A stretch of DNA of 64,000 bases from Prosthecobacter debontii (GTDB lineage: Bacteria > Verrucomicrobiota > Verrucomicrobiia > Verrucomicrobiales > Verrucomicrobiaceae): contig CAMAQH010000002.1 in the NCBI GenBank assembly GCA_945860295.1, positions 164,394 to 228,393 on the forward strand. Reading direction: 5' to 3'. Made by a program: the position numbers and the translations under genes. Of this stretch, positions 1-64,000 are shown piece by piece. Under the pieces are notes generated by a model, which saw only the letters and a list, made by a program, of their open reading frames with translations, was not told the origin of the DNA and made no database searches. Numbering within the stretch: position 1 is the first letter of the stretch; every line of letters begins with the position of its first letter.

Positions 1-2
1 AA

Positions 3-644
3 AAGGATCGCAGCAGTGATGGCGGTATTCAGAAGCACATCGAGCAAACCATCAAAGTCATCCAAGCCAACCAATCACTCGCTGAAGCCGAAGGCATCAA
101 AATCTCCATCGAGAACCACGCTGGCGACATGCAGAGCCACGAGCTTGTGGCCCTGATCGAGGCCGCTGGAAAAAGCTACGTCGGTGCCAATATCGACCCC
201 GGCAATGCCGTCTGGGCCATGGAAGAACCGCTCGCTCATCTCGAAGCCCTCGGTCCCTACACCAACTGCTCAAGCGTGCGTAACAGCATGGCCTGGGAAG
301 ACGAAGACGGAGCCGTCATCCAGTGGACCGCCATTGGCGAAGGTCTCGTCGATTTTGCCGCTTACGCCAAACGCTTCACTGAACTCGCTCCCGGCGTCCC
401 GCTGCAAGTCGAGACCATCTCCGGCTTTGCCAAACCCATGACCTGGAAGAAAGACGAGTTCTGGAAACCCTTCCCCGGTTACCGCGACACCGCCGCTTTC
501 AAAGGCTGGGTTGAATTCACCAAGAAAGGCAAGCCCCTCCCCAGTTTCAAAGCCCCCGATGGCCCAGGAAAAAAAGACGCCGAGATCGCCTTCCAAAAAG
601 GCGAACTCAAGCGCAGCACGAACTGGCTTCAGACTCGGGCGTAA
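3..644 (+). CDS. Sugar phosphate isomerase/epimerase (xylose-isomerase-like TIM barrel), 5'-truncated by the window edge
   Basis: Frame is open from position 3 (KDRSSDGG...GIKISIENHAGDMQ...). It has IENH, NIDPGN and LQVETI motifs typical of the family. Confidence 0.75.
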   Translation, partial: KDRSSDGGIQKHIEQTIKVIQANQSLAEAEGIKISIENHAGDMQSHELVALIEAAGKSYVGANIDPGNAVWAMEEPLAHLEALGPYTNCSSVRNSMAWEDEDGAVIQWTAIGEGLVDFAAYAKRFTELAPGVPLQVETISGFAKPMTWKKDEFWKPFPGYRDTAAFKGWVEFTKKGKPLPSFKAPDGPGKKDAEIAFQKGELKRSTNWLQTRA

Positions 645-657
645 GACCTTGCTCGCC

Positions 658-1785
658 ATGTCCCCAGTTCTTGAAACCCTCGCCGATCTCGTCCGCATCA
701 ACAGCGTCAACCCCGCCTATGACGGCGGACCGGGCGAACGCGAGGTCGCCAGCTATGTGCGACGCTTCTTTGAGCAGCGCGGCATCGAAGTCTGGGAGGA
801 AGAATTTTTTCCCAATCGCCCAAATGTGATGGCACGTTTGCCAGGGCTAAATCCAAATCGTCGCCTCGTGCTCGAAGCGCACACGGACACCGTGTCAGTG
901 AAAGGCATGACCATCCCGCCATTCGAACCGGTGATTGCTGATGGCAAGATGTATGGCCGTGGCTCGTGTGACACAAAAGCCGGACTCGCCACCATGATGC
1001 ACGCTCTGGCCTCGCTGAAAGCCGATGGCATCACGCCGCCATGCGAGGTGCTGCTCGCGGCTGTGGTGGATGAGGAGTACTCTTATCGCGGCGTCGTGAA
1101 GCTGTGCGAAAGCCTGCAAGCCGATGCCGCTATCGTGGCAGAGCCTACCGAGATGCGCGCCGTGATCGCCACCAAAGGCGTGCTGCGCTGTCGCATCGTC
1201 GTGCATGGCAAATCCGCTCATAGCTCGAAGCCGCATCTCGGAGTGAATGCGATCACTCACATGGCACGAGTGATCGCCGCGATTGAGGCAGATAATGAAC
1301 GCATGAAGGCCATACAGCATCCTTTGGTAGGCCATGGCACCTGCAATGTCGGCGTGATCACTGGCGGCGTGCAGGTAAACTTTGTCCCCGACCACTGCGC
1401 TATCGAGATCGACCGTCGCCTACTGCCAGGTGAACGCGCGAGCGATGCCGTGGCGCATTACCGGCAGCTTTTGAAAAGTATCGACGGCATCACTGCCGAG
1501 GTCGAAGAGCCTCTCTTACTCGTCGATGAAGCCCTAGACACCCCCGCCGATTCCTCCGTCGTCCAAACAGCGTCACGAGTACTCCACGACATGGGCTTGA
1601 ACCCCGAACCCTGTGGCGTGCCTTTCGGCTGCGATGCCAGCAAACTCTCTCGTGCCGGCATCCCGAGCATCGTCTTCGGCCCCGGCAGCATCGACCGCGC
1701 GCACACGGTGGATGAATACGTCGAGCTGGATCAAGTGGAGCAGTTACTGGAGTTCCAAAGAAGATTCATCCTCAACTTCGCGTAA
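658..1785 (+). CDS. M20 family metallopeptidase (ArgE/DapE-like deacetylase/desuccinylase)
   Basis: Motifs EAHTDTV, GRGSCDTK, VDEEY, HGKSAHSS, GPGSIDRAHTVDEY. Start placed at ATG 658; the longer ORF start overlaps the upstream gene. Confidence 0.9.
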   Translation: MSPVLETLADLVRINSVNPAYDGGPGEREVASYVRRFFEQRGIEVWEEEFFPNRPNVMARLPGLNPNRRLVLEAHTDTVSVKGMTIPPFEPVIADGKMYGRGSCDTKAGLATMMHALASLKADGITPPCEVLLAAVVDEEYSYRGVVKLCESLQADAAIVAEPTEMRAVIATKGVLRCRIVVHGKSAHSSKPHLGVNAITHMARVIAAIEADNERMKAIQHPLVGHGTCNVGVITGGVQVNFVPDHCAIEIDRRLLPGERASDAVAHYRQLLKSIDGITAEVEEPLLLVDEALDTPADSSVVQTASRVLHDMGLNPEPCGVPFGCDASKLSRAGIPSIVFGPGSIDRAHTVDEYVELDQVEQLLEFQRRFILNFA

Positions 1786-1797
1786 CGACTCACAGCC

Positions 1798-2715
1798 ATG
1801 ACCAGCCGCCGCCAATTTCTCTCCACCACCGTCAGTGCCGCGCTCGGCACCCAACTCGCCAGTTGCGCCACGCTTAGCAGCGATTCGTTTATCGACGCGC
1901 ATGTTCATGTGTGGACACCGGACACAGACAAATATCCGCTCGCGTCTGGTTTCACGAGAGCAAACATGAAGCCCGCGAGCTTCACGCCCGAGCAGCTCTT
2001 CGCTCACTGCAAACCTGAAGGCGTGTCACGCATCGTACTCATCCAGATGAGCTACTACAAAACGGACAACCGCTACATGCTCGACATGATGGCCGCGCAT
2101 CCAGGCACCTTTTCTGGCGTAGCAATCATCGACGAAAAAGCTCCCGATGTGCGCGGACGCATGAAGGCCCTCAAGCAGCAAGGCGTGCGTGGTTTCCGCC
2201 TATATCCGCAAGACAAGGACGTGGAAAGCTGGCTGGCATCGCCCGGCATCGAAGAGATGTGGAAAGTGGGCGCTGAGGAAGGTCTGAACATGTGCCTGCT
2301 CATCAATCCCGAAGCGCTCGGTCCCGTGGCCAGGATGTGCGCCAGGAATCCGCAGACGCCGGTGGTGATCGACCACTTCGCGCGTGTCGGCATGGCCGGT
2401 CCTCTCTCGCGTGCTGATCTGGATCAACTGCTGCATCTCTCGAAGTATCCGAAAGTCACACTCAAGGCCTCCGCCTTCTACGCGCTCGGCAAGAAGACAC
2501 CTCCGTATCTCGATCTCGGCCCTATGATCAAAGAATGCCGCGACTCCTTTGGCGCCGAGCGTCTTATGTGGGCAAGCGACTGTCCTTTCCAAGTCGATCC
2601 CGGACACAACTACCACGATTCCATCGCCCTCATCCGAGACCACCTCGATTTCCTCAGCGCCAGCGAGAAGGCCTGGATGCTCCGCAAGACAGCAGAGAAG
2701 GTGTTCTTCAGTTAG
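1798..2715 (+). CDS. Amidohydrolase_2 family protein, probable Tat-exported lipoprotein
   Basis: IDAHVHVW, VIDHFAR and MWASDCP motifs. N-terminus has SRRQFL (Tat) and LASC (lipobox). Confidence 0.85.
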   Translation: MTSRRQFLSTTVSAALGTQLASCATLSSDSFIDAHVHVWTPDTDKYPLASGFTRANMKPASFTPEQLFAHCKPEGVSRIVLIQMSYYKTDNRYMLDMMAAHPGTFSGVAIIDEKAPDVRGRMKALKQQGVRGFRLYPQDKDVESWLASPGIEEMWKVGAEEGLNMCLLINPEALGPVARMCARNPQTPVVIDHFARVGMAGPLSRADLDQLLHLSKYPKVTLKASAFYALGKKTPPYLDLGPMIKECRDSFGAERLMWASDCPFQVDPGHNYHDSIALIRDHLDFLSASEKAWMLRKTAEKVFFS

Positions 2716-2815
2716 TTTGGAGCACCGCTTTTAAGCGGAACGAAGTCTCCTGACACTTTTCTCACACACCCTCCAGAAGCCGCCTAAAGGCGGAACTCCG
2801 AACGGTGTTCCAAAC
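2715..2815. repeat. REP-like inverted doublet between convergent genes
   Basis: GTTTGGAGCACCGCTTTTAAGCGG (2715-2738) and an inverted copy CCGCCTAAAGGCGGAACTCCGAAC (2780-2803), each with an internal hairpin. A partial third copy lies at 2804-2815. Confidence 0.65.
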
Positions 2816-3929
2816 AAGCCAGCGCCCGCCGCACATCCTCACGGGTGTTGTAGCCATGCGCCGCCAGCCTGATGCGCCCGGCGTTGTGCATCACATGCAC
2901 CCCAGCCTTCTCCAAAGCCGCATGGATTTCCGTGCTGCGCTCATGCATGAAGGCCACGATGCCTGTGGCTCGGTCCGCGTGCAGCGGAGCCATCGGTTTA
3001 TAACCCAGCGCCACTAGCCCATCATACACTTCTCTGACCAGCGGATCAGCATAAGCCGAGATCGCGGCCACGCCGACACTATCCACATAACGCAGCGCGG
3101 CATTCAGCGCATAGAGCGCCGCGAAACTCGGCATGCCAACGGAGAAACTCTGCGCTCCCGTCTTCGTTACCGCGCGCTCGAAGCGATCTGCATCAAAAGC
3201 ATTGCTCAGATGATACCAGCCGCCCGCATGTGTGGTGAGACGTTCAGCATTCCGCTTCGGAATACCGATGACGCAACCACCATGTACACCAAGAGTCCAT
3301 TTGTGCGTGCTGCTGATCAAGATGTCTGCCCCTTCGCAGTTTAACACCAAACGCCCAAAAGCCTGCGTGATGTCCACCGAGATGAGCGCGTTTGGTGCAA
3401 GCCGCCGCACCGCATCATGGACCGGTTTCCAGTCAATCCGATGCCCATTGTAAAAGCTCACCAGCGATACCTGCACGAGCTTCGTCTTTTCATTCAGCAG
3501 CGGTTCCAGATCATCCGTGTTCAGTTCACCATCGACAGCTTTCCAAAGTCGTGATGTCGGCGGATTGACGGCGCGCATCCAGGGTGTAGCCCCAGCGGGA
3601 AAGTCGAGATCAGACACCACCACTTCATCCCCTGCCCCGAGATTCAGCGCCGAAGCGAGCAAATTGTAAGCCTCCGAACTGCAGGAGCAAAACGACACTT
3701 CCTCCGTCGTGAGCTCAAGCATCTCCGCACTGATTTCGCGACAGGCTTCAACAGCCGCAAAATGCCCCTCGCGACCACGCATCCCACGCGCCTTGTCCGC
3801 CCAATAACTCTCCAGCGCCTCCTTCACCGCCAGTGGCGGAATGCTTTCCGCAGCCGTGTTCAGGTAGGCGATGCCAGAAAGGGATGGAAAGTCGCGAAGG
3901 CGTGTGGAGTCGGTGAGCATGGGTTCCAA
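2784..3929 (-). CDS. Class V PLP-dependent aminotransferase (cysteine desulfurase/kynureninase-like)
   Basis: YLNTAA, VDITQAFG and the PLP-lysine motif ISSTHKW; C-terminal IRLAAHGYNT. Confidence 0.9.
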   Translation of the reverse strand: MEPMLTDSTRLRDFPSLSGIAYLNTAAESIPPLAVKEALESYWADKARGMRGREGHFAAVEACREISAEMLELTTEEVSFCSCSSEAYNLLASALNLGAGDEVVVSDLDFPAGATPWMRAVNPPTSRLWKAVDGELNTDDLEPLLNEKTKLVQVSLVSFYNGHRIDWKPVHDAVRRLAPNALISVDITQAFGRLVLNCEGADILISSTHKWTLGVHGGCVIGIPKRNAERLTTHAGGWYHLSNAFDADRFERAVTKTGAQSFSVGMPSFAALYALNAALRYVDSVGVAAISAYADPLVREVYDGLVALGYKPMAPLHADRATGIVAFMHERSTEIHAALEKAGVHVMHNAGRIRLAAHGYNTREDVRRALACLEHRSEFRL

Positions 3930-4032
3930 TTAGCGCAGGGTGGCGGCACAATCTTACTTCATTCTCAGAGAAGACTTCAAGAGACTCGCGAACGTCAGAG
4001 CAAACCGATCCTCTGCCACTCCGCTCCTCCAC

Positions 4033-4080
4033 CCTCTGCGACAAAAATAAGCTTCCAGTGCATCCGCTTTGCCGCAGAGG
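4033..4080. repeat. Intergenic inverted repeat (13-bp arms, 1 mismatch)
   Basis: CCTCTGCGACAAA (4033-4045) and TTTGCCGCAGAGG (4068-4080). Confidence 0.5.
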
Positions 4081-4160
4081 GGCCGAGAGGCAATAGGGCG
4101 GAGTTTGCATGAGGCACCTTTTATAAAATCTCAGCGAAGAGCAGCCATCACGGAGCCTTA

Positions 4161-5597
4161 TTAGGCCATCATAAGCGTCTCCCCCGACACCAGGAAATCA
4201 AAATCGTCCCTGCCATCAATCTCAGGTCCGAGATCACCGCAGTAAATGAGTCCGGTGCGGACGGACTGGCCTTTAGGGAGCTTCAGGCGCTTCACTTTCT
4301 CACGCACTTCATCGACGATGCTGACGGCGATGTGTTTGCGGAACTTGATCTCGAAGACGTAGAGACTGCGGCGGGTGCGGATGAGGAGGTCGATCTGGCA
4401 ACCTTGACGGCGGAGGGTCTGCTTTTGCAGATACGGGCCGGCGTTGAGAACGAGTTTTTTGTCGAGGCCGATCAGGGCGAGTAGGAGGTCGAGGTTCGCG
4501 TGGACGAGGTTCTCGAATTGTAGGCCCATGATGGTGTCCCAGGCATCGAGTTTCTCCAGCGCGGTGTTTTTCATGAGGCCCTTGGTGATACGGGCCTTCA
4601 CGGGATCGACGTACTTTAAATAGAAGCGCAGGTAGTTGTCCGAAAGACGGTAGCGTGCATCACGTGGGCGGCTGCGACCGGTTTCGGGATCGAACGGGAT
4701 GTCGCGTGTGATGAAACCTGCTTGCTCCAAATCCATGAGCGAGGCACTGAGGCTGCCGCCGCGTGCGCGGTCGAGCTCGGCGCTGATTTGATCCACGCTG
4801 CGCGCTCCGGCGACGAGCGTGCGCACGATCTCACGATACGTCTCCGCCTTCCGCGTGAAAATGTCGTGGAAGATGCTGTCGAACTCGTTGAAGAGCATCC
4901 CAGCAGGATTGAAGCACAGGTCGGCGATGTTTTGCTCGGCGGTGCGGGCGGGATTGATCTCTTCCAAATAACGCGGCACGCCGCCGGTGACTGAGAGCAG
5001 GCGTAGCTTTTCCGCCACACTAATTCGCGCGCCGCGCTTGCCCCAGAACTGCACGCACTCTGGCAGTGAGAGTTCGCCGAGCCGAAACTGCCACGCGCAG
5101 CGGCCCACGAAGCCGGTGTTGTTGAGGATGTTCTGCTCGATCCACGACGACACGCTGCCGCACAGCACGACAACGAGCCGCTGCCGCTTCGAGAAATGCA
5201 TGTCCCAGGCCGTCTTGAGATGCCCGGCGAAATCGGCATCGCCCACAGCCATCCAGGAAATTTCATCTAGCAGCATTACGACGGTGCCACTGACTGGGAG
5301 CTGGCTGGCGAGGAGCTGAAACGCGGACGGCCAGCCATCGAGTGACAGCTTCGGGGCCTTCGTCTGCTTGGCGAGCTGACCCGCAAAGGCATCGAGCTGC
5401 GCCTGCTTCGTGATGTCCTCACGCGGCGGCAATCCCATGAAGCTGAGGAAATGATCTGCCTCCTCGGCGCATTCAGCGATGAAGCGACTCTTGCCAATAC
5501 GCCGCCGCCCCTGGACCGTGACCAGCGAGGCGATCTTCTTCTGGAGAAGTCGCCGGAATTCTTGCCGCTCTTCGCTGCGTCCGATATAGCCGTCCAT
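4161..5597 (-). CDS. Archaeal-type/AAA P-loop ATPase (ATPase_2/DUF234-like) with C-terminal PD-(D/E)xK nuclease-like motif
   Basis: Walker A GRRRIGKS, Walker B LLDEISW, TGGVPRYL, and C-terminal QIDLLI...VFEIKF. Start placed at MDGYIGR (5597). Confidence 0.8.
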   Translation of the reverse strand: MDGYIGRSEERQEFRRLLQKKIASLVTVQGRRRIGKSRFIAECAEEADHFLSFMGLPPREDITKQAQLDAFAGQLAKQTKAPKLSLDGWPSAFQLLASQLPVSGTVVMLLDEISWMAVGDADFAGHLKTAWDMHFSKRQRLVVVLCGSVSSWIEQNILNNTGFVGRCAWQFRLGELSLPECVQFWGKRGARISVAEKLRLLSVTGGVPRYLEEINPARTAEQNIADLCFNPAGMLFNEFDSIFHDIFTRKAETYREIVRTLVAGARSVDQISAELDRARGGSLSASLMDLEQAGFITRDIPFDPETGRSRPRDARYRLSDNYLRFYLKYVDPVKARITKGLMKNTALEKLDAWDTIMGLQFENLVHANLDLLLALIGLDKKLVLNAGPYLQKQTLRRQGCQIDLLIRTRRSLYVFEIKFRKHIAVSIVDEVREKVKRLKLPKGQSVRTGLIYCGDLGPEIDGRDDFDFLVSGETLMMA

Positions 5598-5605
5598 GAG
5601 GGTGA

Positions 5606-5766
5606 ATGTCGATTTGGTGCCTGAAAATTTACGCCGACTTCTGGCACGAAATCGACATCGTGTCAATTTGGTGCCTGAAATAAGACTATATTTTCAGGCA
5701 CGAAATCAGCATAATGTCATTCTCGTGCCTGAGATATGCGGCGGAATCTAGGCGCGAAATCGACAT
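5606..5766. repeat. Three tandem 53-bp palindromic units (20-bp arm, 13-nt variable core, 20-bp inverted arm), period 54 bp
   Basis: Units at 5606-5658, 5660-5712 and 5714-5766. Left arm ~ATGTCGATTTGGTGCCTGAA, right arm ~TTCWGGCACGAAATCGACAT. Confidence 0.85.
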
Positions 5767-5801
5767 CGCAATATCCACGGCGGCCCGTCGTTACCTCCAG
5801 C

Positions 5802-6656
5802 ATGCGCCTCCTGCTCATCACACTCCTAGCCCTCACCCCTCCGCTCTTTGCTCAAAAAGTCGCTACGCCACCACCGACGAAGCCACCGCTGGAAACCATG
5901 AACATCACGAAGTTACCGGTGGGCACGACGCATCTCGATCTGTTCCTGCTCATGGGGCAGTCGAACATGAAAGGGCGCGGGGTGATGCCTGAGGAGCCGA
6001 AGCGTGATCCGCGCATTGTCATGATGCATCTCAAAGACGATCAGTGGTATCTGGCGCGGCATCCGCTGCACCTCACGGGCGCTGCGAAGACCTTCCAAGG
6101 CCACGACAATGCGGGTGTCGGCCCCGGACTGGCCTTTGCCGAGGTGCTCACGGCGCAGGACAAGACGGCGTTCATCGGTCTGGTGCCCTGCGCGGTGGGT
6201 GGATCGTCCATCAAGCTCTGGCAGAAGGGCGCGAAGTTTTATGAGGAGGCGATTCGACGGGCGAAGCTGGCTATGCAGACAACAGCGCCGGTGAAGGCCC
6301 GCATTCGTGGGATGATCTGGCTGCAAGGCGAGGCGAACGCGAATCCCGTAGAACTGTCGCTGCATGCCGAGCGCCTCCGCGCGATGATCGAGGCGCTGCG
6401 GGCCGATCTTGCGTTGCCGGAGCTGCCCTTCATCGCCTGCACCATCGGTGAGATGAAGCCTGCGCCGCTGCTGACAAACCTCAAGGCGATGAATGAGATC
6501 CAACTCGCATTGCCAAAAAATGTGCCACACACCGCCTGTGTCGATGCGCGTGATCTAAAGACCCACATCGGCGATGCCGTTCACTTTGACACCGCAGCGC
6601 AGAACGAGATTGGGAAGCGCTTGGCGGCGAAACTCATCGACCTGATGAAGCCTTGA
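5802..6656 (+). CDS. Sialate O-acetylesterase (SASA/SGNH carbohydrate esterase), secreted
   Basis: GQSNM, GVGPG, WLQGE and D-x-x-H (DAVHF) motifs. A signal peptide starts at ATG 5802. Confidence 0.85.
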   Translation: MRLLLITLLALTPPLFAQKVATPPPTKPPLETMNITKLPVGTTHLDLFLLMGQSNMKGRGVMPEEPKRDPRIVMMHLKDDQWYLARHPLHLTGAAKTFQGHDNAGVGPGLAFAEVLTAQDKTAFIGLVPCAVGGSSIKLWQKGAKFYEEAIRRAKLAMQTTAPVKARIRGMIWLQGEANANPVELSLHAERLRAMIEALRADLALPELPFIACTIGEMKPAPLLTNLKAMNEIQLALPKNVPHTACVDARDLKTHIGDAVHFDTAAQNEIGKRLAAKLIDLMKP

Positions 6657-6689
6657 TTCATGCTGCCATCTCAAACTCGCCAACAAGCC

Positions 6690-8174
6690 ATGCGCACCAC
6701 ACTTCTCTTTCTCCTTTCGACATTCAGCATCCTGCATTCGTCTTTTTCGGCGCAGCCAAACATCATCCTCATGATGGGCGATGACCACGGCTGGGAGGAG
6801 ACGGGCTATCATGGTCATCCGCATGTGAAGACGCCTGTGTTGGATGAAATGGCGGCGACCGGGCTGCGCATGGACTGCTTTTACGCGGCGCATCCGAGTT
6901 GCTCACCGACGCGCGCGAGTTTTCTCACGGGGCGGCATCCGAACCGCATGGGCACCTTTGCACCGGGCTGGTCGTTTCGGCCGGAGGAGATCACCAGTGC
7001 GCGGATTCTCGCCAAAGCTGGCTACCATTGTGGGCACTTCGGCAAATGGCATGTCGGCGCGGTGAAGAAGGAGTCGCCCGTGAGTCCAGGCGCGATGGGT
7101 TTTCATGAGTGGCTTTCGCACGACAACTTCTTCGAGCTGAATCCATCTCTTTCGCGCAACGGTGGCCCACCTGAGGTCTTCCAGGGCGAAAGCTCGGAGA
7201 TTCTCATTCGCGAGGCCATGCGCTTCATCGACAGCACTAAAAAAGCCGACAAGCCTTTCTTCACCATCGTGTGGTTCGGCTCACCGCATGAGCCCTATAG
7301 TGGCCTTCCCGCTGATCTGGCGCTGTATGACGATCTTCCCGCTAAATACACGAAGCTGGTTAAACTCACATCGAACGAAACCGGTGGCCAGACCAAGCGC
7401 CCGCAAGGCGAAGTCCTGCGCGAGCGCTATGCCGAGATCACCGCCATGGACCGCGCCATCGGCACGTTGAGAAAACATCTCGCAGAGCAAGGTCTGCGCG
7501 ACAACACGCTGCTCTTTTATTGTGGCGACAACGGTACTTCTCCCGATGCCGCGCTCGGCTTCCCCCATCGTGGCGTGAAAGGCCAGGTCTATGAAGGTGG
7601 CACGCTCGTCCCCGGCCTCATCGAATGGCCTGCACGCATTCCGAAGCCGCGCACCACGAACGTCCGTGCCACCACCAGCGATCTACTGCCCACGCTCGCT
7701 GCCATCACCGGCCATCCGCTGCCAAATCGTCCCATCGACGGCATCGATCTCAGCCCATTGCTCGATGGCAAAATGACCGATCGCCCCAAGCCGCTCTACT
7801 TTTGGGAATGCAACATCGGCAAATCCGAAGGCGAGCCCTACATCGCTCCTGCGCTACAACAAGGCACCACACCACTCGCCAAAAAAATGGGTGGCAAAGC
7901 CACGCGCGACTTCACGAACTTCCGCCATCCCACCATTACCAGCACCGACTACCTCGGCCCTCGCGCGATCATCGACGGCTCCTTCAAGCTCGTTATCCAC
8001 GAACAGAAAAATGGCGAACCGAAGCTCGAGCTCTTCGATTTGAAGTCTGATCCTGCTGAGAAAATCAATCTCATCGAGCAACAGCCCGCTACAGCCGAAA
8101 AGCTCAAGTCACAGCTTCGTGAATGGCAGCAATCCGTGCTTACCAGCCTGACTGGCGCTGATTACATCAAGTAA
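6690..8174 (+). CDS. Sulfatase (Cys-type, formylglycine-dependent)
   Basis: [30 protein letters not shown] and EGGTLVP motifs; signal peptide. Confidence 0.92.
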
Positions 8175-8182
8175 CCCCTTTC

Positions 8183-9383
8183 ATGAAAAGAATCATCTCC
8201 AGCCTGCTTGTCTTCGGCCTCTGCTCTTCGACCTTCGCAGCGCAGCCGAATGTGCTGCTCATTATTACCGACGATCAGGGCTACGGCGATTTTTCGATCC
8301 ACGGTAACACGCATCTGCAAAGGCCAAACATCGACAAGCTGGGCAACACAGGCGTGCGCTTTGATCGGTTTTATGTGAACTCGTTTTGTGCGCCGACACG
8401 CGCGGCTTTGCTGACGGGGCGCTGGCCTTTGCGGACAGGCTGGCGTGAAGACTTACAATGCAGGTATGAGAGGTGGCAAAGTCAGCGTGCATGAGGGCGG
8501 CACACATGTGCCGCTATTCATGCGCTGGCCTGCGGCAAAGTGGATGCCGCATCTCGTGAAGGAGATCACAGCACACATAGACCTGCTGCCAACGATCATG
8601 GACCTCTGCGATGTTGAGATGAATGACTCGAAGCCGGATGGAGTGAGCTTGAAACCACTGTTGCAGAAGACTGGGAGTTGGCCCGAGCGCACGCAGCGTT
8701 ACCGACTGGTGCGTGAGATCAAAGGTGCTGCGGGTGGCTCTAAGGCAAAAGCAAACGATGCCAGTGCGACGCCGTGGCAGCTCTATGACATGACTGATGA
8801 TCCAGGTGAAGCGAAGGACATCGCCGCCGATCATGAGGACATCGTGAAGCAACTCAGCGCGCAATACGATTCATGGTTCGCCGACATCTCCAGTGCTGGC
8901 TTGCAGCGCTTTCCGCTGCCTATCGGGCACAGTGAGCAGAACCCCGTCGAGCTAAACGCGCCGCAGTCCTATCAAGACAAGCCACTCCGCTTTGCCAGCG
9001 GCCCCGGTTTCGCCAATGATTGGCTGACGAACTGGAACAATGTGAAAGCCAAAGTCTGGTTCGAAATCGATGTCACCACTGCGGGCGAATACGACCTCGA
9101 ACTCACCTACGCCTGTCCTCCCGCAGACGCAGGTTCCAAACTCCGCGTGTCCATCGGTGATCAATCACTCGAAGCCACGATCATCACTGCGCTGGCTCCG
9201 GAAATTCCGCTGCCGCATCGTGATGCCGATGGCAAAACCAAGTATCGCAATCATGAATGGAGCACTTTGAAACTCGGAACTTTGAAGCTCAAGCGCGGCC
9301 CCGCCAAACTCATGCTGGAACCCCTTTCTATGCCCGGAACTCAAGTCATGGACTTGAAGTATCTCAAGCTCACCCTTCGTTAA
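8183..9383 (+). pseudogene. Sulfatase split by an internal deletion/frameshift
   Basis: ORF 8183-8494 has the signal peptide and [14 protein letters not shown] 8445-9383, in another frame, resumes at [12 protein letters not shown]. The central part (GKWH, GDNG region) is missing. Confidence 0.75.
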
Positions 9384-9393
9384 GCTCAATCAC

Positions 9394-10929
9394 ATGAAGA
9401 TCGTCGCCTTTATCCTCTCCTCATTCATTGCACTGAATTCAGCATTCGCGGCGGATCGCCCCAACATCCTTTTCGCTATCGCCGATGATTGGGGACCACA
9501 CGCAAGTGCTTACGGCACGGCTTGGGTGAAAACGCCGAACTTTGATCGAGTCGCCAAGGAAGGCCTACTCTTCAATCACGCCTACACACCAAATGCCAAG
9601 TGCGCGCCATCGCGAGCCTGCATTCTCACAGGGCGCAATTCATGGCAGCTCAAAGAGGCAGCGAATCACATCTGCTACTTCCCGCCCGAGTTCAAAGGCT
9701 GGGGAGAGGCTCTTTCCGAAAAAGGCTGGAACGTCGGGCACACCACCAAAGGCTGGGGGCCTGGCGTGGCGCTCGATGCAAATGGCAAGCCGCGTAAGAT
9801 GACCGGGACGGCCTACAACAAACGCAAAGCAACGCCGCCGACGCCTGAGATTCTCGGCGCCGATTACGCGGAGAATTTTAATGACTTCCTCAAGGCTGCG
9901 CCTGCTGATAAGCCATGGTGCTTCTGGTATGGAGCTGTGGAGCCGCATCGTGGTTATGAATTTGGCAGCGGTGTGAAGAAGGGCGGCAAAAAGCTCACGG
10001 ACATCGACCATGTGCCAGCTTACTGGCCGGATAATGACGTGGTTCGTAATGACCTGCTCGACTACGCTTTCGAGGTCGAGCATTTCGACAGACATCTCGG
10101 TCGCATGATCGCCGAACTCGAGAAGCGCGGCCTGCTCGACAACACGCTCATCATCGTCACCGCTGATCACGGCATGCCTTTTCCGCGCAGTAAAGGCAAC
10201 GCGAACGTGCAGGCCAATCATGTGCCATTCGCCGCGATGTGGAAGAAGGGGATCACGAAACCCGGTCGCGTGATTGATGACTTCATTAGCTTCATCGATC
10301 TCGCACCGACGCTCATTGAAGTCGCTGATCTCAAATGGAGCGACACCGGCATGGCGGAGTCTTCAGGTTTCAGTTTGATCGATATCTTCGCTAACAAGCC
10401 AGTCCACTCACGCGATCACGTTTTGATCGGCAAGGAGCGCACCGACATTGGACGCCCGAATGATGGCGGTTACCCGATTCGTGCCATCGTGAAACACGAC
10501 AGCGTCTTCATTGAAAACTTTGAGCCTACACGCTGGCCCGGCGGCAATCCTGAGACCGGCTACATGGACTGCGATGCCGGAGCCACGAAGACGTTCCTCA
10601 TTGATGCGCATCGAAAAAATCCTGCAGATCCGTTTTGGCAGCTCTGTTTTGGCCTGCGCCCAGCCACCGAATTCTATGATCTCAAAGCTGACCCGGACTT
10701 TGTGAAGAATATCTCCACAGATCCACGCGCCACCGCAATGCGTGATCAACTCCACACCGAACTCAAGCAGCAAGGTGATCCCCGCATGAATGGCAAAGGC
10801 GACATCTTCGACAAGTATGAACATGCCTCAAAAGGCAACGTCGGCTTCTACGAACGCTTCATGCGTGGCGAGCCACTGAAGGCTGGCTGGATTAATCAGA
10901 CCGACATCGAACCCAAGCCTCTGCCCTGA
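9394..10929 (+). CDS. Sulfatase (N-sulfoglucosamine sulfohydrolase-like)
   Basis: [20 protein letters not shown] and [11 protein letters not shown] motifs; signal peptide. Confidence 0.9.
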
Positions 10930-10939
10930 TGCATATGGG

Positions 10940-12457
10940 TCACCGCCTTGATCGTCCTGCTGCGACGACTTCATCCAGATTCGCGATCATCTCTTTGAGT
11001 TTCTCCGGGTTTTGAGCGCTCACGTCTTTTGTTTCACCGGTATCATTAGGCAGATGATACAAGCGATGCAGGCCACCTGAATTATCACGCTTTTTGCGGG
11101 TGACTTTGGCTTCTGATTTGCCCTTGGTCTTCATGCGCACGAGTTTCCAGTCGCCCATGCGCAGACCAAAGTTGGCACCGCTGTTGTCTTGCTGGAGCAA
11201 ATGATCGCGGCCTTTGGCTCCTGATTCTCCGAGCAGAGCAGGGAGCACGTTCATGCTGTCGAGGCAGGCGCTTTCAGCCAAGGGCGTGCCTGTGAGTGCG
11301 GCGACGCTTGCGGCGATGTCGATGGTGCAGACGACTTGCTCTGACACACCGGGCTTGATGCGGCCTGACCAGCGCGTGATGAAGGGCGTGCGCGTGCCGC
11401 CTTCTAGCACGCTGTATTTGCCGCCACTGAATGGGCCTGCTGGCTCGTGTGCGCCGAGCTTTTCCATCGCGCCATCAGCGTAGCCGTCATCGAGCACTGG
11501 GCCGTTGTCGGAGCAGAGCACGATGAGTGTTTTTTCGGCCAATTTGAGTCTGTCGAGCGTCTTCATGAGTTCACCGACGCACCAGTCAAACTCGACGATA
11601 CTGTCGCCTCGAAAGCCGAGCGTGGTGCTGCCCTGAAAGCGCTCATGAGGCATACGCGGCACATGGATGTCGTGGCTGGCGAAGTAGAGGAAGAACGGCC
11701 CGTCTTTGTGCGCTTCGATCCATTCATTTGAGCGATTGATCCATTCGTCGCCGAGGTCTTCATCTCGGAATCGTGCGGCATTTCCGCCGGTGTAAAAGCC
11801 GATGCGACTGATGCCGTTGTGGATCGTCTGGTTGTGACCGTGGCTCCAGTCCAGCTTCAGTGTGCTGCGCTGCGTGATGCCTGTAGGATGGTTTTCATCG
11901 GGGGCTGCGCTGCCGACCCATAGAGGGTCTTTTGAGTCAAGATTCAGCACGCGATGATCATGCACAAACACCTGCGGCACTCGGTCATTCGTCGTCGGTA
12001 GGAGATGGCAGTAGTCGAAGCCGATCTCTAGCGGTCCAGGCTTCAACTCGCCATTCCACTCCGGCGCTTTGTCGCCCAGTCCCAGATGCCATTTGCCGAT
12101 CACGGCTGTGGCATAGCCTGCTGTCTTTAAAACCGAAGCGATGGTCTCTGTGCCGGGCCTGATGATGGCCGGACCATTCGGTGGCGCGATGCCCGTGTTC
12201 TTTTGCCGAAACGCATAGGTCCCCGTGAGTAGCGAAAAACGTGTCGGTGTGCAGGTGGACGCCGAGCAGTAGCCGCTGGTGAAGCGCTGACCTTCTGCGG
12301 CCAGTCTGTCGATGTTCGGCGTCATCACCGCCTTCGCCCCGTAGCACCCAAGATCACCGTAACCGAGATCGTCGGCCATGATGACGATGACATTGGGTTT
12401 TTCGGCGGCGAGCAGAGGGCTGAGAGCAAAGAGGAAGGCTGCGTAGAGTCGGGACAT
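10940..12457 (-). CDS. Arylsulfatase A-like sulfatase
   Basis: NVIVIMADDLGYGD, CTPTRFSLLTG, GKWHLG, SDNGP and EGGTRTP motifs. Confidence 0.92.
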   Translation of the reverse strand: MSRLYAAFLFALSPLLAAEKPNVIVIMADDLGYGDLGCYGAKAVMTPNIDRLAAEGQRFTSGYCSASTCTPTRFSLLTGTYAFRQKNTGIAPPNGPAIIRPGTETIASVLKTAGYATAVIGKWHLGLGDKAPEWNGELKPGPLEIGFDYCHLLPTTNDRVPQVFVHDHRVLNLDSKDPLWVGSAAPDENHPTGITQRSTLKLDWSHGHNQTIHNGISRIGFYTGGNAARFRDEDLGDEWINRSNEWIEAHKDGPFFLYFASHDIHVPRMPHERFQGSTTLGFRGDSIVEFDWCVGELMKTLDRLKLAEKTLIVLCSDNGPVLDDGYADGAMEKLGAHEPAGPFSGGKYSVLEGGTRTPFITRWSGRIKPGVSEQVVCTIDIAASVAALTGTPLAESACLDSMNVLPALLGESGAKGRDHLLQQDNSGANFGLRMGDWKLVRMKTKGKSEAKVTRKKRDNSGGLHRLYHLPNDTGETKDVSAQNPEKLKEMIANLDEVVAAGRSRR

Positions 12458-12529
12458 GTGGAGTTAACGAATGAATGGCAGACGCATTTCGCTGAAGTTT
12501 GCATCAGAGGCCGCGTTCACATTGCCGCC

Positions 12530-13112
12530 ATGCGCCCCCTTCTATTTTTTCTCTGCACGCTCAGTTCTTCACTCGTTGCTTCCTTTCCGCCTCAACGGCG
12601 AACCATTCAGGGTTCCCGAGAAAGGCTTCTACACCACCATCGCAAACGTCGATCGTGCGATCGAGTTTATTGGTGAAGCACGAGCCGCGAAGAAGCCGTG
12701 GTTTCAATACATCGCTTTCAACGCACCTCATGCGCCGCTGCAGCCGTTGGAGCAGGACTTTAAAAAGCACCTCGGCCGATACGATGTCGGCTGGGATAAG
12801 ATTCGCGCTGCGCGAGTCGCCAAGCAGAAGCAAATCGGCCTGCTGCCCGTTGACACCGATGAATCACCACGCCCCCAGCACATACCCGAATGGTTGAATT
12901 GGGGCGACAGCACCGGCTGGGCCTGGGCGCGGAACTCGCTCTTCCAGTTTTATAAACAGAACCAGTTCGAAGGCGGCATCTCATCTCCAGCCATCATTCA
13001 TTGGCCTGCTGGATTGAAGCGAAAGCCCAGCTGGTCGCAATACAACGCCGCCACGTCCGGCAAAACCAAGACAAAGAGCAAACGCAAAAAGAAGACCGCC
13101 GCGGCACCATGA
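12530..13112 (+). pseudogene. Sulfatase remnant with several internal deletions
   Basis: A signal peptide (MRPLLFFLC..., ATG 12530) is joined out of frame to mid-gene sulfatase segments (AFNAPHAPLQ, GWDKIR, EGGISSPAIIHWP). The catalytic CxPxR motif is absent. Confidence 0.7.
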
Positions 13113-13269
13113 GCTTGTAGTCCTGCTCATGGAGACAGCCAACCGTGGTGCCGCCGCCGCCTAACACAATTTGCAATTTCTCTTTGATCCACGCCGCAGC
13201 CTTATTTGGCTTCATTTACGTTTGCAGTTCTGATGTCAGAACAAACAGGTTATTTGTCTGCCTTCTAAA

Positions 13270-13962
13270 CTAAGCGCCTACCGCGTCTGCACGCTTGTTT
13301 TTGCCAAAGCGGATGTCTTGCGCCCTTTCGATGAAGATTGTGTCCTCACAGATGTTTTTTGCATGGTCACCTACACGCTCAAGAAAGCGTGCCACAAATA
13401 TGAGGTGAAGGTAGCCTTCGAGCGGTGCCTGACGCTCTTCCATGACTTGCAGCAATGAACTGTCAAAAGCCTTCTCGGCAGCATCAAGCAGTTTGTCAGC
13501 CAAACGAGCTTGTGCAGCGGCATCAGGATCGGCATCCGTAAATGCCTGCATGCTGCTCTCTAGATTGCGAGCGCAGAGATGATAGACCGGCTCAATAAGT
13601 TTCAACTCGGCAATCTCGGGCAGATTGTTGATGTTGCGTGCTCGTTTGGCGATGCCGCAGGCCTGATCGGAGATACGTTCGAGATTGTTGGCGATGCGGA
13701 CGGTGCCCATCACCTGACGGAGGTCGTGGGCGGTGGGCTGAAATTTCAGAAGAATCTGCATCCCAAGCTGATCGATGTTTTTCTCCAGATCGTTCACGTC
13801 CTGGTCCGCAGCGATGGCCGCATTGCAGAGATCCGAGTCGCGTTCCATGAGCCCACGCATAGCACTGGCGAGATTTTTTCGTGCCATGCTGGCCATCGTT
13901 AGCACCTGTTCACGGAGGCTGGTGAGGGCGGCGTTGAAGGAAGTCAAAATGTGGTCATGCAT
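13270..13962 (-). CDS. phoU: Phosphate signalling regulator PhoU
   Basis: Two PhoU repeats: DLRQVMGTVRIANNLERISD and ARFLERVGDHAKNICED. Confidence 0.92.
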   Translation of the reverse strand: MHDHILTSFNAALTSLREQVLTMASMARKNLASAMRGLMERDSDLCNAAIAADQDVNDLEKNIDQLGMQILLKFQPTAHDLRQVMGTVRIANNLERISDQACGIAKRARNINNLPEIAELKLIEPVYHLCARNLESSMQAFTDADPDAAAQARLADKLLDAAEKAFDSSLLQVMEERQAPLEGYLHLIFVARFLERVGDHAKNICEDTIFIERAQDIRFGKNKRADAVGA

Positions 13963-13985
13963 ATCTGGGACAGGATTTCCCTAGG

Positions 13986-14876
13986 TTACATGGGCAACGT
14001 CACATTTTCGACGCTTAATTTCACCTCGTTTGTCACACTCACACTCTTGATCGATCCCTTAGGCTGACGGTTCGTCCGCTGGCAGAAATCGTCATAAGAG
14101 ATGACTTCAAAGTCGCCGTTGTCATGCTCCAAAATGGCGGTCATGGACTCGACCCAGTCCCCAGAGTTAAGGTAGTGAGTCTCACCGACCATCTTATTGG
14201 CAGGGCTATGGATATGCCCGCAGATGATGCCCTTACAATTCCTGGCTCGTGCCAATTCCTGGAGTTGCTCCTCATATTTGCTGACGAAGCTCACGGCGGA
14301 TTTCACTTTGAGCTTCACCCAGCGGCTGAGTGAGAAGTTCTCCTTCCCACGGGCAAGACGATACCAATTGTAGATCCGGTTCACGCGCAAAAGGATGTTG
14401 TAACCAACACCGCCGAGCTTGGCGATCCACGGGTGGTTCGTCGTCACATGATCAAACCCGTCGCCATGCACGACAAGGTAGTCACCACGCTTGGTGTGGT
14501 GGATGTGTTCATTGGTGATGAGAAAATTGTCGAGCTGGATGGGAATGAACCGGTCGAGAATGTCATCGTGATTGCCGCGTAAATAAAGGATTTCGGTGCT
14601 CTCCTTCTCCATCTTCTTGAGCACAGTGCGCAGAAAATGGGTGTGTGACTTGTTCCAGCCGCCTGAGCTTTTTAAATACCACGCATCGATGATGTCGCCG
14701 TTCATGATCAGTCGGTCACATTGGACGTGACGAATGAAATGGGAGACCTGTGCCGCTTTGCAGTCCGGCATACCAAGATGAACATCAGAAATAAAGACCG
14801 TGCGTACGCGCAGCTTTAATTTCGAACGGGAAGGATCAGCCGGTGCATCTGGGGTATCGTCGATTTCTTCACTCAT
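13986..14876 (-). CDS. PlcP-like metallophosphoesterase (often annotated as UDP-2,3-diacylglucosamine hydrolase family); probable phospholipase C for lipid remodelling
   Basis: FISDVHLG, GDIIDAW, GNHDD, VHGDGFD, CGHIH and NSGDWVES motifs. The overall layout matches the PlcP family and the gene sits beside a GT4 gene and phoU. Confidence 0.8.
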   Translation of the reverse strand: MSEEIDDTPDAPADPSRSKLKLRVRTVFISDVHLGMPDCKAAQVSHFIRHVQCDRLIMNGDIIDAWYLKSSGGWNKSHTHFLRTVLKKMEKESTEILYLRGNHDDILDRFIPIQLDNFLITNEHIHHTKRGDYLVVHGDGFDHVTTNHPWIAKLGGVGYNILLRVNRIYNWYRLARGKENFSLSRWVKLKVKSAVSFVSKYEEQLQELARARNCKGIICGHIHSPANKMVGETHYLNSGDWVESMTAILEHDNGDFEVISYDDFCQRTNRQPKGSIKSVSVTNEVKLSVENVTLPM

Positions 14877-16009
14877 GATTGGGATAGGGTAGGTTTATTA
14901 GTCTGCACCGCGAAAAGTTCACCTTCAAACTGCTCGATGACACGCCGCCAGCCAAACTCGCTGACCGAATCGCAAGCCGCAGCACGCATCGCGGAATCAG
15001 ACCAGCTCGCTGCTGACTGACGCAGAGCGCCGAGAAAGGCGGCTTCATCATCAAAGGCAGCCAGCCAGCCATTTTCACCGGATCGGATGACCTGACGCGC
15101 TGCCGCATAGTCATAGGCAACGGGCAGCAAGCCGCTGGACATGGCTTCCAGCACCACATTGCCGAAGGTCTCGCTGATACTGGGAAAAATAAACACGTCC
15201 GCACTGGCATAGCACTCAGCGAGTTCGGTGCCAGTTTTTGACCCAACATAGAGACACTCTGGGTGCTCACTTTGCAGTGCTTTGAGCCGAGGGCCGTCAC
15301 CCACGACGACACAGGGCGCCTTCGGGTGCATTTCTCTAAATGCCGCGAAGCCTTGCAGAAGCAGCGACAAATTTTTTTCGGCAGCGACGCGCCCCACGTA
15401 GACTGCGACAGGCGTCGAGTCATCAACTCCCCACTCAGCTCTAAGGGCGGCGCTGCGCCGAGTTGGATTAAAAAGTTCGGTGTCCACGCCACGCCCGAGA
15501 ACGCCGACATTCTTAATGCCCCACTTTTCGAGCATCGCCGCCGTATCGGCACTCGGTGTCAGTGTGCGTGCCGTTTGGTTATGGATGCTGCGGAGAAATC
15601 CCTGCGCTAGGGCTTCAAGGCCCGGCAGATAATAGTCTTCGAGGTAGGATTGAAAATTCGTGTGAAAGCCAGAGACCACGGGGATTTCCATCTTCGATGC
15701 CGCGCGAATACTGGCAATGCCCAGCGGCGTCTCTGTGGCCACATAAATAACGTCTGGCCTGAATCGCTCATAGAGTCCCTGCATCTGCCAAGTCGTCGAG
15801 ATACCCATCCGCAGCCCTGGATAACCGGGCAGCGGCAGTGCCATCATGACGTGTCTTTTCAGCGACTCCTCACCCTGCCCTGCGGCCAGGGTGGTCACGA
15901 TCTCCACTTCATGCCCGCGTGCAGCTAGACCACCCGCGAGGGTGAAAAGCGTGCGTGACACTCCATTGATGTCTGGTGGGTAAGTGTCGGTGATGAGCAG
16001 CAATCTCAT
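14873..16009 (-). CDS. GT4 glycosyltransferase, Agt-like glycolipid (glycosyl-diacylglycerol) synthase candidate
   Basis: ITDTYPPDINGVSRTL, GFHTNF, YVGRVAAEKN and ETFGNVVLEAM (E-X7-E) motifs. Overlaps the plcP-like start by 4 nt. Confidence 0.85.
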   Translation of the reverse strand: MRLLLITDTYPPDINGVSRTLFTLAGGLAARGHEVEIVTTLAAGQGEESLKRHVMMALPLPGYPGLRMGISTTWQMQGLYERFRPDVIYVATETPLGIASIRAASKMEIPVVSGFHTNFQSYLEDYYLPGLEALAQGFLRSIHNQTARTLTPSADTAAMLEKWGIKNVGVLGRGVDTELFNPTRRSAALRAEWGVDDSTPVAVYVGRVAAEKNLSLLLQGFAAFREMHPKAPCVVVGDGPRLKALQSEHPECLYVGSKTGTELAECYASADVFIFPSISETFGNVVLEAMSSGLLPVAYDYAAARQVIRSGENGWLAAFDDEAAFLGALRQSAASWSDSAMRAAACDSVSEFGWRRVIEQFEGELFAVQTNKPTLSQS

Positions 16010-16107
16010 GTGTGCATGAACTAGTGGTACTTCACCCTTACAGAAAGCAGATTTTATGGCTAACAAAACGTGCCTGCGTGACGAATGCGTCACTGGAAAA
16101 ATGCCTC

Positions 16108-17826
16108 CTATTTAAACACAACGTCCACACCCATGGCGCTCTTGGAGGCGAACCCAGGAATCCAGTGCGGTTTACGCGTTGCGATCAGGCGATAAATCAG
16201 TGACAACCCACTGAGCACGATAAGCCGATCCACCATGCGGTAGCCACGCTGACGCCGCATGAGAAATTGAATAGCCCAGGCAAGATGCTTGGGGTTGAGC
16301 AGCAGCGGTTTAAAATCTGTCTTGATGCGATAACGCGCACGCAGGCCACGCTTGGCATACTTCAATTTGTACGCAGCTTTGGCCGCGACGATGCGCTCCT
16401 CGATATCAGGTGCATCCTCTGCAAAGTAGTATTCACGCGAGAGTGCTAGAAGGTGAAACGTGTCACGCATGTAACCAATATCAGCCACGGAGACGCCGGC
16501 ACGCTCGGCAAGCGGCAGCATGCGGTCCAGATTGTCCATGCAGCGCTGGGCACTGCGCAGCGCGCTATCGGCATCCCGGACAAAGTAGCGCAGCAGTCGC
16601 CTCAGACTATGACTGATGAAGATGTTTCCCCAATAGACCTGCAACATCGGCGGGATGCGCACGCGCCGAAAAAAGAGCTTTTGTCGCGCATACTCCTCGA
16701 TGTAGAGCAGCTCGCGGATGCATTCGTCAGATAGGCGCAGGAGCTCTAGCAGAGCATCTGCATCACCCAGATGACGCTCTTTGACAAAGTCCCGCACAGC
16801 ATCTTCAACAAGCGCTCCGTGCCTCATAACACGGATGGTAACAAAGGTATTGAGATCAGTCCATAGCGCTTCGGGATCGAGGAAGGCCAGCCGACGAAAA
16901 GGCACCCAACCACCCGTCTGCGCCCAGACCATGCAACCGATGACGTTCTCAGCCTGACGCAGCTCACGCGCATACTGTTCGTAGAGCCAGCCCGTGAAAC
17001 TGGGGTACTCGCCACAGCCCTCATACTCACGCCGCGTTTGTAGTTCCACGATCTTGGCTAGGGGTGTGCGGAAGAAGTTTCGATTCAGCGGCAGGTAGCG
17101 GAAAAAGTCAGTCTCGCCATACTTCATCGACACAACAAGGGCTGGGCTAGTGAGTCCCGCAAACACCCGCTTGAAGGTATCCCGGTGCCACATCAGATCT
17201 CCAATGGCATAAGCTCCCACGGTCCAGGTGCGGAAGATCAGCCGCCGACCATGCTTCTCAAAAACAGGCAGTAGCGCCTGCAAAAACGCGCGCGCATCTT
17301 GGGGAGTTTTGATAACGAGCTGACTTTGAAAGTCATCCCGCACGTCTTTACCATCTGACTCGCCAATGCGCACGATCACGCCCATGACATCGGGGAAGTC
17401 GGTGAAGAACCGATCCAGCAAATCACACAGATAGTCATTCACACTGGTGCGGTTCATATCCATCCGCCTCAGCAATTCTGGCGTTGCCGAAAAGACATCC
17501 ATCGTCACATGCAGGCTGAGACCAGCGCAGTGCAGCACTTCAAAGCAGCGCCGCATCTCTGTGCGGTAGCGCTGGATTCTGTGCCGAACCTCAGGCTCGA
17601 GCCAGTCGTGATCAGCCAGATGTGCCACATCATCGATGGAAGCCGCATTGAATCCCCAGCTTGCTGCCTGCAAGGCCAGCACGTTTAGCTCACTGCAAAC
17701 AGTTTCCCACCAGGCCGAACCCTGACTGCCCGCGTGATCCCAGGGGATCTTCGACCAGTTGATAACACGCCGATCATAGCCGCGAAAAAACGGGCCGATG
17801 GTGTCGATGAGATGGAGTTCAGTCAC
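16108..17826 (-). CDS. Hypothetical protein with GH67 alpha-glucuronidase-like motif order
   Basis: 572-aa ORF with GTG start. FPDVMGVIVRIGE, LIFRTW, SMKYGETDFF and ELQTRREYEG parallel recalled GH67 segments. Not verified by search. Confidence 0.55.
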   Translation of the reverse strand: MTELHLIDTIGPFFRGYDRRVINWSKIPWDHAGSQGSAWWETVCSELNVLALQAASWGFNAASIDDVAHLADHDWLEPEVRHRIQRYRTEMRRCFEVLHCAGLSLHVTMDVFSATPELLRRMDMNRTSVNDYLCDLLDRFFTDFPDVMGVIVRIGESDGKDVRDDFQSQLVIKTPQDARAFLQALLPVFEKHGRRLIFRTWTVGAYAIGDLMWHRDTFKRVFAGLTSPALVVSMKYGETDFFRYLPLNRNFFRTPLAKIVELQTRREYEGCGEYPSFTGWLYEQYARELRQAENVIGCMVWAQTGGWVPFRRLAFLDPEALWTDLNTFVTIRVMRHGALVEDAVRDFVKERHLGDADALLELLRLSDECIRELLYIEEYARQKLFFRRVRIPPMLQVYWGNIFISHSLRRLLRYFVRDADSALRSAQRCMDNLDRMLPLAERAGVSVADIGYMRDTFHLLALSREYYFAEDAPDIEERIVAAKAAYKLKYAKRGLRARYRIKTDFKPLLLNPKHLAWAIQFLMRRQRGYRMVDRLIVLSGLSLIYRLIATRKPHWIPGFASKSAMGVDVVFK

Positions 17827-18010
17827 GAGATTGGTCGGTCCAAAGTGAGTTAAGAGTATGCCAAATCAACCCTTTCTTCGCAATGCCTTTGCGCAGAGCT
17901 CGCCTGATGTTGCTGATAAGTTTAGCGACGCTGGCATAGGCTTTAAGTTCGTTAGAACGCTTCGGTAATGGCAGGGCATCAGCTAGCTTCTTGGCCCGTG
18001 GTCGTGGCAT
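17819..18010 (-). CDS. Possible small basic protein (63 aa)
   Basis: MPRPRAKK... Lys/Arg-rich ORF whose stop overlaps the next start by 8 nt. No family recognised. Confidence 0.3.
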   Translation of the reverse strand: MPRPRAKKLADALPLPKRSNELKAYASVAKLISNIRRALRKGIAKKGLIWHTLNSLWTDQSRD

Positions 18011-18370
18011 TACGATACCAGAGCTGCCCACCACCCAAGCCGCCGCCAATGTGGAGGCGGAAGCCTGCTGGTCATTTTTTCATACGTTCACGAAAGCGAT
18101 AGCGATCCAGTGCTAAAGTTCCCATGGAATTGAAAACCACTCAGTTCATCCGGGCCCGATAACCAGCGGCAGGCCCCGCAGTGCTTTTGCCCCACTCATC
18201 CGCAAGCCTGGAAGCACCTCTCCGATGCTTTGACAAAAAGCTGCCAGTCCACAAAGGCGCGACAATCGTTTTACGAGTATGAATAGCGCAGCACTCAACG
18301 ATGAAATCTACCCATGCTTTCTGCTGCCCGCCTCTTATCTGACACTTCCGTCACCCGATAGGGTCGGCGT

Positions 18371-18388
18371 GTGACGCAGTCGTCACCA
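18371..18388 (+). promoter_or_regulatory. Candidate Pho-box-like site upstream of phoB
   Basis: GTGACGCAGTCGTCACCA, with half-sites 11 bp apart. A weaker copy CTGAC-N6-GTCAC lies at 18339-18354. Confidence 0.55.
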
Positions 18389-18408
18389 AGAACGACTTGT
18401 CTTTGCTT

Positions 18409-18417
18409 TGTTATACT
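18409..18417 (+). promoter_or_regulatory. Extended -10 promoter element
   Basis: TGTTATACT (TGn + TATACT) 19 nt upstream of the phoB ATG. Confidence 0.45.
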
Positions 18418-18435
18418 ACGTAAACAAATATCATT

Positions 18436-19137
18436 ATGAGCAAAATATTAGTGGTCGATGACGAGCCGGATATTTCGGAGCTAATCTCACTGCATCTGAT
18501 GCGTGAAGGGCACGACTGCCTCTGCATCACCAACGGCCTACAAGTCATGCCCACCGTGCTGGAGCAGCAGCCAGACCTCGTCGTGCTTGACATCATGCTT
18601 CCGGGCCAAGATGGCATGACCGCATTCAAGCGCCTCCGTGGTGACAGCCGCACCCGCAGCGTGCCCGTCATTATGCTCACCGCCAAAGCTCAGATCACAG
18701 ACAAGATCAACGGGCTCGAACTCGGTGCTGACGACTATCTGACGAAACCCTTCTCACCGCGCGAATTGGCTCTGCGCATCAGTGCCATTTTGCGCCGCAC
18801 CAAGAAAGTCACTCATGTCTCAGAAGTGAAGAACGGAGCCTTCCTGTTGGACCGCAAGAACATGAAGTTCTTCCACAACGACACCACCATCGACCTAACC
18901 ACCACCGAGTTTAAGCTCCTGGCCGTCCTGCTGGAAAACACCAGTGCCGTTCATACTCGTAGCGAACTCTTGCGTGAGGTTTGGGGCTACTCTGACGATG
19001 TGGCCACCCGCACACTCGACACTCACATCAAACGTCTGCGTGAAAAATTAGGCGCTGCGGGCAAGCATGTCGTCACCGTGCGTGGAACGGGTTATCAGTT
19101 TGTGGTCAACCCCACAGATATTGCTGCCGCCGCTTGA
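18436..19137 (+). CDS. phoB: OmpR/PhoB-family response regulator, probably PhoB
   Basis: Receiver domain (VVDDE, LDIMLPG, KPF) and winged helix (RTLDTHIKRLREKLG, TVRGTGY). Context of phoU and a phoR-like kinase supports PhoB. Confidence 0.8.
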   Translation: MSKILVVDDEPDISELISLHLMREGHDCLCITNGLQVMPTVLEQQPDLVVLDIMLPGQDGMTAFKRLRGDSRTRSVPVIMLTAKAQITDKINGLELGADDYLTKPFSPRELALRISAILRRTKKVTHVSEVKNGAFLLDRKNMKFFHNDTTIDLTTTEFKLLAVLLENTSAVHTRSELLREVWGYSDDVATRTLDTHIKRLREKLGAAGKHVVTVRGTGYQFVVNPTDIAAAA

Positions 19138-19246
19138 TCGGAACGTTCAGAGTATGTCTTGCAGGTTGAGTCCTTGCATGAGCAGTGCTGACGTTTTCTG
19201 TGGCAAAAGAACGCTCTGAAGACTAACCGCACACGTACACTCCCAC

Positions 19247-20464
19247 ATGAATATTACTCTCAGCATCGCAATCATCGCCCTCATCGTGTGGGCATGGTGG
19301 CGCGAGAAAATGTGGCGTAGCAGCGTTGAAAAAGTCACCCACGCGGCTGGGCTCAAGACCTTCGAGGCCGACAAGCTCGCTGCGCTTTTTGTTGGCCTTA
19401 AAGAGGCCAATCATGCGCTCGTCAAAGAAGAATACCTGCGCCGCTTGTTTGAGGCTTTACTCAACGAGATCCGCCAAGGTGTGGCTATCGTCGATGATGA
19501 GATGCGCATCAAATTCTCTAATCGCACGCTGGCGCACCTTTTTCAGAAGACTCGCATCCATCGCGGTCGCATGCTCATTGAGGAGCTTCAGGACCATCAA
19601 ATCACCGATGTCGTCCAAAGTGCGCTCAAAGAGCAACGCCGCATCGTGCGCGAGATCGAGCTTTCCAACAGTACTAGCCTGACGAGTCGCTATTACCTCA
19701 TCGAAGCCGCGCCCCTGCCTGCCAAGGCGGAAAGCGGTGCGTGGCTCATGGTGCATGACATCACCGAGCAAACGATGGCCGAGCAGATCCGCAAAGATTT
19801 CGTCGCCAATGCCTCCCACGAACTGCGCACTCCGCTGACACTCATCAATGGTTATGTTGAAACCCTGCAAAGCGGTGTGCTCAAGGACGCGGCCACCATC
19901 CAGCGCTGCTACGACGTCATGGAAAAACATGGCAAGCGCATCGTCCGCATCATTGAGGACATGCTCACCATCTCGAGGCTTGAGAATGGTAACTCGGCGC
20001 TAAACATCGAGCCCTTCACCGCCCGTGCCTGCATGCAGGACTCACTGGACCAGCTCGCCCCCATGCTTCAACAGCGTGATGCACGCATCGATCTCGACTT
20101 GCCGGCCGATGGCGGGCACATGCGCGGAGATCGTTTTTATTGGGATCAGGTCTTCAGCAATCTCATTGAAAACTCGCTCAAAGAGAACCCCAACCCAGGT
20201 CTCGTCATCAAGATCACGGGCAAGTGGTTCGCCGATCACATTCTACTCACCGTCAGTGACAACGGCATCGGCATCGCCACTCACGACCTGCCCTTTGTTT
20301 TCAAACGCTTCTACCGTGGTCACAAACACCACAGTCCGCAGATCAAAGGCACCGGCCTGGGCCTCAGCATCGTCCGCCGCGCCATTGAAGCCCACGGCGG
20401 AACCATCGGCCTCACTAGCACTCCCGGAGTTGAGACCACGTTCACGATGCGAGTGCCCGTTTAG
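19247..20464 (+). CDS. phoR: PhoR-like sensor histidine kinase
   Basis: N-terminal TM, PAS-like region, H-box DFVANASHELRTPLT, and N/G boxes (NLIENS, VSDNGIGI, GTGLGL). Confidence 0.8.
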   Translation: MNITLSIAIIALIVWAWWREKMWRSSVEKVTHAAGLKTFEADKLAALFVGLKEANHALVKEEYLRRLFEALLNEIRQGVAIVDDEMRIKFSNRTLAHLFQKTRIHRGRMLIEELQDHQITDVVQSALKEQRRIVREIELSNSTSLTSRYYLIEAAPLPAKAESGAWLMVHDITEQTMAEQIRKDFVANASHELRTPLTLINGYVETLQSGVLKDAATIQRCYDVMEKHGKRIVRIIEDMLTISRLENGNSALNIEPFTARACMQDSLDQLAPMLQQRDARIDLDLPADGGHMRGDRFYWDQVFSNLIENSLKENPNPGLVIKITGKWFADHILLTVSDNGIGIATHDLPFVFKRFYRGHKHHSPQIKGTGLGLSIVRRAIEAHGGTIGLTSTPGVETTFTMRVPV

Positions 20465-20501
20465 CCGCGCTGCAAACGCGCAATGACGAGCTACAAATAA
20501 T

Positions 20502-23500
20502 CTAGAGCTGCGCGGTGACTTTCTTTTTCTTTGTCTCATCGTCATCACTGCCACCACCATAACCTAGGATTTCGACGCTGATGACAGAGAGAGGCTTGGA
20601 TTCCCCTGATTTCTGCTGCTCACCTCCCTGAGGTTTAGCAGCAGCCGTATTGGTGGCAGCACCCGAGGAGGCCGCTGCTGCAAGGCCACCCATGCTTGGG
20701 GATGAAACAGACGGGGCGGATGGTGCGCCACTAGTACTTCCAGAGGCCTGAATATTGCCGGCATTGAGAACGACGCTAGCTGCGATGTTAAGATTCCCTG
20801 TAGCGCGAATACCAGCGTCACCCGCATCCACAGCACCGATCGGGGCAATCAGGTCGATATTGGAAGGCTTGAGAATACCGACTGTAGCCAGAGCCCCGAT
20901 ACCGCCCCCAGTCGCCAAGCCAGCTAGGTCAGTGGTGACATTGGCGCTTTGTGGATCAATCAACACACGCGTTGGAGGAGCCGATTGAACCGTTTTTGCG
21001 GATGAGCCCGCAGCAATGTCACCGGAGGATGACCAGATGCTGATATCGCCGCCTTTGAGGGTGAAGATTCGGGAAATCCCCAGATCAACGCTGTCATCAG
21101 TGAAGATGGAAATGTTTCCACCCGATTCAGTAACAATCCCTGGAGGTGCCAGTTGCTGACCAATCACCGTCGGTGAAAGGGCAAGTCCACCGTCTGTAGA
21201 GAGCAGCGTGATGTCACCACCACTGCGGGTGCGGATGTCACGGGCTTGGGTAAAGATGCCACCCGCAGACTTGGTAGGCAAGAGCGCTTTGACGGCATTG
21301 AAACCAGCTTCATAGGAGCGGAAATTGACACTGTCTGGGTTATTGTAATCACGCCCAGCATCCCTCAAGACAAGGTTGTAAACTGAGAGTGTCAGCTGCT
21401 TCTGTTGTTCCAGAGTCAGGAGCGGATCTTGGAGGTTAAGTCGTTTATTACCAGGCGTGATATCAAGCTCAATTGTGAGATCGTCCCGTAGAACCGTGAT
21501 CTTCGTGCTCTCGCCGACTTTCATTCCATAAGACAAGTAGCTGTCATCGTAATTTCCGTTCACCTCTTTGCCTGCGATTTTCAAAATGGTATCACCTGGC
21601 TGAATACCGGCCAATTGAGCAGCTCCACCAGAATTGACGGAACTGACTTGAATACCCTCAGCTTCAGTCTTCGAAGGATCCTGCGTCAAACCTAGAATGC
21701 CAACAGCCTCAGCGAGATAGCGCTCACCTCCTGGAACAGAGATAACCTGTGTGATGAATTGATTAAAGTTCGCTGCGCTGTCGCTCAGACCCACAGCAGC
21801 ATTGCCCATGCCTGCGGCAACGAAGATGTCGGAGCCTTCAAAAGGCAGATACGGATTACGGCCGTTGCCGATGCTGGTGATGCCCACGCCAGTCCCATCT
21901 GGATTGTTGGAACCGGTGCCGAGATCGATGTTACGTCCTGCTAGCACTTGGAGAGTACCAGGACCACTGATTTGAATATCCCCCGCCAACGGGTCTTCAC
22001 CCAAGCCAACAACATTTCCAAGGCTCCGCGAATTGACACGCTGTGGCGTATTCGCATTGTAGGCGATGAGGTCGCGCCCAGCGGAAACAAGAGAAAGATC
22101 ACTGGCGCGGTTGTTCTGCAAATACAGCGAGACATCTGAAACATCGAGACCGCCGATGACTCGAGCCGATTTGGCTGAAAAGACTGTCAGTCCATTGATG
22201 GATCCGCTGTTGGCATAAATATAGACCGGAGAAGTGTCGTCGGCATGCAGAAGGCCAGCTGCGTGGAGTGCCTGCTTGGCTTGAAGGGCTGCTTTTGATC
22301 CCGTTGTGGACCCAGTTTCTAGGAAAAGACTGTCAATTCCCGCCAGGAAATTGTCACGCGTGGCATTGGCCGAGGTCGATGTTCTTGATGGCATCAGATT
22401 CTGGTAGGCAAAGGGTGTGTTCAAACCTGGTATTGCGTCTGGATTGGCATCCGACAAATTGATCCGACCTGCGCCCCAAACCGTTTGCCTGACACCGTTA
22501 AGCGTCGTCGATCCATTAGCATTCAAGCCACTGATAGCGCCAGACACGAATAATTCTAAAGCACCTTGCGAAGAGGGTGACAAATTTAAACTTCCTATCA
22601 CACTTAAATCACCTGCGAAGGCCGTCACTCGCAGCGCACCTGGAAGCAAACTGGCGGAGGCAGTGAAAGGTCGCACACTGCTTTCGACCAGCTTCAACCA
22701 AGGTTGATAGAAAGAGGAGCTGGCACCACCATTCGCACCTGTACTGGCTCCGAGCAGTTGGTGATTTTGGTACCAAGCTTGGATAATTGGCACTGATGTG
22801 CCAACCGTTCCTGGGGAAGGAAGCGTGATGCTCGACCGCAAGGTCACGTCTCCGGCAAGGGAGGTAACATTGACACTACTATCTGCAGCATAAGTGGAGA
22901 AGTAAGTCTTGTACCAATAACTATTGCTGTAGCCTTGGGGTAACAAAGAGACATTGGCCACAGGACCTAAAAGCACATCACCTCGTGCATTGATATTGAA
23001 GCTACTTTTACCGGCAAATAGAGTTGTCGGCATCCAAGTTTGCTCTGCCAACAGACTTGGAGTTGTGAATGAACTAATATAATTGAGAGAGGCTGAGCGT
23101 GTGCTGTTGGTGCGGATGGAATCCCCCGCCGCAAGGGTGCCTGTGCCGCGCTCCACATAATAAACACCAGCATCAATGTTGCGGCCCGATCGCACGATCA
23201 AATCACCACCGCCAAGCTCGATGAGATTGTTCGCCTTCGGCGCGATGGCAGTGCCAAGACTGTCCTTGCCCTGCATCCGCGCATTGGTCGGCACCACGGC
23301 ATCGACATTGCTGATATCCCGACCAGCAATCAAGGTCACATTACCACCGCCCAAAGCTCCGACACTCTGGAAGAAATTGCTGAAGTCCACCCACCAACTG
23401 GTGGATGCAATGTCTGTGCTCAACGTTGTATGATAACGTGATCGGGCAAAGAAACCCGAAACAGGATCAACGGCACCACGACGATATAGCCAATTGGTCG

Positions 23501-26500
23501 GCAATTGCCGTCTGGACTCAGCAACCAATTGATTAGCTATGTTACGCGTCAATTGAGTGACATCTCCCTGGGCATTGATGGTGACATTGCCACCTGCCAT
23601 TGAGTATTGGGCTGGGTAACGTGGAGACTGCTGGTTTGCCCCAAGACTTCCAGCAGCTGAGGTTAGGGTGCTCATATCAGGACGCGGCACATCAAACGTG
23701 CCTCCCAACATTGCATTCTCCACAGCAGTCCCTGCGGTATAGATGGAGGCGAACACATTTAGAAACTGCACGTCCCTACCTGAGGCTATGTCGATGTTAC
23801 CAGACCCGGTTCGGATGACCTGGAAACGCCCCGTGGTGGCGGTGGGATTGACGACCAGAGCAGTGGTCGCGGTCGCCCCAGGAATCGTGGCAATGGCGGC
23901 CCCTGCATTGCGACCGATCTGAAGCGAGCCTTTGTCCGTCGCCAGCGCCGTCTGGGACTGTACCTGATGGAAATCCACGGCGTTAAAGTCCGAACCTGCC
24001 GCAAGCCGGTAGGACCAGGATTGCAGATTGGAGGGCAAGGATGCGTTGAAGGCTAGCAGCGCAGAGTTATAGGCACCGGTGGTGAAGCCATCGTTAAGAC
24101 TGTTAAAGAAGACCATATTGCCTGCCGCACGCATGGTGAGGATACCCGGCACGCTCTTGGGACCAAATCTGGCCGTAGCAAGATTCCAGTCACCAGCGGC
24201 AATGGTGGAGGTGTTCGTTCCCAGGGTCAGATCACCGGCGCGGTTGATGACTTCCGCTCCAGGCACAAGGAAGAACTGAGAGCGCAGACCATTGTTCGAG
24301 GCGAGGAGACGGTCGGTGATGGTGTTGGTGTTGCCAGTGAAGGTGGTGGCGTTTGAGGTGATGCTGGTCAGTGCCGCTGCATTGAGCGTGCCGCTTGTCG
24401 GAGTAAAAATCTTGTAGCCTTCAGCCGTGATCAGCGAGGCACCGGTAATCTGTGCGTTGATCGCGTTCATTTGCAGCTCATCGGCGGCGGCATTCTGCGG
24501 CGCGCGCAGATTCAGAGTGCCGGTGTTCAGGCCCCAAGCAGCACTGCCCGCGAAAGCGATGTCACCGTCACCAGACAAGGTGACGCTTATCGCGCCGATG
24601 AGGCTGGTGGGTGTGTTCGCCGCCAGATTGATCGTGCTGCCATTGGTCAGAGTGACAATACCAGCCTGGGTGGCCGTGATCGTGTCGTAACCGTTGAGAT
24701 TGGCAGGAACATTGATCGCGGTATTGGCGACGGCATTCAGCGTGCTGCCAGCGATGTTGGTCGCCACGGAAAGGTCGATTTGTGAGCCTGTTTGCAGATC
24801 AAGCAAGGCACTGGTGCTCAAAATGCCGTCACGCTGCGAGCCAGCCATGAGCGAGATGGAGCCACCCTTACCCGCCCGGTCAAATTTTTGCGCCGCTGCT
24901 GTGATGCTTGCCGTGCTGGTGAGGGTGACGCTTTCAGCGGCCTGCAAGGTCACGCTGCCACCGGTGACACCTGAGGCATTGATCAAGCCGGTCACCGTGA
25001 TGCCGCCACGGTCCGCAGAGAGATCGAAGACGTTGGCCGTGGTGGTGCCGTCCACGAGCACATCACCATTGAGCACACGAATGCTGCGTGAGCCATTCAA
25101 TCCGGCGTTGTTGAGGGTGGCACTGAGTGCTCCCAGTATCGGCAGATTACCAGCAGTGAGGACGAAGGAGCCAGCTTGTCCGCCGGTGCCTCCGGTGCCG
25201 CTCAGCGTGCCGCCCAAATTGAGCGTGCCAGTGGTGGTCGTGACGGCGAGTGTTCCTGCATTCCCAGCCGCCGCATTGGCGGCGATGTTCACAAAGCTGC
25301 CTGCAAGCAAGTTCACCGAGCCGCCAGAAGAAATCAGGTCGATGCGGCCACCGTCGGTGTACTTGATCTGATCAAAGAAAGTCTGTGCGGTTCCGCCGAC
25401 ATTGAGTTTGCCAGACACATCGAGATTTCCCGAGGTCGTTGCTAGCGTGAGCTTGCCGCTGGGCAGCACGATGTCGCTGCCGACGCTCATGGATGAAGCT
25501 GACAAACTCAGAGTGGCACCGAGTCCGCCGATGATCGGAGTGCCCGATGCAGCGGCTAGCGTCATGCTCCCGCCTGCACTGATGGCTTGTGCGGAGAAGG
25601 CATCGCCTGCGATGACGGGCGTCGTGGCGTTGAATGCTCCCTGGACGATGAGGCTGCCCGCACCCTGACCGAGGATGCCTTTGGAGGCGGTGACATTGAC
25701 GTTCGCAAATTGGTCGATCCTCAGCGTGTTCGCGCCGAGGCGTAGTGTGTCTGCCTGCAAAGCCAGGGTGCCGTTCATGCCCGTGACAGCCCCGGGAACA
25801 GTGCCTGAGGCAAAGTTGTCGAGCAGCAGGTTCTGAGCGGCGAGCGTCACGGTGCCGCCGCCGTTATTGAAGCCACGGAGTTCACCAGCACGCAGCGAAA
25901 GGGCGGTCGTCGTCAATGCTGATCCGATCTGGCCGGTGCCATAGAAGTCGATGGATGAATAGCTAAGCAAGGCCAGCGATTTGGTATTCTGGATACTCTG
26001 CAAGGCGGTGCCTGTCAGGACGAGTCCTGGGTTTGCCTCAAGCGCCCCCGGATTGGTCAACTGCAGACTGATGCGACTGCTGTTGATGTTTAGTGTCTGC
26101 CCGGCCAAGACTGCCGCAGGGTCGATATTCATGACACTTGTGGAGTCCAAGGTCAGGCTGGTGCCCGTGAGGTTCACGCCAGCGCCGATCGTCAAAGCAG
26201 GTCCAGCGGCGGTCGTCACGCCAGAGCGCAGCATTTGGGCACTGGCATCAGCAGACACGCGCAGCAGAGCGCCGTTCCCGCTAACTGAGAGCGTGTCCGC
26301 GGCAGATGCCAGCGTGCCAGTCTGGGTGATGGTGGCACCGGCATTGAGCGTGATATTGCCCGTCGCCGCGAGGATGAGTTCCGGCATGGCGAGCGGTGAC
26401 ACGGCGGAATTGGCCAAAGTGATATTAGTGGCACTCGTGGTGAGAAGTGTCCCTGCAGTGGTCGTGTTGCGCTGGCCGCCGATTAGGAGGCTGGAAGAAC

Positions 26501-29500
26501 CAAAGGCACTGAGCTGCCCGGCATCAAGCACGAGCACGCCAGAAGCGGCAGTCGTTCCGGTTGAAGCGATGAGAATGTCCGACGGGCTGCTGATGTCGAT
26601 GGCGGCACCACGTCCAATTTGCTCGATTTTAGTGACTCCATCCTTAGTGACCTCGATACTATAGCCACTGCCTCTGACCTGACCGAGTAATGTCATTTGA
26701 TTCACGGCCTGGAGCAGCAAGCGTCCAGCATCGACTGGCACAAGAGGTGCGGCCAGGTTCAGCGCAGCAGCGCGCTGCTTGAGGAAAGTGTTGGCCGAGT
26801 AATCTTCATAGTTCACGCGCTTGTCCACGACCGATCCAGGCGCCACCTCGAAGCTAGAGTAGAGCCCTGGGTTTTGCGCATTTGGATTGAGGGAGTTAAA
26901 CCGATATCCAGAGACTAGCGAAGCACCACCGGGTATGACCACTGAGCCTAATGGCTCGCCAGTTTTAGGTGTGACGAGAAACGCGCCACTGAGCAAAGCA
27001 TAACGAGCTGGCAACAACGTATAATTACCACTCTGTAAACCACTGCCTCCATTGAGATAAATGCGGTCGCCTGCATGCAAGGTGCTGTTTCGATAACCTG
27101 ACTGTGAACTAGCCAGGTTCAACGTACTGTTGGTCTCATTGAAACGTCCAAAGGGCGCATAATCCGCCGTATAATTCGGCAAGATGGCAAAGCTGCCTTC
27201 ACTCTCAAGAATATCCAACGTGCCTCCGGTGCCCTTCAGCCAGCGGAAGGCATACAAGTCACCGCCACCACGCAGATCAACCACTGAATTAGCTTCCGAA
27301 TTGATGCTCAGTGCTGAAGTATTCACTGCTTTTACAGCTAAACCACCACCCGAGATATCGACACCTTGGGGATCAATCCAGTTTAAACCATCGCTGCTGA
27401 ATCCATAAGGTATCACAATGCCAAGTCCCGTGATCGGATCGATCTGAGACACAGAGGTGCGGCTACCAGTGAGCATGTTTAAATTCGCCGTCGTTGGCAA
27501 AGAAACACCTCCTTGAATGCCCGCTCCAGAGAGTAGATCCAGGGGACTAGCACCTCGGCCATCCCAGCCAAGATTGATGATCCCTGCTGGAGCAACAAGA
27601 GTGCCGCCTTGATTGATCGTATGGGCATAGACATTCAGCGTGCCCCCAGCAGATAGCGGCAGGCCGCGCACACCCGAAGACTCAAAGGTAATCGAACCAC
27701 GCTGCTGACCTGAACCATTCGTATAATCATAGGCCGCTATGGTAAACGTTGAAGCGGTCGGCGTGTAAATTTGACCGGCACGCATGATGATGTCTCCAGC
27801 AATATTCAAACTACCACTGCCGCGAATGTCGCCGTTATTTGCCACGAACTCTGCGCTTCCAGTATTTTGCAATGACAGGAAGCCGATATCAATGGTTCCT
27901 GCGTTGACATTCAAACTTCCTGCGCCGTGCGCTGGACTAACAAAAAATGGACTGCCTTGGGTGAAGGCATAAATCTCGTCCTGCTGAGACTGCATTGGCA
28001 CGCGAAAAGCCTGACCTAAGCTCACGTAAGTAGCATTCAAACTCACTGCCGCATCTGAAGTGAAAATGCCACCCGTAGCCACATGCAGACTTGCCGCAGC
28101 TGACAATGTCACAGGACCTGAGAACTGCACGTTCCCACGGAGCGTCAGTGAATCGAATCCCCCATTCGTGAAACTGTTCGCCTTGAAATAACCCTGAGAG
28201 ATTACCGCAGCCCCACCTGAATCACGCACTACTCGTCCTATGGCATTGCCGCCCGCTGAATAAATGGGCGCTGGGATTGAGAGCGTATTTTGAGTAACCC
28301 ATAGATCGATGTCGTTCGGTGAACTGCCAATGCCAGGTAAATAAAAGCGTCCCGAGGATACCTCCAGGGTTCCACCAGCTGCGTTGCTTCCGCCCCGCTC
28401 AGCACTGAGCAAAGCATCGACAAAGAGCATTTGACCACCTTTGAGGGTAATGGTTCCGCCTTGGCTGTCTAATTTTACCGGCGTGCTAACAGCCCCATTA
28501 TATATGGGCGTCGTTGAGCCACTCGTTACGGGAATCGAAAAAGCTCCATTGAGGAACCCAGCTTCTCCTGGGGTTAAATCTAGGGTACCACTGGTTCCTG
28601 ATGCATCCAAGACAGCACCTATCTCGGCTACGATATTCCCACTCACATTGATCGTTCCACCTGCTAAAACGCTACCTTTCCGCAGACCAAACGCATTGGG
28701 CAATAGAAGGGTCTTACCAGCCGTCGAAAGAAGACTGGTCGGCGCAAGATTGACCGTTACAAAAGCATTCATTGGCACGTCATCAAACGAAGCAAACCTA
28801 TTTGCACCTGAAATTGAAATGGCACCGCCAGGCGAAATCACGGTTCCTGCCACTGCCACGGTCTCTCCTTCAAAATTGACGGCACCTAAAGCATCCGTTT
28901 TGATAACGGCATCTTTCTCCATGATGATCTCTCCACGCACTACTAGCTTAGAAGCAAACTGATCAAGCACGCCTGTAGCTTTAAAGTTCAATGAGACTGT
29001 ATTACGCAAGCCTTCCTGTCGGGTGAAAACTTTTAGCAAGGAGCTCTGATCCTGAGGCGTCGGATTCAATTCCCAACCTTTCACAATAGGAGTGATTTGT
29101 GTGCCTGCCGAAATCAAGATCGCAGGGGAAAATTCACCCAATACAAGCGTGGGCCGACCAAGACCAGCCATCGTAAACGAGCTGAACCCCCCCTGATTAA
29201 AGAAGTCGGGTGTAAGCAGCAGGGTTTCTGCATTCGTTGCAGTTCCTCCAACCTGAATCGCCGGAGCTTGGATCGTAAGCGCTCCACCTTGAGCTCCCGA
29301 AAATCCACGCAGCTCAGCACCCAACGTTAAACCACCGCCAAGGACCCCTAGCACATTCACATCCTGACCAGATTTGAGACTCATCGTTCCTGCATCTCCA
29401 TAGGTCACTACAGGCGAGTTTTTGAGCCGGGCTCCGCCGGAAACATCCAGAATCCCACCTGCAGCAAGGGTCACTCCCATCGCGTTGATGGAGATATTAC

Positions 29501-32285
29501 CGCCCTCAAGCACCAGGGGAGCCACGGAACCGGTGACCACACGATCATCAAGGATCAACCCACTCGTATTGAGAACGGCAGCGACACCGATACGCACGTT
29601 ACCTCTACCTACATTTGCGGCTGGGAGTTCGGTAAAGCTCGCCGCCGGAGATAGGTTATAAGCGGTTAAGGAGATATCTCCACCCCGTGCGATAATGTCG
29701 CCATCCACATCAATTCCAGCTCCCGCCAGTATGATCGAGCCTTTGGGTGCCGTGACCAAACTCGTCGTCTCTGGAACAATAATACGACCATCGACATTTT
29801 GCACATTGAGATGGCCAAATCCAAATTCAGACACCAGCGCAGGTGAGAGATTGATCTCTGTCTGACGATCCGAACGGAGCGACAGCGGGACTCCGTTGGC
29901 ATCCAGGGCAAAGGCATCTGCTACCGATTGCGTTACACCTGAGCGCAGGTAAACGGTAGGCGTCGGGTAGGATAAAGCATAAGGCTCCGTGCTAGCTTGG
30001 GCTTGAAGTCTCAAAGCTAACGTTGCCTGATCGGGTTGCACGGCGCGCTGACGTGAACCCACAACCGTTGTTCCCCTCAATGTTCCATCTAAAGCAAGTC
30101 CGAAGGAGCTGATATTCAATTTGCCTGCATTTGCCCCCTGAAAATAGCCTAAATCCAAATAGCTATCTTGGGAAAATGGCGCGGTCGTCGTGGTAGATGT
30201 CCCCCAAGCAGGTTGAGTGATCGTTGTCGTGCCGGTGTATAAACCCGAGTAAACACGATCAGGAGTGGCATCAGCGATACTAATGATCTGCCCACTCGAA
30301 ACAACTTGCGAAGTCGTCACCTGACCTTGCTGAACATTCACCCAACCGCCTGACACATCCAACACTGCGTCCTTTTGCACAACCACTGAGCTTCCAGCTG
30401 CCAGTTCAATGCTGCCTGCTGCCGTTGTGAGTTCACCCACTGTTTTTTGAATGATGCCCACATAACCTGATAGATCAGCCAAAGGCGTGCCATACCAAAT
30501 CCTCCCGTTGAAAGTTCCTGTCTCACGCAGATCGACCGTGATTGTTTCACCGCGCAGTGCTCCGTTTCTCTGAAGCGGGGAGTCAGCCAATTCATTACTC
30601 CGCAACTGAACCGTGAGCAAATACTGGGAAACAGGAACCTCAATATCGCTTGAACCAGCAACGTTCAACACAGCACCAGCATCGATGTAAATTTGCCCCC
30701 CTGAGTTCACAAAATTGGCTGAAGGAGGAACCACACTGGAGACATAATCCCAGATACCTGCATTGACCGAAACTTTGGCGTTAGGTGCCCACAAGGCGGA
30801 ATCCTCGGCGAAGTGAACTGATAAGCCACGTAGGTTGATCTGTGATACGAGTGCCAACTGCGTCCCAACCACAGTCTCCTTTGAGGCCCATTCGGGCAGA
30901 ATCTGCGTCACAGAACCCGCTCCAAGACTTACCTGACCGCTAGTCCTATTTAAATAAGGCGGTGATGCTGCATAAAGAATCGGATTATAGCTCGCATTGC
31001 TTACAGCATTGTAAGAAGCGTCTAAATCGATACGGCCATTGAAGGCCACTGAAGTCGTGCTGGTGATCACTCCATTTTGATTGATGCCCTTACCAGTCAT
31101 TGTAACGTTACCGCGTGGGGTGTCGATCAAGCCGTCATTGGTCACTGTGCCAGCATAGGTTCCAACATCGCCCACATAAACGTCCAGGCCACGCAGACTC
31201 GGATCAGACGAATTATGAGCAGCAAAGCCAACCTGAAGACCTGCAGCGAGAATGGTCTGACCGTCCGGGGTGGCAATGCTACCATGATTGGTCACATTGG
31301 CCCCGATAAGAGCCACACGTCCCCCCACTTTCTCTACCGAGGTCGGGCTGGTGATGATTGCCCCTGCTTGCACGGTCACGTCACCGACTTTACCATCGGC
31401 GAGAAACGAGGCCGGTGGCGTATGCGCAGGCGTTCCTTTCGCTCCGGCACTCTGATTGACCGCTGAAAACAGGAACTGCACATCCTGCTGGTTCAGCAAC
31501 CCGCGGCTCACCAAGTTGTCATTGATCGGCAAGGCGGAGGCTACCAGCGTATGGGTATTCACCTGGCTGGAGCCACCAAAAATAATGCCATTTTGATTCA
31601 GCACATACACTTGTCCCTGAGCCTGAATATTGCCCAAGATTTGGGTCGGATTACCAGTAGGATCCGTTATTTTATTGAAAACGATCCATTCACCCACGCT
31701 TGCGCCGCCAGCACTTTGATCAAAATTCAGCGTGGTGGTTTTACCGATATTGAAGGTATTCCAATTGATAAAAGCCTGTTGTTGTTCCTGAACAATGTTG
31801 ACCAAAGTTCGCCCATTTGCCTCAAGAGCTTGGACCGGTGCGGTAGCGCCGATAGGAGCGCCATTGATGTCAAGACCACCGACCCCTAACCCATTCGGCA
31901 CATTTGGCAGTGTCTGCCCAGGAAGATTCGGATTTTGCCCCAAATGGTTGGCTCCACTGATCGCTGCCGCGCGGGCTGCCGTCTGCATATTTTGCACGGC
32001 TTGGATCGCCTGCGTGTTTCTGGACAGCATGTCCTGAGCATTAACGCGTGATGTAGCTGCAGCTTCTGCCCCTGTTCCTGCGCCCGCGCCTGCATCCGCT
32101 TGCGTACCCACGGGTCCTCCTCCCAATACCCCCCTAATACCCGGACGCAAAATGTCCGCCGCATAGGCCACGGGCACGGGACCGGGCAGCAGAGTGAAAG
32201 CGCAGGCAAGAGCTACGATACGGTGGAACCAGGACGGCTCTCCGCTTCTGCAATGCCGACGACGGCGCGGTGTGACGGATGGCAT
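20502..32285 (-). CDS. Giant filamentous-haemagglutinin-family TpsA exoprotein (3927 aa) with TPS domain, beta-helix repeats, PDZ-like insert and C-terminal DUF3739-like region
   Basis: Signal peptide; TPS motifs INWNTFNIG and GQVYVLNQNGIIFG; G/N/T-rich repeats; C-terminal GGIGAL..IDLIAP.GAVDAGDAGIR and SVEILGYGG. A TpsB gene is in the same operon. Confidence 0.9.
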   Translation of the reverse strand: MPSVTPRRRRHCRSGEPSWFHRIVALACAFTLLPGPVPVAYAADILRPGIRGVLGGGPVGTQADAGAGAGTGAEAAATSRVNAQDMLSRNTQAIQAVQNMQTAARAAAISGANHLGQNPNLPGQTLPNVPNGLGVGGLDINGAPIGATAPVQALEANGRTLVNIVQEQQQAFINWNTFNIGKTTTLNFDQSAGGASVGEWIVFNKITDPTGNPTQILGNIQAQGQVYVLNQNGIIFGGSSQVNTHTLVASALPINDNLVSRGLLNQQDVQFLFSAVNQSAGAKGTPAHTPPASFLADGKVGDVTVQAGAIITSPTSVEKVGGRVALIGANVTNHGSIATPDGQTILAAGLQVGFAAHNSSDPSLRGLDVYVGDVGTYAGTVTNDGLIDTPRGNVTMTGKGINQNGVITSTTSVAFNGRIDLDASYNAVSNASYNPILYAASPPYLNRTSGQVSLGAGSVTQILPEWASKETVVGTQLALVSQINLRGLSVHFAEDSALWAPNAKVSVNAGIWDYVSSVVPPSANFVNSGGQIYIDAGAVLNVAGSSDIEVPVSQYLLTVQLRSNELADSPLQRNGALRGETITVDLRETGTFNGRIWYGTPLADLSGYVGIIQKTVGELTTAAGSIELAAGSSVVVQKDAVLDVSGGWVNVQQGQVTTSQVVSSGQIISIADATPDRVYSGLYTGTTTITQPAWGTSTTTTAPFSQDSYLDLGYFQGANAGKLNISSFGLALDGTLRGTTVVGSRQRAVQPDQATLALRLQAQASTEPYALSYPTPTVYLRSGVTQSVADAFALDANGVPLSLRSDRQTEINLSPALVSEFGFGHLNVQNVDGRIIVPETTSLVTAPKGSIILAGAGIDVDGDIIARGGDISLTAYNLSPAASFTELPAANVGRGNVRIGVAAVLNTSGLILDDRVVTGSVAPLVLEGGNISINAMGVTLAAGGILDVSGGARLKNSPVVTYGDAGTMSLKSGQDVNVLGVLGGGLTLGAELRGFSGAQGGALTIQAPAIQVGGTATNAETLLLTPDFFNQGGFSSFTMAGLGRPTLVLGEFSPAILISAGTQITPIVKGWELNPTPQDQSSLLKVFTRQEGLRNTVSLNFKATGVLDQFASKLVVRGEIIMEKDAVIKTDALGAVNFEGETVAVAGTVISPGGAISISGANRFASFDDVPMNAFVTVNLAPTSLLSTAGKTLLLPNAFGLRKGSVLAGGTINVSGNIVAEIGAVLDASGTSGTLDLTPGEAGFLNGAFSIPVTSGSTTPIYNGAVSTPVKLDSQGGTITLKGGQMLFVDALLSAERGGSNAAGGTLEVSSGRFYLPGIGSSPNDIDLWVTQNTLSIPAPIYSAGGNAIGRVVRDSGGAAVISQGYFKANSFTNGGFDSLTLRGNVQFSGPVTLSAAASLHVATGGIFTSDAAVSLNATYVSLGQAFRVPMQSQQDEIYAFTQGSPFFVSPAHGAGSLNVNAGTIDIGFLSLQNTGSAEFVANNGDIRGSGSLNIAGDIIMRAGQIYTPTASTFTIAAYDYTNGSGQQRGSITFESSGVRGLPLSAGGTLNVYAHTINQGGTLVAPAGIINLGWDGRGASPLDLLSGAGIQGGVSLPTTANLNMLTGSRTSVSQIDPITGLGIVIPYGFSSDGLNWIDPQGVDISGGGLAVKAVNTSALSINSEANSVVDLRGGGDLYAFRWLKGTGGTLDILESEGSFAILPNYTADYAPFGRFNETNSTLNLASSQSGYRNSTLHAGDRIYLNGGSGLQSGNYTLLPARYALLSGAFLVTPKTGEPLGSVVIPGGASLVSGYRFNSLNPNAQNPGLYSSFEVAPGSVVDKRVNYEDYSANTFLKQRAAALNLAAPLVPVDAGRLLLQAVNQMTLLGQVRGSGYSIEVTKDGVTKIEQIGRGAAIDISSPSDILIASTGTTAASGVLVLDAGQLSAFGSSSLLIGGQRNTTTAGTLLTTSATNITLANSAVSPLAMPELILAATGNITLNAGATITQTGTLASAADTLSVSGNGALLRVSADASAQMLRSGVTTAAGPALTIGAGVNLTGTSLTLDSTSVMNIDPAAVLAGQTLNINSSRISLQLTNPGALEANPGLVLTGTALQSIQNTKSLALLSYSSIDFYGTGQIGSALTTTALSLRAGELRGFNNGGGTVTLAAQNLLLDNFASGTVPGAVTGMNGTLALQADTLRLGANTLRIDQFANVNVTASKGILGQGAGSLIVQGAFNATTPVIAGDAFSAQAISAGGSMTLAAASGTPIIGGLGATLSLSASSMSVGSDIVLPSGKLTLATTSGNLDVSGKLNVGGTAQTFFDQIKYTDGGRIDLISSGGSVNLLAGSFVNIAANAAAGNAGTLAVTTTTGTLNLGGTLSGTGGTGGQAGSFVLTAGNLPILGALSATLNNAGLNGSRSIRVLNGDVLVDGTTTANVFDLSADRGGITVTGLINASGVTGGSVTLQAAESVTLTSTASITAAAQKFDRAGKGGSISLMAGSQRDGILSTSALLDLQTGSQIDLSVATNIAGSTLNAVANTAINVPANLNGYDTITATQAGIVTLTNGSTINLAANTPTSLIGAISVTLSGDGDIAFAGSAAWGLNTGTLNLRAPQNAAADELQMNAINAQITGASLITAEGYKIFTPTSGTLNAAALTSITSNATTFTGNTNTITDRLLASNNGLRSQFFLVPGAEVINRAGDLTLGTNTSTIAAGDWNLATARFGPKSVPGILTMRAAGNMVFFNSLNDGFTTGAYNSALLAFNASLPSNLQSWSYRLAAGSDFNAVDFHQVQSQTALATDKGSLQIGRNAGAAIATIPGATATTALVVNPTATTGRFQVIRTGSGNIDIASGRDVQFLNVFASIYTAGTAVENAMLGGTFDVPRPDMSTLTSAAGSLGANQQSPRYPAQYSMAGGNVTINAQGDVTQLTRNIANQLVAESRRQLPTNWLYRRGAVDPVSGFFARSRYHTTLSTDIASTSWWVDFSNFFQSVGALGGGNVTLIAGRDISNVDAVVPTNARMQGKDSLGTAIAPKANNLIELGGGDLIVRSGRNIDAGVYYVERGTGTLAAGDSIRTNSTRSASLNYISSFTTPSLLAEQTWMPTTLFAGKSSFNINARGDVLLGPVANVSLLPQGYSNSYWYKTYFSTYAADSSVNVTSLAGDVTLRSSITLPSPGTVGTSVPIIQAWYQNHQLLGASTGANGGASSSFYQPWLKLVESSVRPFTASASLLPGALRVTAFAGDLSVIGSLNLSPSSQGALELFVSGAISGLNANGSTTLNGVRQTVWGAGRINLSDANPDAIPGLNTPFAYQNLMPSRTSTSANATRDNFLAGIDSLFLETGSTTGSKAALQAKQALHAAGLLHADDTSPVYIYANSGSINGLTVFSAKSARVIGGLDVSDVSLYLQNNRASDLSLVSAGRDLIAYNANTPQRVNSRSLGNVVGLGEDPLAGDIQISGPGTLQVLAGRNIDLGTGSNNPDGTGVGITSIGNGRNPYLPFEGSDIFVAAGMGNAAVGLSDSAANFNQFITQVISVPGGERYLAEAVGILGLTQDPSKTEAEGIQVSSVNSGGAAQLAGIQPGDTILKIAGKEVNGNYDDSYLSYGMKVGESTKITVLRDDLTIELDITPGNKRLNLQDPLLTLEQQKQLTLSVYNLVLRDAGRDYNNPDSVNFRSYEAGFNAVKALLPTKSAGGIFTQARDIRTRSGGDITLLSTDGGLALSPTVIGQQLAPPGIVTESGGNISIFTDDSVDLGISRIFTLKGGDISIWSSSGDIAAGSSAKTVQSAPPTRVLIDPQSANVTTDLAGLATGGGIGALATVGILKPSNIDLIAPIGAVDAGDAGIRATGNLNIAASVVLNAGNIQASGSTSGAPSAPSVSSPSMGGLAAAASSGAATNTAAAKPQGGEQQKSGESKPLSVISVEILGYGGGSDDDETKKKKVTAQL

Positions 32286-32296
32286 AAGAATGAGAA

Positions 32297-33211
32297 TCAG
32301 GGTTTAACTGCGGCCCCCGAAGTGGGGCGTAAAACCAGCAGCTTTGAGACAGCCAGTTCGTTGATCACCACGGGTGTTTCCTGCAACTTTTTCGATAGAT
32401 AGTCCTGCGTGCCTGTGCGGCCCCGCTCACCGCGCAGCGTTCTCACCAGATCCGCGCGCACTTGGTCCAGCGTTGGGACAAAGGGCTGGCGCGCATCGAG
32501 CACTTTCACGAAATGCCAGCCGTCCTCAAGTCGCAGAGCCTCAGAAACATCATTGAATTTCAGCTCCGGCAGTTTGGCGAAAATCTCAGGCTGAATCTGT
32601 AACTGCGTGAGCCAGCCGATCACACCACCACGCGCAGCGCTCTCACGCTCCTCACTGTGCTCACGGGCGACGGCGGCGAAGTCGCTCTCCGGCGCACGCA
32701 CGAGTTCGCGGACCTTATCAAGCCGTGTGCGTGCGGCTGTGGCAGCCTGCTTGTCCTGGCCTTTGGGATCAGAGATGAAAATCTGCGCCAGATGAAACGA
32801 TTGCGGCATCGCCAAAGTCGCACGGCGGGATTCATAGGCGCTCTTCAGTTCGGCTTCGTTCGGGTAGCTCTCGGGCGGCTGGGCCACTGCCCTCAAATAG
32901 GAATCTGTGATGGCGGTATCACGGGCCTGACGAATGCGGTCGATAACTTCTGGCCGCTCGTCCCATTTCTTTTCCAGCGCCTCACGCAGCACCAGACGCT
33001 GAATCATCAGTGAGCGCACCAGCTTGGTCAAAGCAGCGGGATCACGCATCAAGGCAGCGCGTTCTTCCTCGGTCAGTTGATTGAGCGTCGGCAGCACCAC
33101 ATCTGCCTTCACGTCCTCATCCCCAAGACGTCCGAGCACCACATCCGCAGGCTCTTGAGCCTGCAACATCAGGCAGAGCAACCCAAGGAAAGAGCAGAGA
33201 AACGGCTTCAT
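32297..33211 (-). CDS. PpiC-type (rotamase) peptidyl-prolyl isomerase/periplasmic chaperone
   Basis: FHLAQIFI, FAAVAREHSEE...GGVIGW and GWHFVKV motifs; signal peptide. Confidence 0.88.
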   Translation of the reverse strand: MKPFLCSFLGLLCLMLQAQEPADVVLGRLGDEDVKADVVLPTLNQLTEEERAALMRDPAALTKLVRSLMIQRLVLREALEKKWDERPEVIDRIRQARDTAITDSYLRAVAQPPESYPNEAELKSAYESRRATLAMPQSFHLAQIFISDPKGQDKQAATAARTRLDKVRELVRAPESDFAAVAREHSEERESAARGGVIGWLTQLQIQPEIFAKLPELKFNDVSEALRLEDGWHFVKVLDARQPFVPTLDQVRADLVRTLRGERGRTGTQDYLSKKLQETPVVINELAVSKLLVLRPTSGAAVKP

Positions 33212-33909
33212 CGGCTGGGTTTGGCTGGCGCAGGAGTCGCTGCAGGAGTCTGTGCGGCGGCTGTCTTCTTCGGATCTTCCGGCTGGATCTTCTGATCGGT
33301 GAGCTTGTCTTTGTAGTCCTGCACTAGCCCTTCCAGCTTCACGCGCGTCAGCCTTGTGAAAGGCTCGCGCGCGGCGATCGCGGTGCCGAGACCGAAGCTT
33401 TCATAGCGAGTCAGCACTTCACTGCCGGTCTTGTACAATTCATCGTTCTTGCGGTAGTAGTCTGCCACCCGGCGCTCCAGAACGATCACCTTGTCCGCAA
33501 GCTTCATGCGCTCGGCTTCTTTGCCTTTGGCCACTTCTTCCATCTTCAAGTAGCCGACCTTCCACTTGGCAAGTGATTCATCAAGCTTCGCGATTTCGGC
33601 GGTCTGTTCACTGCCCTTTTCCTTGAGATCAGTGATGGTCTTTTCGGCAGCAGTACGGTCACTGGCGCTCTGCTTGACGAGTGCTCCGAGCTTCTTGGTG
33701 AGATCAGCATTCTTCGACTCCAGGTCGATTTTTTCTGCCTGCAAAGCAGCGCGGTCCGCCTCAGTTTTCTGCTGCAAGATCATCGTCGTGCGCAGGGAAT
33801 CACGCATGCGCTTGAGGACGGCCATGGCGGGATCCTCCGCCTCTTCGGCGTTTGATTTGATGGCGCTGAAGGCCAGTGCGGCCATGAGGAAACAGATGGA
33901 TTTTTTCAT
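33208..33909 (-). CDS. Exported coiled-coil protein
   Basis: Signal peptide followed by a long heptad-rich helix. 4-nt overlap with the PPIase gene. Confidence 0.7.
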   Translation of the reverse strand: MKKSICFLMAALAFSAIKSNAEEAEDPAMAVLKRMRDSLRTTMILQQKTEADRAALQAEKIDLESKNADLTKKLGALVKQSASDRTAAEKTITDLKEKGSEQTAEIAKLDESLAKWKVGYLKMEEVAKGKEAERMKLADKVIVLERRVADYYRKNDELYKTGSEVLTRYESFGLGTAIAAREPFTRLTRVKLEGLVQDYKDKLTDQKIQPEDPKKTAAAQTPAATPAPAKPSR

Positions 33910-33911
33910 GA

Positions 33912-35819
33912 TTAAAATTTGGCGGTGAAGTCGATGAGGAAGACATCCGTTTTCATTTGGGGGCCGGCGATTTGGGTGGCGCTCATTACGGCGAGCCTGA
34001 ACCAGGTGCGCTTAGAGAGGGCCATAGCGGCGTTGATCGTGTAGCCCTCCATATTGGAGCCACCAGCGCCGAAGACGGAGTCGGTGAAGCCATCGACGAC
34101 AGCGTCTGACTCAACATGGCGATAGCCAAGGCCCACGGCCCAATCACCACGTTTTTCAAAAGCAGGGATCGGCTTGCCGAAATTCACACCGGCGTAATAG
34201 GCGGTGTCACCGCCATCAAATGCTCCATCTCCACCAGCGCGGTTGTTGACGGCAAAGGTGCTGATCTGATCGCTGTCAAAAGCGATGTTCTTGACGAACT
34301 CACCCAGCAGGGAAATCTGCATCGGCTCGTAGTGGTTGAAGTCCATTCTACCTGTCCAGTAGAGCTGACGAAACTCACTCGCCAAACCAAAGTACTGCCA
34401 CTGGTTGGTGGTGCCGAATCCATTAAGCGGACTCGAAGTGATGTTACGGATCGGACGGTAGGTATTGCCTTTCTGAGCAAACGATGGGCGACTGTTGTCG
34501 GTGCTGCCAGCATCGGTGGCGTTGAGCGGCACATAGGGATCGGAGAGCTGGCCTTCGATGTTCTTCCAGTCATAGTAGGCGATGCTGGATTTGACCTCGA
34601 TCTTGTCAGTAATTTTGAATTCCGTGCCAAACTGAGCGGCAAGGAGGTACTTATTATAGCTCTCGTACTTGGACGGGTTGTTAGGGGCGTAATTGAAATA
34701 GCTGGTGAACACCGGGAACGCACCTGCGGTGAAGAAGGTTTTAAATCCAGGCTGCCAAGGGCTGGTGATCTTGAAGGCAATGCCGTCGAGTCCGACATCT
34801 TCATCCCACATGATCTGGCTGTTAGTCATAAAGGGATTATCAAAGCGTCCCAGCAAAATAAGCAGATCAGCGTGTGGCGTCAGATGGCCCTCATATTTGA
34901 TGAAAGCGCGGTCCAGCCAGAGCTCGTATTTGGAAAAGTTACCGCCCTGGGCGGAACTGCCACTTGCTGTGCTACCGAGGGTTTGATTGGTGGAGACGGG
35001 CGAATTGTTGCCACCCGTGGCCATGCGGATGCCGGCAGTAAATCCATCTTCCATATCAATGTCAAAGCCGAGGCGCATGCGCAGGCGGTTACGCTCACGA
35101 TCCTGATCCACATTGAGCTGTGGAGGCTGAACAGGATTGCCGATGGAAACATCGTATGGCGATCCTGTGTTTATGCTGTTGAAGTTCGGGAAAGAACCCG
35201 TGTTATCGTTTCCAGCAGGGAACATGAACATGTCATGACGCATGCGGATGTCACCGTAGAGCTTGATACGGGAGGTCCACTCCTGGTGCTGGTTCGGTGC
35301 GGCCCAGCCTTCTGCACGCGCTTGAGCAAGCACGTCGTTACGCAGGTCCTCACGGATCTGGTCCTTCACGGTTTCTGGGATGTAGGTGACGCGGTATTCG
35401 TCTTCATCTGCTGGTGGCGGCGGCGGGGCAGCCTGCTCTAAAGCAACTTTCGTTTCTGCCAGCACCTGCGCCTGGCTTTGGGCGGTCTGAGCGTCCTGCT
35501 CAGCGAGGCGGATCAGATCCACGGCATCTGCCTGTGTCAGGGCTCCGCGCTGCACGAGGCGGTTGATCAGATTGATCGTCACATTTTGTGAAAGCGACGC
35601 CGTCGGCTGAGCACTGGAAACGGCGCTAGGATCAGGCAGCAGACTGCTCGGCGGTGGCGCTGCTTCTGTCGCTGCCGAAGCCGCCGCTGGCGAGCCTGCG
35701 GCAGGAGCGGCGGCGGCGAGCATGGGTAAAGGCAGCGGCTCGAGCAACTCAGGGACTTGCGCGTGAGTAAGACGGCTGAGAGCAGCCGCGCTGATGAGGA
35801 GCAGGAAAAATGAACGCAT
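33912..35819 (-). CDS. Putative porin (Porin_5-like outer-membrane beta-barrel) with N-terminal periplasmic extension
   Basis: Signal peptide; INLINRLVQRG segment; GDIRMRH..RLRMRLG; aromatic-rich strands; terminal Phe (FTAKF). Confidence 0.8.
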   Translation of the reverse strand: MRSFFLLLISAAALSRLTHAQVPELLEPLPLPMLAAAAPAAGSPAAASAATEAAPPPSSLLPDPSAVSSAQPTASLSQNVTINLINRLVQRGALTQADAVDLIRLAEQDAQTAQSQAQVLAETKVALEQAAPPPPPADEDEYRVTYIPETVKDQIREDLRNDVLAQARAEGWAAPNQHQEWTSRIKLYGDIRMRHDMFMFPAGNDNTGSFPNFNSINTGSPYDVSIGNPVQPPQLNVDQDRERNRLRMRLGFDIDMEDGFTAGIRMATGGNNSPVSTNQTLGSTASGSSAQGGNFSKYELWLDRAFIKYEGHLTPHADLLILLGRFDNPFMTNSQIMWDEDVGLDGIAFKITSPWQPGFKTFFTAGAFPVFTSYFNYAPNNPSKYESYNKYLLAAQFGTEFKITDKIEVKSSIAYYDWKNIEGQLSDPYVPLNATDAGSTDNSRPSFAQKGNTYRPIRNITSSPLNGFGTTNQWQYFGLASEFRQLYWTGRMDFNHYEPMQISLLGEFVKNIAFDSDQISTFAVNNRAGGDGAFDGGDTAYYAGVNFGKPIPAFEKRGDWAVGLGYRHVESDAVVDGFTDSVFGAGGSNMEGYTINAAMALSKRTWFRLAVMSATQIAGPQMKTDVFLIDFTAKF

Positions 35820-35846
35820 GGAATGGTAGGAGAAATTCAAAACAGA

Positions 35847-36545
35847 TCAGGGCTTGCGCAGGGTGAGGCGCATTTTAACTGGCATGGGCTTGGGTGGGTC
35901 AGGCGGCAGTTCGTTCAGGTCAAGGCCGACGACGGCCTCACTAATGGCCGCGTCCACTGCGGGATCGCCTATGCTGCCGTTGAGGGATGCTTTGGTGATG
36001 CGCCCTGTGGCGTCTAACCAGATTTGTATGATGACGCTGCCTTCAGCCGTTTTAGTGATGTTGTTCCGGCTCAGCGCTGCTTGGATTCGGCTCGACATCA
36101 CGCCTTGATACCTGCCCCAGGCTGACCCGGTTCCGCCACCACCGCCACCGATGCCGCGGCCACCGCCACCACCACCGCCAATGGATAAACCATCGCCAGG
36201 GCCATTACCGACGAGTGCGGTACCCAGGGGTTCGTCCTTTGGTGCATCAGGTTTGTTATCTGGCTTCTCCGGGGGTTCTTCCTCCGGCTGCTCCATCTTC
36301 TCTTCTTCTTCCGGCGGCGGCTCTTCTTTCTTCGGTGGCGGCGGCGGTGGTGGTGGAGGCGGTGGCATGATAGGCATCACCATGACCATTTCCATTTTCT
36401 TTTTAGGCTTGGTTTCTTTGGATGGTTTTGAGGTCATGGCAAAATAGCCACCCCCAGCCAGCACTAAGGCGCCAACGATGATCATCACGAGATTGCGCCG
36501 GAAAAATCCGGGTTCGTCTTCGTCGTCTAAATCGTTAGCACTCAT
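35847..36545 (-). CDS. TonB-like energy transducer
   Basis: Single TM, poly-Pro/Glu linker, Gly-rich spacer and a TonB C-terminal-like domain (IQIWLDATGRI). Confidence 0.8.
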   Translation of the reverse strand: MSANDLDDEDEPGFFRRNLVMIIVGALVLAGGGYFAMTSKPSKETKPKKKMEMVMVMPIMPPPPPPPPPPPKKEEPPPEEEEKMEQPEEEPPEKPDNKPDAPKDEPLGTALVGNGPGDGLSIGGGGGGGRGIGGGGGGTGSAWGRYQGVMSSRIQAALSRNNITKTAEGSVIIQIWLDATGRITKASLNGSIGDPAVDAAISEAVVGLDLNELPPDPPKPMPVKMRLTLRKP

Positions 36546-36559
36546 GAATCAAAAACTCG

Positions 36560-36961
36560 TTATTTTTTGGACTGCGTCGCCAAGCCAACATGGGTGACAC
36601 CCGCACGACCAACGGCATTCAAAGCATCCATGATGAGCTGGTAGTTGGCATTGCTGTCACCACGGATCACCACGGGCACGTCGGGAGTGGCAGCGACGAT
36701 AGCCTCCATTTTGGTGCCCAACTCTTCAATCGTCACAGCCGTGGCATTCAGCTTGATGTTACCTTGATCGTCGATCGTGACGGCCTGCATTTTCGGGCCT
36801 TCGATGGGTGTCGAGGTCGCAGCGCCGCCGCGCGGTAGCTTGACTTTAACTCCCTGCACACCCGCTGTGGTCATGATGATAAAGATCAACAGGAGCACGA
36901 GGTAGAGATCCACCATCGGCGTGACGTTGATGTCGTCGTAAGATTTGCTGTCAGCTTGCAT
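36560..36961 (-). CDS. exbD: ExbD/TolR biopolymer transport protein
   Basis: INVTPMVDLYLVLLLIFII with the conserved TM Asp; VIRGD..NYQ motif. Confidence 0.92.
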   Translation of the reverse strand: MQADSKSYDDINVTPMVDLYLVLLLIFIIMTTAGVQGVKVKLPRGGAATSTPIEGPKMQAVTIDDQGNIKLNATAVTIEELGTKMEAIVAATPDVPVVIRGDSNANYQLIMDALNAVGRAGVTHVGLATQSKK

Positions 36962-36967
36962 GGAGGT

Positions 36968-38803
36968 TTAAGATTCTTTGTAATGCTCAGCCATTTTGGC
37001 GATGAACTCGTCAATGAAGGTCTCCATGTCATTCACGGCATCTTTGATGCGAGTGCTGAGGTAGCTGTAGGCAAACAGCGCCGGAATGGCGACAGCGAGA
37101 CCAGCCACAGTAGCGAGCAGCGCACCGGCGATACCTGGGGCGATGGAGTTCACCTCAACCTCTCCTGATTTGGCGATAACGGCGAAGGTGATCATCACCC
37201 CGATAACAGTGCCCAAAAGACCAAGGTAAGGACCACCTGCAATGCCGATGGTCAAATACACCAGCATGCTGTTGAGTCTCTGCACTTCACGCATCAGTCC
37301 GCCGTGCAGGGTGGCTTTAATGGCTTGAATCGAGCGGCCGGATAGTCCTTTGGACGAGCTTGGCGCTTCCTTCTCACCATTTTTCACACGCTGTTCGATC
37401 TCTTCAGAACCCAGATGGTAAATGTGATACAGCGGTGAGTGCTTCATCAGCTTTTGCGCTTTTGCGCTGACCGTGCCGCCCATGGACTTAATGCTGTTGG
37501 CATCCGACGAATCCAGTGCCGTCAAATCCGAGGAGACCTTTTTCCAGCGTTCGAGGAATACCTTGTTCGCTTTCCCGATTTTGTTCAAATAGAAGAATTT
37601 TGCAATGGCAACCCCCCAACCGACGACGGCTAGGAGCGCGCAGAGAAAGATGACGACCCAGCCATCAATCGTCAGATCTTTGGAAATGCCCTGGATCAAT
37701 GAGAGATGCTTGGCCATCTCACTTTCTTCCTCGTGATCGGAAGCTTCATCAGAACCGACGACGAGGAGTTTGGCAGCCTCTGCACCTGTGCCTTGATTCA
37801 CTGCAGCAAGCTGGATGAAGCCGGCTGGTCGCGCGACTTTGGCGATCTGGAGTTCGTCGATCTCACCGGTGAAACCTGCCAGTGAAGCAGCGGCGGCTGA
37901 GGTATCTTTGTCGATCTCAATGATGCCTTTCAGGGCTGGCAGGGCAGCGGTCAGGGCTCCGTAGGACTTGCCGTCGAGATACACCGTGACATTGCCCGCC
38001 TCAGCCACAGCGGCCAGATGATGCCAGCCACCAGCGGCGATCGGAGCACCTGCCGTGCTGCGCTTGGTGTTGATCTCAACAAAAGGCACGCCGTTGTCGA
38101 GACCGAGGATGAAAGCATTCGCTCCTTCGCGGCGGCTAAGGATGACGGCATTTGCCTGCAAGGCGCTTGGCTTGATCCAAACCGAAACAGTGGCGGCTGC
38201 GCCGGCGGCCCAATCCAGGGCGGGGTTCGCCGCCACCTTGATCGCGCTCTGACCAAACAAACGCATACCGCCCGAGATAAGCGAGCTTGCAGCTGGCGGT
38301 GGCGCGCCTTCGGCATTCACCCCAGAGGCAGAGGAGTCAGCACCAGCCTTTGATGCATCAGCGAAGTGATAGACCAGCGTTGTATTTTCATCATACGTTT
38401 CCTTGGCGGCGGCAGCGCTTGCGGCTTCGGTCGTGTTGCCATAATACAGCCAAATGGAGGTGGCGGCGGCAGGCTTCAGATCTGGCACCTGAACCCAGAC
38501 ATAGGCTTCGTTGAGCAGGGAATCCCACTTCTCAACGTGGTGCTTGAGCAGAGTTTTATGATCATCAGCCGTGAAGCGCAGGTCACTGCCGTCCTCACGC
38601 CCTGACATGAAACTGAAGATGCCTTCATGCAGACGCACGAGGACGGCGGTGGTGCCGATGGGCGCGGTGATGGCGGTGCTCTTGGTGTCGATGTCGATCT
38701 TCTTGCGGATCGTCCATTTGGCATCGTGCCAATTTTTTTCCGCCGCTGAAAGGGAGCCGACGAGAGTCACGAAAGCGAAAGTGATGATGAACCTATTAAA
38801 CAT
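36968..38803 (-). CDS. exbB: ExbB/MotA/TolQ proton-channel subunit fused to DUF2341 and LamG-like domains
   Basis: N-terminal DGSDLRF..L.HHVEKW..WVQVP (DUF2341); WIKP..WHHLA..YLDG..IDEL (LamG); C-terminal PYLGLLGTVIG..GIAGALLATVAGL. Confidence 0.88.
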   Translation of the reverse strand: MFNRFIITFAFVTLVGSLSAAEKNWHDAKWTIRKKIDIDTKSTAITAPIGTTAVLVRLHEGIFSFMSGREDGSDLRFTADDHKTLLKHHVEKWDSLLNEAYVWVQVPDLKPAAATSIWLYYGNTTEAASAAAAKETYDENTTLVYHFADASKAGADSSASGVNAEGAPPPAASSLISGGMRLFGQSAIKVAANPALDWAAGAAATVSVWIKPSALQANAVILSRREGANAFILGLDNGVPFVEINTKRSTAGAPIAAGGWHHLAAVAEAGNVTVYLDGKSYGALTAALPALKGIIEIDKDTSAAAASLAGFTGEIDELQIAKVARPAGFIQLAAVNQGTGAEAAKLLVVGSDEASDHEEESEMAKHLSLIQGISKDLTIDGWVVIFLCALLAVVGWGVAIAKFFYLNKIGKANKVFLERWKKVSSDLTALDSSDANSIKSMGGTVSAKAQKLMKHSPLYHIYHLGSEEIEQRVKNGEKEAPSSSKGLSGRSIQAIKATLHGGLMREVQRLNSMLVYLTIGIAGGPYLGLLGTVIGVMITFAVIAKSGEVEVNSIAPGIAGALLATVAGLAVAIPALFAYSYLSTRIKDAVNDMETFIDEFIAKMAEHYKES

Positions 38804-38845
38804 GAGTGAAGCGTGGTTTAGGAGTGGTGAAAAAAGTCGGGGAGA

Positions 38846-40501
38846 TTAGAAATCGAACCAAAGGCGGAAGCGGGCATTGAACTCGTTGGCGATGGCGTTG
38901 GGCTGATCAATCAGCGGCAGGGCAAGGTCAACTGAACCATGCAGATGCTCATGCCAACGAATGCTTGTGCCGATACCGACACTCGCCAGATCAAAGTAGT
39001 TGGCCTGAGCTGGTAGCGTCTTGTTAACAAAAACTCTGCCTTGATCATAGAAGGCATAAAAACGCCATTCATCAGGACTATCCTTGGCCTCTGCGCCCAG
39101 CAGCGTTGGACTGCGAAGTTCGGCTGTGCCAATTATGCCGCTGTCGCCCAATTGCGTCGCCTCAAGGTAACCACGCACAGAACTGAGTCCGCCGATGGAG
39201 ACCTGCTCTGTGTTAATCAACGAAGAGCCGCTCAGCTGACTTTGGATTTTAGCAAATGCCTTGAAGCCGCCTGGTAAATCATGCGTGTGGGATATATCTC
39301 CCCGAAGATGAAAGAATCCATCATCCGCCTGATACCGCCTTATGCCAAGGCCTTCAGCCGTGTCATTGCTGCCAAGGCCACGAAGGTGAAACGTCGTCGT
39401 CAGGTTCAAGTCGGTGTAGCTATTTTTGCGCACCTGACCGGCACTATAACTCAGCGTCATTGGGAAATAAGTGACCGGAGATGAATTCACCGTGCCCGCC
39501 GCGATCAGATCCTGTTCAAAATTCTTATAGTCCATGCCGAAACTTAACGAATGGAAAAAACCGTCTTCAGATGGCAACTGCTTCAGCAAACGGAAGCCTA
39601 AAACCTCTCCACGGCCTGCCACTGCACCACCACCCAGGGTGGAGACGTTGCTGTCCTGCTTGGTTCCCGTGAGCATGAGGCTGAGTCCGTCCTGACCGGG
39701 CACGGGCAGCATGTAGTAGCCGGAAAAAACACGGGCATCATCTGCCCGCTCAGGTGCCACCTGATAGCTCAGCCCGAACGTGTGGCCCAACTGCCAAAGG
39801 TTGCCGTAGCTGACGTTGGCATTGAGGCGGAAAGGCGTCGTATTGGCGTTGTAGCGGTTGTTGAGTTCGATGCTCCCGTGAAACGGTGATTTATCTTCGA
39901 CGATGAGATCGATGTCCACCGTTCCAGGCACCACGCCAGGTCGCAACTCCGGAGTGACTTTCCGGTCTGGCGATTGATTGAGCGCCACCAGATCCTTTTG
40001 GACCTGATTAAAATCTGGAACCACGCCTTCCTGCATCGAAGGCGCTTTTTTGAGGATGTCACTCGGCAGATACCACTTGGCACCCTTCACCCTCAACCTG
40101 CCCACAGGCGCTTCAACGGCTTTCAAATAGATCACTCCACCGCGCGCATCTTGCTGTGGCACCTCGATATAAACCGTCTGATAGCCACGGTCTTTGTACG
40201 CTTTTTCGAGCGCCTGCCGCGCCTGTTCGACATCTTGCTCACCGCGCCTCGGCCCCATGAATGGATACACAGCTTTTTCAAACTCACGCGCAGTTAAAAT
40301 CTTACCACCGCGCAGACGGTACTCGCGGATGTAAATATTGCCTAGCGCTGGCTCATCAGCCTTGGCAGCCTGAGCTGTTTCCGCTGTTGCTGGTTCGGCC
40401 CGGCCCTCGATCGACGGCACAGCCAGCAGGCAGCAAAAACAAGTCCAGAAACGGACCTGCGCGGCGCGCGCAAGAATGAGAGTGGGCAGTTTGGGATGCA
40501 T
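38846..40501 (-). CDS. TpsB (ShlB/FhaC/HecB) outer-membrane translocator
   Basis: POTRA-like N-terminus, loop-6 motif GGLSSVRGY, terminal Phe; SD AAGGA upstream. Confidence 0.9.
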   Translation of the reverse strand: MHPKLPTLILARAAQVRFWTCFCCLLAVPSIEGRAEPATAETAQAAKADEPALGNIYIREYRLRGGKILTAREFEKAVYPFMGPRRGEQDVEQARQALEKAYKDRGYQTVYIEVPQQDARGGVIYLKAVEAPVGRLRVKGAKWYLPSDILKKAPSMQEGVVPDFNQVQKDLVALNQSPDRKVTPELRPGVVPGTVDIDLIVEDKSPFHGSIELNNRYNANTTPFRLNANVSYGNLWQLGHTFGLSYQVAPERADDARVFSGYYMLPVPGQDGLSLMLTGTKQDSNVSTLGGGAVAGRGEVLGFRLLKQLPSEDGFFHSLSFGMDYKNFEQDLIAAGTVNSSPVTYFPMTLSYSAGQVRKNSYTDLNLTTTFHLRGLGSNDTAEGLGIRRYQADDGFFHLRGDISHTHDLPGGFKAFAKIQSQLSGSSLINTEQVSIGGLSSVRGYLEATQLGDSGIIGTAELRSPTLLGAEAKDSPDEWRFYAFYDQGRVFVNKTLPAQANYFDLASVGIGTSIRWHEHLHGSVDLALPLIDQPNAIANEFNARFRLWFDF

Positions 40502-40562
40502 TTTTTCCTTCTTAAATAGCTCTCATTCTTTCCGTTCCATCGCCTTTCCCTCAAGATGCGAA

Positions 40563-40580
40563 TGGTGACGATTGTGTCAC
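40563..40580 (-). promoter_or_regulatory. Candidate Pho-box-like site upstream of the tpsB operon
   Basis: Minus strand GTGACACAATCGTCACCA, 16/18 identical to the site upstream of phoB. A weaker copy lies at 40626-40641. Confidence 0.55.
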
Positions 40581-40647
40581 CAAGTTGCTCCGTTCACCGA
40601 TATCCACCCTGAATTTCCATCTTTTGTGTCGTTACCGTCACTTGTTT

Positions 40648-41409
40648 TTAGCGAGCCGTCCTGACTTGCAGTTGATAGGCGTTAAAAAGTCGCCAACCCA
40701 GCATGGCGCGCAGTTTGGCATCTGCGCTCCATTGCGCATTGTTCCAGCGGGCTCGGTACTCTGGATCTTGGGCGTTCTGGGGGCCGATTTCCTGGGTGAA
40801 ATTTCTCTGCATGTTTTCAATGTCCATGACATCGCGTTCGGACAAACCTAGGGATTCTGGATTGTACTCCTGAAAAACAAGCGGTAATTTAGGCCGGGAA
40901 GCCTGCGCGTTCGGCAAAGTGACGATGGGCTTGGTCAGGATTTGCTGCTGAATAGGCGCCAGTTTCGAGTTGGTTATGCGCGACTCCAGGGATCTAAAGG
41001 CAGCAGACTCTATTGGCACTTGAGTCTGATCTTGCGTCGCTGGACTCATGACTTCTGTCTTCGCGCTGATTTTGACGTCCTTGACCGCCGCTGATTCGGG
41101 GTGCGGTGAGATGGAGGCGTCTCTGACCGTCGAGACAGACACCCTCCCCGCTGTTTGCGCTGCTACTTCAGAGGGTCTATTGGCTCGCGGAGATCCTGGG
41201 GTGAAAGTCAGATCTTCGGTTTTAACCAGTTTCTTGCTCGATAACGACTCTTGATCATCCCGTGATTTGACTTGCGGGGCAGCCCCTAGTTGCATGCCAA
41301 ACCAAACTGCCACAGGCAAACAGCCTAGCAATAACCAGCAGAGTGCCGCTGGCACCTGCCGCCTGACTTTTTTTAAGGGGGCACTATCGGGTAACCGAAT
41401 ACGTTTCAT
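40648..41409 (-). CDS. Hypothetical single-TM protein with helical C-terminal domain
   Basis: 253-aa ORF with TM ALCWLLLGCLPVAVWFGM, a low-complexity linker and a helical tail. Confidence 0.6.
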   Translation of the reverse strand: MKRIRLPDSAPLKKVRRQVPAALCWLLLGCLPVAVWFGMQLGAAPQVKSRDDQESLSSKKLVKTEDLTFTPGSPRANRPSEVAAQTAGRVSVSTVRDASISPHPESAAVKDVKISAKTEVMSPATQDQTQVPIESAAFRSLESRITNSKLAPIQQQILTKPIVTLPNAQASRPKLPLVFQEYNPESLGLSERDVMDIENMQRNFTQEIGPQNAQDPEYRARWNNAQWSADAKLRAMLGWRLFNAYQLQVRTAR

Positions 41410-41423
41410 GCTTTGCTGGATCG

Positions 41424-41460
41424 AAAAGAAAAAACCGGTGAGGAATGGTTACCTCACCGG
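41424..41460 (-). terminator. Rho-independent terminator
   Basis: 9-bp perfect stem CCGGTGAGG/CCTCACCGG with an 8-nt loop, followed on the minus strand by TTTTTTCTTTT. Confidence 0.85.
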
Positions 41461-41498
41461 CCAGATTATGAGTGTAAGGCTAGTTTAGCCTGGCAAGA

Positions 41499-43049
41499 CT
41501 ATTCCTCAGGGAAGATGTATTTGCTCGTGACGATACCACCGTCTTCGGAGCGGCTGACTCTCAAGGAAGCCTCAGAGAGACCAGCGTAGAAAAAGTCAAC
41601 GTCATGGATACGATCAGCAAGATTGTTGAAGAAGGTGAATTTGTCACCCGTGGTCAGACTTGCACGCTTGAGGAAAAGTTCATAACCCCAGAGGGTGTAG
41701 GCACCACTCCAGATAGACGCAGGAAGTACGTTGGAAGCCTGGAAGTTAGCGGTTGCTGTAGCCGATGCCAGTGCAGGTTTGGACAGTGTTACTTCGGTAC
41801 CGTTGGCATTAATGCTGACGATGACGTTATCAGTATCCAATTGGCCGCTGGTGCTGCGGACGAACTGTCCGACAACGAGACCCGTGGTGACGATATTGGA
41901 GACAACGGCACTACCAATGGTGGTTGTGGCGTTGTTCGAGGTGTAAAGCTTGCCACCAAAAGCATTGACGCCATTGTAGCTCAAATATCTGGCACCAACG
42001 TTGGTGATTCCGTTAACGCTAGAAGCAGTGCCATTCACAGCACGATCAGCATCGGTTTCACTCATGTAACCGATGAAAGCAGCCTTGGTGCTGACAAGTG
42101 CTGCAGTGTCGTTGATGGAAGTGGTTTTGTAGCGCAGCCAATCAGCCATGTTAGCTCCGGAGATGCCGTTATTGCCAGCGAGAACAGGATTCAATGAGTC
42201 TGTAGTTGTGTCTGCGGACGTAGGAGAAACCGCGCCAGCCTCAATGTTTGGGCTGGTGCCTGTTCCTGCTGCTACAGTCCACTGATTGACGGCTGAACCA
42301 GTTCCCAAGCCAGTTTCAGACATGACAACCACACGTGTGCCTGAGAAAGGGTCGCGACCCAAGGCATAAATCATGGTGCCACCGACCTGATCCGAAGCAT
42401 CCGTTGGATTGTTGGTGAACAAGGCAGCCGAGGCACGACCTGTTGAGTAGAGGGACTGGAACAGCTGGGAAGTGACGTTGGTCACAGCAGCTGGCATGTC
42501 GCGACTCGCCACGAACGTGAATGGCACTACACCGACGTTTCGGCTGTCCAGCGTGTTGTTGGTGTAAATGGTCGAGCTTTGAGTATTGTCGGCAAAGGCG
42601 AAGTCAGCTTGGCTGTTATCATCCAAGTTATCTGCATTCACGCCTGCTGTACCTGTTGCGCTCAGCGCATAAATAGTGCCATTGGCAGATGTGCTTGGGT
42701 TGAGCGCCAAGAACTTAACATTGACTGCAGTTCCGTTGGTATTTCCGCTGATAGCACGAATACCAGCAACTGAGCCTGACCAAGTACATTTGACAGTTAC
42801 CACTTGGCCTGGGAAAGCGGCCATTGTGCCGACAAAAATAGCGTTTGCGCTAGCTTCGAGAGTGGTACTATTGAAAGCATAACCATAATCAATGCCACCT
42901 GCATCAGCAGGGAAAGTCATGGTGTTCTTGATGGCGTTGACGGCTGATGCACGGAAGGCCGTGGCACCCGTGATTTTGACGGTGAGGTCAGCAGAGGCGG
43001 TGTTAGCTGCGAGCAAGGCTGCAGCGATGAGAGTTGCTTTGAATTTCAT
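41499..43049 (-). CDS. Secreted protein with PstS/periplasmic-binding-protein-like motifs
   Basis: Signal peptide; ITGATAF, GVVPFTFVAS, GRDPFSGTR, YLSYNGV and GAYTLWGYE segments resemble the PstS-like PBP fold. Confidence 0.55.
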   Translation of the reverse strand: MKFKATLIAAALLAANTASADLTVKITGATAFRASAVNAIKNTMTFPADAGGIDYGYAFNSTTLEASANAIFVGTMAAFPGQVVTVKCTWSGSVAGIRAISGNTNGTAVNVKFLALNPSTSANGTIYALSATGTAGVNADNLDDNSQADFAFADNTQSSTIYTNNTLDSRNVGVVPFTFVASRDMPAAVTNVTSQLFQSLYSTGRASAALFTNNPTDASDQVGGTMIYALGRDPFSGTRVVVMSETGLGTGSAVNQWTVAAGTGTSPNIEAGAVSPTSADTTTDSLNPVLAGNNGISGANMADWLRYKTTSINDTAALVSTKAAFIGYMSETDADRAVNGTASSVNGITNVGARYLSYNGVNAFGGKLYTSNNATTTIGSAVVSNIVTTGLVVGQFVRSTSGQLDTDNVIVSINANGTEVTLSKPALASATATANFQASNVLPASIWSGAYTLWGYELFLKRASLTTGDKFTFFNNLADRIHDVDFFYAGLSEASLRVSRSEDGGIVTSKYIFPEE

Positions 43050-43093
43050 GTAAAAAAGAATTTAAAGTTGGATCAGTAGAATTGAATTTAAAA

Positions 43094-43888
43094 TTAACGA
43101 CGGCGACGGAACAAAAGGCCGCAGAGGCCCAAACCGAGAAGAAGAGCACGACTTGGCTCTGGGACCGCAGCAGCTGCGAAAGGCGCTTGGCTGTTGAAGG
43201 AGAGAGCACCGTTGCTGCTCATGATGAAGGAGCCTTCGTAGGTTCCGACTGCTCCCGAGGAAGAACCAGCGAGACGGAAAAGGTCGAGCTGGGAGTTTTC
43301 ACCCACAACACCTTCGACGTTCCAAGCCGAGTTACCAAATTGTGTCGCCGAAATACGAGTATTCCAAGTATTGGCACCTACATTTGACTGTGTCAGGCCT
43401 GGGGTGGTGATGTCTTGACCGGCATAAGCAGATCCTACTGATGCGATGTTACCGCCAATGACTTGCTGAGCGGATACTGTTCCACGCGTGAAGGAAGAAC
43501 CAGCAGTACCATAGGTAGCTTGCTCGCGGGTGCCGTAGAGCACGCCAGAAGCTTCACCATCAACGGTGGATACCGTGTTATTACCTGCCACAATGCCCCA
43601 CTTCACCGAACCGTCTGTGTACCAGTTGGCACCAAACACGGTCGCAAGCTGTGCGTCCAAGTCTGCGGCGGCAGCGATGGGTGTGAGTTCACCCGTGGCG
43701 TTCTTGAAGACAGAGGTAGCTCCGAGATTGACAATGACGCTGTTGGCAGCGCTGCTTGAGCGGAAGCCCAAGAGAAGATTGCCCGTGCTGAACGCTGTGG
43801 TCACAGCAGACGCAGAGGCCGAGACGAACATCACGCCGGCGATCGCCAGGAGGAAGGTCGTTTTAAGAGAGGTTTTTTTCATTTGCAT
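43094..43888 (-). CDS. PEP-CTERM exosortase-target surface protein
   Basis: Signal peptide; C-terminal VPEPSRALLLGLGLCGLLFRRRR. Confidence 0.92.
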   Translation of the reverse strand: MQMKKTSLKTTFLLAIAGVMFVSASASAVTTAFSTGNLLLGFRSSSAANSVIVNLGATSVFKNATGELTPIAAAADLDAQLATVFGANWYTDGSVKWGIVAGNNTVSTVDGEASGVLYGTREQATYGTAGSSFTRGTVSAQQVIGGNIASVGSAYAGQDITTPGLTQSNVGANTWNTRISATQFGNSAWNVEGVVGENSQLDLFRLAGSSSGAVGTYEGSFIMSSNGALSFNSQAPFAAAAVPEPSRALLLGLGLCGLLFRRRR

Positions 43889-44347
43889 GGGGATGGGTTG
43901 GGACTGCCAAAAATCAGAGAGTGATTCATGCTCAAAGATTCATGACACTACACGATTATCATCTTCTTTAATCGCCAGCTAGCTTTCCTATGTCACGATT
44001 TCGACTCTTTCAGTTTGTTTGTTTTGCCGCCTCATCTCCCGCGTGCAAACGCTGTCTTTGGCGCAGCCTGAGCAGCTTTAATCATACATAAATTACTGGA
44101 TATTAATGATTTGATTCTGGCCGATTCTTGTCTGGCAAAGGCTCTACGACTGGGGCTTTCACCCCAATTCAGCTTCAGTCTGTGGTTTTGTGTTCTGCTT
44201 GAAGCCCTAGTTGTTCACAATTTTGGTCTAAATTCTTACATGTGCCGCTCGGACTTTCGATGTATCGGTTGGCAAGGGGTTTGTTGTTTCAAAATCTTCA
44301 CTTCAAATCACACGCAGACTCCGCTGCGCTTCCTATTTTTGGTATAT

Positions 44348-45454
44348 ATGATCGACAACTATGAGCGCCCATTACCTACCTTTATGAATAATGAGCCAGA
44401 CCCGGACCCAGAAACAAAGTGGCTCAAGATCGAATACCCTGTGGCTTCAGTGTTGGGTCTTGTGCTTGGCGTCGTGATTACTGCAGGCGCGGTGAGCTTT
44501 GCCTGGCTGAGTACGCGTAGCACGGCGACGGTTTTCCCTGAACTCCCCATGCCTGTGGAAAAGCCCAAAGAGGTGGCTCCTCCCGTGGCCCGGCCCACAT
44601 CCAGCGTGGTCGGTGTGGCCAAGCGTGCCGCGCCGAAGGCGGTGGTGCCCTCCATCACTCTCCAGGAGATCGCTATGGCCGATGTGAAGCGCCTGCATGA
44701 GCCTGTTGGCGATATTTATTGGACGAAACCTTTGGTCTCTAATCCTTTCCAAACGCAACTCATCAAAGCTGATGATCCTGTCCTCGCAGAGGCGCAGCAA
44801 CTGCTGGAGTATTATTTTGCCGCCAAATCACTGCCCGAAAAATCTGCTCTCGTCCTGCATGGTGATCTGACGCTGGAAAAGATGAAGCGCTTCTACAGCG
44901 TGCCCGACAACACTGACCCTGTTCTCGATCGGCCGCTTGGCGGCATGTTCATAACGGCGAATAAGGCCCAGATTGCGCAACTGGAGTTCGATAGCGCCAG
45001 CAGGGTAGGCGGCAAAGTGACCGTTTACTTTCACCGTGCCAAAGGCGGCAGCCTGCTGCTGGATTGGGAATCCTTCGTTGGCTACAGCGACATCAACTGG
45101 CAGGAATACGCAGAGAAGCGGCCGCAGACCTCTAACTGGCTGCGTGCCGTGGCCGATGCTGGCGACTACTACAACTACGAGTTTGCAGACGATAAGCACT
45201 TCCTGTGCGTCCGCCTCACCAGCCCCGATGGCAACCAAAGAATGCATGGCTACGTGCCACGAGGAAGCGCTCTGGGCTTCATGCTCGCGAAGCGGCTCAA
45301 CTATGAGGAATTCAGCGTCACCGGCCGCCGCACTTCATCCATCAAAGTCATCGTTGAAACGACCTTCCCTTTCAATGCGAAGTCAGGCCAGTGCGTGAAC
45401 ATCCGTGAAATGAGAACGGACCGCTGGTTGATGTTTGATTGGGAAGCCAAGTAA
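44348..45454 (+). CDS. Hypothetical single-TM membrane-anchored protein
   Basis: TM VLGLVLGVVITAGAVSFAWL, Pro-rich linker and globular C-terminus. Start uncertain (44348 or 44384). Confidence 0.7.
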   Translation: MIDNYERPLPTFMNNEPDPDPETKWLKIEYPVASVLGLVLGVVITAGAVSFAWLSTRSTATVFPELPMPVEKPKEVAPPVARPTSSVVGVAKRAAPKAVVPSITLQEIAMADVKRLHEPVGDIYWTKPLVSNPFQTQLIKADDPVLAEAQQLLEYYFAAKSLPEKSALVLHGDLTLEKMKRFYSVPDNTDPVLDRPLGGMFITANKAQIAQLEFDSASRVGGKVTVYFHRAKGGSLLLDWESFVGYSDINWQEYAEKRPQTSNWLRAVADAGDYYNYEFADDKHFLCVRLTSPDGNQRMHGYVPRGSALGFMLAKRLNYEEFSVTGRRTSSIKVIVETTFPFNAKSGQCVNIREMRTDRWLMFDWEAK

Positions 45455-45506
45455 CCCCCTAAAAACTCGTTGTTGCCCCGCTGTCGATTGTGCGGGAATA
45501 TTTTTT

Positions 45507-47204
45507 GTGACTCTTTCGACACCTAATGCTCAGCCGCAGCCAGCACCAGAGCTGCGGCCACCCCGACTCGGCAGGGCATCGAAGATCCTGATGGCCCTCT
45601 TTGGCATCACCCTGGGTGCTTTTTATCTCTATCCCCAAGCCCTGGAGGCGCTGCACACCTACCGTGGAAGACATCTGCTCAACGAGGCAAGGCGGCATAT
45701 CGAAACTCAGCGGTGGCAACAGGCGGGGGAGGCGCTGTCTGTGGCCATGCCGCTCATGCCTGATCACCCTGAGGCGCTGCAAGTGTTAGTGGATTTTTTA
45801 GAGGCCACGAAAGGCAATCCACTGCGGCTCAGAGACGCTCTAATTAGACTCAAGGAGCAGGGGAAAGCGCGGCCGAATGATGCCGTCCGGCTTGCCCGCA
45901 CCCTACTGGATGCAGGCGAACTGCAAGGCGCGCACACAGCCTTTGGTGAACTGTCTCCGGCCCAGCGCAGCAGTGCCGCTGGGCAGCAATTTGAGAAAGA
46001 TCTGCATGTCCTCGAAGTCCGCGGCGACCCTGCCGACTACGCGCTCACGCCAGAGGTGAAAAGCGCGATCGGCGATAGCAACTCCAACTTTCCCGAACTC
46101 CAAAAATCTGCCCTGGAGCGGCTCTGGGAGCTAACCCGGCGGAACGATGCCAGCTCTCTACAGGCCATCGATCACCTATCCAACTTAGTGACCCTCACAG
46201 CGCCAGAAATAGAGGCATTAGTCACCCGTATCGAAGCCCATCCGCGCCTCAATATTTCCAATCGCCTCGGTGTTTATTCCGGCCTGCTGCGTGTCGAGCC
46301 ACTGCGGCGGCCAGCGATCCTCGAATCCCTGATGATGGACTACCGAAACGCCAGCCCTGAGGACCTCAGAGTCTTCCTCCAATGGCTGGCCTTTGAGGGG
46401 GAACCCAGCCTGCTTCGAAGTCTAGTGACCACCAGCAGCCTGTATCAAGACGCGAGCGTCTTCACCCCTTACGCCCAGTCATTATCCATCAGCAAACGCT
46501 GGCGGGATCTGATCACACTGCTGGAAGACACCACCCAACCATTACCCGTCTCAGCAGAGCGCACCGCCATCTGGCTAGCAGAGGCCTGGAGCAATCTAGA
46601 ACCCGACATGCAGAAAGCCGCGGTCCAGCTCAAGCGCAGCATCAACTTTGCCATGAAGTCAGGAAACCAAGAAGCCCTGCTGATCGCAGCTAAGGAGGCT
46701 CAAAAGTACGGACTTTGGGAAATCGCCATTCGCGGACACACCGCACTCGCCGACAGCAATCCCAAGATTTCCATTCCCCTGCTAGAGATGGGACTGGAAG
46801 CCGCGACTCAAAAAGGTGATACCGAAGATATCTACCGTCTCACTCGCCGCCTCTGTGATCTTCAACCAAAGAACTACGAATGCAGCGCCCGCCTCTGTTA
46901 CCTCCGCTTGCTCATCGGCGATGAAATCGAAACCGTCAAAGTGCCCGACGTCAGTCGCGTGAAACCTGCGGTCAGGTCTCTGCTCCTAGCCCTCTCGGCC
47001 TATCTGATTCGTGATCACACGCTCTTGAAAAGCCATTTAACAGCCATCGATAGCATGGAGGATTTCTCCCCTGGTCAGAAGGCCGTTTATGCCGGAATGC
47101 TGGCAACCTGTGGTGATCTATCAAAGGCTTTTCTGATTGCCGAACGCATCCCCAAAGCAGTGCTGCTCAAGGAGGAAGCAAAACTTCTAAAAGCCGCGCT
47201 CTGA
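45507..47204 (+). CDS. TPR-like helical-repeat membrane-anchored protein
   Basis: N-terminal TM followed by A/L-rich helical repeats (WQQAGEALSVA..PDHPEAL). Start uncertain. Confidence 0.65.
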   Translation: MTLSTPNAQPQPAPELRPPRLGRASKILMALFGITLGAFYLYPQALEALHTYRGRHLLNEARRHIETQRWQQAGEALSVAMPLMPDHPEALQVLVDFLEATKGNPLRLRDALIRLKEQGKARPNDAVRLARTLLDAGELQGAHTAFGELSPAQRSSAAGQQFEKDLHVLEVRGDPADYALTPEVKSAIGDSNSNFPELQKSALERLWELTRRNDASSLQAIDHLSNLVTLTAPEIEALVTRIEAHPRLNISNRLGVYSGLLRVEPLRRPAILESLMMDYRNASPEDLRVFLQWLAFEGEPSLLRSLVTTSSLYQDASVFTPYAQSLSISKRWRDLITLLEDTTQPLPVSAERTAIWLAEAWSNLEPDMQKAAVQLKRSINFAMKSGNQEALLIAAKEAQKYGLWEIAIRGHTALADSNPKISIPLLEMGLEAATQKGDTEDIYRLTRRLCDLQPKNYECSARLCYLRLLIGDEIETVKVPDVSRVKPAVRSLLLALSAYLIRDHTLLKSHLTAIDSMEDFSPGQKAVYAGMLATCGDLSKAFLIAERIPKAVLLKEEAKLLKAAL

Positions 47205-47562
47205 AGCCTGCCTGTTTTCGCACAGTCGTTGCAGCGAAGCAGCTGATCTTTTGGCCACTCTGGAACTGCCATCACCCATGGCTTAAAAAGCATTGAGTTG
47301 AGTCTTGCGTGCACGCTTAGTCGTCAGGCAAACGCGCTTTGGCCGCATGAAGACGCGTTCGGTAAAACGAGGGGAGCGGGTGTTGTCGGCTCAGAACACC
47401 GGAGCTTGGAGTAAACACTAAGAACTCTCGTGTGCTCGGGGCCCTAGATGCCCGATTTTGGGGAATCAGGATATGCCATAGCAACCAAAAACAGCGTTGC
47501 TAATCTGCGTTGAACAATTCTCTGGCGTTCATGCGTTCTTTTGCGGCATTCTTATTCTAACC

Positions 47563-48162
47563 ATGAAACATCTCGCCTTAGCCTCTCTCCTTTTTATCGC
47601 CACCCTTCATGCCGAAGACTGGCAGCCTGAAGCGGGCTTCAAAAGCCTCTTCAATGGCAAAGACCTCACCGGCTGGTGCTTCCGCGCCAAGACCAAGAAA
47701 GAAGACACCAAGGCGGGTGAGATCCTCACCAAGTTCGACGGTAAAACGGCATCAAACGACAGCTACTACAGCGCCAAAGACGGCACGCTCACGGTGAGCT
47801 TTCCCACAGAAATGGATAAGCTCACTGGGCAGCTTTACACGCTCGAGGAGTTCCCGAAGAACTTCATTTTGAAGATCGAATTCCGCGCTGCGGTGAATGC
47901 TGATAGCGGCATCTTTATCCGCAAGCCGCAGCTTCAATGCCGCGACTACCTCGTCGCCGGTCCCTACAAAGAACTGAAGCAGTACAAGGCTCAGGATTGG
48001 AATCAGATCGTAGTCACCGTGAAGGACGGTATCGCCCACTGCACCTGCAATGGCGAGGTGCTGGAAGACGCGCTGAAGCTGCCTGAAAGTGGCCCCATCG
48101 GCCTGGAAGGTGATCGCGGTGTGATGGAATACCGCCACATTCAGATCAAGGAACTGCCTTGA
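47563..48162 (+). CDS. DUF1080 (3-keto-disaccharide hydrolase family) protein
   Basis: SLFNGKDLTGW, ADSGIF, WNQIVVTVK and GPIGLE motifs; signal peptide. Confidence 0.88.
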   Translation: MKHLALASLLFIATLHAEDWQPEAGFKSLFNGKDLTGWCFRAKTKKEDTKAGEILTKFDGKTASNDSYYSAKDGTLTVSFPTEMDKLTGQLYTLEEFPKNFILKIEFRAAVNADSGIFIRKPQLQCRDYLVAGPYKELKQYKAQDWNQIVVTVKDGIAHCTCNGEVLEDALKLPESGPIGLEGDRGVMEYRHIQIKELP

Positions 48163-49018
48163 TCACCCGCGCCACCCAATCGCGCAGCTTCTGCCGCTCG
48201 GGTAAATCCCGGAGCACCCAGGCGCTGCTATGATTGGGGAAAGGCATGGCAACAAAGGTCCAGTCACCTTTGATCTCAGTGCTCTTTAGCCACGTCTCGG
48301 TGGCAGCAGTGCTGGCTTCCTGACTGATCCATTGTGGGCGATTACCCAGACGCTTTAATCGCACAAGTGCAGAGGCTTTATCCGCACCTTCATAGGGCCA
48401 GCCAGTGCGCACGCCATCATAGTGACTGTGGCAGACAAAGCCGCACCACAGTTTCGCGATCTCATCATCATGCAGGCCGATGAAGTTGCAGCCAATGCTG
48501 CCGCGTGAAAAACCACACAGAATGACCTGCTGCGAATCACCGCCGAAGCGAGCACAGATGTCCCGCACGGTCGCCATTGTGTAGCGTTTTGACTCCGCCA
48601 CGTCGCCCCACCATTTGGGCGCGTTTGAGGTGAGGTCGTTCTTCATTTCTATGAACGGCAAGCTGGCCCAAATGAAACCTTTGCCTGCGCTGATGCCATA
48701 GCCCAAAGCACAGCTCTCGACGGAGCCATCGCAGGTGTCGCCGCGCGCATCGCTGTAGGGTCCATTGCCGGCATACTCGATCAGCACTGGATACTTCTGA
48801 CCCGACTTCCAATCCGCAGGCAAGTGCAGCAGGTGATGCACCTGTGTGGATTCCCACCCTGCGGTCGTCTGTGAGACACGCTGGCCTGCGCTCGGTGATT
48901 CCTGCGTCACCGCTGGCACCACCAGATCGGGCGGCCGACTGCGCCAGTCTGTGGTCTGTCCAAATGCGACAGAACAAACCAACGCCTGAATCAAGATGTG
49001 GGTGAGTTTTTTCATCAC
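48146..49018 (-). CDS. Secreted alpha/beta-hydrolase-like protein
   Basis: YPVLIEYAGNG, nucleophile elbow CGFSRGSIG and a late His (FPNHSS). Confidence 0.6.
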   Translation of the reverse strand: MMKKLTHILIQALVCSVAFGQTTDWRSRPPDLVVPAVTQESPSAGQRVSQTTAGWESTQVHHLLHLPADWKSGQKYPVLIEYAGNGPYSDARGDTCDGSVESCALGYGISAGKGFIWASLPFIEMKNDLTSNAPKWWGDVAESKRYTMATVRDICARFGGDSQQVILCGFSRGSIGCNFIGLHDDEIAKLWCGFVCHSHYDGVRTGWPYEGADKASALVRLKRLGNRPQWISQEASTAATETWLKSTEIKGDWTFVAMPFPNHSSAWVLRDLPERQKLRDWVARVIKAVP

Positions 49019-49048
49019 TTAACCTGCTCTCACCAAGCGAATCATCAC

Positions 49049-50338
49049 TCAAGGAACTGGCTGCGATTTTGAACCAATGCACCAAAGCATCTTCTCAGTG
49101 CGCACATAGAGGCGACCATCACCGATGGCCATGCTGGCATTGATCGGGCTATCAAGTTTGTTGGCGGAGAGTTGTTCAAACTTGGGTCCGGCTTTTAAAA
49201 TGATGAGGTCACCCTGCTGGCTGCCAGCAAAAAATTTGCCATCGCCAGCGGCGGGGCTGCTGAAGAACTTGCTGCTGCCAGCACTGCCATTGACCCGCTC
49301 TTCATAGAACTGTTTGCCGGTTTTGAAATCAACCACCTTCAAGATGCCGCCGTCACCAAGCAGATACATGAGGCCGTCCATGACGAGCGGTGATGGCACA
49401 TAAGGCAAACCTTTGCTGAATTCGAACTCAACTGGCTTTGGCTGGGCACCGCTGACATCGATCGCGGCAAATTCCTTCACACCACCGCCTGTGCCGAAGG
49501 TGCAGAAGTAGCGGTCACCCTGCAACACGCCGGAGCCGAGACTGCGCTGAGTGAAGCCCGGATTGTGCTGCCAGTTAAATTTCCCAGTCTGTGGATCGAT
49601 CCCCATCACGCCGCTGGCGGTGTCAGAGCAGATGACCTCTTTTTTTCCATCGGCACGCTCATGCACGACGGGTGTGGAAAAGGTGTTCAGGCAGTTCGGC
49701 AGCTCGTGTTTCCACGTCTGCTTGCCCGTCTTGGCATCGAGGCCGACGACACAACTTTTCCAGGCCTGCTGCACAGGATCTTCAGTATAGACTTTGCCAT
49801 CGCGCTGCCAGTCGAATTCGCTGCGGATAATCATGATGCCATCCACGACGATGGGCGAGATGCCTGTGCCGTGCTCGTGAATGTAGTCGGCCACATGCTC
49901 GTTTTTCCAAAGCTGCTTGCCGGTGTGATCGAGCGCCAGCGCCTGGATCGTGGTGCCGGTGCTCCAGTTGATGTAGATGCGCTCGGCATCGATAAAGGGC
50001 GAGCTGCTGGCGAAGCTATTAAAATTGTGTTTCTTGTGCTCGGTGAAGCTCTCCTCATGACGCCAGAGTTCCTTGCCCGACTTCGCATCCAGCATGATTA
50101 CCGCGCGCTTTCCGGGACCCGTCTCGGCGGTGACGATCACTTTGTCTTCCCACAGCACCGGTGAGGACCAGCCTTTGCCGAGATCGATCTTCCACACCGT
50201 CGTCTCTTCAGTGACCGCAGTCGGCAATCCCTTCGTGTCAGCCACACCCGTGCCGTTCGGTCCGCGAAAGCGGCTCCAGTCAGTCTTGGCGGATGCGGTA
50301 ATGGCAATGAGAAAGGCGAGGGCGGGGATGAGTTTCAT
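49049..50338 (-). CDS. PQQ-like beta-propeller repeat protein
   Basis: DWSRFRGPNGTG, GWSSPV and repeated LDAKTGK..W and SSP motifs. Confidence 0.88.
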   Translation of the reverse strand: MKLIPALAFLIAITASAKTDWSRFRGPNGTGVADTKGLPTAVTEETTVWKIDLGKGWSSPVLWEDKVIVTAETGPGKRAVIMLDAKSGKELWRHEESFTEHKKHNFNSFASSSPFIDAERIYINWSTGTTIQALALDHTGKQLWKNEHVADYIHEHGTGISPIVVDGIMIIRSEFDWQRDGKVYTEDPVQQAWKSCVVGLDAKTGKQTWKHELPNCLNTFSTPVVHERADGKKEVICSDTASGVMGIDPQTGKFNWQHNPGFTQRSLGSGVLQGDRYFCTFGTGGGVKEFAAIDVSGAQPKPVEFEFSKGLPYVPSPLVMDGLMYLLGDGGILKVVDFKTGKQFYEERVNGSAGSSKFFSSPAAGDGKFFAGSQQGDLIILKAGPKFEQLSANKLDSPINASMAIGDGRLYVRTEKMLWCIGSKSQPVP

Positions 50339-50420
50339 AGCGGGTCGATGATGGCAGTCGCCTGAATCGTTCGCGAGCGGGATTTTCTTGCCACTGATTG
50401 CAACCGAATGAAGCGATTGC

Positions 50421-50813
50421 ATGGTGCGAACTCTCATTTTGGAAACCGTCACCCCAAGTTCAGGCATCTACATCCCCAAGATCATTAGCCGTTCGCTGCG
50501 GCTGGGTGCTGGCTTAAGCTACGGCTTTGTCAGCGGTGCGCTGCTGGAGCCATCTGTAGCAGCCGCAAGCCAGCACTTACCGCGCAATGAACTGCCACTC
50601 ATTGATGGCTTTTTAGCCGCGCTCGGGATCATCAAAGAAGGCTATGATGGCATCCTCAGCGTGCCGCCAGAGCAGCACCCGAGGCCGTTGGAGATTGTTT
50701 TTGAAACCCCCGCTCTGGCCCAGATGCACCTGCAAGTAGCAGCCACCGTGACAGCCGTGAAGACGATGCTGGCGGAGTATCGCGAATTGCAGGCTTTTGC
50801 TGCAAACCTCTAG
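50421..50813 (+). CDS. Hypothetical protein (130 aa), possibly a gene fragment
   Basis: ORF fills an intergenic gap. No family recognised. Confidence 0.35.
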   Translation: MVRTLILETVTPSSGIYIPKIISRSLRLGAGLSYGFVSGALLEPSVAAASQHLPRNELPLIDGFLAALGIIKEGYDGILSVPPEQHPRPLEIVFETPALAQMHLQVAATVTAVKTMLAEYRELQAFAANL

Positions 50814-50827
50814 CCACTTCCTACGTT

Positions 50828-52237
50828 TTGCCACGCCTCATTTCCAAGCCATCGATCTCTGCTTGCCTCACCACCCTGCTACTACTGACAGCCCTGGTTG
50901 ATGCTCAGGATCAAAACATCTTTTACCGCGCGCCAAAAAGCTACAGCACGACGCGTGATCCTGATCCGCCAAAGTATGCACGTCATGCGCCCGACTCAGG
51001 CTGGGACGCGCTCAAAGACGCCGAATGGCTGGACATCGGTCTCGACTACCGTTTCCGCTATGAGTATCGTGATGATGACATTCGCCGTGCGCAGGCCGGA
51101 CTGGATGAGCCGGTGTTGCACCGCACACGCGCCTACCTAGGCATTCACGATGCACTCGACCCATTCCGCTTTGCGGTGGAGATGCAGGACTCACGCCGCT
51201 ACGACAGCCACTACGAGCGCGATAACCGGGACGTAAATGAGTTCGAAATCATCCGCCTATATGGCGAGCTGTATTTCGAGAGCGCCCTGGGTCGTGATGC
51301 GCAAGGAAATGCCCGCCCGCTGAGCCTGCGCTATGGCATTCACAACTTCGAGTTTCTGGACCGCCGTCTCATTGGCAACAACCAGTGGCGCAACACGGCG
51401 AACACTTTTCAAGGTTTCCACGGAACGCTGGGTCAGGAAAAAAATGACTGGCACATCGACCTGCTCGCCGTGCAGCCACTCAGCCGCTCGAAGTATGAAT
51501 GGGATCGACCGGTGGAGCAGCAGTGGATGTATGGTGTGATCGGTCACTGGCGCCGCTGGTCAGACATCGTCACGCTGGAGCCATTCTATCTGGCCTTGAA
51601 TCAATCGGCTCACGATGCTGTGGCTGAGCGGCTGGTGCATTCACCGGGTCTGCGAGGTTATGGCGTCATCGGCAGCACCGGATTCGATTACGACTTTGAT
51701 CTCATCTATCAGTTTGGTCGCAACGGAGCGCGCGACATGCGGGCCTATGGCGGCAACATCGAGGTCGGCTACAGCTTCGCTCATGAATGGAAGCCGCGAT
51801 TGAGTCTCTTCTATGGCTATGCCAGCGGAGATCAGAATCCGAACGACAACCAGGACAACCGATTCGAGCGCTTCTTTGGCTTTGGTCGGCCCTGGTCGGC
51901 CAATGATTACATCGTCTATGAAAACATCAGTGCGCCGAAGCTGCGGCTGGAACTGACGCCAACGAAGAAACTGCGCATGGATCTGGGCTACAGTTGGTAC
52001 TGGCTGGCGAGCGATCAGGACCGCCTCTCATCTGCCAACAATGCCAGGGACAAAACAGGCAAAAGTGGAGGATTCGTGGGCCATGAATTCGACATCCGGG
52101 CGCGCTACCAGATCAACTCCAAAGTCGAAGCTGTTCTAGGCTATGCGCACTTCATGCCCGGTGACTTCACCGCGAATGTCATCCGCCGTGGCGACACCGA
52201 CTTTGCCTATCTAGAAATCAGTGTGAATACCTTTTAA
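50828..52237 (+). CDS. Alginate export (AlgE-like) outer-membrane beta-barrel
   Basis: DYRFRYEYR, GFHGT, YGYASGD..P, GHEFDIRARY and terminal Phe. Confidence 0.8.
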   Translation: MPRLISKPSISACLTTLLLLTALVDAQDQNIFYRAPKSYSTTRDPDPPKYARHAPDSGWDALKDAEWLDIGLDYRFRYEYRDDDIRRAQAGLDEPVLHRTRAYLGIHDALDPFRFAVEMQDSRRYDSHYERDNRDVNEFEIIRLYGELYFESALGRDAQGNARPLSLRYGIHNFEFLDRRLIGNNQWRNTANTFQGFHGTLGQEKNDWHIDLLAVQPLSRSKYEWDRPVEQQWMYGVIGHWRRWSDIVTLEPFYLALNQSAHDAVAERLVHSPGLRGYGVIGSTGFDYDFDLIYQFGRNGARDMRAYGGNIEVGYSFAHEWKPRLSLFYGYASGDQNPNDNQDNRFERFFGFGRPWSANDYIVYENISAPKLRLELTPTKKLRMDLGYSWYWLASDQDRLSSANNARDKTGKSGGFVGHEFDIRARYQINSKVEAVLGYAHFMPGDFTANVIRRGDTDFAYLEISVNTF

Positions 52238-52284
52238 AATGAGGCTTGCATGATCGCCCATTCGACTGCGTTTCATGCCACTCT

Positions 52285-53649
52285 ATGCTTCGCCTCACCA
52301 CCCTTCTGTTTCTAGCGACCCTCTCCGCCGTCGCCTCTGATAAGCCCAATGTGCTCATCATCGTGGCAGATGATCTCGGCTACCAGGATGTCGGATTTCA
52401 GGGTTCCAAAGAAATCCCCACACCGCATCTCGACCGCCTCGCCGCCTCCGGTGTACGCTGCACGAATGGCTACGTCTCGCATCCCTTTTGCAGTCCCACG
52501 CGAGCGGGGATCATGACGGGGCGCTATCAGCATCGCTTCGGGCACGAGAACAATCCCGTGTGGCTTCCTGAAGACACGAAGCAAGGTCTGCCGCCGGATC
52601 AGATCACGCTGCCGCAGCTCATGCAGAAGGCGGGCTACGCGACTGGAGCCGTCGGCAAATGGCATCTCGGTGCGCATCCGCAGTTTCATCCCATGAATCG
52701 CGGCTTTGAAGAGTACTTCGGCGCACTCGGCGGCGGTCATATTTACTTTCCCGATCAAAAAGCGGGCGCTGAGTACACCATCCCGCTGAATCGCAATGGC
52801 ATGGATGAGCCGCAGAAGAAATATCTCACCGAGCAATTCGGTGATGAGGCCAGCGCATACATCCAGCGTCATGCCGGGCAGGAAAAACCATGGCTGCTCT
52901 ATCTGGCCTTCAACGCGCCGCACACGCCGCTGCAAGCCCCTGAGGCCTGGCTGGAAAAGCTGGCGCACATCACTGACAAAAATCGCCGCACTTACGCAGC
53001 CATGATCTGCGCGCTAGATGCCGCCGTGGGCCAGGTTCTCGATCAGCTCGACTCCACCAAGCAGCGCGAGAACACACTCATCTTCTTCATCAGTGACAAC
53101 GGCGGTCCGAATCTCAGCGGCAAAGGCGCAGGCAACTTCACCGACAACAGCCCGCTGCGTGGTGCCAAAGGAATGGTCTATGAAGGCGGAATGCGTGTGC
53201 CATTCCTCGTGAGCTGGCCCGCGAAACTCAGGCCCGGCACCTATGACCAGCCCGTGATCGCGCTCGACATCCTGCCCACCGCGATCGCTCTCGCCGGCGG
53301 TGAAGTGCCACAGGATCGCGTCATCGATGGCGTGAATCTCATCCCCTACCTCAGCGGTGAAAAGGCCGACGCACCCCATGAGCGCCTCTTCTGGCGCAGC
53401 CAGGGACCACTGGGCAATCACGCCGTGCGTCAGGGCAACTGGAAACTCGTCCACCTCCACGGCGACAAACCCGAGCTCTACGATCTCGGCAAAGACATCG
53501 GTGAAACCAAAAACCTCGTCACCGAGAAGCCGGAAATCGTCGCCCAACTCACCGCCGCCATCACCAAATGGGAAAAAGGCACCATCCCGCCTGTGTTCGA
53601 TGGACCGAAGCAAGGCAAAGCCCAGGGGAAGAAGAAGGCGAAGAAGTGA
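52285..53649 (+). CDS. Sulfatase (arylsulfatase B-like)
   Basis: NVLIIVADDLGYQD, CSPTRAGIMTG, GKWHLG, SDNGG and EGGMRVP motifs. Confidence 0.92.
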   Translation: MLRLTTLLFLATLSAVASDKPNVLIIVADDLGYQDVGFQGSKEIPTPHLDRLAASGVRCTNGYVSHPFCSPTRAGIMTGRYQHRFGHENNPVWLPEDTKQGLPPDQITLPQLMQKAGYATGAVGKWHLGAHPQFHPMNRGFEEYFGALGGGHIYFPDQKAGAEYTIPLNRNGMDEPQKKYLTEQFGDEASAYIQRHAGQEKPWLLYLAFNAPHTPLQAPEAWLEKLAHITDKNRRTYAAMICALDAAVGQVLDQLDSTKQRENTLIFFISDNGGPNLSGKGAGNFTDNSPLRGAKGMVYEGGMRVPFLVSWPAKLRPGTYDQPVIALDILPTAIALAGGEVPQDRVIDGVNLIPYLSGEKADAPHERLFWRSQGPLGNHAVRQGNWKLVHLHGDKPELYDLGKDIGETKNLVTEKPEIVAQLTAAITKWEKGTIPPVFDGPKQGKAQGKKKAKK

Positions 53650-53706
53650 GATCGCCGCCACACTTGCCATCCAGGCCTTTTCTGTGCATGGATGGCGTGC
53701 TATCAC

Positions 53707-53778
53707 GTCCTCGTAGTTCAACGGATAGAACAAGCGTTTCCTAAATGCTGGATACAGGTTCGATTCCTGTCGGGGACA
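53707..53778 (+). tRNA. tRNA-Arg (anticodon CCT), CCA not encoded
   Basis: Cloverleaf: acceptor GTCCTCG/CGGGGAC, D arm GTTC/GAAC, anticodon stem AGCGT/ATGCT with loop TTCCTAA, T arm ACAGG-TTCGATT-CCTGT. Confidence 0.95.
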
Positions 53779-53849
53779 CTTCAGCACAAAGGCTGAGTTT
53801 TTATCTGCCACTGGTTGCTAGCCTCAGTGCGAGCGCTTTAATGGATGGC

Positions 53850-54509
53850 ATGAACCGTGAAGTCACCGAGGCCCAAGTGCGCGCCGTCCTGCCATTGGAC
53901 GGAAGTTTTGCTGTGTTCTTGGGCAATGATGAAAAGACCTTTGTCATCTATGTAGATGAGTCGGTCGGCACGGCCATCTCCATGTTCATGCGAGGCGTGT
54001 CGAAAGAGCGACCACTAACGCATGATCTGCTGGCCACTTTGCTGCAGGCTTTCGGAGCCAAAGTGGATCGGGTAATCATCAATGAAGTGCATGGCAGCGT
54101 CTTCCATGCGCGCATGATCATCTCCGCTGAAAATGAACTGCACGCGCGCAAGGTGATCGAGCTGGATACACGCCCGAGTGATAGCATCGCGATGGCCGTT
54201 CAGCAGGGCGCGCCACTCTTTGTGTCAAAGCAGGTCTGGGACAGTGTCGATGACATGACGGAGACTCTGGCCGAGATCGAAAAGCGTGGCCTGGAGCAGG
54301 GTGATACTGTGACAGAGGACGATGACACGGATGTAAATGATGACGATCCCGATGAGATCGACCCAGATGATCTTGATCTCGATCTCGACGCCCTAGCAGG
54401 CCTCGACCTGGAAGAAGATGAAGATAAAAAAGACGAAGGTTACAGTGATGGCTACGGCGTCATCGATGACGATGATGATGAGGGTGAGGAGTGGAAAAAG
54501 AAGGGCTGA
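53850..54509 (+). CDS. Bifunctional nuclease family (DUF151/BFN) protein with acidic tail
   Basis: RPLTHDLL, VFHARM and LDTRPSDSIAMA motifs; D/E-rich C-terminus. Confidence 0.88.
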   Translation: MNREVTEAQVRAVLPLDGSFAVFLGNDEKTFVIYVDESVGTAISMFMRGVSKERPLTHDLLATLLQAFGAKVDRVIINEVHGSVFHARMIISAENELHARKVIELDTRPSDSIAMAVQQGAPLFVSKQVWDSVDDMTETLAEIEKRGLEQGDTVTEDDDTDVNDDDPDEIDPDDLDLDLDALAGLDLEEDEDKKDEGYSDGYGVIDDDDDEGEEWKKKG

Positions 54510-54554
54510 AGCCGCTCCAACCTGCGGTGCTTGCATTGGCCGCCCCTACTCGCG

Positions 54555-56150
54555 ATGATGGGCGCCGTGATCCGACTCCTCGTCTGCCTTTGTTTCGCTG
54601 CCTGCCTACCGCAGACCGTGCGCGCGCAGTCATTTCAGGACACACTCGGTTTGCAGCCGACCTTCATCACGCTCGATCAGGCGATCCAGCGGGTGATGGA
54701 AAAGAGCCTGGATGTGCGCATCGAATGGCTGAACTGGGCAGTCGCAGATCAGCAGACAGACTCGGCGCTCGGCAAGTTCGAGCCATCCTACTTTTTGAAC
54801 TCAACCTGGCGTGAGTCGAACCTCCCACAGAACGCGCTCGAATATGTGCAGACCGGCGGCATCATCGTCGCGCTCACAGAGCCGCGTCTCTTTCAGCAGC
54901 AGAGCCTGCTCACGCAGACGGGCTTCGCCGGAAAGCTACCCACGGGAATGGAATACAAGATCTTCGCTAGCGCGGGTGAATTCCGAAACGACCTCAACCG
55001 CCAGCGGCCGCCGTCGATCTTTTATCCTGAATACGCAGCGGCCGTCGGCGGCAGCCTAACTCAGCCGCTGCTGCGCGACTTTGGCCCATCAGTGAATTTA
55101 GCCGAAGTGCGCGTGAGTCGTCGCAATGAAGCCATCGCTGATCACAAATGGGAGCTGCAATTTCAGCGCTCTTTGGCGCAAGTGATCATCGAGTACTTCG
55201 ATCTCATCTTTGCCAAAGAAAACATCGAGGTGAAGCGCGAGTTCGTGGCCTTTGCCCAGACCTTGGTGGCAGAAAATAAGAAGCGTCTCGGTGCAGGCGT
55301 GCTCTCAGAAGCGGATGTGCAGGAGGCTGAAGTCGCCGTGGCTGTGGCGCGTGAAGAAGTCATCACGGCACTCGGTCAGGTGGTGGAGCGGCAGATGAAT
55401 CTGAAGACGCAGATCCTCGGCTCGCTGGAGGAAGGGGGCGGCATGATCTTCCTGCCAAAGGACTCGCTGCCCTTCATTTCACCGCCGATGGATCGCACGC
55501 GGCATTTGCAGACCGCTTTGCAGCGACGACCCGATTATCGTGCAGCCATCGAGGAGGCAGAGAAGCAAGCCATCATCGTCAAGTATGCGCGCAACCAATT
55601 ATTGCCACGCCTCGACCTACAAGCGACGCTCACCGCAAACGGACTCAGCGGTGATCGTTCGAGTGCTTTTAGCCGCGCCTTTGATCGTCAGGGCTACGAC
55701 ACGCAGGTGGGTTTTCAGTTCAGCATCCCGCTAGGAAACCGAACCGCTAAAGCGAACAGCAACGTGGCGGAGTTCCGTCAGCAGCAGGCCATTTTGAATA
55801 TCGCCCGCAGTGAGCTCAACGTGTCAGTCGAACTCGATAGCGTGATCGCCCGAGTCAGAGCTGCGCGAGCTAAGATGGAGTCCACACGCGAGTCGGCACG
55901 GCTTACTGAGCGGCTCCTCGATACCGAACAGAAGAGATTGCAAGAAGGCCTCGCGCGCAGCTTTGATGTGCTCAAAGCACGCACCGCGCTGGCAGATGCA
56001 CGCACACGCCAGATTGCTGCTCATGCGGACTACAACAAGGCGGCGACGCAGCTTCATCTCGTCACCGGCACGCTGCTGGATCGTTACGGCATCCGCATTG
56101 ATCGTGGTGGCAAGCAGCCGCTGGCCGTGCGCGATCGAATCAAAAAGTGA
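54555..56150 (+). CDS. TolC-family outer-membrane efflux protein
   Basis: Two OEP repeats (LTQPLLRDFG; RNQLLPRLDL..FSIPLGNR). Confidence 0.85.
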   Translation: MMGAVIRLLVCLCFAACLPQTVRAQSFQDTLGLQPTFITLDQAIQRVMEKSLDVRIEWLNWAVADQQTDSALGKFEPSYFLNSTWRESNLPQNALEYVQTGGIIVALTEPRLFQQQSLLTQTGFAGKLPTGMEYKIFASAGEFRNDLNRQRPPSIFYPEYAAAVGGSLTQPLLRDFGPSVNLAEVRVSRRNEAIADHKWELQFQRSLAQVIIEYFDLIFAKENIEVKREFVAFAQTLVAENKKRLGAGVLSEADVQEAEVAVAVAREEVITALGQVVERQMNLKTQILGSLEEGGGMIFLPKDSLPFISPPMDRTRHLQTALQRRPDYRAAIEEAEKQAIIVKYARNQLLPRLDLQATLTANGLSGDRSSAFSRAFDRQGYDTQVGFQFSIPLGNRTAKANSNVAEFRQQQAILNIARSELNVSVELDSVIARVRAARAKMESTRESARLTERLLDTEQKRLQEGLARSFDVLKARTALADARTRQIAAHADYNKAATQLHLVTGTLLDRYGIRIDRGGKQPLAVRDRIKK

Positions 56151-56153
56151 CCC

Positions 56154-58124
56154 ATGTCAGCCGTACCCACAGAGCGCATCCAGGCGATGCAGACGATCGC
56201 CGCCGAACTGGCGCGCATTGCGGGTTCATCGGCGTCTGAAAATGAAGTATTCAGCGCCGTGCTCACACGTTTAGTTAGCGCTGCGGAAGCACTCGGCGGA
56301 GCCATCTGGCTAGTGGCTCGGCGTGATGGGCGTGATGGGCGTGATCTGTCACTCAAGCTCGGTGCAGGTAAAGCTCTCGAAGACGCCGCTGGACCAGCCG
56401 ACAGCGCCCAGCGCCAGCAAGTGCTGCGTGCGGCGAGTGAGGTCATTCTTTCCTCACAGCCACTCGTGCTCATGCCTGCACCTGCGGGTCAGGAGACGGT
56501 CACGCCAGGCATGCTCGTGAATCTCGGCCTGCATGGCATCGTCGGCGTGCCGCTGCGCAGTGGCGACGATCATCTCGGTGCGGTTCAGCTTTGGTTCCCA
56601 CGTCAAAGTGATCCCAAAAAGCTCGCCGAACTCGCCCTGATGATTCAGGCGTTGATGGTGGAGCTGGGGCCGCGTCTGCGCTCACGACAGATGCGTGAAC
56701 TCGGCGCGCAGAGCCAGCGGCAGCAGCAGCTTTTGCAAATGGCGCAGGATATCACCGGGCAGCTCGATGCCACTCAAAGCGCACGTCTGGCAGCCGCCCA
56801 TGCGCGTGAGTTGCTCGGCATTAATCGCGTTAGTTTTTTGATTCGTGAAGGCGACCGCTGGCGCGTGCTCGGCATCTCCGGGCAGCCGCAGGTAGAGACA
56901 CGCGCCGAGCCTGTCACGCGCATGATCAAGCTCGTCACTACTGAGGCGCGTGATCACATTCAAGTCATCGTTCTCGCCGAACAAAAAGGCGCGCACGATT
57001 GGTATTTCCAGGACACGCAGATGCAATCCGCCGCGCTCGTGCCGCTGCGTGATGGAGCTGAGGGTCGCGTGCTCGGCATTATGCTCTGTGAAAGCACCGA
57101 GGCTGCGATCTTTGGTCCTGCCGGTGCCGCCGGTGATCCGCGACCAGCGTCTCTCGTGCTGGCGCAATGGCTCGCCGATCTCGCAGGCCGTTCGTTGCGC
57201 GCAGCGCTGGTGCATCAGTCACTGCCACTGGCATCCATGCTTTCAAAGCTCGGTCACTGGCGTGAATCGGCAACAGCGACCCAGAAGCGGCGCTGGACCA
57301 CCTGGCTGATCGCAGCGGTTGTCGTGCTCATTCTCGGACTCCTCTGGCCACTCCAGATAAAGGTCGAAGGCGACTGCACCTTGCTGCCACGCCAGCGCGC
57401 CATGATCACCACCGAGTCACCGGGCCGGGTCGAAGCAGTGCTCGTGCGTGAGGGTGATCGCGTGACTAAAGATCAAGTCATCGCGCGACTCGATACACGA
57501 CGTTTGCAAAGCGAACTGGAGTCCACCAGCCAGGCGCGCAAGCGACTCGAAGCCGAAGCGGAACGCCAACGTGGTCAGAACAAAGAAGCGCTCGCGCGCA
57601 TCGCCTCGCTCGAAGCCCAGGCCACGGCCGAGACCGAAAAGCGGCTACTTTTAGAAATCGAACTCGCCACACTGCGCTCACCCATTAAGGGCGTCTTGAT
57701 GACCAAAGAGGTGCATCTGCGCACGGGCACTTTTTTGCAAGCTGGAGAGATGTTTGCCGAGGTCGCCGCAGTCGATGGCTGGGACCTACGACTGGAGATC
57801 GCCGAGGCTGACATCGCTGAGATCGAAGAGGCGCTGGATGAGAAGTCGCCGCGTGAGGTGCATTACCTTCTCTACACCCAGAGTGCGCGACAGCTCATGG
57901 CATCTCTCGAAAGCAAAACTCAGATCAGTCCTGCGCTACAGGCTGGGAAAGACGGCGGCGTTTTCAGCATCACGCTGGCGAAAGTGGTGCTGCCATCTGA
58001 CCTACAGCCGCTCATGCGTCCTGGCCTCACGGGTCGCGCGAAAATCGAGCTCGATCACCGTGCTTCAGGCCGCGTGCTGCTGAAAAAATTCACGCGCTGG
58101 CTGCGCATGCGCTGGTGGCTGTGA
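56154..58124 (+). CDS. HlyD/membrane-fusion protein with N-terminal GAF-like domains
   Basis: GAF-like segments (VPLRSGDD; ALVPLRDG), a TM, then ESPGRVEAVLVREGDRV lipoyl half, coiled coil, LRSPIKGV and MRPGLTGRAKI. Confidence 0.8.
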   Translation: MSAVPTERIQAMQTIAAELARIAGSSASENEVFSAVLTRLVSAAEALGGAIWLVARRDGRDGRDLSLKLGAGKALEDAAGPADSAQRQQVLRAASEVILSSQPLVLMPAPAGQETVTPGMLVNLGLHGIVGVPLRSGDDHLGAVQLWFPRQSDPKKLAELALMIQALMVELGPRLRSRQMRELGAQSQRQQQLLQMAQDITGQLDATQSARLAAAHARELLGINRVSFLIREGDRWRVLGISGQPQVETRAEPVTRMIKLVTTEARDHIQVIVLAEQKGAHDWYFQDTQMQSAALVPLRDGAEGRVLGIMLCESTEAAIFGPAGAAGDPRPASLVLAQWLADLAGRSLRAALVHQSLPLASMLSKLGHWRESATATQKRRWTTWLIAAVVVLILGLLWPLQIKVEGDCTLLPRQRAMITTESPGRVEAVLVREGDRVTKDQVIARLDTRRLQSELESTSQARKRLEAEAERQRGQNKEALARIASLEAQATAETEKRLLLEIELATLRSPIKGVLMTKEVHLRTGTFLQAGEMFAEVAAVDGWDLRLEIAEADIAEIEEALDEKSPREVHYLLYTQSARQLMASLESKTQISPALQAGKDGGVFSITLAKVVLPSDLQPLMRPGLTGRAKIELDHRASGRVLLKKFTRWLRMRWWL

Positions 58125-58167
58125 GCGCCACACTTGCCAGACTAGAAACATCCGCTTTTATCCCCCC

Positions 58168-58368
58168 ATGACGATTATTCTCAACGGCACCCCACGCGAA
58201 TTCACCGAACTAACGACGATGAGCGGTCTGCTCGAAGCCGTGGACTTAGCAGGTAAGCCCGTGATCGTAGAACACAATCAGGTGGCGTTACTACCACGAG
58301 AAATTCTGACCGCTGCGATCAATGACGGCGATGTCATCGAGATCGTGCAAATCACCGCTGGAGGCTGA
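58168..58368 (+). CDS. thiS: Sulfur carrier protein ThiS
   Basis: 66 aa, ILNG start, GDVIEIV and terminal GG. Confidence 0.88.
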   Translation: MTIILNGTPREFTELTTMSGLLEAVDLAGKPVIVEHNQVALLPREILTAAINDGDVIEIVQITAGG

Positions 58369-58372
58369 GATC

Positions 58373-59773
58373 ATGGTCAAAAATGTGCTCGTTCTACTGC
58401 TGGCCTGTGCGCTTGGTCTGGCGCTCTGGCGGCGGCAGCCTGAGATAATGGCTCACCCTATTCGTGGAGATGTGCCCGTCAAAACGGAAGAGCCAGTCAT
58501 GCAAAAACTACTACGTGAATCTGCCTCCCAGCCTGGCTTGATCGGCGCGGCCATCGGCTTCTGTTTGATTGATCCCAGTGGCACCGTCGTGATGGATCAT
58601 CACGCGCAGACGGCCTTCATTCCGGCATCGAGTTTAAAGACGGTGACAACCGCCACGGCCCTGGAAAAACTAGGACCCGATTTCCAAATCGAAACCACTC
58701 TGTACAGCGCGGCTCCGATTCAAGACGGCACCCTGAGCGGAGATCTCTTCATCGTTGGTGGGGGTGATCCGATGCTGTCACTGGCGGATGTGAAGCATTG
58801 GGCGCAGGACTTGAAAAAGCGCGGGCTGACACGCATCACGGGGCGAGTGTTAGGGGATGGCAGACTCTTCAGCGGCTCCATCTATGATGACTTCTGGAAC
58901 TGGGGAGACATCGGCAATGGCTACGGCAGCGCAGTGACTGGATTGAATCTAGAACACAACCGCTACACGGCCACTTTTCGCGCCGGAGCAGCTATCGGAG
59001 AACCCGCCGAGTTTCTCGGCACCTATCCGCAAGTGCCCGATGTGGGCAGCCTGGATGAAACCATCACTGGTCCTGCTGACTCGGGCGATGGCGTGGTGAT
59101 CCACGGCGGTGAGAGAACCAATGTCATTCAGTTCCGTGGCAGCGTGCCACTAGGGCAAACATCATTTCAAGTGCTGGGCGCTGTGCCTGATCCCGAACTG
59201 TTCACCGCACATTATTTCAAGAAAGCCCTGCAAGCCGCCGGCATCGAAGTCACAGGCAAAGCGGCGGCTGTCACTGATGAAAAGCAGGGCGCGAATGAGT
59301 TGCTGAAGCACTTCTCGCCGTCGCTGAAAGAGATCGTCACCAGCATCCACGCCACGTCTGATAATCACGAGACCGAGTGCCTTTTCCGACTGCTCGGTCT
59401 GCGTGAAAGCAAAGCGTCTGATGTCGTTATCCGTGAGTATTGGAAGTCTCGCGGACTCGACTTCACGGGTCTGCGCATGGAAGACGGTTGTGGTCTAGCA
59501 CGCGCAGATTTCATCACGCCGCATGATCTCGCGCGATTGCAGTTTCTAGCCGGACGTGGGCCTCAAGGATCTGTTTATAAAATGTCCCTGCTTTCCAAAG
59601 ACAACCTGCGCTGGAAAGGCGGCGCCATGTCCGCCGTGCGCTCCACCACCGGCTACATCACCACCACCAAAGGCCAGGAGTTCTGCTTTGCCTTCATGGT
59701 GAATCATTGCAGCGACGGCCAAGCGGTTTCAGCCCTGCGCGAGGCTTTGATTCAAGCGATCACGAATCTGTGA
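58373..59773 (+). CDS. dacB: D-Ala-D-Ala carboxypeptidase/endopeptidase (PBP4, peptidase S13)
   Basis: PASSLK (SxxK), SDN (SxN), GGGDP and EDGCGLAR motifs; KGG in place of the usual KTG. Confidence 0.85.
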   Translation: MVKNVLVLLLACALGLALWRRQPEIMAHPIRGDVPVKTEEPVMQKLLRESASQPGLIGAAIGFCLIDPSGTVVMDHHAQTAFIPASSLKTVTTATALEKLGPDFQIETTLYSAAPIQDGTLSGDLFIVGGGDPMLSLADVKHWAQDLKKRGLTRITGRVLGDGRLFSGSIYDDFWNWGDIGNGYGSAVTGLNLEHNRYTATFRAGAAIGEPAEFLGTYPQVPDVGSLDETITGPADSGDGVVIHGGERTNVIQFRGSVPLGQTSFQVLGAVPDPELFTAHYFKKALQAAGIEVTGKAAAVTDEKQGANELLKHFSPSLKEIVTSIHATSDNHETECLFRLLGLRESKASDVVIREYWKSRGLDFTGLRMEDGCGLARADFITPHDLARLQFLAGRGPQGSVYKMSLLSKDNLRWKGGAMSAVRSTTGYITTTKGQEFCFAFMVNHCSDGQAVSALREALIQAITNL

Positions 59774-59774
59774 A

Positions 59775-60572
59775 TCAGGGTAGCGATACCACTCGACGCT
59801 GCCGCTTCTCAAAGCGCACCGTCGTGGTGTAACCAACACTGCGCACGAGTTCGAGCGCCTTGTCGAAGTCCACACCGACATCCGTGGGCTTGTGCGCGTC
59901 TGAGTTGATCACGATGGGTACCTTCGCGCTAAACGCCATCTCCAGCATCTCGCGTGCGGGGTAGATTTCACGCACGTCTTTGCGCAAGCCAGCGGTGCTG
60001 ACTTCCATCACGCCGTTCGTGTCCAAGAGCGCCTGAATCACCGGATCATAATAGCGCCGCAAGTCACCCGCAGGACGCAGGCCGAAACGTTTCGCTAGAT
60101 CGGGATGCGCGTAGAAATCAAACTGCCCGGTGCGGATCATCTGCTCATAGAGCTTCCAATACATCTTCCACATGTGCTCGATGTCCGTGGCCGACTTCCA
60201 AAGTGAGACATGCTTCGGGTCATCCACCGCGATGCCATCATGGATGTAATGCACACTGCCAGTTAGATAATCCCACTCCGCCATCACCGCCGTCTTATCG
60301 ATCCACTTTTCGCGGCCTTCAATATGGTCGCATTCAAGCGCCAGCCGAATCGGAAAACCCGGCAGCGCCGCACGCGCTTCATCCACCAGTTCAAAGTAGC
60401 GCGGCAGGTCCGTGATCAGCATACGCCAGTCATCAAAATACTCCGGCATCGGGTTGTGATCCGAGAGCCCAATCTCCGCCAACCCAATGCTCTGCGCATG
60501 GCGCGCATATTCGACGGGATTCCCTTCCGCATGAAGACAGAGCGGCGTGTGCGTGTGGTAATCAGTGAGCAT
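59775..60572 (-). CDS. PHP-family histidinol-phosphatase (HisJ-like)
   Basis: DYHTHT, LSDH, GSVHY, AHPD, EVST and NSDAH motifs. Confidence 0.88.
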   Translation of the reverse strand: MLTDYHTHTPLCLHAEGNPVEYARHAQSIGLAEIGLSDHNPMPEYFDDWRMLITDLPRYFELVDEARAALPGFPIRLALECDHIEGREKWIDKTAVMAEWDYLTGSVHYIHDGIAVDDPKHVSLWKSATDIEHMWKMYWKLYEQMIRTGQFDFYAHPDLAKRFGLRPAGDLRRYYDPVIQALLDTNGVMEVSTAGLRKDVREIYPAREMLEMAFSAKVPIVINSDAHKPTDVGVDFDKALELVRSVGYTTTVRFEKRQRRVVSLP

Positions 60573-60649
60573 GGAGCTTTTTCGCTGCAATAGTAGGTCT
60601 GGCAAGCTCTGGAAGTTGAACACATCATAATTCGCGGCATGAGGAAAAG

Positions 60650-61303
60650 ATGCCCACTCCCCAAGCTTACATCTTCGACCTCGACGGAACTTTGATTGAC
60701 TCGCTCGCCGACATCGCAGAGTCGATCAATCGGATGCTGGATGGGCGCGGCTACCCGCGTTGTGCGGCGGGGAATTTCACGCAGATGATCGGGGATGGGA
60801 TGGAGAAACTGGTGGAGCGGGCTTTGCCAAAAGAGGCGCGTGAGGAGTCGCTGATCCTGACCTGTGTGGAGGAGTATCGGGCGCACTATGACGTGCTCTG
60901 GCAGGAACAGACGCGGCCGTATGAAGGCATCGTCGAGATGCTGGAGGCGCTGAAAGCGCGCGGCGTGAAGCTGGGTGTGATCTCGAACAAGGCGCATCGA
61001 TTCACGGTGCCGATGACGGAGCATTTTTTTGGCACGGAGAGGTTTGATCACATCCTGGGTCAGCGTGTGGAAGTGCCGCGCAAGCCCGATGCAGCGGGTG
61101 CGCATGAGATGGCGGCAGTTCTCGGCCTGACGACTTCCGAGCTGGCCTATGTGGGTGACTCGGGCATCGACATGGCCTTTGCCAAAAATGCTGGGATGCT
61201 CGGCATCGGTGTGAGCTGGGGCTTCCGCTCGGTGGATGAGCTGCGCGAGCATGGCGCTGATTTGATCGTGGATCATCCGCGTGAGCTGCTGGTGCTTGAG
61301 TAA
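60650..61303 (+). CDS. HAD-superfamily hydrolase (phosphoglycolate phosphatase-like)
   Basis: FDLDGTL, ISNK, KPD and YVGDSGID motifs. Confidence 0.88.
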   Translation: MPTPQAYIFDLDGTLIDSLADIAESINRMLDGRGYPRCAAGNFTQMIGDGMEKLVERALPKEAREESLILTCVEEYRAHYDVLWQEQTRPYEGIVEMLEALKARGVKLGVISNKAHRFTVPMTEHFFGTERFDHILGQRVEVPRKPDAAGAHEMAAVLGLTTSELAYVGDSGIDMAFAKNAGMLGIGVSWGFRSVDELREHGADLIVDHPRELLVLE

Positions 61304-61365
61304 ATCTTGAGCAAGCTGCCATGGGGCTTGAAGTGCAGGGCGTGTTCGTTGTAGATTCGCAGTAG

Positions 61366-62226
61366 ATGATCTCTCTCCGCTCTCTCCGCTCTCTCCGCTC
61401 TCTCCGCTCTCTCCGTTTCGCTGCTCTCAGCACTCTGCTGACTTCTGTGCTCTGGCTTGCTTCATGCAAGACGATGCCACCATCACCTCCGCCACCGCCT
61501 AAAGCCGTGGCACCCGTGAAACCCAAGGGTCTCTATGAGTGGTCGGGCTTGGGCAAGGACATCACTCTAATGCGCATCAACGTCGATGAACAGATGGCTT
61601 ATTTCTTCAGTGGTAAGGAGCAGATCGGCTGGACGTATGTGGCCACGGGCATCACCGCTTTCCCGACACCGACCGGTGAATTCAAGGTGCTCGAAAAGAT
61701 CGCTGATAAAGTCTCCAATCTCTACGGCAAGAGCTATGACGCGGCTGGTAAACTGGTGAACTCCGACTTCAAACAAGGTCGTGATCTGCTGCCTCCAGGT
61801 GGGCGCTTTGATGCGGCAAAGATGACGTATTTCATGCGCCTCACTGGTGATGGTGTGGGCATGCACATCGGCGCGATCCCGCGCCCAGGGCGCCGTGCTT
61901 CGCATGGCTGCATCCGCCTGCCCTCCAAGGTCGCGGGAGACCTCTTCAAGCACATCTCCGTGGGCACTCCGGTATTGATTACAGGCAGCGGACCCGACTA
62001 CCCGACCTACCTGAAACAGTCCGCCGAAAAATCTAAAACGAACGCGGCCAAACTCGCTGCAGCAAAGAAGAAGGCTGAGGCAGCGGAGGCGGCAGAAGCT
62101 GCCATTACCGCCCTACCGCCTGGTGATCCGAATGGTCCTGCGCCAACACCACCTGCTGTGGGCACAGTTCCCGCTCCTGCCGCTGTTGAAGAAATCAAAC
62201 CGGCGGCACCTGCGCCGAGAAATTAA
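61366..62226 (+). CDS. L,D-transpeptidase (YkuD family) lipoprotein
   Basis: Lipobox LASC, FPTPTG, and MHIG..P....SHGCIRL; Pro/Ala-rich tail. Confidence 0.88.
   Translation: MISLRSLRSLRSLRSLRFAALSTLLTSVLWLASCKTMPPSPPPPPKAVAPVKPKGLYEWSGLGKDITLMRINVDEQMAYFFSGKEQIGWTYVATGITAFPTPTGEFKVLEKIADKVSNLYGKSYDAAGKLVNSDFKQGRDLLPPGGRFDAAKMTYFMRLTGDGVGMHIGAIPRPGRRASHGCIRLPSKVAGDLFKHISVGTPVLITGSGPDYPTYLKQSAEKSKTNAAKLAAAKKKAEAAEAAEAAITALPPGDPNGPAPTPPAVGTVPAPAAVEEIKPAAPAPRN
61372..61415 (+). repeat. In-frame 9-bp tandem repeat (TCTCTCCGC x4 plus 8/9) encoding (SLR)5
   Basis: Read directly from the sequence at 61372-61415. Confidence 0.9.
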
Positions 62227-62245
62227 TTTACCTCCGCGCTACTGC

Positions 62246-62872
62246 ATGAGCACGCCACCCCTCGTCGTCACCCATCCGTTGGCTCAGATCCACCTCACGG
62301 CCATGCGTCAGGCGGAGACGCCATCCGCCGTTTTTCGCTGGCACTTGCAACGGCTCGCCGAGATCCTTTTTACCGTGGCCAGTCGCTCGCTGGAGACGGA
62401 GTCTGTGACGATCCGGACACCGCTGGCCGAGACACAAGGCGAGGCTTTTGCACGGCCCATTGTGCTCGTGCCTATTTTGCGTGCGGGCCTGGGCTTGTCT
62501 GAGGCGATCTTGCTGCTCGTGCCAGACGCAACGGTGGCGCACATCGGCATCGCCCGCTGTGAGGAGACGGCTCTGCCAAAGCCCTATTACTCCAAGCTGC
62601 CAGCCATCCTTGGCATATCCGACGTTTTCGTGCTCGACCCCATGCTTGCCACCGGTGGCAGCGCCTGCGCCGCGATCACCCAGCTCAAGCAGGCCGGAGC
62701 CAGTCGCCTGACTTTCATTTGTGTCGTTAGCAATCCCTTTGGTATCGAGGCGATGCAGAGCGCCCATCCCGATGTGCCGATCATCACCGCTGCTATCGAT
62801 GATGGGCTAAACGATCTCTTCTACATCGTGCCAGGCCTTGGCGATGCCGGAGATCGCTGCTTTGGCACATGA
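62246..62872 (+). CDS. upp: Uracil phosphoribosyltransferase
   Basis: VPILRAGLG, LDPMLATGGS, AAIDDGLN and IVPGLGDAGDR motifs. Confidence 0.95.
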   Translation: MSTPPLVVTHPLAQIHLTAMRQAETPSAVFRWHLQRLAEILFTVASRSLETESVTIRTPLAETQGEAFARPIVLVPILRAGLGLSEAILLLVPDATVAHIGIARCEETALPKPYYSKLPAILGISDVFVLDPMLATGGSACAAITQLKQAGASRLTFICVVSNPFGIEAMQSAHPDVPIITAAIDDGLNDLFYIVPGLGDAGDRCFGT

Positions 62873-62962
62873 GCGCGCCCGGCTTGCGAATAAAAAATTC
62901 AGGAATGCATGGAATGATCTTGTTGAGCGCAAGCCGGCCGTGAGATAGTGCGATCCTACATC

Positions 62963-63562
62963 ATGAAAGAGTATGCCTACATTCACGAGGAAGGACAACT
63001 GCCCGAACCCCTGACTTCGGTCCCCTTCCTCAATAGCTTCAGCGACGAGCAGCTCGATGATGTGCTCAATTCCTCCAGCCTGCTTCAGTGCGATAAGGAC
63101 GATATCATCATCAAAGAAGGCACCATCGACAGCCGCATCTACATCTTGCTCAGTGGTGAGCTCGAAGTGCGCATCAATGGCAAGAAAGTCGCCACCATCT
63201 CGCGTGTCGGTGATGTCTTTGGCGAGCTGGCATTGGTTAATCAGGATAAACGTGCCGCCTCCGTCATCGCTGGCAGTCGCGCGCTCTGTCTGGCCGTGGA
63301 CCAGAAATTCCTCCAGGACACTCATCCGCGAGAGGAAGATCCAGCTTTTCACGCCGCGCTCTTTGAATTCGTCGCTCGTCTCGTGGCCAAGAAACTCGAT
63401 ACCACCTCACGTCGCCTAGCTGATGTGGAAAAGGAACTGCGCCTGCTGAAGGAGGCACATGAACAGCCAGTTGTGACTTCATCCAAAACGACCAAGCCAG
63501 CTCCTCGACGCCCTGCCGCTAAGGTTATAAAGAAAGCGGCCCGTCGCAAAGCATTGGCTTAA
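62963..63562 (+). CDS. Cyclic-nucleotide-binding domain protein with coiled coil and basic tail
   Basis: IIKEG..IYILLSGELEV, FGELAL and RAASV motifs; K/A/R/P-rich C-terminus with no recognisable HTH. Confidence 0.85.
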   Translation: MKEYAYIHEEGQLPEPLTSVPFLNSFSDEQLDDVLNSSSLLQCDKDDIIIKEGTIDSRIYILLSGELEVRINGKKVATISRVGDVFGELALVNQDKRAASVIAGSRALCLAVDQKFLQDTHPREEDPAFHAALFEFVARLVAKKLDTTSRRLADVEKELRLLKEAHEQPVVTSSKTTKPAPRRPAAKVIKKAARRKALA

Positions 63563-63820
63563 AGAGACTTTCGCTAGGTCGAGTCTGCGCTGCGACAAAA
63601 AAGTGTCACCACATCGTAGCACCGCTCGGCTGTTTGGGTCGCCTGCGGCCATTACAAATCATATGCAGTGCCTGTAGAGCGCGTGCTCACTGTCCAGCCC
63701 GTGCGCGGCTATTTGCAAGGGCTTTGTCTGCCCTGAGAGCTTCATAGGATTAACGATCTATGTGTTCAGAAAATTGAGCCCATCAACGGCTGAGCCATCG
63801 CACTTCCTAACAACTAGAGA

Positions 63821-64000
63821 TCACTTGCCCTTTATAAACATGCTGCCCATGCGCAAACCAGTCTCGGTCAGGCTGCGAGATTGTTTCAGATAGCTTTCGA
63901 GTGTCTTGAGCTGGCCGGGGGTCAGTGTCGTGGCGGCTTGTTCGAGAATGCGCTTGTTGTTTTGATCGGTCATTTGCAACATTCGCTGGATGTTACCATC
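63821..64000 (-). CDS. 3' end of a hypothetical protein cut by the window edge
   Basis: Open frame DGNIQRMLQM...LTPGQLKTLE...FIKGK* ending at TGA 63821-63823. Confidence 0.6.
   Translation of the reverse strand, partial: DGNIQRMLQMTDQNNKRILEQAATTLTPGQLKTLESYLKQSRSLTETGLRMGSMFIKGK

Follow-up and report, generated by a model that had tools for sequence, protein, structure and literature searches.

The stretch of DNA studied here probably holds a cluster of Pho-regulon transcription units lying next to each other, and is neither one machine nor a mobile island. Common control of these units by PhoB seems to be the best reading of the region because a conserved promoter box, a PlcP/Agt pair, a secretion cassette with pdt-type homology and a protein with the PstS fold are all found in it. 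The analysis covers a window (the whole stretch, 64,000 nucleotides) of the 4.68-Mb Prosthecobacter genome called G000, where other G codes stand for the genomes of relatives and L codes for loci; the host is described as a freshwater-type member of this genus of Verrucomicrobiota. A preliminary description of the same DNA had placed four contiguous units at 13270-43888, and Pfam and NCBIfam recovered all of them there, but this extent falls short: the box-bearing cluster runs on beyond 43888 and spans window positions 13270 to about 47204.

Results

The box has a 17-bp consensus, GTGACrCAnTCGTCACC, made of two GT(G/C)AC half-sites 11 bp apart. The near-identical 18-bp sequence noticed earlier before phoB and tpsB is indeed present, at 18371-18388(+) and 40563-40580(-) with 16 of 18 positions identical, and two copies can now be added, a strong one at the GT4 gene (16076-16093, -) and a fourth at 45507-45523(+). 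With up to three mismatches allowed, the 18-bp box matches four times in the window against 0.59 expected. The cluster makes up 0.7% of the genome and contains five of its 28 sites scoring 16 or more, as well as three of its 12 GTGAC-N6-GTCAC sequences. The three top core-PWM scores of the entire 4.68 Mb lie before phoB, GT4 and tpsB: first the phoB proximal box GTGACGCAGTCGTCACC (18371-18387, +; 25.5), second Pho box 1 GTGACGCATTCGTCACG (16077-16093, -; 25.3), 68 bp upstream of the GT4 start, and third the tpsB proximal box GTGACACAATCGTCACC (40564-40580, -; 25.0). Further copies are the phoB distal box CTGACACTTCCGTCACC (18339-18355, +; 17.5), the box GTGACTCTTTCGACACC (45507-45523, +; 17.8), which is 68 bp upstream of the ATG at 45591, and a weak distal box at tpsB (40625-40641, -). 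The phoB and GT4 boxes are followed at 20-24 bp by a -10-like hexamer (in the phoB promoter, with its boxes at 18339-18387, this is TATACT at 18412-18417, 3′ of the proximal box) and overlap the -35, whereas the proximal tpsB box lies 9-10 nt upstream of an invariant TTGAG, which suggests a different promoter class.

In related genomes, pstS is preceded by one or two boxes (score 19-24, 70-200 bp upstream) in 14 of 17 Prosthecobacter, and the divergent region between phoB and GT4 carries one, at the position of the GT4 box, in all 11 genus loci fetched. At least 19 Verrucomicrobiaceae loci have the box upstream of tpsB, where an alignment of 12 species (49% mean identity) leaves the box and TTGAG as the only invariant blocks. 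Kept in this way throughout the genus before pstS, phoB, GT4 and tpsB, the box is very probably a Pho box, i.e., the PhoB site so far unmapped for the phylum. At other sites of G000 the box stands before a gene pair for a DUF3419 (BtaA-type) protein and a methyltransferase, and before the gene of a 2126-aa secreted PhoX, EEP and Endonuclease_1 protein; the pstS promoter of this genome is without a strong box and has only TTCAT-N6-TTCAC.

The GT4-plcP-phoU unit, an order also met in two further families, ends with phoU (13270-13962, -; TIGR02135, 159 bits against a cut-off of 130), which is single-copy in G000 and adjoins plcP in 18 of 24 genus genomes. The plcP-like gene (13986-14876, -) encodes a metallophosphoesterase (Pfam Metallophos), predicted to be of the phospholipase C type that releases diacylglycerol, with its DxH, GD, GNHD, H and GHxH motifs intact. 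The agt-like GT4 gene (14873-16009, -), for a putative glycolipid glycosyltransferase with Pfam domains Glyco_transf_4 and Glycos_transf_1, belongs to an open reading frame of 14873-16093(-) whose true start is the ATG at 16009 and not the GTG at 16093; its top NCBIfam matches are lipid glycosyltransferases, all under the cut-off. Upstream lies the gene of a 572-aa cytoplasmic protein (16108-17826, -), without sequence match in Pfam, NCBIfam or PDB, which had been called GH67-like. This name finds no support at the level of family: the AF2 model (pLDDT 72.8; top folds GH138, GH20 and GH84) is that of a glycosidase-like TIM barrel with a C-terminal helical bundle. In relatives, a homologue of this protein heads a btaA-btaB operon behind a strong Pho box.

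The phoB gene (18436-19137, +) has TIGR02154 as its top NCBIfam match (235 bits, under the cut-off of 296) and, lying inside the PhoB1 clade in a tree of the genus, encodes the primary PhoB; G000 has no other PhoB-like paralogue. The phoB gene is followed by phoR (19247-20464, +), a PhoR/PnpS-type kinase gene with PAS, HisKA and HATPase domains (Pfam/NCBIfam), for which PnpS and PhoR are the top NCBIfam matches, both under the cut-off; the protein has one N-terminal membrane helix and no periplasmic domain. These two genes diverge from GT4-PlcP-PhoU in 11 of the 12 genus loci fetched. The window is free of pstSCAB, just as first described, and pstS-C-A-B-B is found on another contig of G000 (C12:85549-91156).

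Converging on phoBR is a 20-kb two-partner-secretion (TPS) operon (20502-40501, -) with gaps of -4 to 42 bp between genes. It starts with tpsB (38846-40501, -; POTRA_2 and ShlB barrel) and continues with an ExbB proton channel that carries periplasmic DUF2341 and LamG domains as a fusion (36968-38803, -), ExbD/TolR (36560-36961, -; PF02472), a TonB-like protein (35847-36545, -; TonB_2, TIGR01352), an outer-membrane barrel of the Porin_5 family with a helical stalk at its N-terminus (33912-35840, -; PF16930, 610 bits), a 233-aa coiled-coil protein (33208-33909, -) present in nearly all Verrucomicrobiota loci of sufficient length, a PpiC-type peptidyl-prolyl isomerase (32297-33211, -; Pfam Rotamase) and, last, tpsA (20502-32285, -), whose 3927-aa exoprotein has a TPS domain at 155-353, a PDZ domain at about 3531-3609 and DUF3739 at 3745-3855.

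Upstream of tpsB is the gene of a 253-aa single-pass membrane protein (40648-41409, -) without a family match, the C-terminal part of which is kept at this place in several species. Next come the genes of a secreted 516-aa protein with inserted beta modules (41499-43049, -) and of a PEP-CTERM surface protein (43094-43888, -; PF07589, TIGR02595), a pair that most Verrucomicrobiaceae loci keep upstream of tpsB; G014, G016 and G021 have counterparts of a weak inverted box near the PEP-CTERM gene (43992-44008). The 516-aa protein has no Pfam match, and its GSTAF, SGS, FSD and R-x3-SGT motifs are kept in 23 homologues. In its AF2 model (pLDDT 78.7, pTM 0.80) the protein has the PstS fold and is phosphate-binding-protein-like, as had been proposed, the 32 best PDB folds all being phosphate-binding proteins (4lat: E 1.9e-8, TM 0.77 on the target). 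Beyond this pair, a 447-aa membrane protein (44111-45454, +), without family match, is of uncertain membership in the cluster, and a membrane-anchored helical, TPR-like protein (45591-47204, +; weak TPR_19 match) has homologues directly 3′ of tpsA in G001, G002, G006, G014, G016, G021 and G024.

Discussion

Conserved linkage of all four units, which the preliminary description led one to expect, did not hold up: among the genomes examined, their contiguity over 31 kb is seen in G000 alone, so that of its single PhoB-controlled system the common control survives as the best reading and the singleness does not. Another arrangement is a TPS cassette flanked by PhoB2/PhoR2 and PlcP2, as in G001, G002, G006, G014, G016, G021 and several MAGs, with sister species holding a primary phoBR locus in addition; in Chthoniobacteraceae a PhoB-family regulator adjoins tpsB, accompanied in L085 by a PlcP-like gene. 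As the cassettes of sister species travel with PhoB2/PhoR2, the natural regulator of the cassette may not be the primary PhoB. It could even belong to a separate PhoB2/PhoR2-type circuit answering to another cue, its box merely resembling a Pho box due to the paralogy of the regulators and its place next to phoBR in G000 being an accident of rearrangement or a relic. PhoB2 does form a distinct, well-supported clade, sister to all PhoB1; PhoR2 is a cytoplasmic PAS kinase without a membrane helix; tpsB boxes of the PhoB2 species end in GTAAC, as opposed to GTCAC at pstS, phoB and GT4; and cassettes of the G013 type are unlinked and free of boxes (none in 37.7 kb). Even so, we consider such a circuit rather unlikely, for G000 has no PhoB2 and its tpsB box is of the GTCAC form, with a score as high as those of the phoB and GT4 boxes. 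Moreover, phoB2 promoters themselves bear GTCAC-type boxes, which fits a cascade from PhoB1 to PhoB2 better than it fits independence, PhoB2 invariably comes with a second PlcP, an enzyme of phosphate starvation, and the homologous cassette of P. aeruginosa is PhoB-dependent, with PhoB binding to the pdtA and phdA promoters (PMC4971064).

It is hard to believe that an unrelated dimeric regulator which binds palindromes has the box as its operator, and that the box is found at phosphorus promoters by coincidence or as part of another stress regulon. GTGAC-N6-GTCAC is a perfect inverted repeat, the box is near-palindromic, and strong sites before a TPR protein (C16:25351) and adenylate kinase (C1:93262) have no obvious link to phosphorus. 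However, many functional-looking copies are direct repeats (GTCAC-N6-GTCAC at phoB2, CTGAC-N6-GTCAC at phoB), the 11-bp period is the geometry of OmpR/PhoB, and the genes behind the box (pstS, phoB, plcP/agt, btaAB-like and PhoX-nuclease) are the classical Pho regulon set. Slightest of all is the chance of a horizontally acquired 31-kb island uniting the four units: the ExbB of the G000 cassette shares 70-78% identity with its counterpart in G001-type species, which are more distant, and only 57-61% with those of closer relatives (G013, G008 and G003 among them), a hint of movement or sorting of the cassette or of its type, but G+C (0.52-0.59) is as in the surroundings, no tRNA gene flanks the cluster (the only one in the window, at 53707, is some 6.5 kb past it), the cluster ORFs scanned have no integrase or transposase domain, and the phoBR/GT4-plcP-phoU core is vertically conserved across the genus.

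If the cluster is one of Pho-regulon units, the events that we infer, from PhoB binding and low-phosphate induction to the products of the enzymes, would begin with low phosphate lifting the inhibition of PhoR by PstSCAB/PhoU. PhoR would then phosphorylate PhoB, which may bind the 17-bp box as a tandem dimer and activate phoBR itself together with the agt-like GT4, plcP and phoU genes. PlcP would remove phospholipid head groups to give diacylglycerol, from which GT4 could make a phosphorus-free glycolipid by glycosylation, and the co-induced PhoU might provide negative feedback. PhoB would likewise activate the gene of the TPR-like protein at 45591, probably the PEP-CTERM and PstS-fold pair, and the 20-kb PdtA/PdtB-type cassette, whose TpsB pore, giant TpsA fibre, private ExbB-ExbD-TonB motor, Porin_5, coiled-coil protein and PpiC chaperone may serve in phosphorus acquisition or adhesion.

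Both modules have parallels in Proteobacteria. The proposed PlcP with Agt module is borne out by clear homology to the characterised PlcP/Agt1-type pair of P. aeruginosa: between the plcP-like protein and the plcP-type protein whose gene precedes the agt1-type gene there (PMC8528852), identity is 41% (E 1e-66), and GT4 matches the agt1-type protein along its whole length with 31% identity (E 7e-54). Similarly, the likeness seen earlier between the Ton-coupled operon and that of P. aeruginosa extends to every gene, the cassette being homologous gene by gene to clusters of the pdtA/pdtB-exbB2-exbD2-tonB4 type. The Methylosinus and Klebsiella clusters compared share the PA0674-PA0701 layout of P. 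aeruginosa, and their long ExbB is 37-48% identical to the ExbB fusion over its full length. At the PA0696 position, the Porin_5 protein and the ‘putative porin’ of proteobacterial clusters share 36-41% identity; the coiled-coil protein (PA0697 position) is 31-33% identical to its counterparts in L125 and L126, and the PpiC isomerase (PA0699 position) 31-37% to the proteobacterial ones, whilst TpsA is homologous to the TpsAs of these clusters above all in its C-terminus. The modules themselves are already known, and what is new is their wiring, side by side, behind one conserved motif.

Results

Gene units and their linkage in relatives

The four gene units which the preliminary description had joined into one phosphate-starvation island of about 31 kb (13270-43888) are all present. 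The window itself corresponds to C2:164394-228393 in a genome of 4.68 Mb and 75 contigs. Domain searches recover, on the reverse strand, phoU, a metallophosphoesterase gene (plcP), a GT4 glycosyltransferase gene and an ORF of 572 aa (13270-17826), next to the forward-strand pair phoB-phoR (18436-20464), which encodes a PhoB-type regulator and a PhoR-type kinase with one membrane helix and no periplasmic domain. A 20-kb two-partner secretion (TPS) operon headed by tpsB, with gaps of -4 to 42 bp between its genes (20502-40501, reverse strand), converges on phoR, and upstream of tpsB lies a surface-protein unit made of a 253-aa membrane protein, a 516-aa secreted protein (U516) and a PEP-CTERM protein. 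As described earlier, pstSCAB is missing from the window; pstS-C-A-B-B is found on another contig of this genome (C12:85549-91156). The pst operon of that region (C12:82714-91156) contains pstB in two tandem copies, lacks phoU, and is followed downstream by an opposite-strand ECF-sigma-like ORF, an orphan OmpR-family regulator gene and then prfB. The orphan regulator (C12:83916-84650) was considered as the 'real' PhoB and rejected: it has no kinase partner, an opposite-strand gene separates it from pstB, and its identity is only 35-37%.

In 11 of the 12 loci fetched from the genus PhoR-PhoB is divergent from GT4-PlcP-PhoU, and both linkage and tree show this core to be vertically conserved. 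The TPS cassette is present in 21 of the 40 relatives searched, with a gene order which the 80 loci fetched show to be conserved across Verrucomicrobiota wherever their contigs reach far enough, and in no other genome examined does it adjoin the primary phoBR. In sister species (G001, G002, G006, G014, G016, G021) and several MAGs it is flanked by second copies of these genes, PhoB2/PhoR2 and PlcP2; in one relative (G013) it is unlinked, with no candidate Pho box in 37.7 kb; and in Chthoniobacteraceae loci a PhoB-family regulator stands immediately upstream of tpsB, accompanied in one of them by a PlcP-like gene. Pairwise links of a PhoB-type regulator with PlcP, and with the cassette, do recur in relatives, but the contiguity of all four units over 31 kb is peculiar to the present genome among those examined. 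The composition of this stretch does not deviate, no tRNA flanks it, the cluster ORFs scanned gave no integrase domain, and its phoBR/GT4-plcP-phoU core is vertically conserved. What survives of the proposal of one PhoB-controlled system is a common Pho regulon, which is likely, whereas a single system or a mobile island is unlikely.

The second PhoB/PhoR pair shows 61% and 47% identity, and the second PlcP about 64%. In a tree, PhoB2 branches off as a supported sister clade to the primary PhoBs of the genus as a whole. The PhoB of the present genome, where PhoB2 is lacking and only one PlcP is encoded, falls within these primary forms; the PlcP tree, with its long outgroup branch, does not date the origin of PlcP2. 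Some cassette contigs of Verrucomicrobiaceae type (L048, L098, L079, L118) are labelled Akkermansia muciniphila, uncultured Enterobacteriaceae or uncultured Chloroflexia, and are probably mis-binned or mislabelled MAG contigs.

A candidate Pho box

The near-identical box noticed earlier before phoB and tpsB was recovered as two copies sharing 16 of 18 positions, and it is not confined to these two promoters. A third, equally strong copy (16077-16093) coincides in part with the GTG from which the GT4 ORF was mechanically called; the true start codon is the ATG at 16009, 68 bp downstream of the box. A fourth (45507-45523) is separated by the same 68 bp from the downstream position (45591) where a gene for a membrane-anchored TPR-like protein is likely to start. 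Weaker distal copies accompany the boxes of phoB (18339-18355) and tpsB (40625-40641), the two at phoB starting 32 bp apart. Of the strict palindrome GTGAC-N6-GTCAC the whole genome contains 12 occurrences, where base composition predicts about five, and three of the 12 are in the window; the other nine are mostly intragenic or precede genes without a link to phosphorus. Strict-palindrome sites alone thus defined no regulon, and a position weight matrix was therefore built from sites of the genus and applied to the whole genome, where its top three sites are the boxes at GT4, phoB and tpsB. Scores of at least 16 were given to 28 sites, five of which fall within the 0.7% of the genome taken up by the cluster region.

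Four lines of evidence argue that this sequence is very probably a Pho box, i.e., a predicted PhoB site. Its half-sites GT(G/C)AC are exactly 11 bp apart, as the two-half-site periodicity of a Pho box demands, and several copies are pure direct repeats (GTCAC-N6-GTCAC before phoB2, and CTGAC-N6-GTCAC), a geometry typical of OmpR/PhoB regulators which was counted in favour of this identity. Of 17 Prosthecobacter genomes, 14 have one or two boxes (score 19-24) at a distance of 70-200 bp before pstS, which is the canonical target of PhoB. A box is present in every phoB/GT4 divergent region fetched from the genus, and at phoB and GT4 its end falls 20-24 bp ahead of a -10-like hexamer. Elsewhere in the present genome boxes precede two classic phosphate-starvation functions, a DUF3419 pair and a PhoX-nuclease protein. 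The weak point of the Pho box reading is the pstS promoter of the genome itself: the box is absent there, as in two other genomes of the genus (G005, G009), and like its two nearest relatives the genome has only a degenerate TTCAT-N6-TTCAC before pstS. A literature search found no published Pho box for Verrucomicrobia; with the present candidate for Verrucomicrobiaceae, a predicted Pho regulon could be read from any Prosthecobacter genome.

Outside the window, a second cluster of boxes is located at C42:10343-18978. Its members precede a DUF3419 gene (betaine-lipid synthase, BtaA type; a phosphate-starvation function, PMC10685587) paired with a methyltransferase gene, and, in several copies, the gene of a secreted protein of 2126 aa in which Ig-like, PhoX, endonuclease/exonuclease/phosphatase and Endonuclease I domains occur together. 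Since 15 of 18 relatives have no conserved box within 400 bp of btaA, the btaAB site is taken as supportive in the present genome only.

The tpsB promoter

Upstream of tpsB an alignment of 12 species has a mean column identity of 49%, and nothing in it is invariant except two blocks, the box itself and, 9-10 nt downstream of it, a TTGAG (window 40540-40560); a second, looser box lies about 60 bp farther upstream. In no fewer than 19 Verrucomicrobiaceae loci a box scoring at least 16 stands at most about 350 bp from tpsB, and one Haloferula locus and two Chthoniobacterales loci also have it. Given that such scores appear about once per 170 kb in the present genome, this recurrence is a phylogenetic footprint rather than chance. 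A sigma-70 -10 is not evident at the usual spacing, and the promoter may use another sigma factor, as its Pseudomonas counterpart does.

The second half-site of the tpsB box varies with the regulators present. Across the TPS loci compared (L048-L068 and G001-G024, against window 40564-40580) it is GTAAC in species with PhoB2/PhoR2 and GTCAC in the present genome, which lacks PhoB2, and in L064, a MAG locus without adjacent PhoB2; GTCAC is also the form before pstS, phoB, GT4 and phoB2. The difference could be a specificity switch between the PhoB paralogues, and the pattern would fit a cascade from PhoB1, the primary regulator, through PhoB2 to the cassette in sister species, with direct control by PhoB1 in the present genome.

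Putative lipid-remodelling genes

The phoU gene scores above the cut-off of TIGR02135 and is the only one of the genome. The plcP product is an LpxH-like metallophosphoesterase with a Metallophos Pfam match and the full set of metal-binding motifs. It is 41% identical (E 1e-66) to a P. aeruginosa plcP-type protein annotated as an LpxH-type diphosphatase, homologues having been called at BLASTP E < 1e-40 in PMC4796936, where carriers of PlcP already included Verrucomicrobia; it is, in these terms, a calcineurin-like metallophosphoesterase homologous to characterised PlcP. The P. aeruginosa gene precedes genes of a family-1 glycosyltransferase and an adenylate cyclase, and from species and gene order we infer that this reference pair is the PA3219-PA3218 arrangement of PMC8528852. 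GT4 is an Agt homologue, 31% identical over its full length to the agt1-type neighbour of that plcP (E 7e-54), and its gene, preceded by a strong predicted Pho box conserved in the genus, overlaps plcP by 4 bp.

The 572-aa protein (U572, 16108-17826) had been described as GH67-like, which did not hold: it has no Pfam match at E 5, GH67 is absent from its 50 best fold matches, and the label goes back to the UniRef names of two homologues and one weak precomputed PF07488 match in a distant one. Its predicted structure (pLDDT 72.8) is a cytoplasmic TIM barrel with a helical bundle, closest to GH138, GH20 and GH84 (TM 0.33-0.50). Only in the present genome does the gene lie between GT4 and phoB; in G005 it precedes GT4 on a short contig without phoBR, and among close relatives it is the first gene, behind a strong Pho box, of an operon that also contains btaA and btaB. 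One contig of another relative (G024) carries PlcP2, the U572 gene, btaA, a TPR gene and the 3' end of tpsA. The family (window 16108-17826; L184:10001-13656; L187:10001-13638; G024:C89) travels with three gene sets of phosphorus-free lipids, namely agt-plcP (present genome, G005), plcP2 (G017, G024) and btaA-btaB. U572 is a candidate for a new enzyme of phosphate-starvation lipid metabolism.

Two observations concern the surroundings of this unit. The roughly 510 bp between the U572 gene and the phoB boxes (17827-18338) hold no convincing ORF, and none above 76 aa. Just upstream of phoU (9394-13112) the sulfatase family is represented by two full-length genes and by an ORF of 213 aa that retains only a fragment of a sulfatase and is possibly a pseudogene; similar sulfatases adjoin the U572 gene in P. 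dejongeii (L188).

Surface proteins and secretion cassette

The earlier likening of U516 to PstS stands for fold and motifs, but not for sequence family or genomic context. In its predicted fold (pLDDT 78.7) the top 32 Foldseek PDB matches are all phosphate-binding, PstS-type proteins, and the motif series GSTAF, SGS, FSD and R-x3-SGT is kept across 23 homologues; the model combines a type II periplasmic-binding fold with phosphate-binding motifs. Even at E 5 there is no Pfam match, and thus none to PBP_like_2; hhalign gives a probability of 14%, its alignments of the family to the PstS of the genome and to a Methylosinus PBP_like_2 protein showing no clear match, and no permease genes (pstCAB) are nearby. 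PDB sequence searches with U516, U572, PlcP and Porin_5 returned nothing useful. A weak inverted box lies some 105 bp before the PEP-CTERM/PstS-fold pair, and three sister species have corresponding ones.

The cassette reads tpsB, a DUF2341-LamG-ExbB fusion gene, exbD, tonB, a Porin_5 gene, a gene for a 233-aa coiled-coil protein, a PpiC isomerase gene and tpsA, the 3927-aa product of which has TPS, PDZ and DUF3739 domains. The PDZ domain (Pfam; 21450-21665) lies inside the C-terminal region of TpsA, just ahead of DUF3739. This is the composition of a PdtA/PdtB-type system: a TpsB with POTRA and ShlB domains, a giant TpsA with N-terminal TPS and C-terminal DUF3739 domains, embedded genes for a long ExbB (periplasmic DUF2341/LamG), ExbD and a TonB-like protein, and, downstream of tonB, the Porin_5 barrel, coiled-coil protein and PpiC isomerase, which are kept in the fetched Verrucomicrobiota loci.

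Compared gene by gene with plasmid-borne clusters of Methylosinus and Klebsiella quasipneumoniae, identities are 39-44% for TpsB, 37-48% for the ExbB fusion (full length), 36-52% for ExbD, 36-41% for Porin_5, 31-33% for the coiled-coil protein, 31-37% for the PPIase and 31-34% for the TpsA C-terminus. The Klebsiella order (TpsA, TpsB, ExbB, ExbD, TonB, porin, hypothetical, YbjN, PPIase, hypothetical, LysR) agrees with that published for P. aeruginosa PA0674-PA0701 (PMC2729926). Linked cell-surface signalling genes are present in both plasmid clusters, those of Klebsiella being receptor-like, ECF sigma and anti-sigma genes. PUMA3-type signalling genes (vreA, the ECF sigma gene vreI, the anti-sigma gene vreR) do not accompany the Prosthecobacter cassette, and domain searches found no sigma-70/ECF, FecR or TonB-dependent-receptor domain in any ORF of 9394-48162; the conserved Pho-type boxes upstream of tpsB make direct control by PhoB a candidate mechanism.

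Discussion

From the sequence we infer the following scheme of induction. Low phosphate would activate PhoR and, through it, PhoB, which would bind the boxes and raise its own synthesis. It would likewise raise GT4-plcP-phoU, converting phospholipid to diacylglycerol and then to glycolipid, with PhoU as a built-in brake on the response, as well as the TPS cassette and the TPR gene, and, going by the weak inverted box, probably the PEP-CTERM/PstS-fold pair. Because of the PstS-fold partner and the link to phosphate across phyla, our leading guess for the role of the cassette is phosphorus capture, or attachment to phosphorus-rich particles.

The modules are of known kinds, and what is new lies in features such as the candidate Pho box definition and in variants of their arrangement: phoU is inside an agt-plcP operon rather than with pst, sister species have a dedicated PhoB2/PhoR2/PlcP2 set, a PdtAB-type cassette is likely, from its promoter boxes, under direct control of a PhoB-type regulator without an ECF sigma, and the cassette has PstS-fold and PEP-CTERM partners. 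As a conserved partner, the PstS-fold protein sharpens the phosphate-limitation hypothesis. A connection of the PdtA/PdtB cassette with the phosphate response is hereby predicted for a second, distant phylum and by another regulatory route, in which PhoB or one of its paralogues takes the place of an ECF sigma; this argues that phosphate limitation is central to its purpose.

It is tempting to read all this jointly, in a way which we consider speculative and, taken whole, rather improbable. The motor-coupled PdtA/PdtB-type cassette would serve as an organelle for acquiring phosphorus, with an ancient link to phosphate starvation that extends across phyla; in Verrucomicrobia it would be controlled by PhoB directly and, in sister species, through a PhoB1-PhoB2 cascade (the duplicated PhoB2/PhoR2 pair; analogous to PhoB and sigma-VreI in Pseudomonas), with specificity set by the GTCAC or GTAAC half-site. 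Its partners in capturing some source of phosphorus and bringing it into the cell would be the surface PstS-fold binder, the PEP-CTERM protein and the Porin_5/TonB motor, and the co-travelling U572 would be a missing enzyme of phosphorus-free lipid metabolism.

Comparison with known systems

Like the proteobacterial Pho box (CTGTCAT-N4-CTGTCAT), the present box has two half-sites one helical turn (11 bp) apart, and like known Pho boxes it is found at pstS, phoB and phosphorus-scavenging genes, near the -35 at phoB and GT4. It differs in its half-site, GT(G/C)AC, the commonest form being an imperfect palindrome, and in that the Prosthecobacter tpsB box lies upstream of a separate conserved TTGAG. 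The actinobacterial PHO box consists of direct-repeat units.

The lipid unit resembles the PlcP-Agt pathway of Sinorhizobium (SMc00171), Phaeobacter (MED193), SAR11 (HTCC7211) and P. aeruginosa (PA3219/PA3218) in having adjacent metallophosphoesterase and GT4 genes behind a predicted Pho box (PMC8528852, PMC4796936). The order, however, is agt then plcP instead of plcP then agt; phoU, detached from pstSCAB, is the third gene, an arrangement kept in the genus and in two other families of the order; and in the present genome the glycosidase-like U572 gene is wedged between the unit and phoB.

U516 shares its fold and the order of its phosphate-binding motifs with PstS/PBP_like_2 proteins, whereas it is about 200 aa larger, has beta inserts and is paired with a PEP-CTERM protein. 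In the plasmid of the alphaproteobacterium Methylosinus sp. C49 (NZ_AP022333, 36789-41698) a 573-aa PBP_like_2 (PstS-type) protein, placed beside TpsA, and two TPR proteins flank the cassette; they parallel the PstS-fold and TPR-like partners in Prosthecobacter, with no sequence similarity detected.

In P. aeruginosa PhoB binds the pdtA and phdA promoters (EMSA), and the phdA transcript spans pdtB, exbB2D2, tonB4 and PA0696-PA0701 (PMC4971064). The Prosthecobacter cassette is similar in gene set and order to this PA0690-PA0701 cluster (pdtA; phdA-pdtB-exbB2-exbD2-tonB4-PA0696-PA0701), which belongs to the PhoB and sigma-VreI/PUMA3 regulon, orthology being judged through Klebsiella, Burkholderia and Pseudomonas abyssi clusters and published gene lists. 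The P. aeruginosa cluster is linked to phosphate starvation by PhoB boxes at the promoter (EMSA), and the conserved boxes here predict such a link for Prosthecobacter. The Prosthecobacter cassette differs in being without vreA/vreI/vreR-type genes, an ECF sigma, phdA, YbjN (PA0698) and LysR, and in having tpsA at the operon end instead of divergently transcribed. Its neighbouring regulator is phoBR, or the PhoB2/PhoR2 pair in sister species, where the proposed PhoB1-PhoB2-cassette cascade would be formally alike to that of PhoB and sigma-VreI in Pseudomonas, and it has as extra conserved partners the PEP-CTERM protein, the PstS-fold protein and the TPR membrane protein.

Follow-up and report, generated by a model that had tools for sequence, protein, structure and literature searches.

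The element GTGAC-N6-GTCAC is quite probably the phosphate-starvation operator (Pho box) of freshwater Verrucomicrobiaceae, in a near-palindromic variant. The original prediction had called it the binding site of the local PhoB, and this claim gains comparative support, since the box is found at the regulator in 45/45 loci of the family, in relatives also at GT4-plcP-phoU, tpsB, pstS and btaA, and in this genome at a PhoX-nuclease gene. The putative local-PhoB site is well supported because the box is conserved, the regulator beside it is the best PhoB match of the genome and, in more than 30 relatives, the phoU operon diverges from that regulator. No Pho box described for Verrucomicrobia was found in the searchable literature, and what appears to be new here is a Pho box with an inverted-repeat core in a phylum without a described one in the literature searched.

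Boxes in the window

The window is the whole stretch of DNA that was analysed (64,000 nucleotides, 64 kb). The original prediction had pointed to two 18-bp boxes, and re-reading of the window confirmed their coordinates as well as their 16/18 identity when both are oriented along transcription. The weaker upstream partners that it had assigned to each are present, and its description of an 11-bp register, one base off GTCAY-N6-GTCAY, is accurate. An exact copy of GTGAC-N6-GTCAC at 16078-16093, which it did not contain, was found in addition. The boxes are as follows.

18371-18388, forward strand: strong phoB box, 18-mer GTGACGCAGTCGTCACCA, read directly from the window
40580-40563, reverse strand: strong tpsB box, 18-mer GTGACACAATCGTCACCA, read directly from the window
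18371..18386, forward strand: promoter-proximal Pho-type box of the regulator/kinase operon, GTGACGCAGTCGTCAC, 50 nt 5' of ATG 18436
18339..18354, forward strand: weaker distal phoB box, CTGACACTTCCGTCAC, 9/10 core positions matched
16078..16093, reverse strand: third exact box, GTGACGCATTCGTCAC along transcription and GTGACGAATGCGTCAC on the phoB strand, from a pattern search of the window
40565..40580, reverse strand: promoter-proximal tpsB box, GTGACACAATCGTCAC along transcription, 64 nt 5' of tpsB ATG 40501
40641-40626, reverse strand: weaker distal tpsB box, GTGACGGTAACGACAC along transcription, 9/10 core positions matched
45507..45522, forward strand: candidate further box, GTGACTCTTTCGACAC, about 70 nt 5' of a gene for a 589-aa membrane protein

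The weak and the strong phoB box are 32 bp apart centre-to-centre, which is about three helical turns, and the distal tpsB box precedes the strong one by 61 bp, 7 nt past the stop of a 253-aa ORF. GT4 probably starts at an ATG near 16009, about 70 nt downstream of the box at 16078-16093, which itself follows the stop of a 572-aa ORF by 15 nt. This ORF separates the phoB unit from the GT4 unit in this genome, and the GT4 box stayed with GT4. The 589-aa membrane protein, whose likely true start is ATG 45591, has no Pfam match.

By simple arithmetic, many pairs of 18-mers with 16/18 identity are expected in 64 kb, and the identity of the two strong boxes is not beyond chance by itself; it is the palindrome that exceeds chance. 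Three exact copies of GTGAC-N6-GTCAC were found in the window against about 0.07 expected from base composition, and with at most one mismatch there were nine sites compared with 2.09 +/- 1.63 in shuffled sequences, none of 100 shuffles reaching nine. Across the 4.68-Mb genome, 12 exact copies were counted where base composition predicts about 5. When the four half-site arrangements were each combined with spacings from 3 to 9, most intergenic matches fell to the inverted N6 form (42, or 21.8% intergenic), while most other combinations were roughly 10% intergenic, and N6 was the sole enriched spacing among the intergenic matches of this genome. By our own crude ORF call, the extended form GTGACG-N4-CGTCAC, at no more than one mismatch, was intergenic in 9/24 cases, against an intergenic share of about 9-13% for the genome.

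Regulator, kinase and predicted target operons

The genes next to these boxes form three units.

18436..19137, forward strand: OmpR/PhoB-family response regulator, 233 aa (Pfam Response_reg and Trans_reg_C)
19247..20464, forward strand: PAS-HisKA-HATPase sensor kinase, 405 aa, PhoR/PnpS-like (domain and profile search)
13270..16009, reverse strand: operon of a GT4 glycosyltransferase (Agt-like), a metallophosphoesterase (PlcP-like, calcineurin-type) and PhoU (Pfam/NCBIfam)
20502..40501, reverse strand: tpsB operon, downstream of the 40565 box

The regulator has TIGR02154 (PhoB) as its top NCBIfam family and ranks first of the four matches to it in the genome; its score of 234.8 bits is under the equivalog cut-off of 296.2, which was passed in only 2/14 well-known genomes in a control search. 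It pairs with the adjoining PhoR-type kinase and is linked to phoU. The top matches of the kinase are PnpS (273.7 bits) and phoR_proteo (229.3 bits), both under their own cut-offs. Three solved structures come closest to the regulator, and RegX3 (2oqr, E 2e-43) is one of them. Its closest relatives are found in Brevifollis and Prosthecobacter genomes and in Verrucomicrobiaceae metagenome bins. The source of the window is a Verrucomicrobiaceae MAG from lake water, and a search located the DNA of the window only in DNA metagenomes of lakes and rivers and in no RNA run.

The PhoU of the GT4 operon scores 159.2 against TIGR02135, above the cut-off of 130.25. A GT4 (Agt) gene with a PlcP-type phosphoesterase gene is a known lipid-remodelling pair of phosphate starvation, and both PlcP/Agt and btaAB are lipid-remodelling genes associated with Pho boxes (PMC4796936). 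The order of genes in the third unit is tpsB, exbB, exbD, tonB, a Porin_5 protein, a 233-aa ORF, a PPIase and TpsA. The tpsB product (ATG 40501) has 551 aa, the exbB gene also carries DUF2341 and LamG domains, and TpsA has 3927 aa with TPS, PDZ and DUF3739 domains.

Conservation in relatives

The box lies 62-80 nt 5' of the ATG of the orthologous regulator in 45/45 Verrucomicrobiaceae loci with upstream sequence, matching at least 8/10 core positions in all 45 and at least 9/10 in 44, and the flanks around it diverge; the sites were gathered with a symmetric matcher and the relatives share ancestry, so that these and the following counts overstate independent events. Even allowing for shared ancestry, the boxes are clearly conserved where their flanks have diverged. 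The weak distal phoB box is kept as CTGAC-N6-GTCAC in the closest relatives (loci L013, L014, L015 and L074), and L019 and L021 retain its CCGTCAC half.

More than 30 relatives have the layout phoU<-plcP<-GT4 <> regulator->kinase, with one box per promoter, and from this comparison we regard the divergent layout as ancestral. In these divergent relatives, the second box between GT4 and phoB is often GTGACGAATGCGTCAC and is placed about 50-60 bp from the first. In locus L052, phoU itself is directly divergent from the regulator. Brevifollis gellanilyticus NBRC 108608 (locus L038) is a culturable relative with these boxes.

The other promoter classes are also conserved, with a background in the same loci of about 0.07 sites per 300 nt. 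Among tpsB orthologues from other genera (52-56% identity), 12/17 have a site of at least 9/10 within 350 nt upstream, and a second upstream site is present at the orthologues L100, L102, L103, L109 and L112. A box precedes 13/17 pstS orthologues, mostly as GTGACGTTTTGTTCAC about 45 nt before the start, and 10/18 btaA orthologues. Using the exact pattern GTGACR-N4-YGTCAC, we counted 5-8 copies per genome in three complete related genomes, compared with 1-2 for a reversed control. Ten of the 15 copies inspected in these genomes are intergenic, and two, each in a different genome, precede genes for an OmpR-family regulator (G020) and PhoU (G003); overall, the neighbours in these scans are mixed, some phosphate-related (regulator, PhoU) and others unrelated.

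Boxes elsewhere in the genome

In the PWM scan of the genome, only the top matches are informative, because the scan is circular for its seed sites and most matches below about 16 bits are coding-region noise. An intergenic box precedes a pair of genes for a DUF3419 (BtaA-type) protein and a SAM methyltransferase (btaA/btaB), DUF3419 being the betaine-lipid synthase domain of BtaA/BTA1 (PMC10685587). Two boxes precede a gene whose 2126-aa product combines PhoX alkaline phosphatase, Exo_endo_phos and Endonuclease_1 domains; further intergenic boxes are found before pgsA, a subtilase gene with a lamin-tail domain, a TPR protein gene and a PAS kinase gene. Lower-scoring matches near a DUF1501 protein, a pyruvate phosphate dikinase, an MFS transporter and pyrR are uncertain. 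Some high-scoring matches are beside genes without an obvious phosphate link (those for the TPR protein and the PAS kinase, and pyrR), and the same is seen in relatives, where matches adjoin transketolase and CorA genes.

The pst operon is on another contig than the window. Its 79-bp region upstream of pstS, which is shared with a divergent FKBP gene, contains no box, and has instead three TTCA repeats at an 11-bp period. This missing box is the main evidence that does not fit the reading as a Pho operator. Boxes at phosphate genes, which the original prediction named as support from a genome-wide scan, are present at phoBR, the phoU operon, the PhoX-nuclease gene and, in 13/17 relatives, pstS, the genome's own pstS being the exception. 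An OmpR-like regulator beside the pst operon was considered as the true PhoB and rejected, as its top match is OmpR, it has no adjoining kinase and prfB follows it.

Box anatomy and binding geometry

For the anatomy of the box, 51 non-redundant sites from four promoter classes were oriented along transcription. Their consensus is GTGAC-R-n-A/T-A/T-T-C-GTCAC, in which the centre bases of the pentamers are G (distal) and C (proximal) in 44/51 sites, and the inner flanks are mirrored (GTGACG....CGTCAC). The matrix of the left pentamer has a correlation of 0.99 with the inverted right pentamer and of 0.75 with the direct one. The box also has a polarity: T stands at position 10 in 39/51 sites and the mirrored A at position 7 in just 4/51, and the T-C-GTCAC side is always gene-proximal. 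The idea in the original prediction that one palindrome could serve both divergent promoters is therefore unsupported, because the box has this conserved polarity and, in relatives, each divergent promoter has its own box, of opposite polarity. In this window, moreover, the phoB boxes have no divergent gene start closer than 500 bp.

Each of the three window promoters has a TTG 10 nt past the box (TTGTCT at phoB, TTTGTT at GT4 and TTGAGG at tpsB). The promoter-like elements of phoB, as far as they can be placed by inference, are the following.

18397..18425, forward strand: putative promoter elements of phoB, TTGTCT, 17-nt spacer, GTAAAC

TTTG and GTAAAC-like elements recur in phoB orthologues, the GTAAAC-like one about 17 nt further on. 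A box-N10-TTG architecture fixed everywhere was rejected, as it holds at phoB, GT4 and tpsB and fails at the btaA, PhoX-nuclease, pgsA and TPR-gene sites. A scan of the three window promoter regions detected no sigma-70 consensus promoter, so that an activator centred near -53 and the promoter positions themselves are to be taken as predicted.

We lean slightly towards a symmetric arrangement, in which two DNA-binding domains would sit on a true inverted repeat as with RegX3, and not head-to-tail as in E. coli PhoB. It is a serious possibility, held at somewhat under an even chance, that the same regulator occupies the same Pho operator in the canonical head-to-tail mode, in which case GTSAC would be the unit, repeated at an 11-bp period, its centre base would hardly be read and the palindrome would be incidental. 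The proximal half with its spacer (A/T-rich, then C-GTCAC) does agree in register and orientation with the CTGTCAY unit of E. coli, the polarity of the box points the same way, and direct repeats are the sites of most OmpR/PhoB regulators (PMC6868441, PMC8345958). Direct-type variants also occur, as GTCAC-N6-GTCAC at three tpsB orthologues and, in the form GTCACATTTCTGTCAC, upstream of the regulator in the Verrucomicrobiales bin L056, and as GTGAC-N6-GTGAC at four btaA orthologues, and these weaken a strictly palindromic reading. However, tandem identical monomers would not be expected to demand the G and C centres that recur across the four promoter classes, and the mirrored inner flanks, the pentamer correlations and the enrichment of the inverted N6 arrangement among the genome's intergenic matches also argue for the symmetric arrangement.

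Two further explanations would take the box away from the regulator altogether. That another homodimeric transcription factor binds the palindrome and co-regulates phosphate-stress genes, with the regulator recognising something else, seems improbable. In its favour, classical helix-turn-helix dimers typically have perfect palindromes as their sites, the TTCA repeats replace the box at the genome's own pstS, and the orphan OmpR-like regulator adjoins the pst operon. Nevertheless, the phoB-like operon has the box in an autoregulatory position in 45/45 loci, the box is present at pstS in relatives, its half-site is one base from the PhoB and RegX3 half-sites, and none of the other regulator genes accompanies the boxes consistently. 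CRP/FNR-type sites have the spacing TGTGA-N6-TCACA or TTGAT-N4-ATCAA; in the present box, 8 nt separate TGTGA from TCAC in all conserved sites, and this fixed TGTGA-N8-TCAC spacing is unfit for such a site, which was rejected. It is very improbable that the similarity is fortuitous or that the element is an RNA hairpin or terminator and not a DNA operator. For this one can cite, besides the unremarkable pair identity, a terminator-like hairpin that a scan flagged at 18378-18397, overlapping the box, and the possible pairing of GUGACG with CGUCAC. However, the shuffles and genome-wide counts exclude chance, the sequence of the half-sites is conserved with a free centre, and single-sided changes (GTGTC, GTTCAC, GACAC) break the pairing without compensation. 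The stem of the flagged hairpin is lost in orthologues such as L016, and an Rfam search of 15900-18500 returned no match. The preferred reading is a Pho operator of the PhoB-like regulator.

Comparison with known systems

The Pho box of E. coli and other proteobacteria is CTGTCAT-N4-CTGTCAY, bound head-to-tail by phosphorylated PhoB. The box described here shares with it two short units one helical turn apart with an A/T-rich spacer, and a gene-proximal C-GTCAC that is one base from TGTCAC in the same direction. It is likewise located in the phosphate regulon, upstream of phoBR, phoU, phosphatase/nuclease and phosphorus-free-lipid genes and, in relatives, of pstS, the genome's own pstS excepted, and its position predicts an autoregulated phoBR operon, as in E. 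coli. In contrast, the distal unit is mostly GTGAC and not GTCAC, which gives an inverted-repeat core and leaves direct repeats of the E. coli type in the minority. Furthermore, the box seems to leave a -35-like TTG standing 10 nt downstream instead of taking its place, and the regulator, from a different phylum, stays below the PhoB equivalog cut-off.

The inverted core resembles the site of mycobacterial RegX3 more closely than the direct repeat of E. coli. RegX3, of the SenX3-RegX3 system, is described as binding an inverted GTGAAC repeat with halves 5-7 nt apart (Glover et al. 2007, as related in PMC7525159). RegX3 is, and the present regulator would be, an OmpR/PhoB-family regulator of phosphate starvation that recognises an inverted repeat; the autoregulatory position fits, and the half-sites GTGA(A)C/GT(T)CAC are nearly identical, as in the pstS boxes of the relatives (GTGACGTTTTGTTCAC). 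In contrast, RegX3 reads 6-mers at variable spacing, where most units of the present box are 5-mers (GTGAC/GTCAC) and N6 is fixed, a difference of one base in half-site length and in spacing. The present box also has a conserved polarity; the phyla are unrelated and the regulators are relatives at the family level only. The resemblance may be convergent or ancestral. Two other winged-helix response regulators have sites that lend themselves to a reading as inverted repeats spaced by one helical turn, S. aureus ArlR, which binds an inverted repeat (PMC6868441), and H. pylori HP1043, which was modelled head-to-head (PMC8345958). Both have other regulons and other half-sites, and HP1043 is independent of phosphorylation, so that they are precedents for the geometry only.

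The tpsB operon has a counterpart in gene content in P. aeruginosa, where the cluster pdtA-phdA-pdtB-exbB2-exbD2-tonB4-PA0696 (porin) is induced by phosphate starvation and pdtA expression depends on sigma-VreI/VreR and PhoB (PMC7035377). In both, a two-partner secretion pair is joined by an ExbB-ExbD-TonB set of its own and by a putative porin, and both would be under phosphate-starvation control, which the box before tpsB predicts in the present case. The difference is in the route: an ECF sigma factor stands downstream of PhoB in P. aeruginosa, whereas here a Pho-type box lies directly before tpsB, and no vreAIR-like genes were seen. A Pho-type box before tpsB that is conserved across genera thus fits a phosphate-starvation cue in a second phylum, with direct control.

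Proposed mechanism and significance

The following mechanism, for which we infer the identity of the binding protein, its activating effect and the promoter positions, is suggested by these comparisons; what the data show directly is the box itself, more frequent than chance allows, conserved and polar, and what its neighbouring genes encode. Under phosphate limitation, the PhoR-like kinase (19247-20464) would phosphorylate the PhoB-like regulator (18436-19137), a dimer of which would bind both pentamers one helical turn apart, in the 11-bp register. Activation would then proceed from a box that ends, on its proximal side, about 10 nt before the -35-like TTG. Within the window, the predicted targets are the phoBR operon itself, whose autoregulation may be helped by the weaker box three turns upstream, the glycolipid/PlcP/PhoU operon, which would be driven from the 16078 box, and the tpsB-exbBD-tonB-porin-tpsA operon. 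Outside the window, the betaine-lipid genes, the PhoX-nuclease gene and probably pgsA would belong to the same set.

It is a tentative proposition, to which we give clearly less than an even chance, that two things hold jointly: that a PhoB-family regulator of the PVC group reads a true inverted repeat symmetrically, and that direct phosphate-starvation control of the TpsB/TpsA-ExbBD-TonB-porin machine is shared between Verrucomicrobiaceae and Pseudomonas. If it were true, symmetric binding would be, together with RegX3, a recurrent and perhaps ancient alternative geometry for phosphate regulators, and the TpsB/TpsA-TonB machine would be primarily a surface device for phosphorus acquisition or phosphorus stress and not a virulence factor. 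A near-perfect inverted repeat with a PhoB-type regulator is also a natural case for studying tandem versus symmetric DNA binding in the OmpR/PhoB family.

In most lakes phosphorus is limiting for growth, and the regulation of the Verrucomicrobiaceae, which are common freshwater bacteria, has hardly been studied. With a defined operator, the phosphate-starvation regulon of the family could be read from genomes and metagenomes, and this regulon apparently spans glycolipid and betaine-lipid substitution, PhoU, PstS, the PhoX-nuclease and pgsA. The operon of the giant TpsA fibre with its private TonB motor would gain a physiological cue, namely phosphate limitation, and, as the same gene set is unexplained in P. 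aeruginosa, the function of this machine may become testable under phosphate limitation.

Surroundings of the box upstream of phoBR

In the genome to which the window belongs (G000), and in this genome only, the GT4 operon (GT4 glycosyltransferase, PlcP-like metallophosphoesterase and PhoU) and phoBR are split by an additional ORF. The following features lie in this part of the window.

16108-17826, - strand: 572-aa ORF between the GT4 operon and phoBR
18378-18397: terminator-like hairpin that overlaps both the spacer and the proximal box (AGTCGT...ACGACT and, after it, a T-rich run)

The 572-aa ORF gave no Pfam or NCBIfam match, no homologue was detected by tblastn in 46 related phoB loci, and no GTGAC-N6-GTCAC box, the putative Pho operator, is present near its own start (17826). 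In more than 30 of these 46 loci, the GT4 gene is directly divergent from phoB. The hairpin over the proximal box is probably fortuitous, because its stem is not kept in orthologues.

In Verrucomicrobiales families other than Verrucomicrobiaceae, the box upstream of the orthologous regulator takes other forms (loci L054, L055, L058, L056 and L057). GTGACA-N4-TTGCCAC is found in Rubritalea (L054, L055 and L058), an everted GTCAC-N6-GTGAC in Persicirhabdus, and a canonical-looking GTCACATTTCTGTCAC in one Verrucomicrobiales bin (L056).

The pst operon

The pst operon of G000 is located outside the window, on another contig (C12).

C12:91094-91172 (locus L092/L120): pstS upstream region
C12:90315-90330: box-like site GTGACAATTGCTTCAC, within the 3' end of pstS
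C12:85549-87129: pstB, present as a tandem pair (TIGR00972, 376 and 371 bits)
C12:83916-84650 (L092:3917-4651): orphan OmpR-like response regulator (top match OmpR, 212 bits)

The region upstream of pstS is only 79 bp long, is common to a divergent FKBP-type isomerase gene and lacks the GTGAC-N6-GTCAC box; in its place, TTCA occurs three times with a period of exactly 11 bp (TTCAT, TTCAC and TTCAG), and relatives carry GTGACGTTTTGTTCAC at the equivalent position. The next gene of the operon, a 624-aa permease ORF, lies 122 nt downstream of the GTGACAATTGCTTCAC site, which may represent either an internal promoter or a chance match. Both pstB genes score above the TIGR00972 cut-off, and the orphan regulator, without a neighbouring kinase, lies directly downstream of pstSCAB-B and is followed by prfB.

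Further box-like sites and pgsA

Box-like sites were also found in the window and on contig C4 of G000.

45507-45522: GTGACTCTTTCGACAC, usual polarity, about 70 nt upstream of a probable true start (ATG 45591)
C4:188151-188166 (locus L097): weaker site, score within the noise range
C4:94098-94113 (locus L003): strong box TTGACGTTTTCGTCAC, upstream of the pgsA promoter

The gene downstream of GTGACTCTTTCGACAC encodes a 589-aa membrane protein without a Pfam match. The weaker site is flanked by the pyruvate phosphate dikinase gene and a gene for a prepilin-type N-methylation-motif protein; as phosphate-sparing targets, PPi-dependent enzymes would be plausible, but this site scores at noise level. 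The gene pgsA encodes phosphatidylglycerophosphate synthase (score above its cut-off), and its good promoter, TTGACA-18-TAACAA, lies 16 nt downstream of TTGACGTTTTCGTCAC, an arrangement that appears to differ from the architecture of the activated promoters. The presence of this box ahead of the pgsA promoter suggests that phospholipid synthesis itself is Pho-controlled.

Follow-up and report, generated by a model that had tools for sequence, protein, structure and literature searches.

A PdtAB-type gene cassette in Prosthecobacter debontii combines two-partner secretion with its own Ton/Tol-like motor and a Porin_5 protein

We found that a 64,000-nucleotide stretch of DNA from Prosthecobacter debontii (referred to here as the window) carries an eight-gene operon in which a two-partner secretion pair, TpsB and a giant TpsA exoprotein, is combined with a motor, a Porin_5 outer-membrane protein, a coiled-coil protein, and a parvulin-type PPIase. 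The cassette is of the Pseudomonas aeruginosa PA0690-PA0699 type, which has been known since 2009 and is still unexplained. With somewhat better than even confidence, we propose that this PdtAB-type cassette is a horizontally mobile eight-gene envelope machine that couples a proton motor to a surface fiber.

Eight co-oriented minus-strand ORFs span window positions 40501-20502, in the 5' to 3' order TpsB, ExbB/TolQ-type, ExbD/TolR, TonB/TolA-like, Porin_5, coiled-coil, parvulin PPIase, and TpsA, with intergenic gaps of 42, 6, 14, 6, 2, -4, and 11 nt. The ORF coordinates, the Pfam matches, and the identical gene string in gene calls on near-identical public contigs confirm the original prediction of eight co-oriented, tightly spaced genes with the exoprotein last. 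The genes are:

38846..40501, minus strand: TpsB transporter, 551 aa (Pfam POTRA_2, 52 bits; ShlB, 76 bits)
36968..38803, minus strand: motor A subunit, 611 aa (Pfam DUF2341, Laminin_G_3, and MotA_ExbB)
36560..36961, minus strand: motor B subunit ExbD/TolR, 133 aa (Pfam ExbD, 84.7 bits)
35847..36545, minus strand: TonB/TolA-like spanning protein, 232 aa (TonB_2, 26.7 bits)
33912..35819, minus strand: Porin_5 outer-membrane protein, 635 aa from the called start at 35819 (Pfam, 610 bits; the longest ORF is 33912-35840)
33208..33909, minus strand: secreted coiled-coil protein, 233 aa (signal peptide, sequence, weak coiled-coil-type matches)
32297..33211, minus strand: periplasmic parvulin-type PPIase or chaperone, 304 aa (Rotamase families, signal peptide)
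20502..32285, minus strand: TpsA giant exoprotein, 3927 aa (ORF and Pfam domains)

Of 80 verrucomicrobial Porin_5 loci, 79 had the genes in the order TpsB-ExbB-ExbD-TonB-Porin_5-coiled-coil-(PPIase)-TpsA. Within an even sample of 401 Pseudomonadota genomes, full-length Porin_5 genes lay among TpsB, ExbB/ExbD, and TpsA genes at 12 of 12 loci, most in the same order; the arrangement varied in three of these loci, and the motor of G381 was on a separate contig. These counts place the gene arrangement far beyond chance. Furthermore, full-length Porin_5, DUF3739, and DUF2341 were found in the identical 12 of the 401 genomes, with two additional weak matches for DUF2341, and the present genome contains a single copy of each of the three, together with one TPS domain. 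Outside the cassette, full-length Porin_5 and DUF3739 were seen in the two sampled phyla at a single verrucomicrobial locus (L073). Rhodopseudomonas and Oleomonas encode counterparts of all seven accessory proteins in identical order, at 31-50% identity, and the same gene string is present in Blastochloris and Aliidongia. Judged by gene order and occurrence, the parts from TpsB through the DUF3739-ended TpsA are shown to be inherited together, usually along with the parvulin chaperone. Since the synteny is strict across two phyla and the distribution of Porin_5, DUF3739, and DUF2341 is identical, we argue that motor, porin, and exoprotein would work together as one machine; the synteny and shared distribution support the earlier proposal of a multi-component envelope module rather than a simple two-partner system. 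Other genes lie close to the cassette in some genomes: in Alphaproteobacteria it is accompanied by genes for a lytic transglycosylase, a trypsin-like protease, and YbjN, a PBP_like_2 (PstS-family) gene adjoins it in Oleomonas, and a conserved pair of secreted proteins is encoded upstream of tpsB in about 20 loci.

The cluster of P. aeruginosa PAO1 comprises pdtA, phdA, pdtB, exbB2, exbD2, tonB4, PA0696 (putative porin), PA0697, PA0698 (YbjN), and PA0699 (PpiC PPIase) and belongs to the PhoB and sigma-VreI regulon (PMC2729926, PMC7035377). By these gene lists, it shares with the window TpsB, ExbB, ExbD, TonB, porin, small secreted protein, and PPIase genes in the same order, a giant TpsA, a link to phosphate limitation, and the absence of a listed TonB-dependent receptor gene, VreA being a receptor-like protein. 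The PdtAB-like gene set of the original prediction is thus supported by published lists and by way of Rhodopseudomonas: Llamas et al. 2009 listed the Rhodopseudomonas cluster as homologous to that of PAO1 (PMC2729926), and its proteins are 31-49% identical to those of the window. The two differ in phylum, the window being from Verrucomicrobiota, and in the position of tpsA, which is last here and first in PAO1. Moreover, the window lacks phdA, the YbjN gene, and the VreAIR signaling genes, has a phoB/phoR-like pair alongside instead, and encodes a TpsA with an inserted PDZ domain. Single P. aeruginosa mutants (tpsA, tpsB, tonB homologue, PA0696) showed wild-type virulence in zebrafish (PMC2729926), and a 2020 paper described the TonB system as 'still uncharacterized' (PMC7035377).

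Motor A has a signal-like N-terminus, periplasmic DUF2341 and LamG domains, and then a three-helix MotA/ExbB/TolQ channel domain, and it is conserved over its whole length in the conservation profile. It scored 115 bits with the TolQ model versus 57-61 bits with ExbB models, and 59.7 bits (TolQ) versus 43.9 bits (ExbB) against the PDB. Motor B likewise scored 94 bits with TolR versus 62 bits with ExbD; the key ExbD aspartate is kept as Asp18 (PMVDL), membrane-embedded in the transmembrane helix. The TonB/TolA-like protein consists of an N-terminal membrane helix, a poly-Pro and Glu/Lys-rich segment, a Gly-rich linker, and a C-terminal TonB_2 domain whose Pfam match is weak (cut-off 22); it scored 36.6 bits with tolA_full and 32.1 bits with tonB_Cterm. 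Thus the genes of the predicted TonB-ExbB-ExbD motor are present, while the scores favor TolQ/TolR/TolA over ExbB/ExbD/TonB models. A profile search of the genome found no TonB_dep_Rec barrel on C2, the contig that carries the window, and five matches elsewhere (C1, C4, C14, and C29). Neither Plug nor TonB_dep_Rec appears among the genes of the seven related loci with Pfam annotation, which upholds the earlier observation that the window has no TonB-dependent receptor. Since C29 carries, alongside two of the receptor genes, a canonical exbB and tonB pair, the operon motor is an extra system, not the housekeeping Ton system.

The coiled-coil protein is present in 80 of 82 loci, has a conserved C-terminal region of ~60 residues, is 32-35% identical to the product of the gene in the same position in Alphaproteobacteria, and matches no Pfam family, scoring only with coiled-coil models. 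A tblastn search detected the PPIase, a PpiC-type rotamase with a signal peptide, in 32 of 82 loci, and each of the four alphaproteobacterial loci with Pfam annotation has it too.

The AlphaFold2 model of Porin_5 (mean pLDDT 74) follows the signal peptide with ~55 disordered Ala/Pro/Ser residues, the conserved motif NVTINLINRLVQRG, a helical stalk, and a 16-strand plug-less barrel. Its top Foldseek matches were OmpM1, MOMP, AlgE, PorB, DcaP, OprB, OprO, and OprP, with the phosphate and polyphosphate porins OprP and OprO ranking below general porins. DcaP of Acinetobacter baumannii and OmpM1 of Veillonella parvula have an N-terminal periplasmic coiled-coil stalk followed by a 16-strand barrel. 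Both (6eus and 8bys/8byt) are among the best structural matches, with the helical stalk in the same position, although sequence identity is only 12-14% and Porin_5 lacks an SLH domain. The model places NVTINLINRLVQRG in a helix flanked by the disordered segment and the stalk, which sets it apart from a TonB box, and no counterpart of this motif and of the disordered segment is known to us. The prediction for Porin_5 is therefore a 16-strand porin that lacks a plug and stands on a helical stalk in the periplasm. Its identification as a TonB-dependent transporter was ruled against by the plug-less model and by the absence of any such transporter among the 50 Foldseek matches listed. Since the model resembles stalked 16-strand porins and has neither plug nor transporter fold, Porin_5 is unlikely to be energized in the fashion of TonB-dependent transporters; of the motor-energized Porin_5-like barrel first suggested, the barrel's identity stands and this manner of energizing is improbable.

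TpsB is 44-49% identical to alphaproteobacterial orthologues. Its first 55 residues are not conserved, only ~20 non-conserved residues precede POTRA1 in the mature protein, and the conservation profile of homologues revealed no conserved N-terminal box. TpsA is rich in Gly, Ala, Ser, and Thr, has no Cys beyond residue 250, shows no recent internal repeats by self-BLAST, and holds the genome's sole TPS domain and sole DUF3739. Its parts are:

31227..31823, minus strand: TPS secretion domain, residues 155-353 (PF05860, 59 bits; PDB matches to EtpA and HxuA N-terminal domains)
21459..21695, minus strand: inserted PDZ domain, residues 3531-3609 (Pfam PDZ_2, PDZ_6, PDZ)
20700..21437, minus strand: conserved C-terminal beta-rich module including DUF3739, residues about 3617-3862 (DUF3739, 100.7 bits, matching residues 3745-3855)
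20586..20750, minus strand: low-complexity tether, 55 residues, 3846-3900 (homologue comparison, model)
20553..20594, minus strand: terminal strand motif PLSVISVEILGYGG, residues 3898-3911, 16 residues short of the C-terminus (homologue alignment)

The nearest solved relatives of the PDZ domain are those of RseP type and of DegP/DegQ. It is absent from TpsA of L083, L227, and L229, and most metagenomic relatives align to the 450-residue C-terminal query from residue 146 onward only, past the PDZ; the domain is lineage-specific. The conserved C-terminal module is 33-44% identical to proteobacterial C-termini. AlphaFold2 modeled residues 140-385 of the 450-residue fragment confidently, and no solved structural relative of the module was found (best Foldseek E = 1.3). 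The tether is disordered in the model and not conserved in sequence, whereas the 57 homologues that allowed a measurement all have a tether of 47-57 residues (median 55). It is followed by a near-invariant strand with the consensus PS-I-I-T/S-V-E-V-L-G-Y/F-G. A strict pattern for the core [ILV]-I-[TS]-V-E-V-[LI]-G-[YF] matched 58 of 75 homologous C-termini, which were drawn from Verrucomicrobiota, Pseudomonadota, and metagenomes, and variants are visible in others. We consider this strand a candidate beta-augmentation handle for the TonB-like arm. It could instead be a ligand for POTRA, the PPIase/chaperone, the lineage-specific PDZ, or a periplasmic protease, the last being the case for the extreme C-terminus of FhaB.

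The surroundings of the operon point to phosphate:

40565..40580, minus strand: 16-bp palindrome GTGACACAATCGTCAC, candidate operator 64 nt upstream of tpsB, common to the phoB-like gene
18371..20464, plus strand: operator box (18371-18388), phoB-like regulator (18436-19137), and phoR-like kinase (19247-20464), convergent with tpsA
14873-16093, minus strand: GT4 glycosyltransferase (Pfam), with a palindrome at 16078-16093
13986-14876, minus strand: calcineurin-like (plcP-like) phosphoesterase (Pfam)
13270-13962, minus strand: PhoU (Pfam)

The 17-bp form, GTGACNNNNTCGTCACC, has two copies in the 4.68-Mb genome (0.18 expected), upstream of tpsB and of the phoB-like gene; the GT4 copy is the third of the GTGAC-N6-GTCAC palindrome, and a like palindrome precedes tpsB in 10 of 56 related loci. 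Since no copy was found upstream of the only pstS-like gene of the genome, the label of Pho box is not established. The regulator matched PhoB best among NCBIfam models (234.8 bits; equivalog cut-off 296), and the kinase scored higher with PnpS (273.7 bits) than with PhoR (229.3 bits, which is below the PhoR equivalog cut-off). This gene context suggests that phosphate starvation probably induces the operon. In P. aeruginosa, phosphate limitation induces pdtAB-exbB2D2-tonB4-PA0696-0699 via PhoB and sigma-VreI (PMC2729926, PMC7035377, PMC5422565), and phosphate-depleted P. fluorescens SBW25 secretes an fhaB-like exoprotein and a neighboring DING phosphate-binding protein (PMC5082522).

Given this phosphate-starvation context, import of a captured ligand, another part of the original prediction, is possible, but no ligand-binding part was found. 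As the main function, nutrient import seems unlikely to us: the fiber would capture a phosphorus ligand or strip a carrier, as in HxuABC, and the ligand would enter via Porin_5 while the motor gates the porin or pulls its stalk. The phosphate context here and in Pseudomonas (PMC7035377, PMC5082522), the PstS-family gene in Oleomonas, the secreted-protein pair upstream of tpsB, and the presence of OprP and OprO among the structural matches fit such a role. A precedent is HxuA/HxuB/HxuC of H. influenzae, in which a TPS pair is encoded with a TonB-energy-dependent uptake component and the exoprotein acts at the surface in nutrient acquisition (PMC5422565). However, HxuC is a plug-and-barrel TonB-dependent transporter that uses the general TonB of the cell, whereas the window encodes a plug-less porin, whose N-terminal motif is predicted to be helical, and its own motor. 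Moreover, 16-strand porins conduct passively, OprP and OprO rank below general porins, and Pfam and PDB searches of 3100 TpsA residues detected neither a binding nor a catalytic domain. We think it quite unlikely that the motor powers export or assembly, in which case the TonB-like arm, coiled-coil protein, and PPIase would work on TpsB, or on unfolded TpsA in the periplasm, driving or quality-controlling the transit of the 3927-residue chain, and Porin_5 would be a structural partner or envelope tether, like the stalked porins OmpM and DcaP. The accessory genes share a transcript with tpsB and precede tpsA, a periplasmic chaperone belongs to the set, the alphaproteobacterial transglycosylase, protease, and YbjN are usual for trans-envelope assemblies, and mature TpsB has its short non-conserved N-terminus. 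Yet classical TPS is generally known to need no energy source (PMC5422565), TpsB lacks a conserved N-terminal box, and it would be left unexplained why a dedicated porin is strictly inherited together with the conserved C-terminus of TpsA. Finally, at least five TonB-dependent receptor genes lie on other contigs and spare TonB systems are common in bacteria, but it is very improbable that the Ton genes are merely co-regulated neighbors energizing those receptors, given the canonical pair on C29, the shared distribution of the DUF2341 motor subunit, and a gene order kept across two phyla.

In the machine that we favor, TpsA would exit via TpsB in the usual way, while its C-terminal module, fixed-length tether, and terminal strand (IITVEVLGY type) would remain reachable from the periplasm. 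The C-terminus would either be retained there, as in the FhaB prodomain, or be threaded through the Porin_5 lumen. Tentatively, and with well under even confidence, we suggest that the TonB-like arm uses its C-terminal domain to grip the terminal strand by beta-augmentation; the motor would have no role in opening a TonB-dependent receptor. Colicins thread a disordered segment through a porin and present a TolB/TonB-box epitope. The best scores of the motor proteins with TolQ, TolR, and TolA models recall Tol-Pal, and the disordered tether, short strand epitope, and plain porin recall colicin import, which we take as a lead only: the cassette lacks TolB and Pal, its direction would be inside-out rather than import, and its epitope is at the C-terminus. 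The C-terminal prodomain of Bordetella FhaB was reportedly found by Noel et al. in 2012 to be retained in the periplasm (cited in PMC5422565). FhaB is likewise a giant TpsA, of the FhaB/FhaC pair, whose conserved C-terminus remains within the cell while the protein is being secreted and governs its maturation or release; unlike the TpsA of the window, it has no DUF3739, dedicated motor, or dedicated porin, and its prodomain is removed by proteases. FhaB thus serves as a model for a periplasmic TpsA C-terminus, through which proton-motive force might be coupled mechanically to the surface fiber for its holding, tensioning, retraction, or timed release.

We found eight ORFs on the minus strand between window positions 40501 and 20502, separated by intergenic gaps of 42, 6, 14, 6, 2, -4, and 11 nt. 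ORF calls, Pfam, and near-identical public contigs, on which the identical eight-gene set is called, bear out the original prediction of eight co-oriented genes with the content listed here from tpsB to tpsA.

TpsB, minus strand, in the same operon as TpsA: POTRA_2 and ShlB domains (Pfam)
Motor protein of 611 aa, minus strand: DUF2341, Laminin_G_3, and a C-terminal MotA_ExbB channel domain (Pfam)
ExbD, minus strand: Pfam ExbD, 84.7 bits
TonB-like protein of 232 aa, minus strand: weak TonB_2 domain (Pfam)
Porin_5 protein, minus strand: Pfam, 610 bits
Protein of 233 aa, minus strand: signal peptide, no Pfam family, scores with coiled-coil models only
PpiC-type rotamase (PPIase), minus strand: Pfam
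TpsA of 3927 aa, minus strand: TPS domain at residues 155-353, PDZ at 3531-3609, DUF3739 at 3745-3855 (Pfam)

TpsA has a signal peptide visible in its sequence and a TPS domain (PF05860, 59.4 bits, residues 155-353) whose PDB matches are the TPS domains of EtpA and HxuA. It is co-encoded with TpsB, an Omp85-superfamily protein with POTRA and a ShlB-type barrel, and the pair is by sequence a type Vb system. No internal repeats were found in tpsA at the DNA or protein level, and no TolB or Pal domains were found among the eight genes of the cassette. A 253-aa ORF on the minus strand (window 40648-41409), between a gene for a 516-aa protein and tpsB, belongs to no Pfam family and could be detected in just 5 of the 82 related loci.

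TpsB, ExbB, ExbD, a TonB-like protein, a porin, a small secreted protein, a PpiC PPIase, and a giant TpsA occur together in the window, which makes the cassette PdtAB-type. The predicted likeness to the P. aeruginosa PdtAB genes was upheld by comparison of the full gene set with the published list for PA0690-PA0699 (PMC7035377) and with the Rhodopseudomonas and Oleomonas counterparts. Llamas et al. already reported this gene set in 2009 and noted its conservation in other Proteobacteria (PMC2729926), and we found no functional literature after 2020 on pdtA, tonB4, exbB2, PA0696, DUF2341, or Porin_5. The locus is a cassette of an already known but unexplained type. Unlike PA0690-PA0699, the window cassette has tpsA last, its TpsA has a PDZ insertion, and phoB/phoR-like neighbours take the place of the VreAIR genes.

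Sequence counterparts of the cassette proteins were found in 12 further genomes. Counterparts of the seven accessory proteins are 31-50% identical and in the same order in Rhodopseudomonas and Oleomonas, and the same gene string is present at Rhodopseudomonas, Oleomonas, Blastochloris, and Aliidongia loci. The nearest Porin_5 relatives carry the names Prosthecobacter or Verrucomicrobiaceae, and a profile search led to alphaproteobacterial porins of 40-47% identity. Among 80 species-genome loci, all from Verrucomicrobiota and retrieved with a Porin_5 alignment of 12 sequences, 79 keep the order TpsB-ExbB-ExbD-TonB-Porin_5-coiled-coil-(PPIase)-TpsA, with the PPIase detectable by tblastn in 32 loci; the sole remaining locus (L073) has the porin alone, with the other cassette genes absent within 10 kb. 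An even sample of 401 Pseudomonadota genomes contains 12 with full-length Porin_5, and 301 Verrucomicrobiota genomes contain nine, all in one class; the cassette was found in approximately 3% of species in the samples searched from either phylum. This patchy distribution, together with the high identity across phyla, fits a horizontal spread of the whole cassette. Shorter Porin_5-like proteins (L124 and L125; open frames of approximately 380-620 aa, at most approximately 110 bits) occur in genomes that lack the cassette, some of them from other classes of the phylum, and may be free-standing ancestors of the family.

Some alphaproteobacterial loci add genes for YbjN, a lytic transglycosylase, a trypsin-like protease, and VreAIR-like STN/ECF-sigma/FecR proteins. 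Beyond the PPIase, the Rhodopseudomonas (L083:14001-16546) and Aliidongia (L228:13510-16154) loci both contain YbjN and a trypsin-like protease, together with a lytic transglycosylase (SLT) in the former and a Methyltransf_21 gene in the latter. VreA-like STN proteins, genes for ECF sigma and FecR, and a second TonB are also present at both loci.

The channel domain of the motor scores 93 bits with MotA_ExbB (Pfam), and ExbD retains Asp18 inside its transmembrane helix. With NCBIfam models, the motor A subunit scores 115 bits as TolQ versus 57-61 bits as ExbB, the motor B subunit 94 bits as TolR versus 62 bits as ExbD, and the TonB-like arm 36.6 bits with tolA_full versus 32.1 bits with tonB_Cterm; a PDB search with the A subunit likewise gave TolQ at 59.7 bits versus ExbB at 43.9 bits. 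Since Tol-type models outscore Ton-type models, Tol/Ton-type is the safer name for this motor. The TonB-like protein consists of a membrane helix, a poly-Pro and charged spacer, a Gly-rich linker, and a C-terminal domain, with Pfam scores of 26.7 bits for TonB_2, barely above cut-off, and 16.9 bits for TonB_C, below cut-off. DUF2341 on Tol/Ton-type motors was listed as an appendage without known role in a 2025 survey (PMC12505986). Gene calling in Oleomonas cavernae splits the motor A subunit into two genes of 558 aa and 90 aa (L084:6867-8812), owing to a frameshift or sequencing error inside exbB, and stops are also visible in the C-terminus of its tpsA.

Cross-genome comparison revealed that TpsA is conserved at both ends and poorly conserved in its middle. 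We aligned the C-terminus of the window TpsA to 18 others taken from genome loci, almost all of them from Pseudomonadota, and extended the comparison by 57 metagenomic homologues. All C-termini compared share a common plan, in which a beta-rich module containing DUF3739 is followed by a low-complexity linker and a terminal strand. The module includes the motifs SR-I-x-T-x-x-GGD and DLIAP-x-G-x-VDAG-DAGIR, and no significant structural relatives of it were found in the PDB (best E = 1.3, with weak beta-helix/beta-roll matches only). The linker, or tether, is unconserved in sequence and 47-57 residues long (median 55). The terminal strand, PS-I-I-[TS]-V-E-V-[LI]-G-[YF]-G, lies 2 to 66 residues before the C-terminal end and was found by a strict pattern in 58 of 75 sequences, with variants visible in others; in the window TpsA it is PLSVISVEILGYGG (residues 3898-3911). 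An AlphaFold2 model of the 450-residue C-terminal fragment, of medium confidence, is confident for residues 140-385 (the beta-rich module), and the tether and strand are disordered.

In TonB boxes, and in the end of TolB that binds TolA, a flexible tether of fixed length carries a short strand of alternating hydrophobic residues that includes one acidic residue. Because the TpsA terminal strand resembles these, and because motor, porin, and DUF3739 are strictly co-inherited, the strand appears to be the best candidate target of the TonB-like arm. An alternative or additional partner of the strand could be the PDZ domain inserted in TpsA (window 21459-21695, minus strand) just upstream of the conserved C-terminal part. 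This domain is related to the PDZ domains of RseP and DegP/DegQ and is lineage-specific, being missing from TpsA of Rhodopseudomonas, Blastochloris, another Verrucomicrobiaceae genome, and most metagenomic relatives.

We modeled the Porin_5 protein with AlphaFold2 from a 54-sequence alignment (mean pLDDT 74, medium confidence). The model contains a disordered Ala/Pro/Ser stretch, helices at 80-90, 96-128, and 149-169 that form an N-terminal stalk, and then a 16-strand barrel, and a plug is absent. Conservation across 81 Porin_5 sequences begins abruptly at NVTINLINRLVQRG, past the disordered stretch, and this motif is helical in the model. Foldseek against the PDB returned OmpM1 first, followed by MOMP, AlgE, PorB, DcaP, OprB, OprO, and OprP, which are general and substrate-specific porins, and no TonB-dependent transporters were present among the 50 matches listed. 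OmpM1 and DcaP share the layout of the model, with a periplasmic stalk ahead of the barrel. We rejected a cryptic TonB-dependent transporter (22 strands, plug, and TonB box), as the predicted structure, with 16 strands, a helical stalk, no plug, and porin fold matches, shows that Porin_5 is not of this class.

Downstream of tpsA and convergent with it are genes for a response regulator, whose best NCBIfam model is PhoB, and a kinase, which scores with PnpS and then PhoR; all of these scores are below the equivalog cut-offs. Past this pair are a GT4 glycosyltransferase, a calcineurin-like phosphoesterase, and PhoU, and an initial reading of the sequence took the first two as a putative Agt-PlcP lipid-remodelling operon. 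A 572-aa ORF (16108-17826, minus strand) with no Pfam match even at E = 5 heads this gene string. The 17-bp GTGACNNNNTCGTCACC, an extended version of the palindrome GTGAC-N6-GTCAC, has only two copies in the 4.68-Mb genome (0.18 expected), one upstream of the phoB-like gene and one upstream of tpsB. Furthermore, GTGAC-N6-GTCAC palindromes lie at 16078-16093 (start of the GT4 gene), 18371-18388 (phoB-like gene), and 40565-40580 (tpsB), all within 25 kb, and 10 of 56 related loci have a like palindrome ahead of tpsB. The genome has 12 such sites, and only these three are clearly promoter-proximal to phosphate-related genes. No palindrome was detected ahead of the single pstS-like gene in the genome (on another contig, C12), and a role as the organism's general Pho box was rejected on both counts; we accordingly regard it as a shared local operator and not as an established Pho box. 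The phoU and phoB/phoR-like neighbours and the shared rare candidate operator are suggestive of induction by phosphate limitation.

Published Pseudomonas work points the same way. The homologous cluster of P. aeruginosa is induced by phosphate limitation via PhoB and sigma-VreI (PMC2729926, PMC7035377, PMC5422565), and upon phosphate depletion P. fluorescens SBW25 secretes an fhaB-like exoprotein and an adjacently encoded DING phosphate-binding protein (PMC5082522). In Oleomonas, a PstS-family gene adjoins the cassette. Directly upstream of tpsB in the window (41499-43888, minus strand) are genes for a 264-aa PEP-CTERM protein and a secreted protein of 516 aa, a pair that recurs upstream of tpsB in approximately 20 of 82 related loci. 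The motifs GSTAF and GRD..SGTR of the 516-aa family are reminiscent of PstS. Its identity as a PstS-type phosphate-binding protein was not confirmed by sequence: Pfam searches up to E = 5 gave no match, the PDB gave none with the sequence or a 17-sequence profile, and hhalign of the family against the Oleomonas PBP_like_2 protein aligned only a 15-residue GR..SGT motif (E = 0.3).

We hypothesized that TpsA is exported by TpsB while its C-terminal module and tether would stay accessible from the periplasm, whether kept there, as in FhaB, or threaded through the porin. The terminal strand would be bound by the TonB/TolA-like arm, and the proton-motive force would then hold, tension, retract, or release the fibre; the coiled-coil protein and porin stalk might provide a periplasmic scaffold, and the parvulin might chaperone the long unfolded TpsA chain. 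The specific contact between the arm and the terminal strand is a tentative proposal, possible but short of probable. The full picture is more doubtful: a first energised type V secretion system, in which the 55-residue tether would pass through or under the plug-less porin and its terminal strand be gripped by the TonB/TolA-like arm, so that a Tol/Ton-type proton motor pulls, holds, or releases a micrometre-scale fibre from inside, reversing colicin-style porin threading under phosphate starvation.

HxuABC-like import of a phosphorus source through Porin_5 is rather unlikely. The phosphate-related neighbourhood and the substrate-specific porins among the fold matches are consistent with it. 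Energised export or assembly, in which the motor would act on TpsB or on the unfolded chain, is quite unlikely. TpsB and the motor stand in one operon, and a TonB box in TpsB was rejected since its first 55 residues are unconserved across 58 orthologues. At the TpsB N-terminus (window 40337-40501, minus strand), approximately 20 non-conserved residues separate the signal peptide from POTRA1. The plug helix and linker of FhaC are longer than this, so the plug helix may be missing from TpsB.

We searched the same 401 Pseudomonadota genomes with three families that mark three proteins, namely Porin_5, DUF3739 (TpsA C-terminus), and DUF2341 (periplasmic head of the motor). Full-length Porin_5 and the other two families occur in exactly the same 12 genomes, with two additional weak matches for DUF2341, a co-occurrence that is not a formal statistic because the sampled genomes are related and non-independent. 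Seven genomes with merely partial Porin_5-like matches have neither DUF3739 nor DUF2341. All 12 full-length Porin_5 loci lie among TpsB, ExbB/ExbD, and TpsA genes, with the motor of one genome (G381) on a separate contig, and the genome of the window encodes the TPS domain, DUF3739, and Porin_5 exactly once each. These data show that the cassette parts belong together. The absence of a TonB-dependent receptor, as originally predicted, was confirmed, with 0 TonB_dep_Rec barrels on the contig, no cognate plug-and-barrel transporter with a TonB box in seven annotated related loci, and the genome's five matches elsewhere; two of these five are on contig C29 with a canonical exbB and tonB pair, and the cassette motor is shown to be additional to that pair. 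A motor merely serving receptors encoded elsewhere is very unlikely, since none of the three marker families occurs without the others in the sampled genomes. The proposal of a multi-component machine rather than a simple two-partner system likewise stood, given the shared 12 genomes and the order kept in 79 of 80 loci, and we consider it probable that the cassette encodes a single integrated machine of the PdtAB type, probably linked to phosphate starvation.

According to the usual teaching, two-partner secretion is an energy-free pathway. This widespread cassette links it to a private proton motor, and the P. aeruginosa cluster has gone unexplained since it was listed in 2009. The window locus shows the cassette intact across phyla, with three hallmark domains that always occur together in the sampled genomes, and again among phosphate-starvation genes. 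The conserved tether and strand turn a vague question about the role of the motor into a defined one, namely whether the TonB-like domain binds the TpsA terminal peptide. If the motor does couple to the fibre, this would be a new bacterial way of applying force to a surface structure and a new role for Tol/Ton-type motors.
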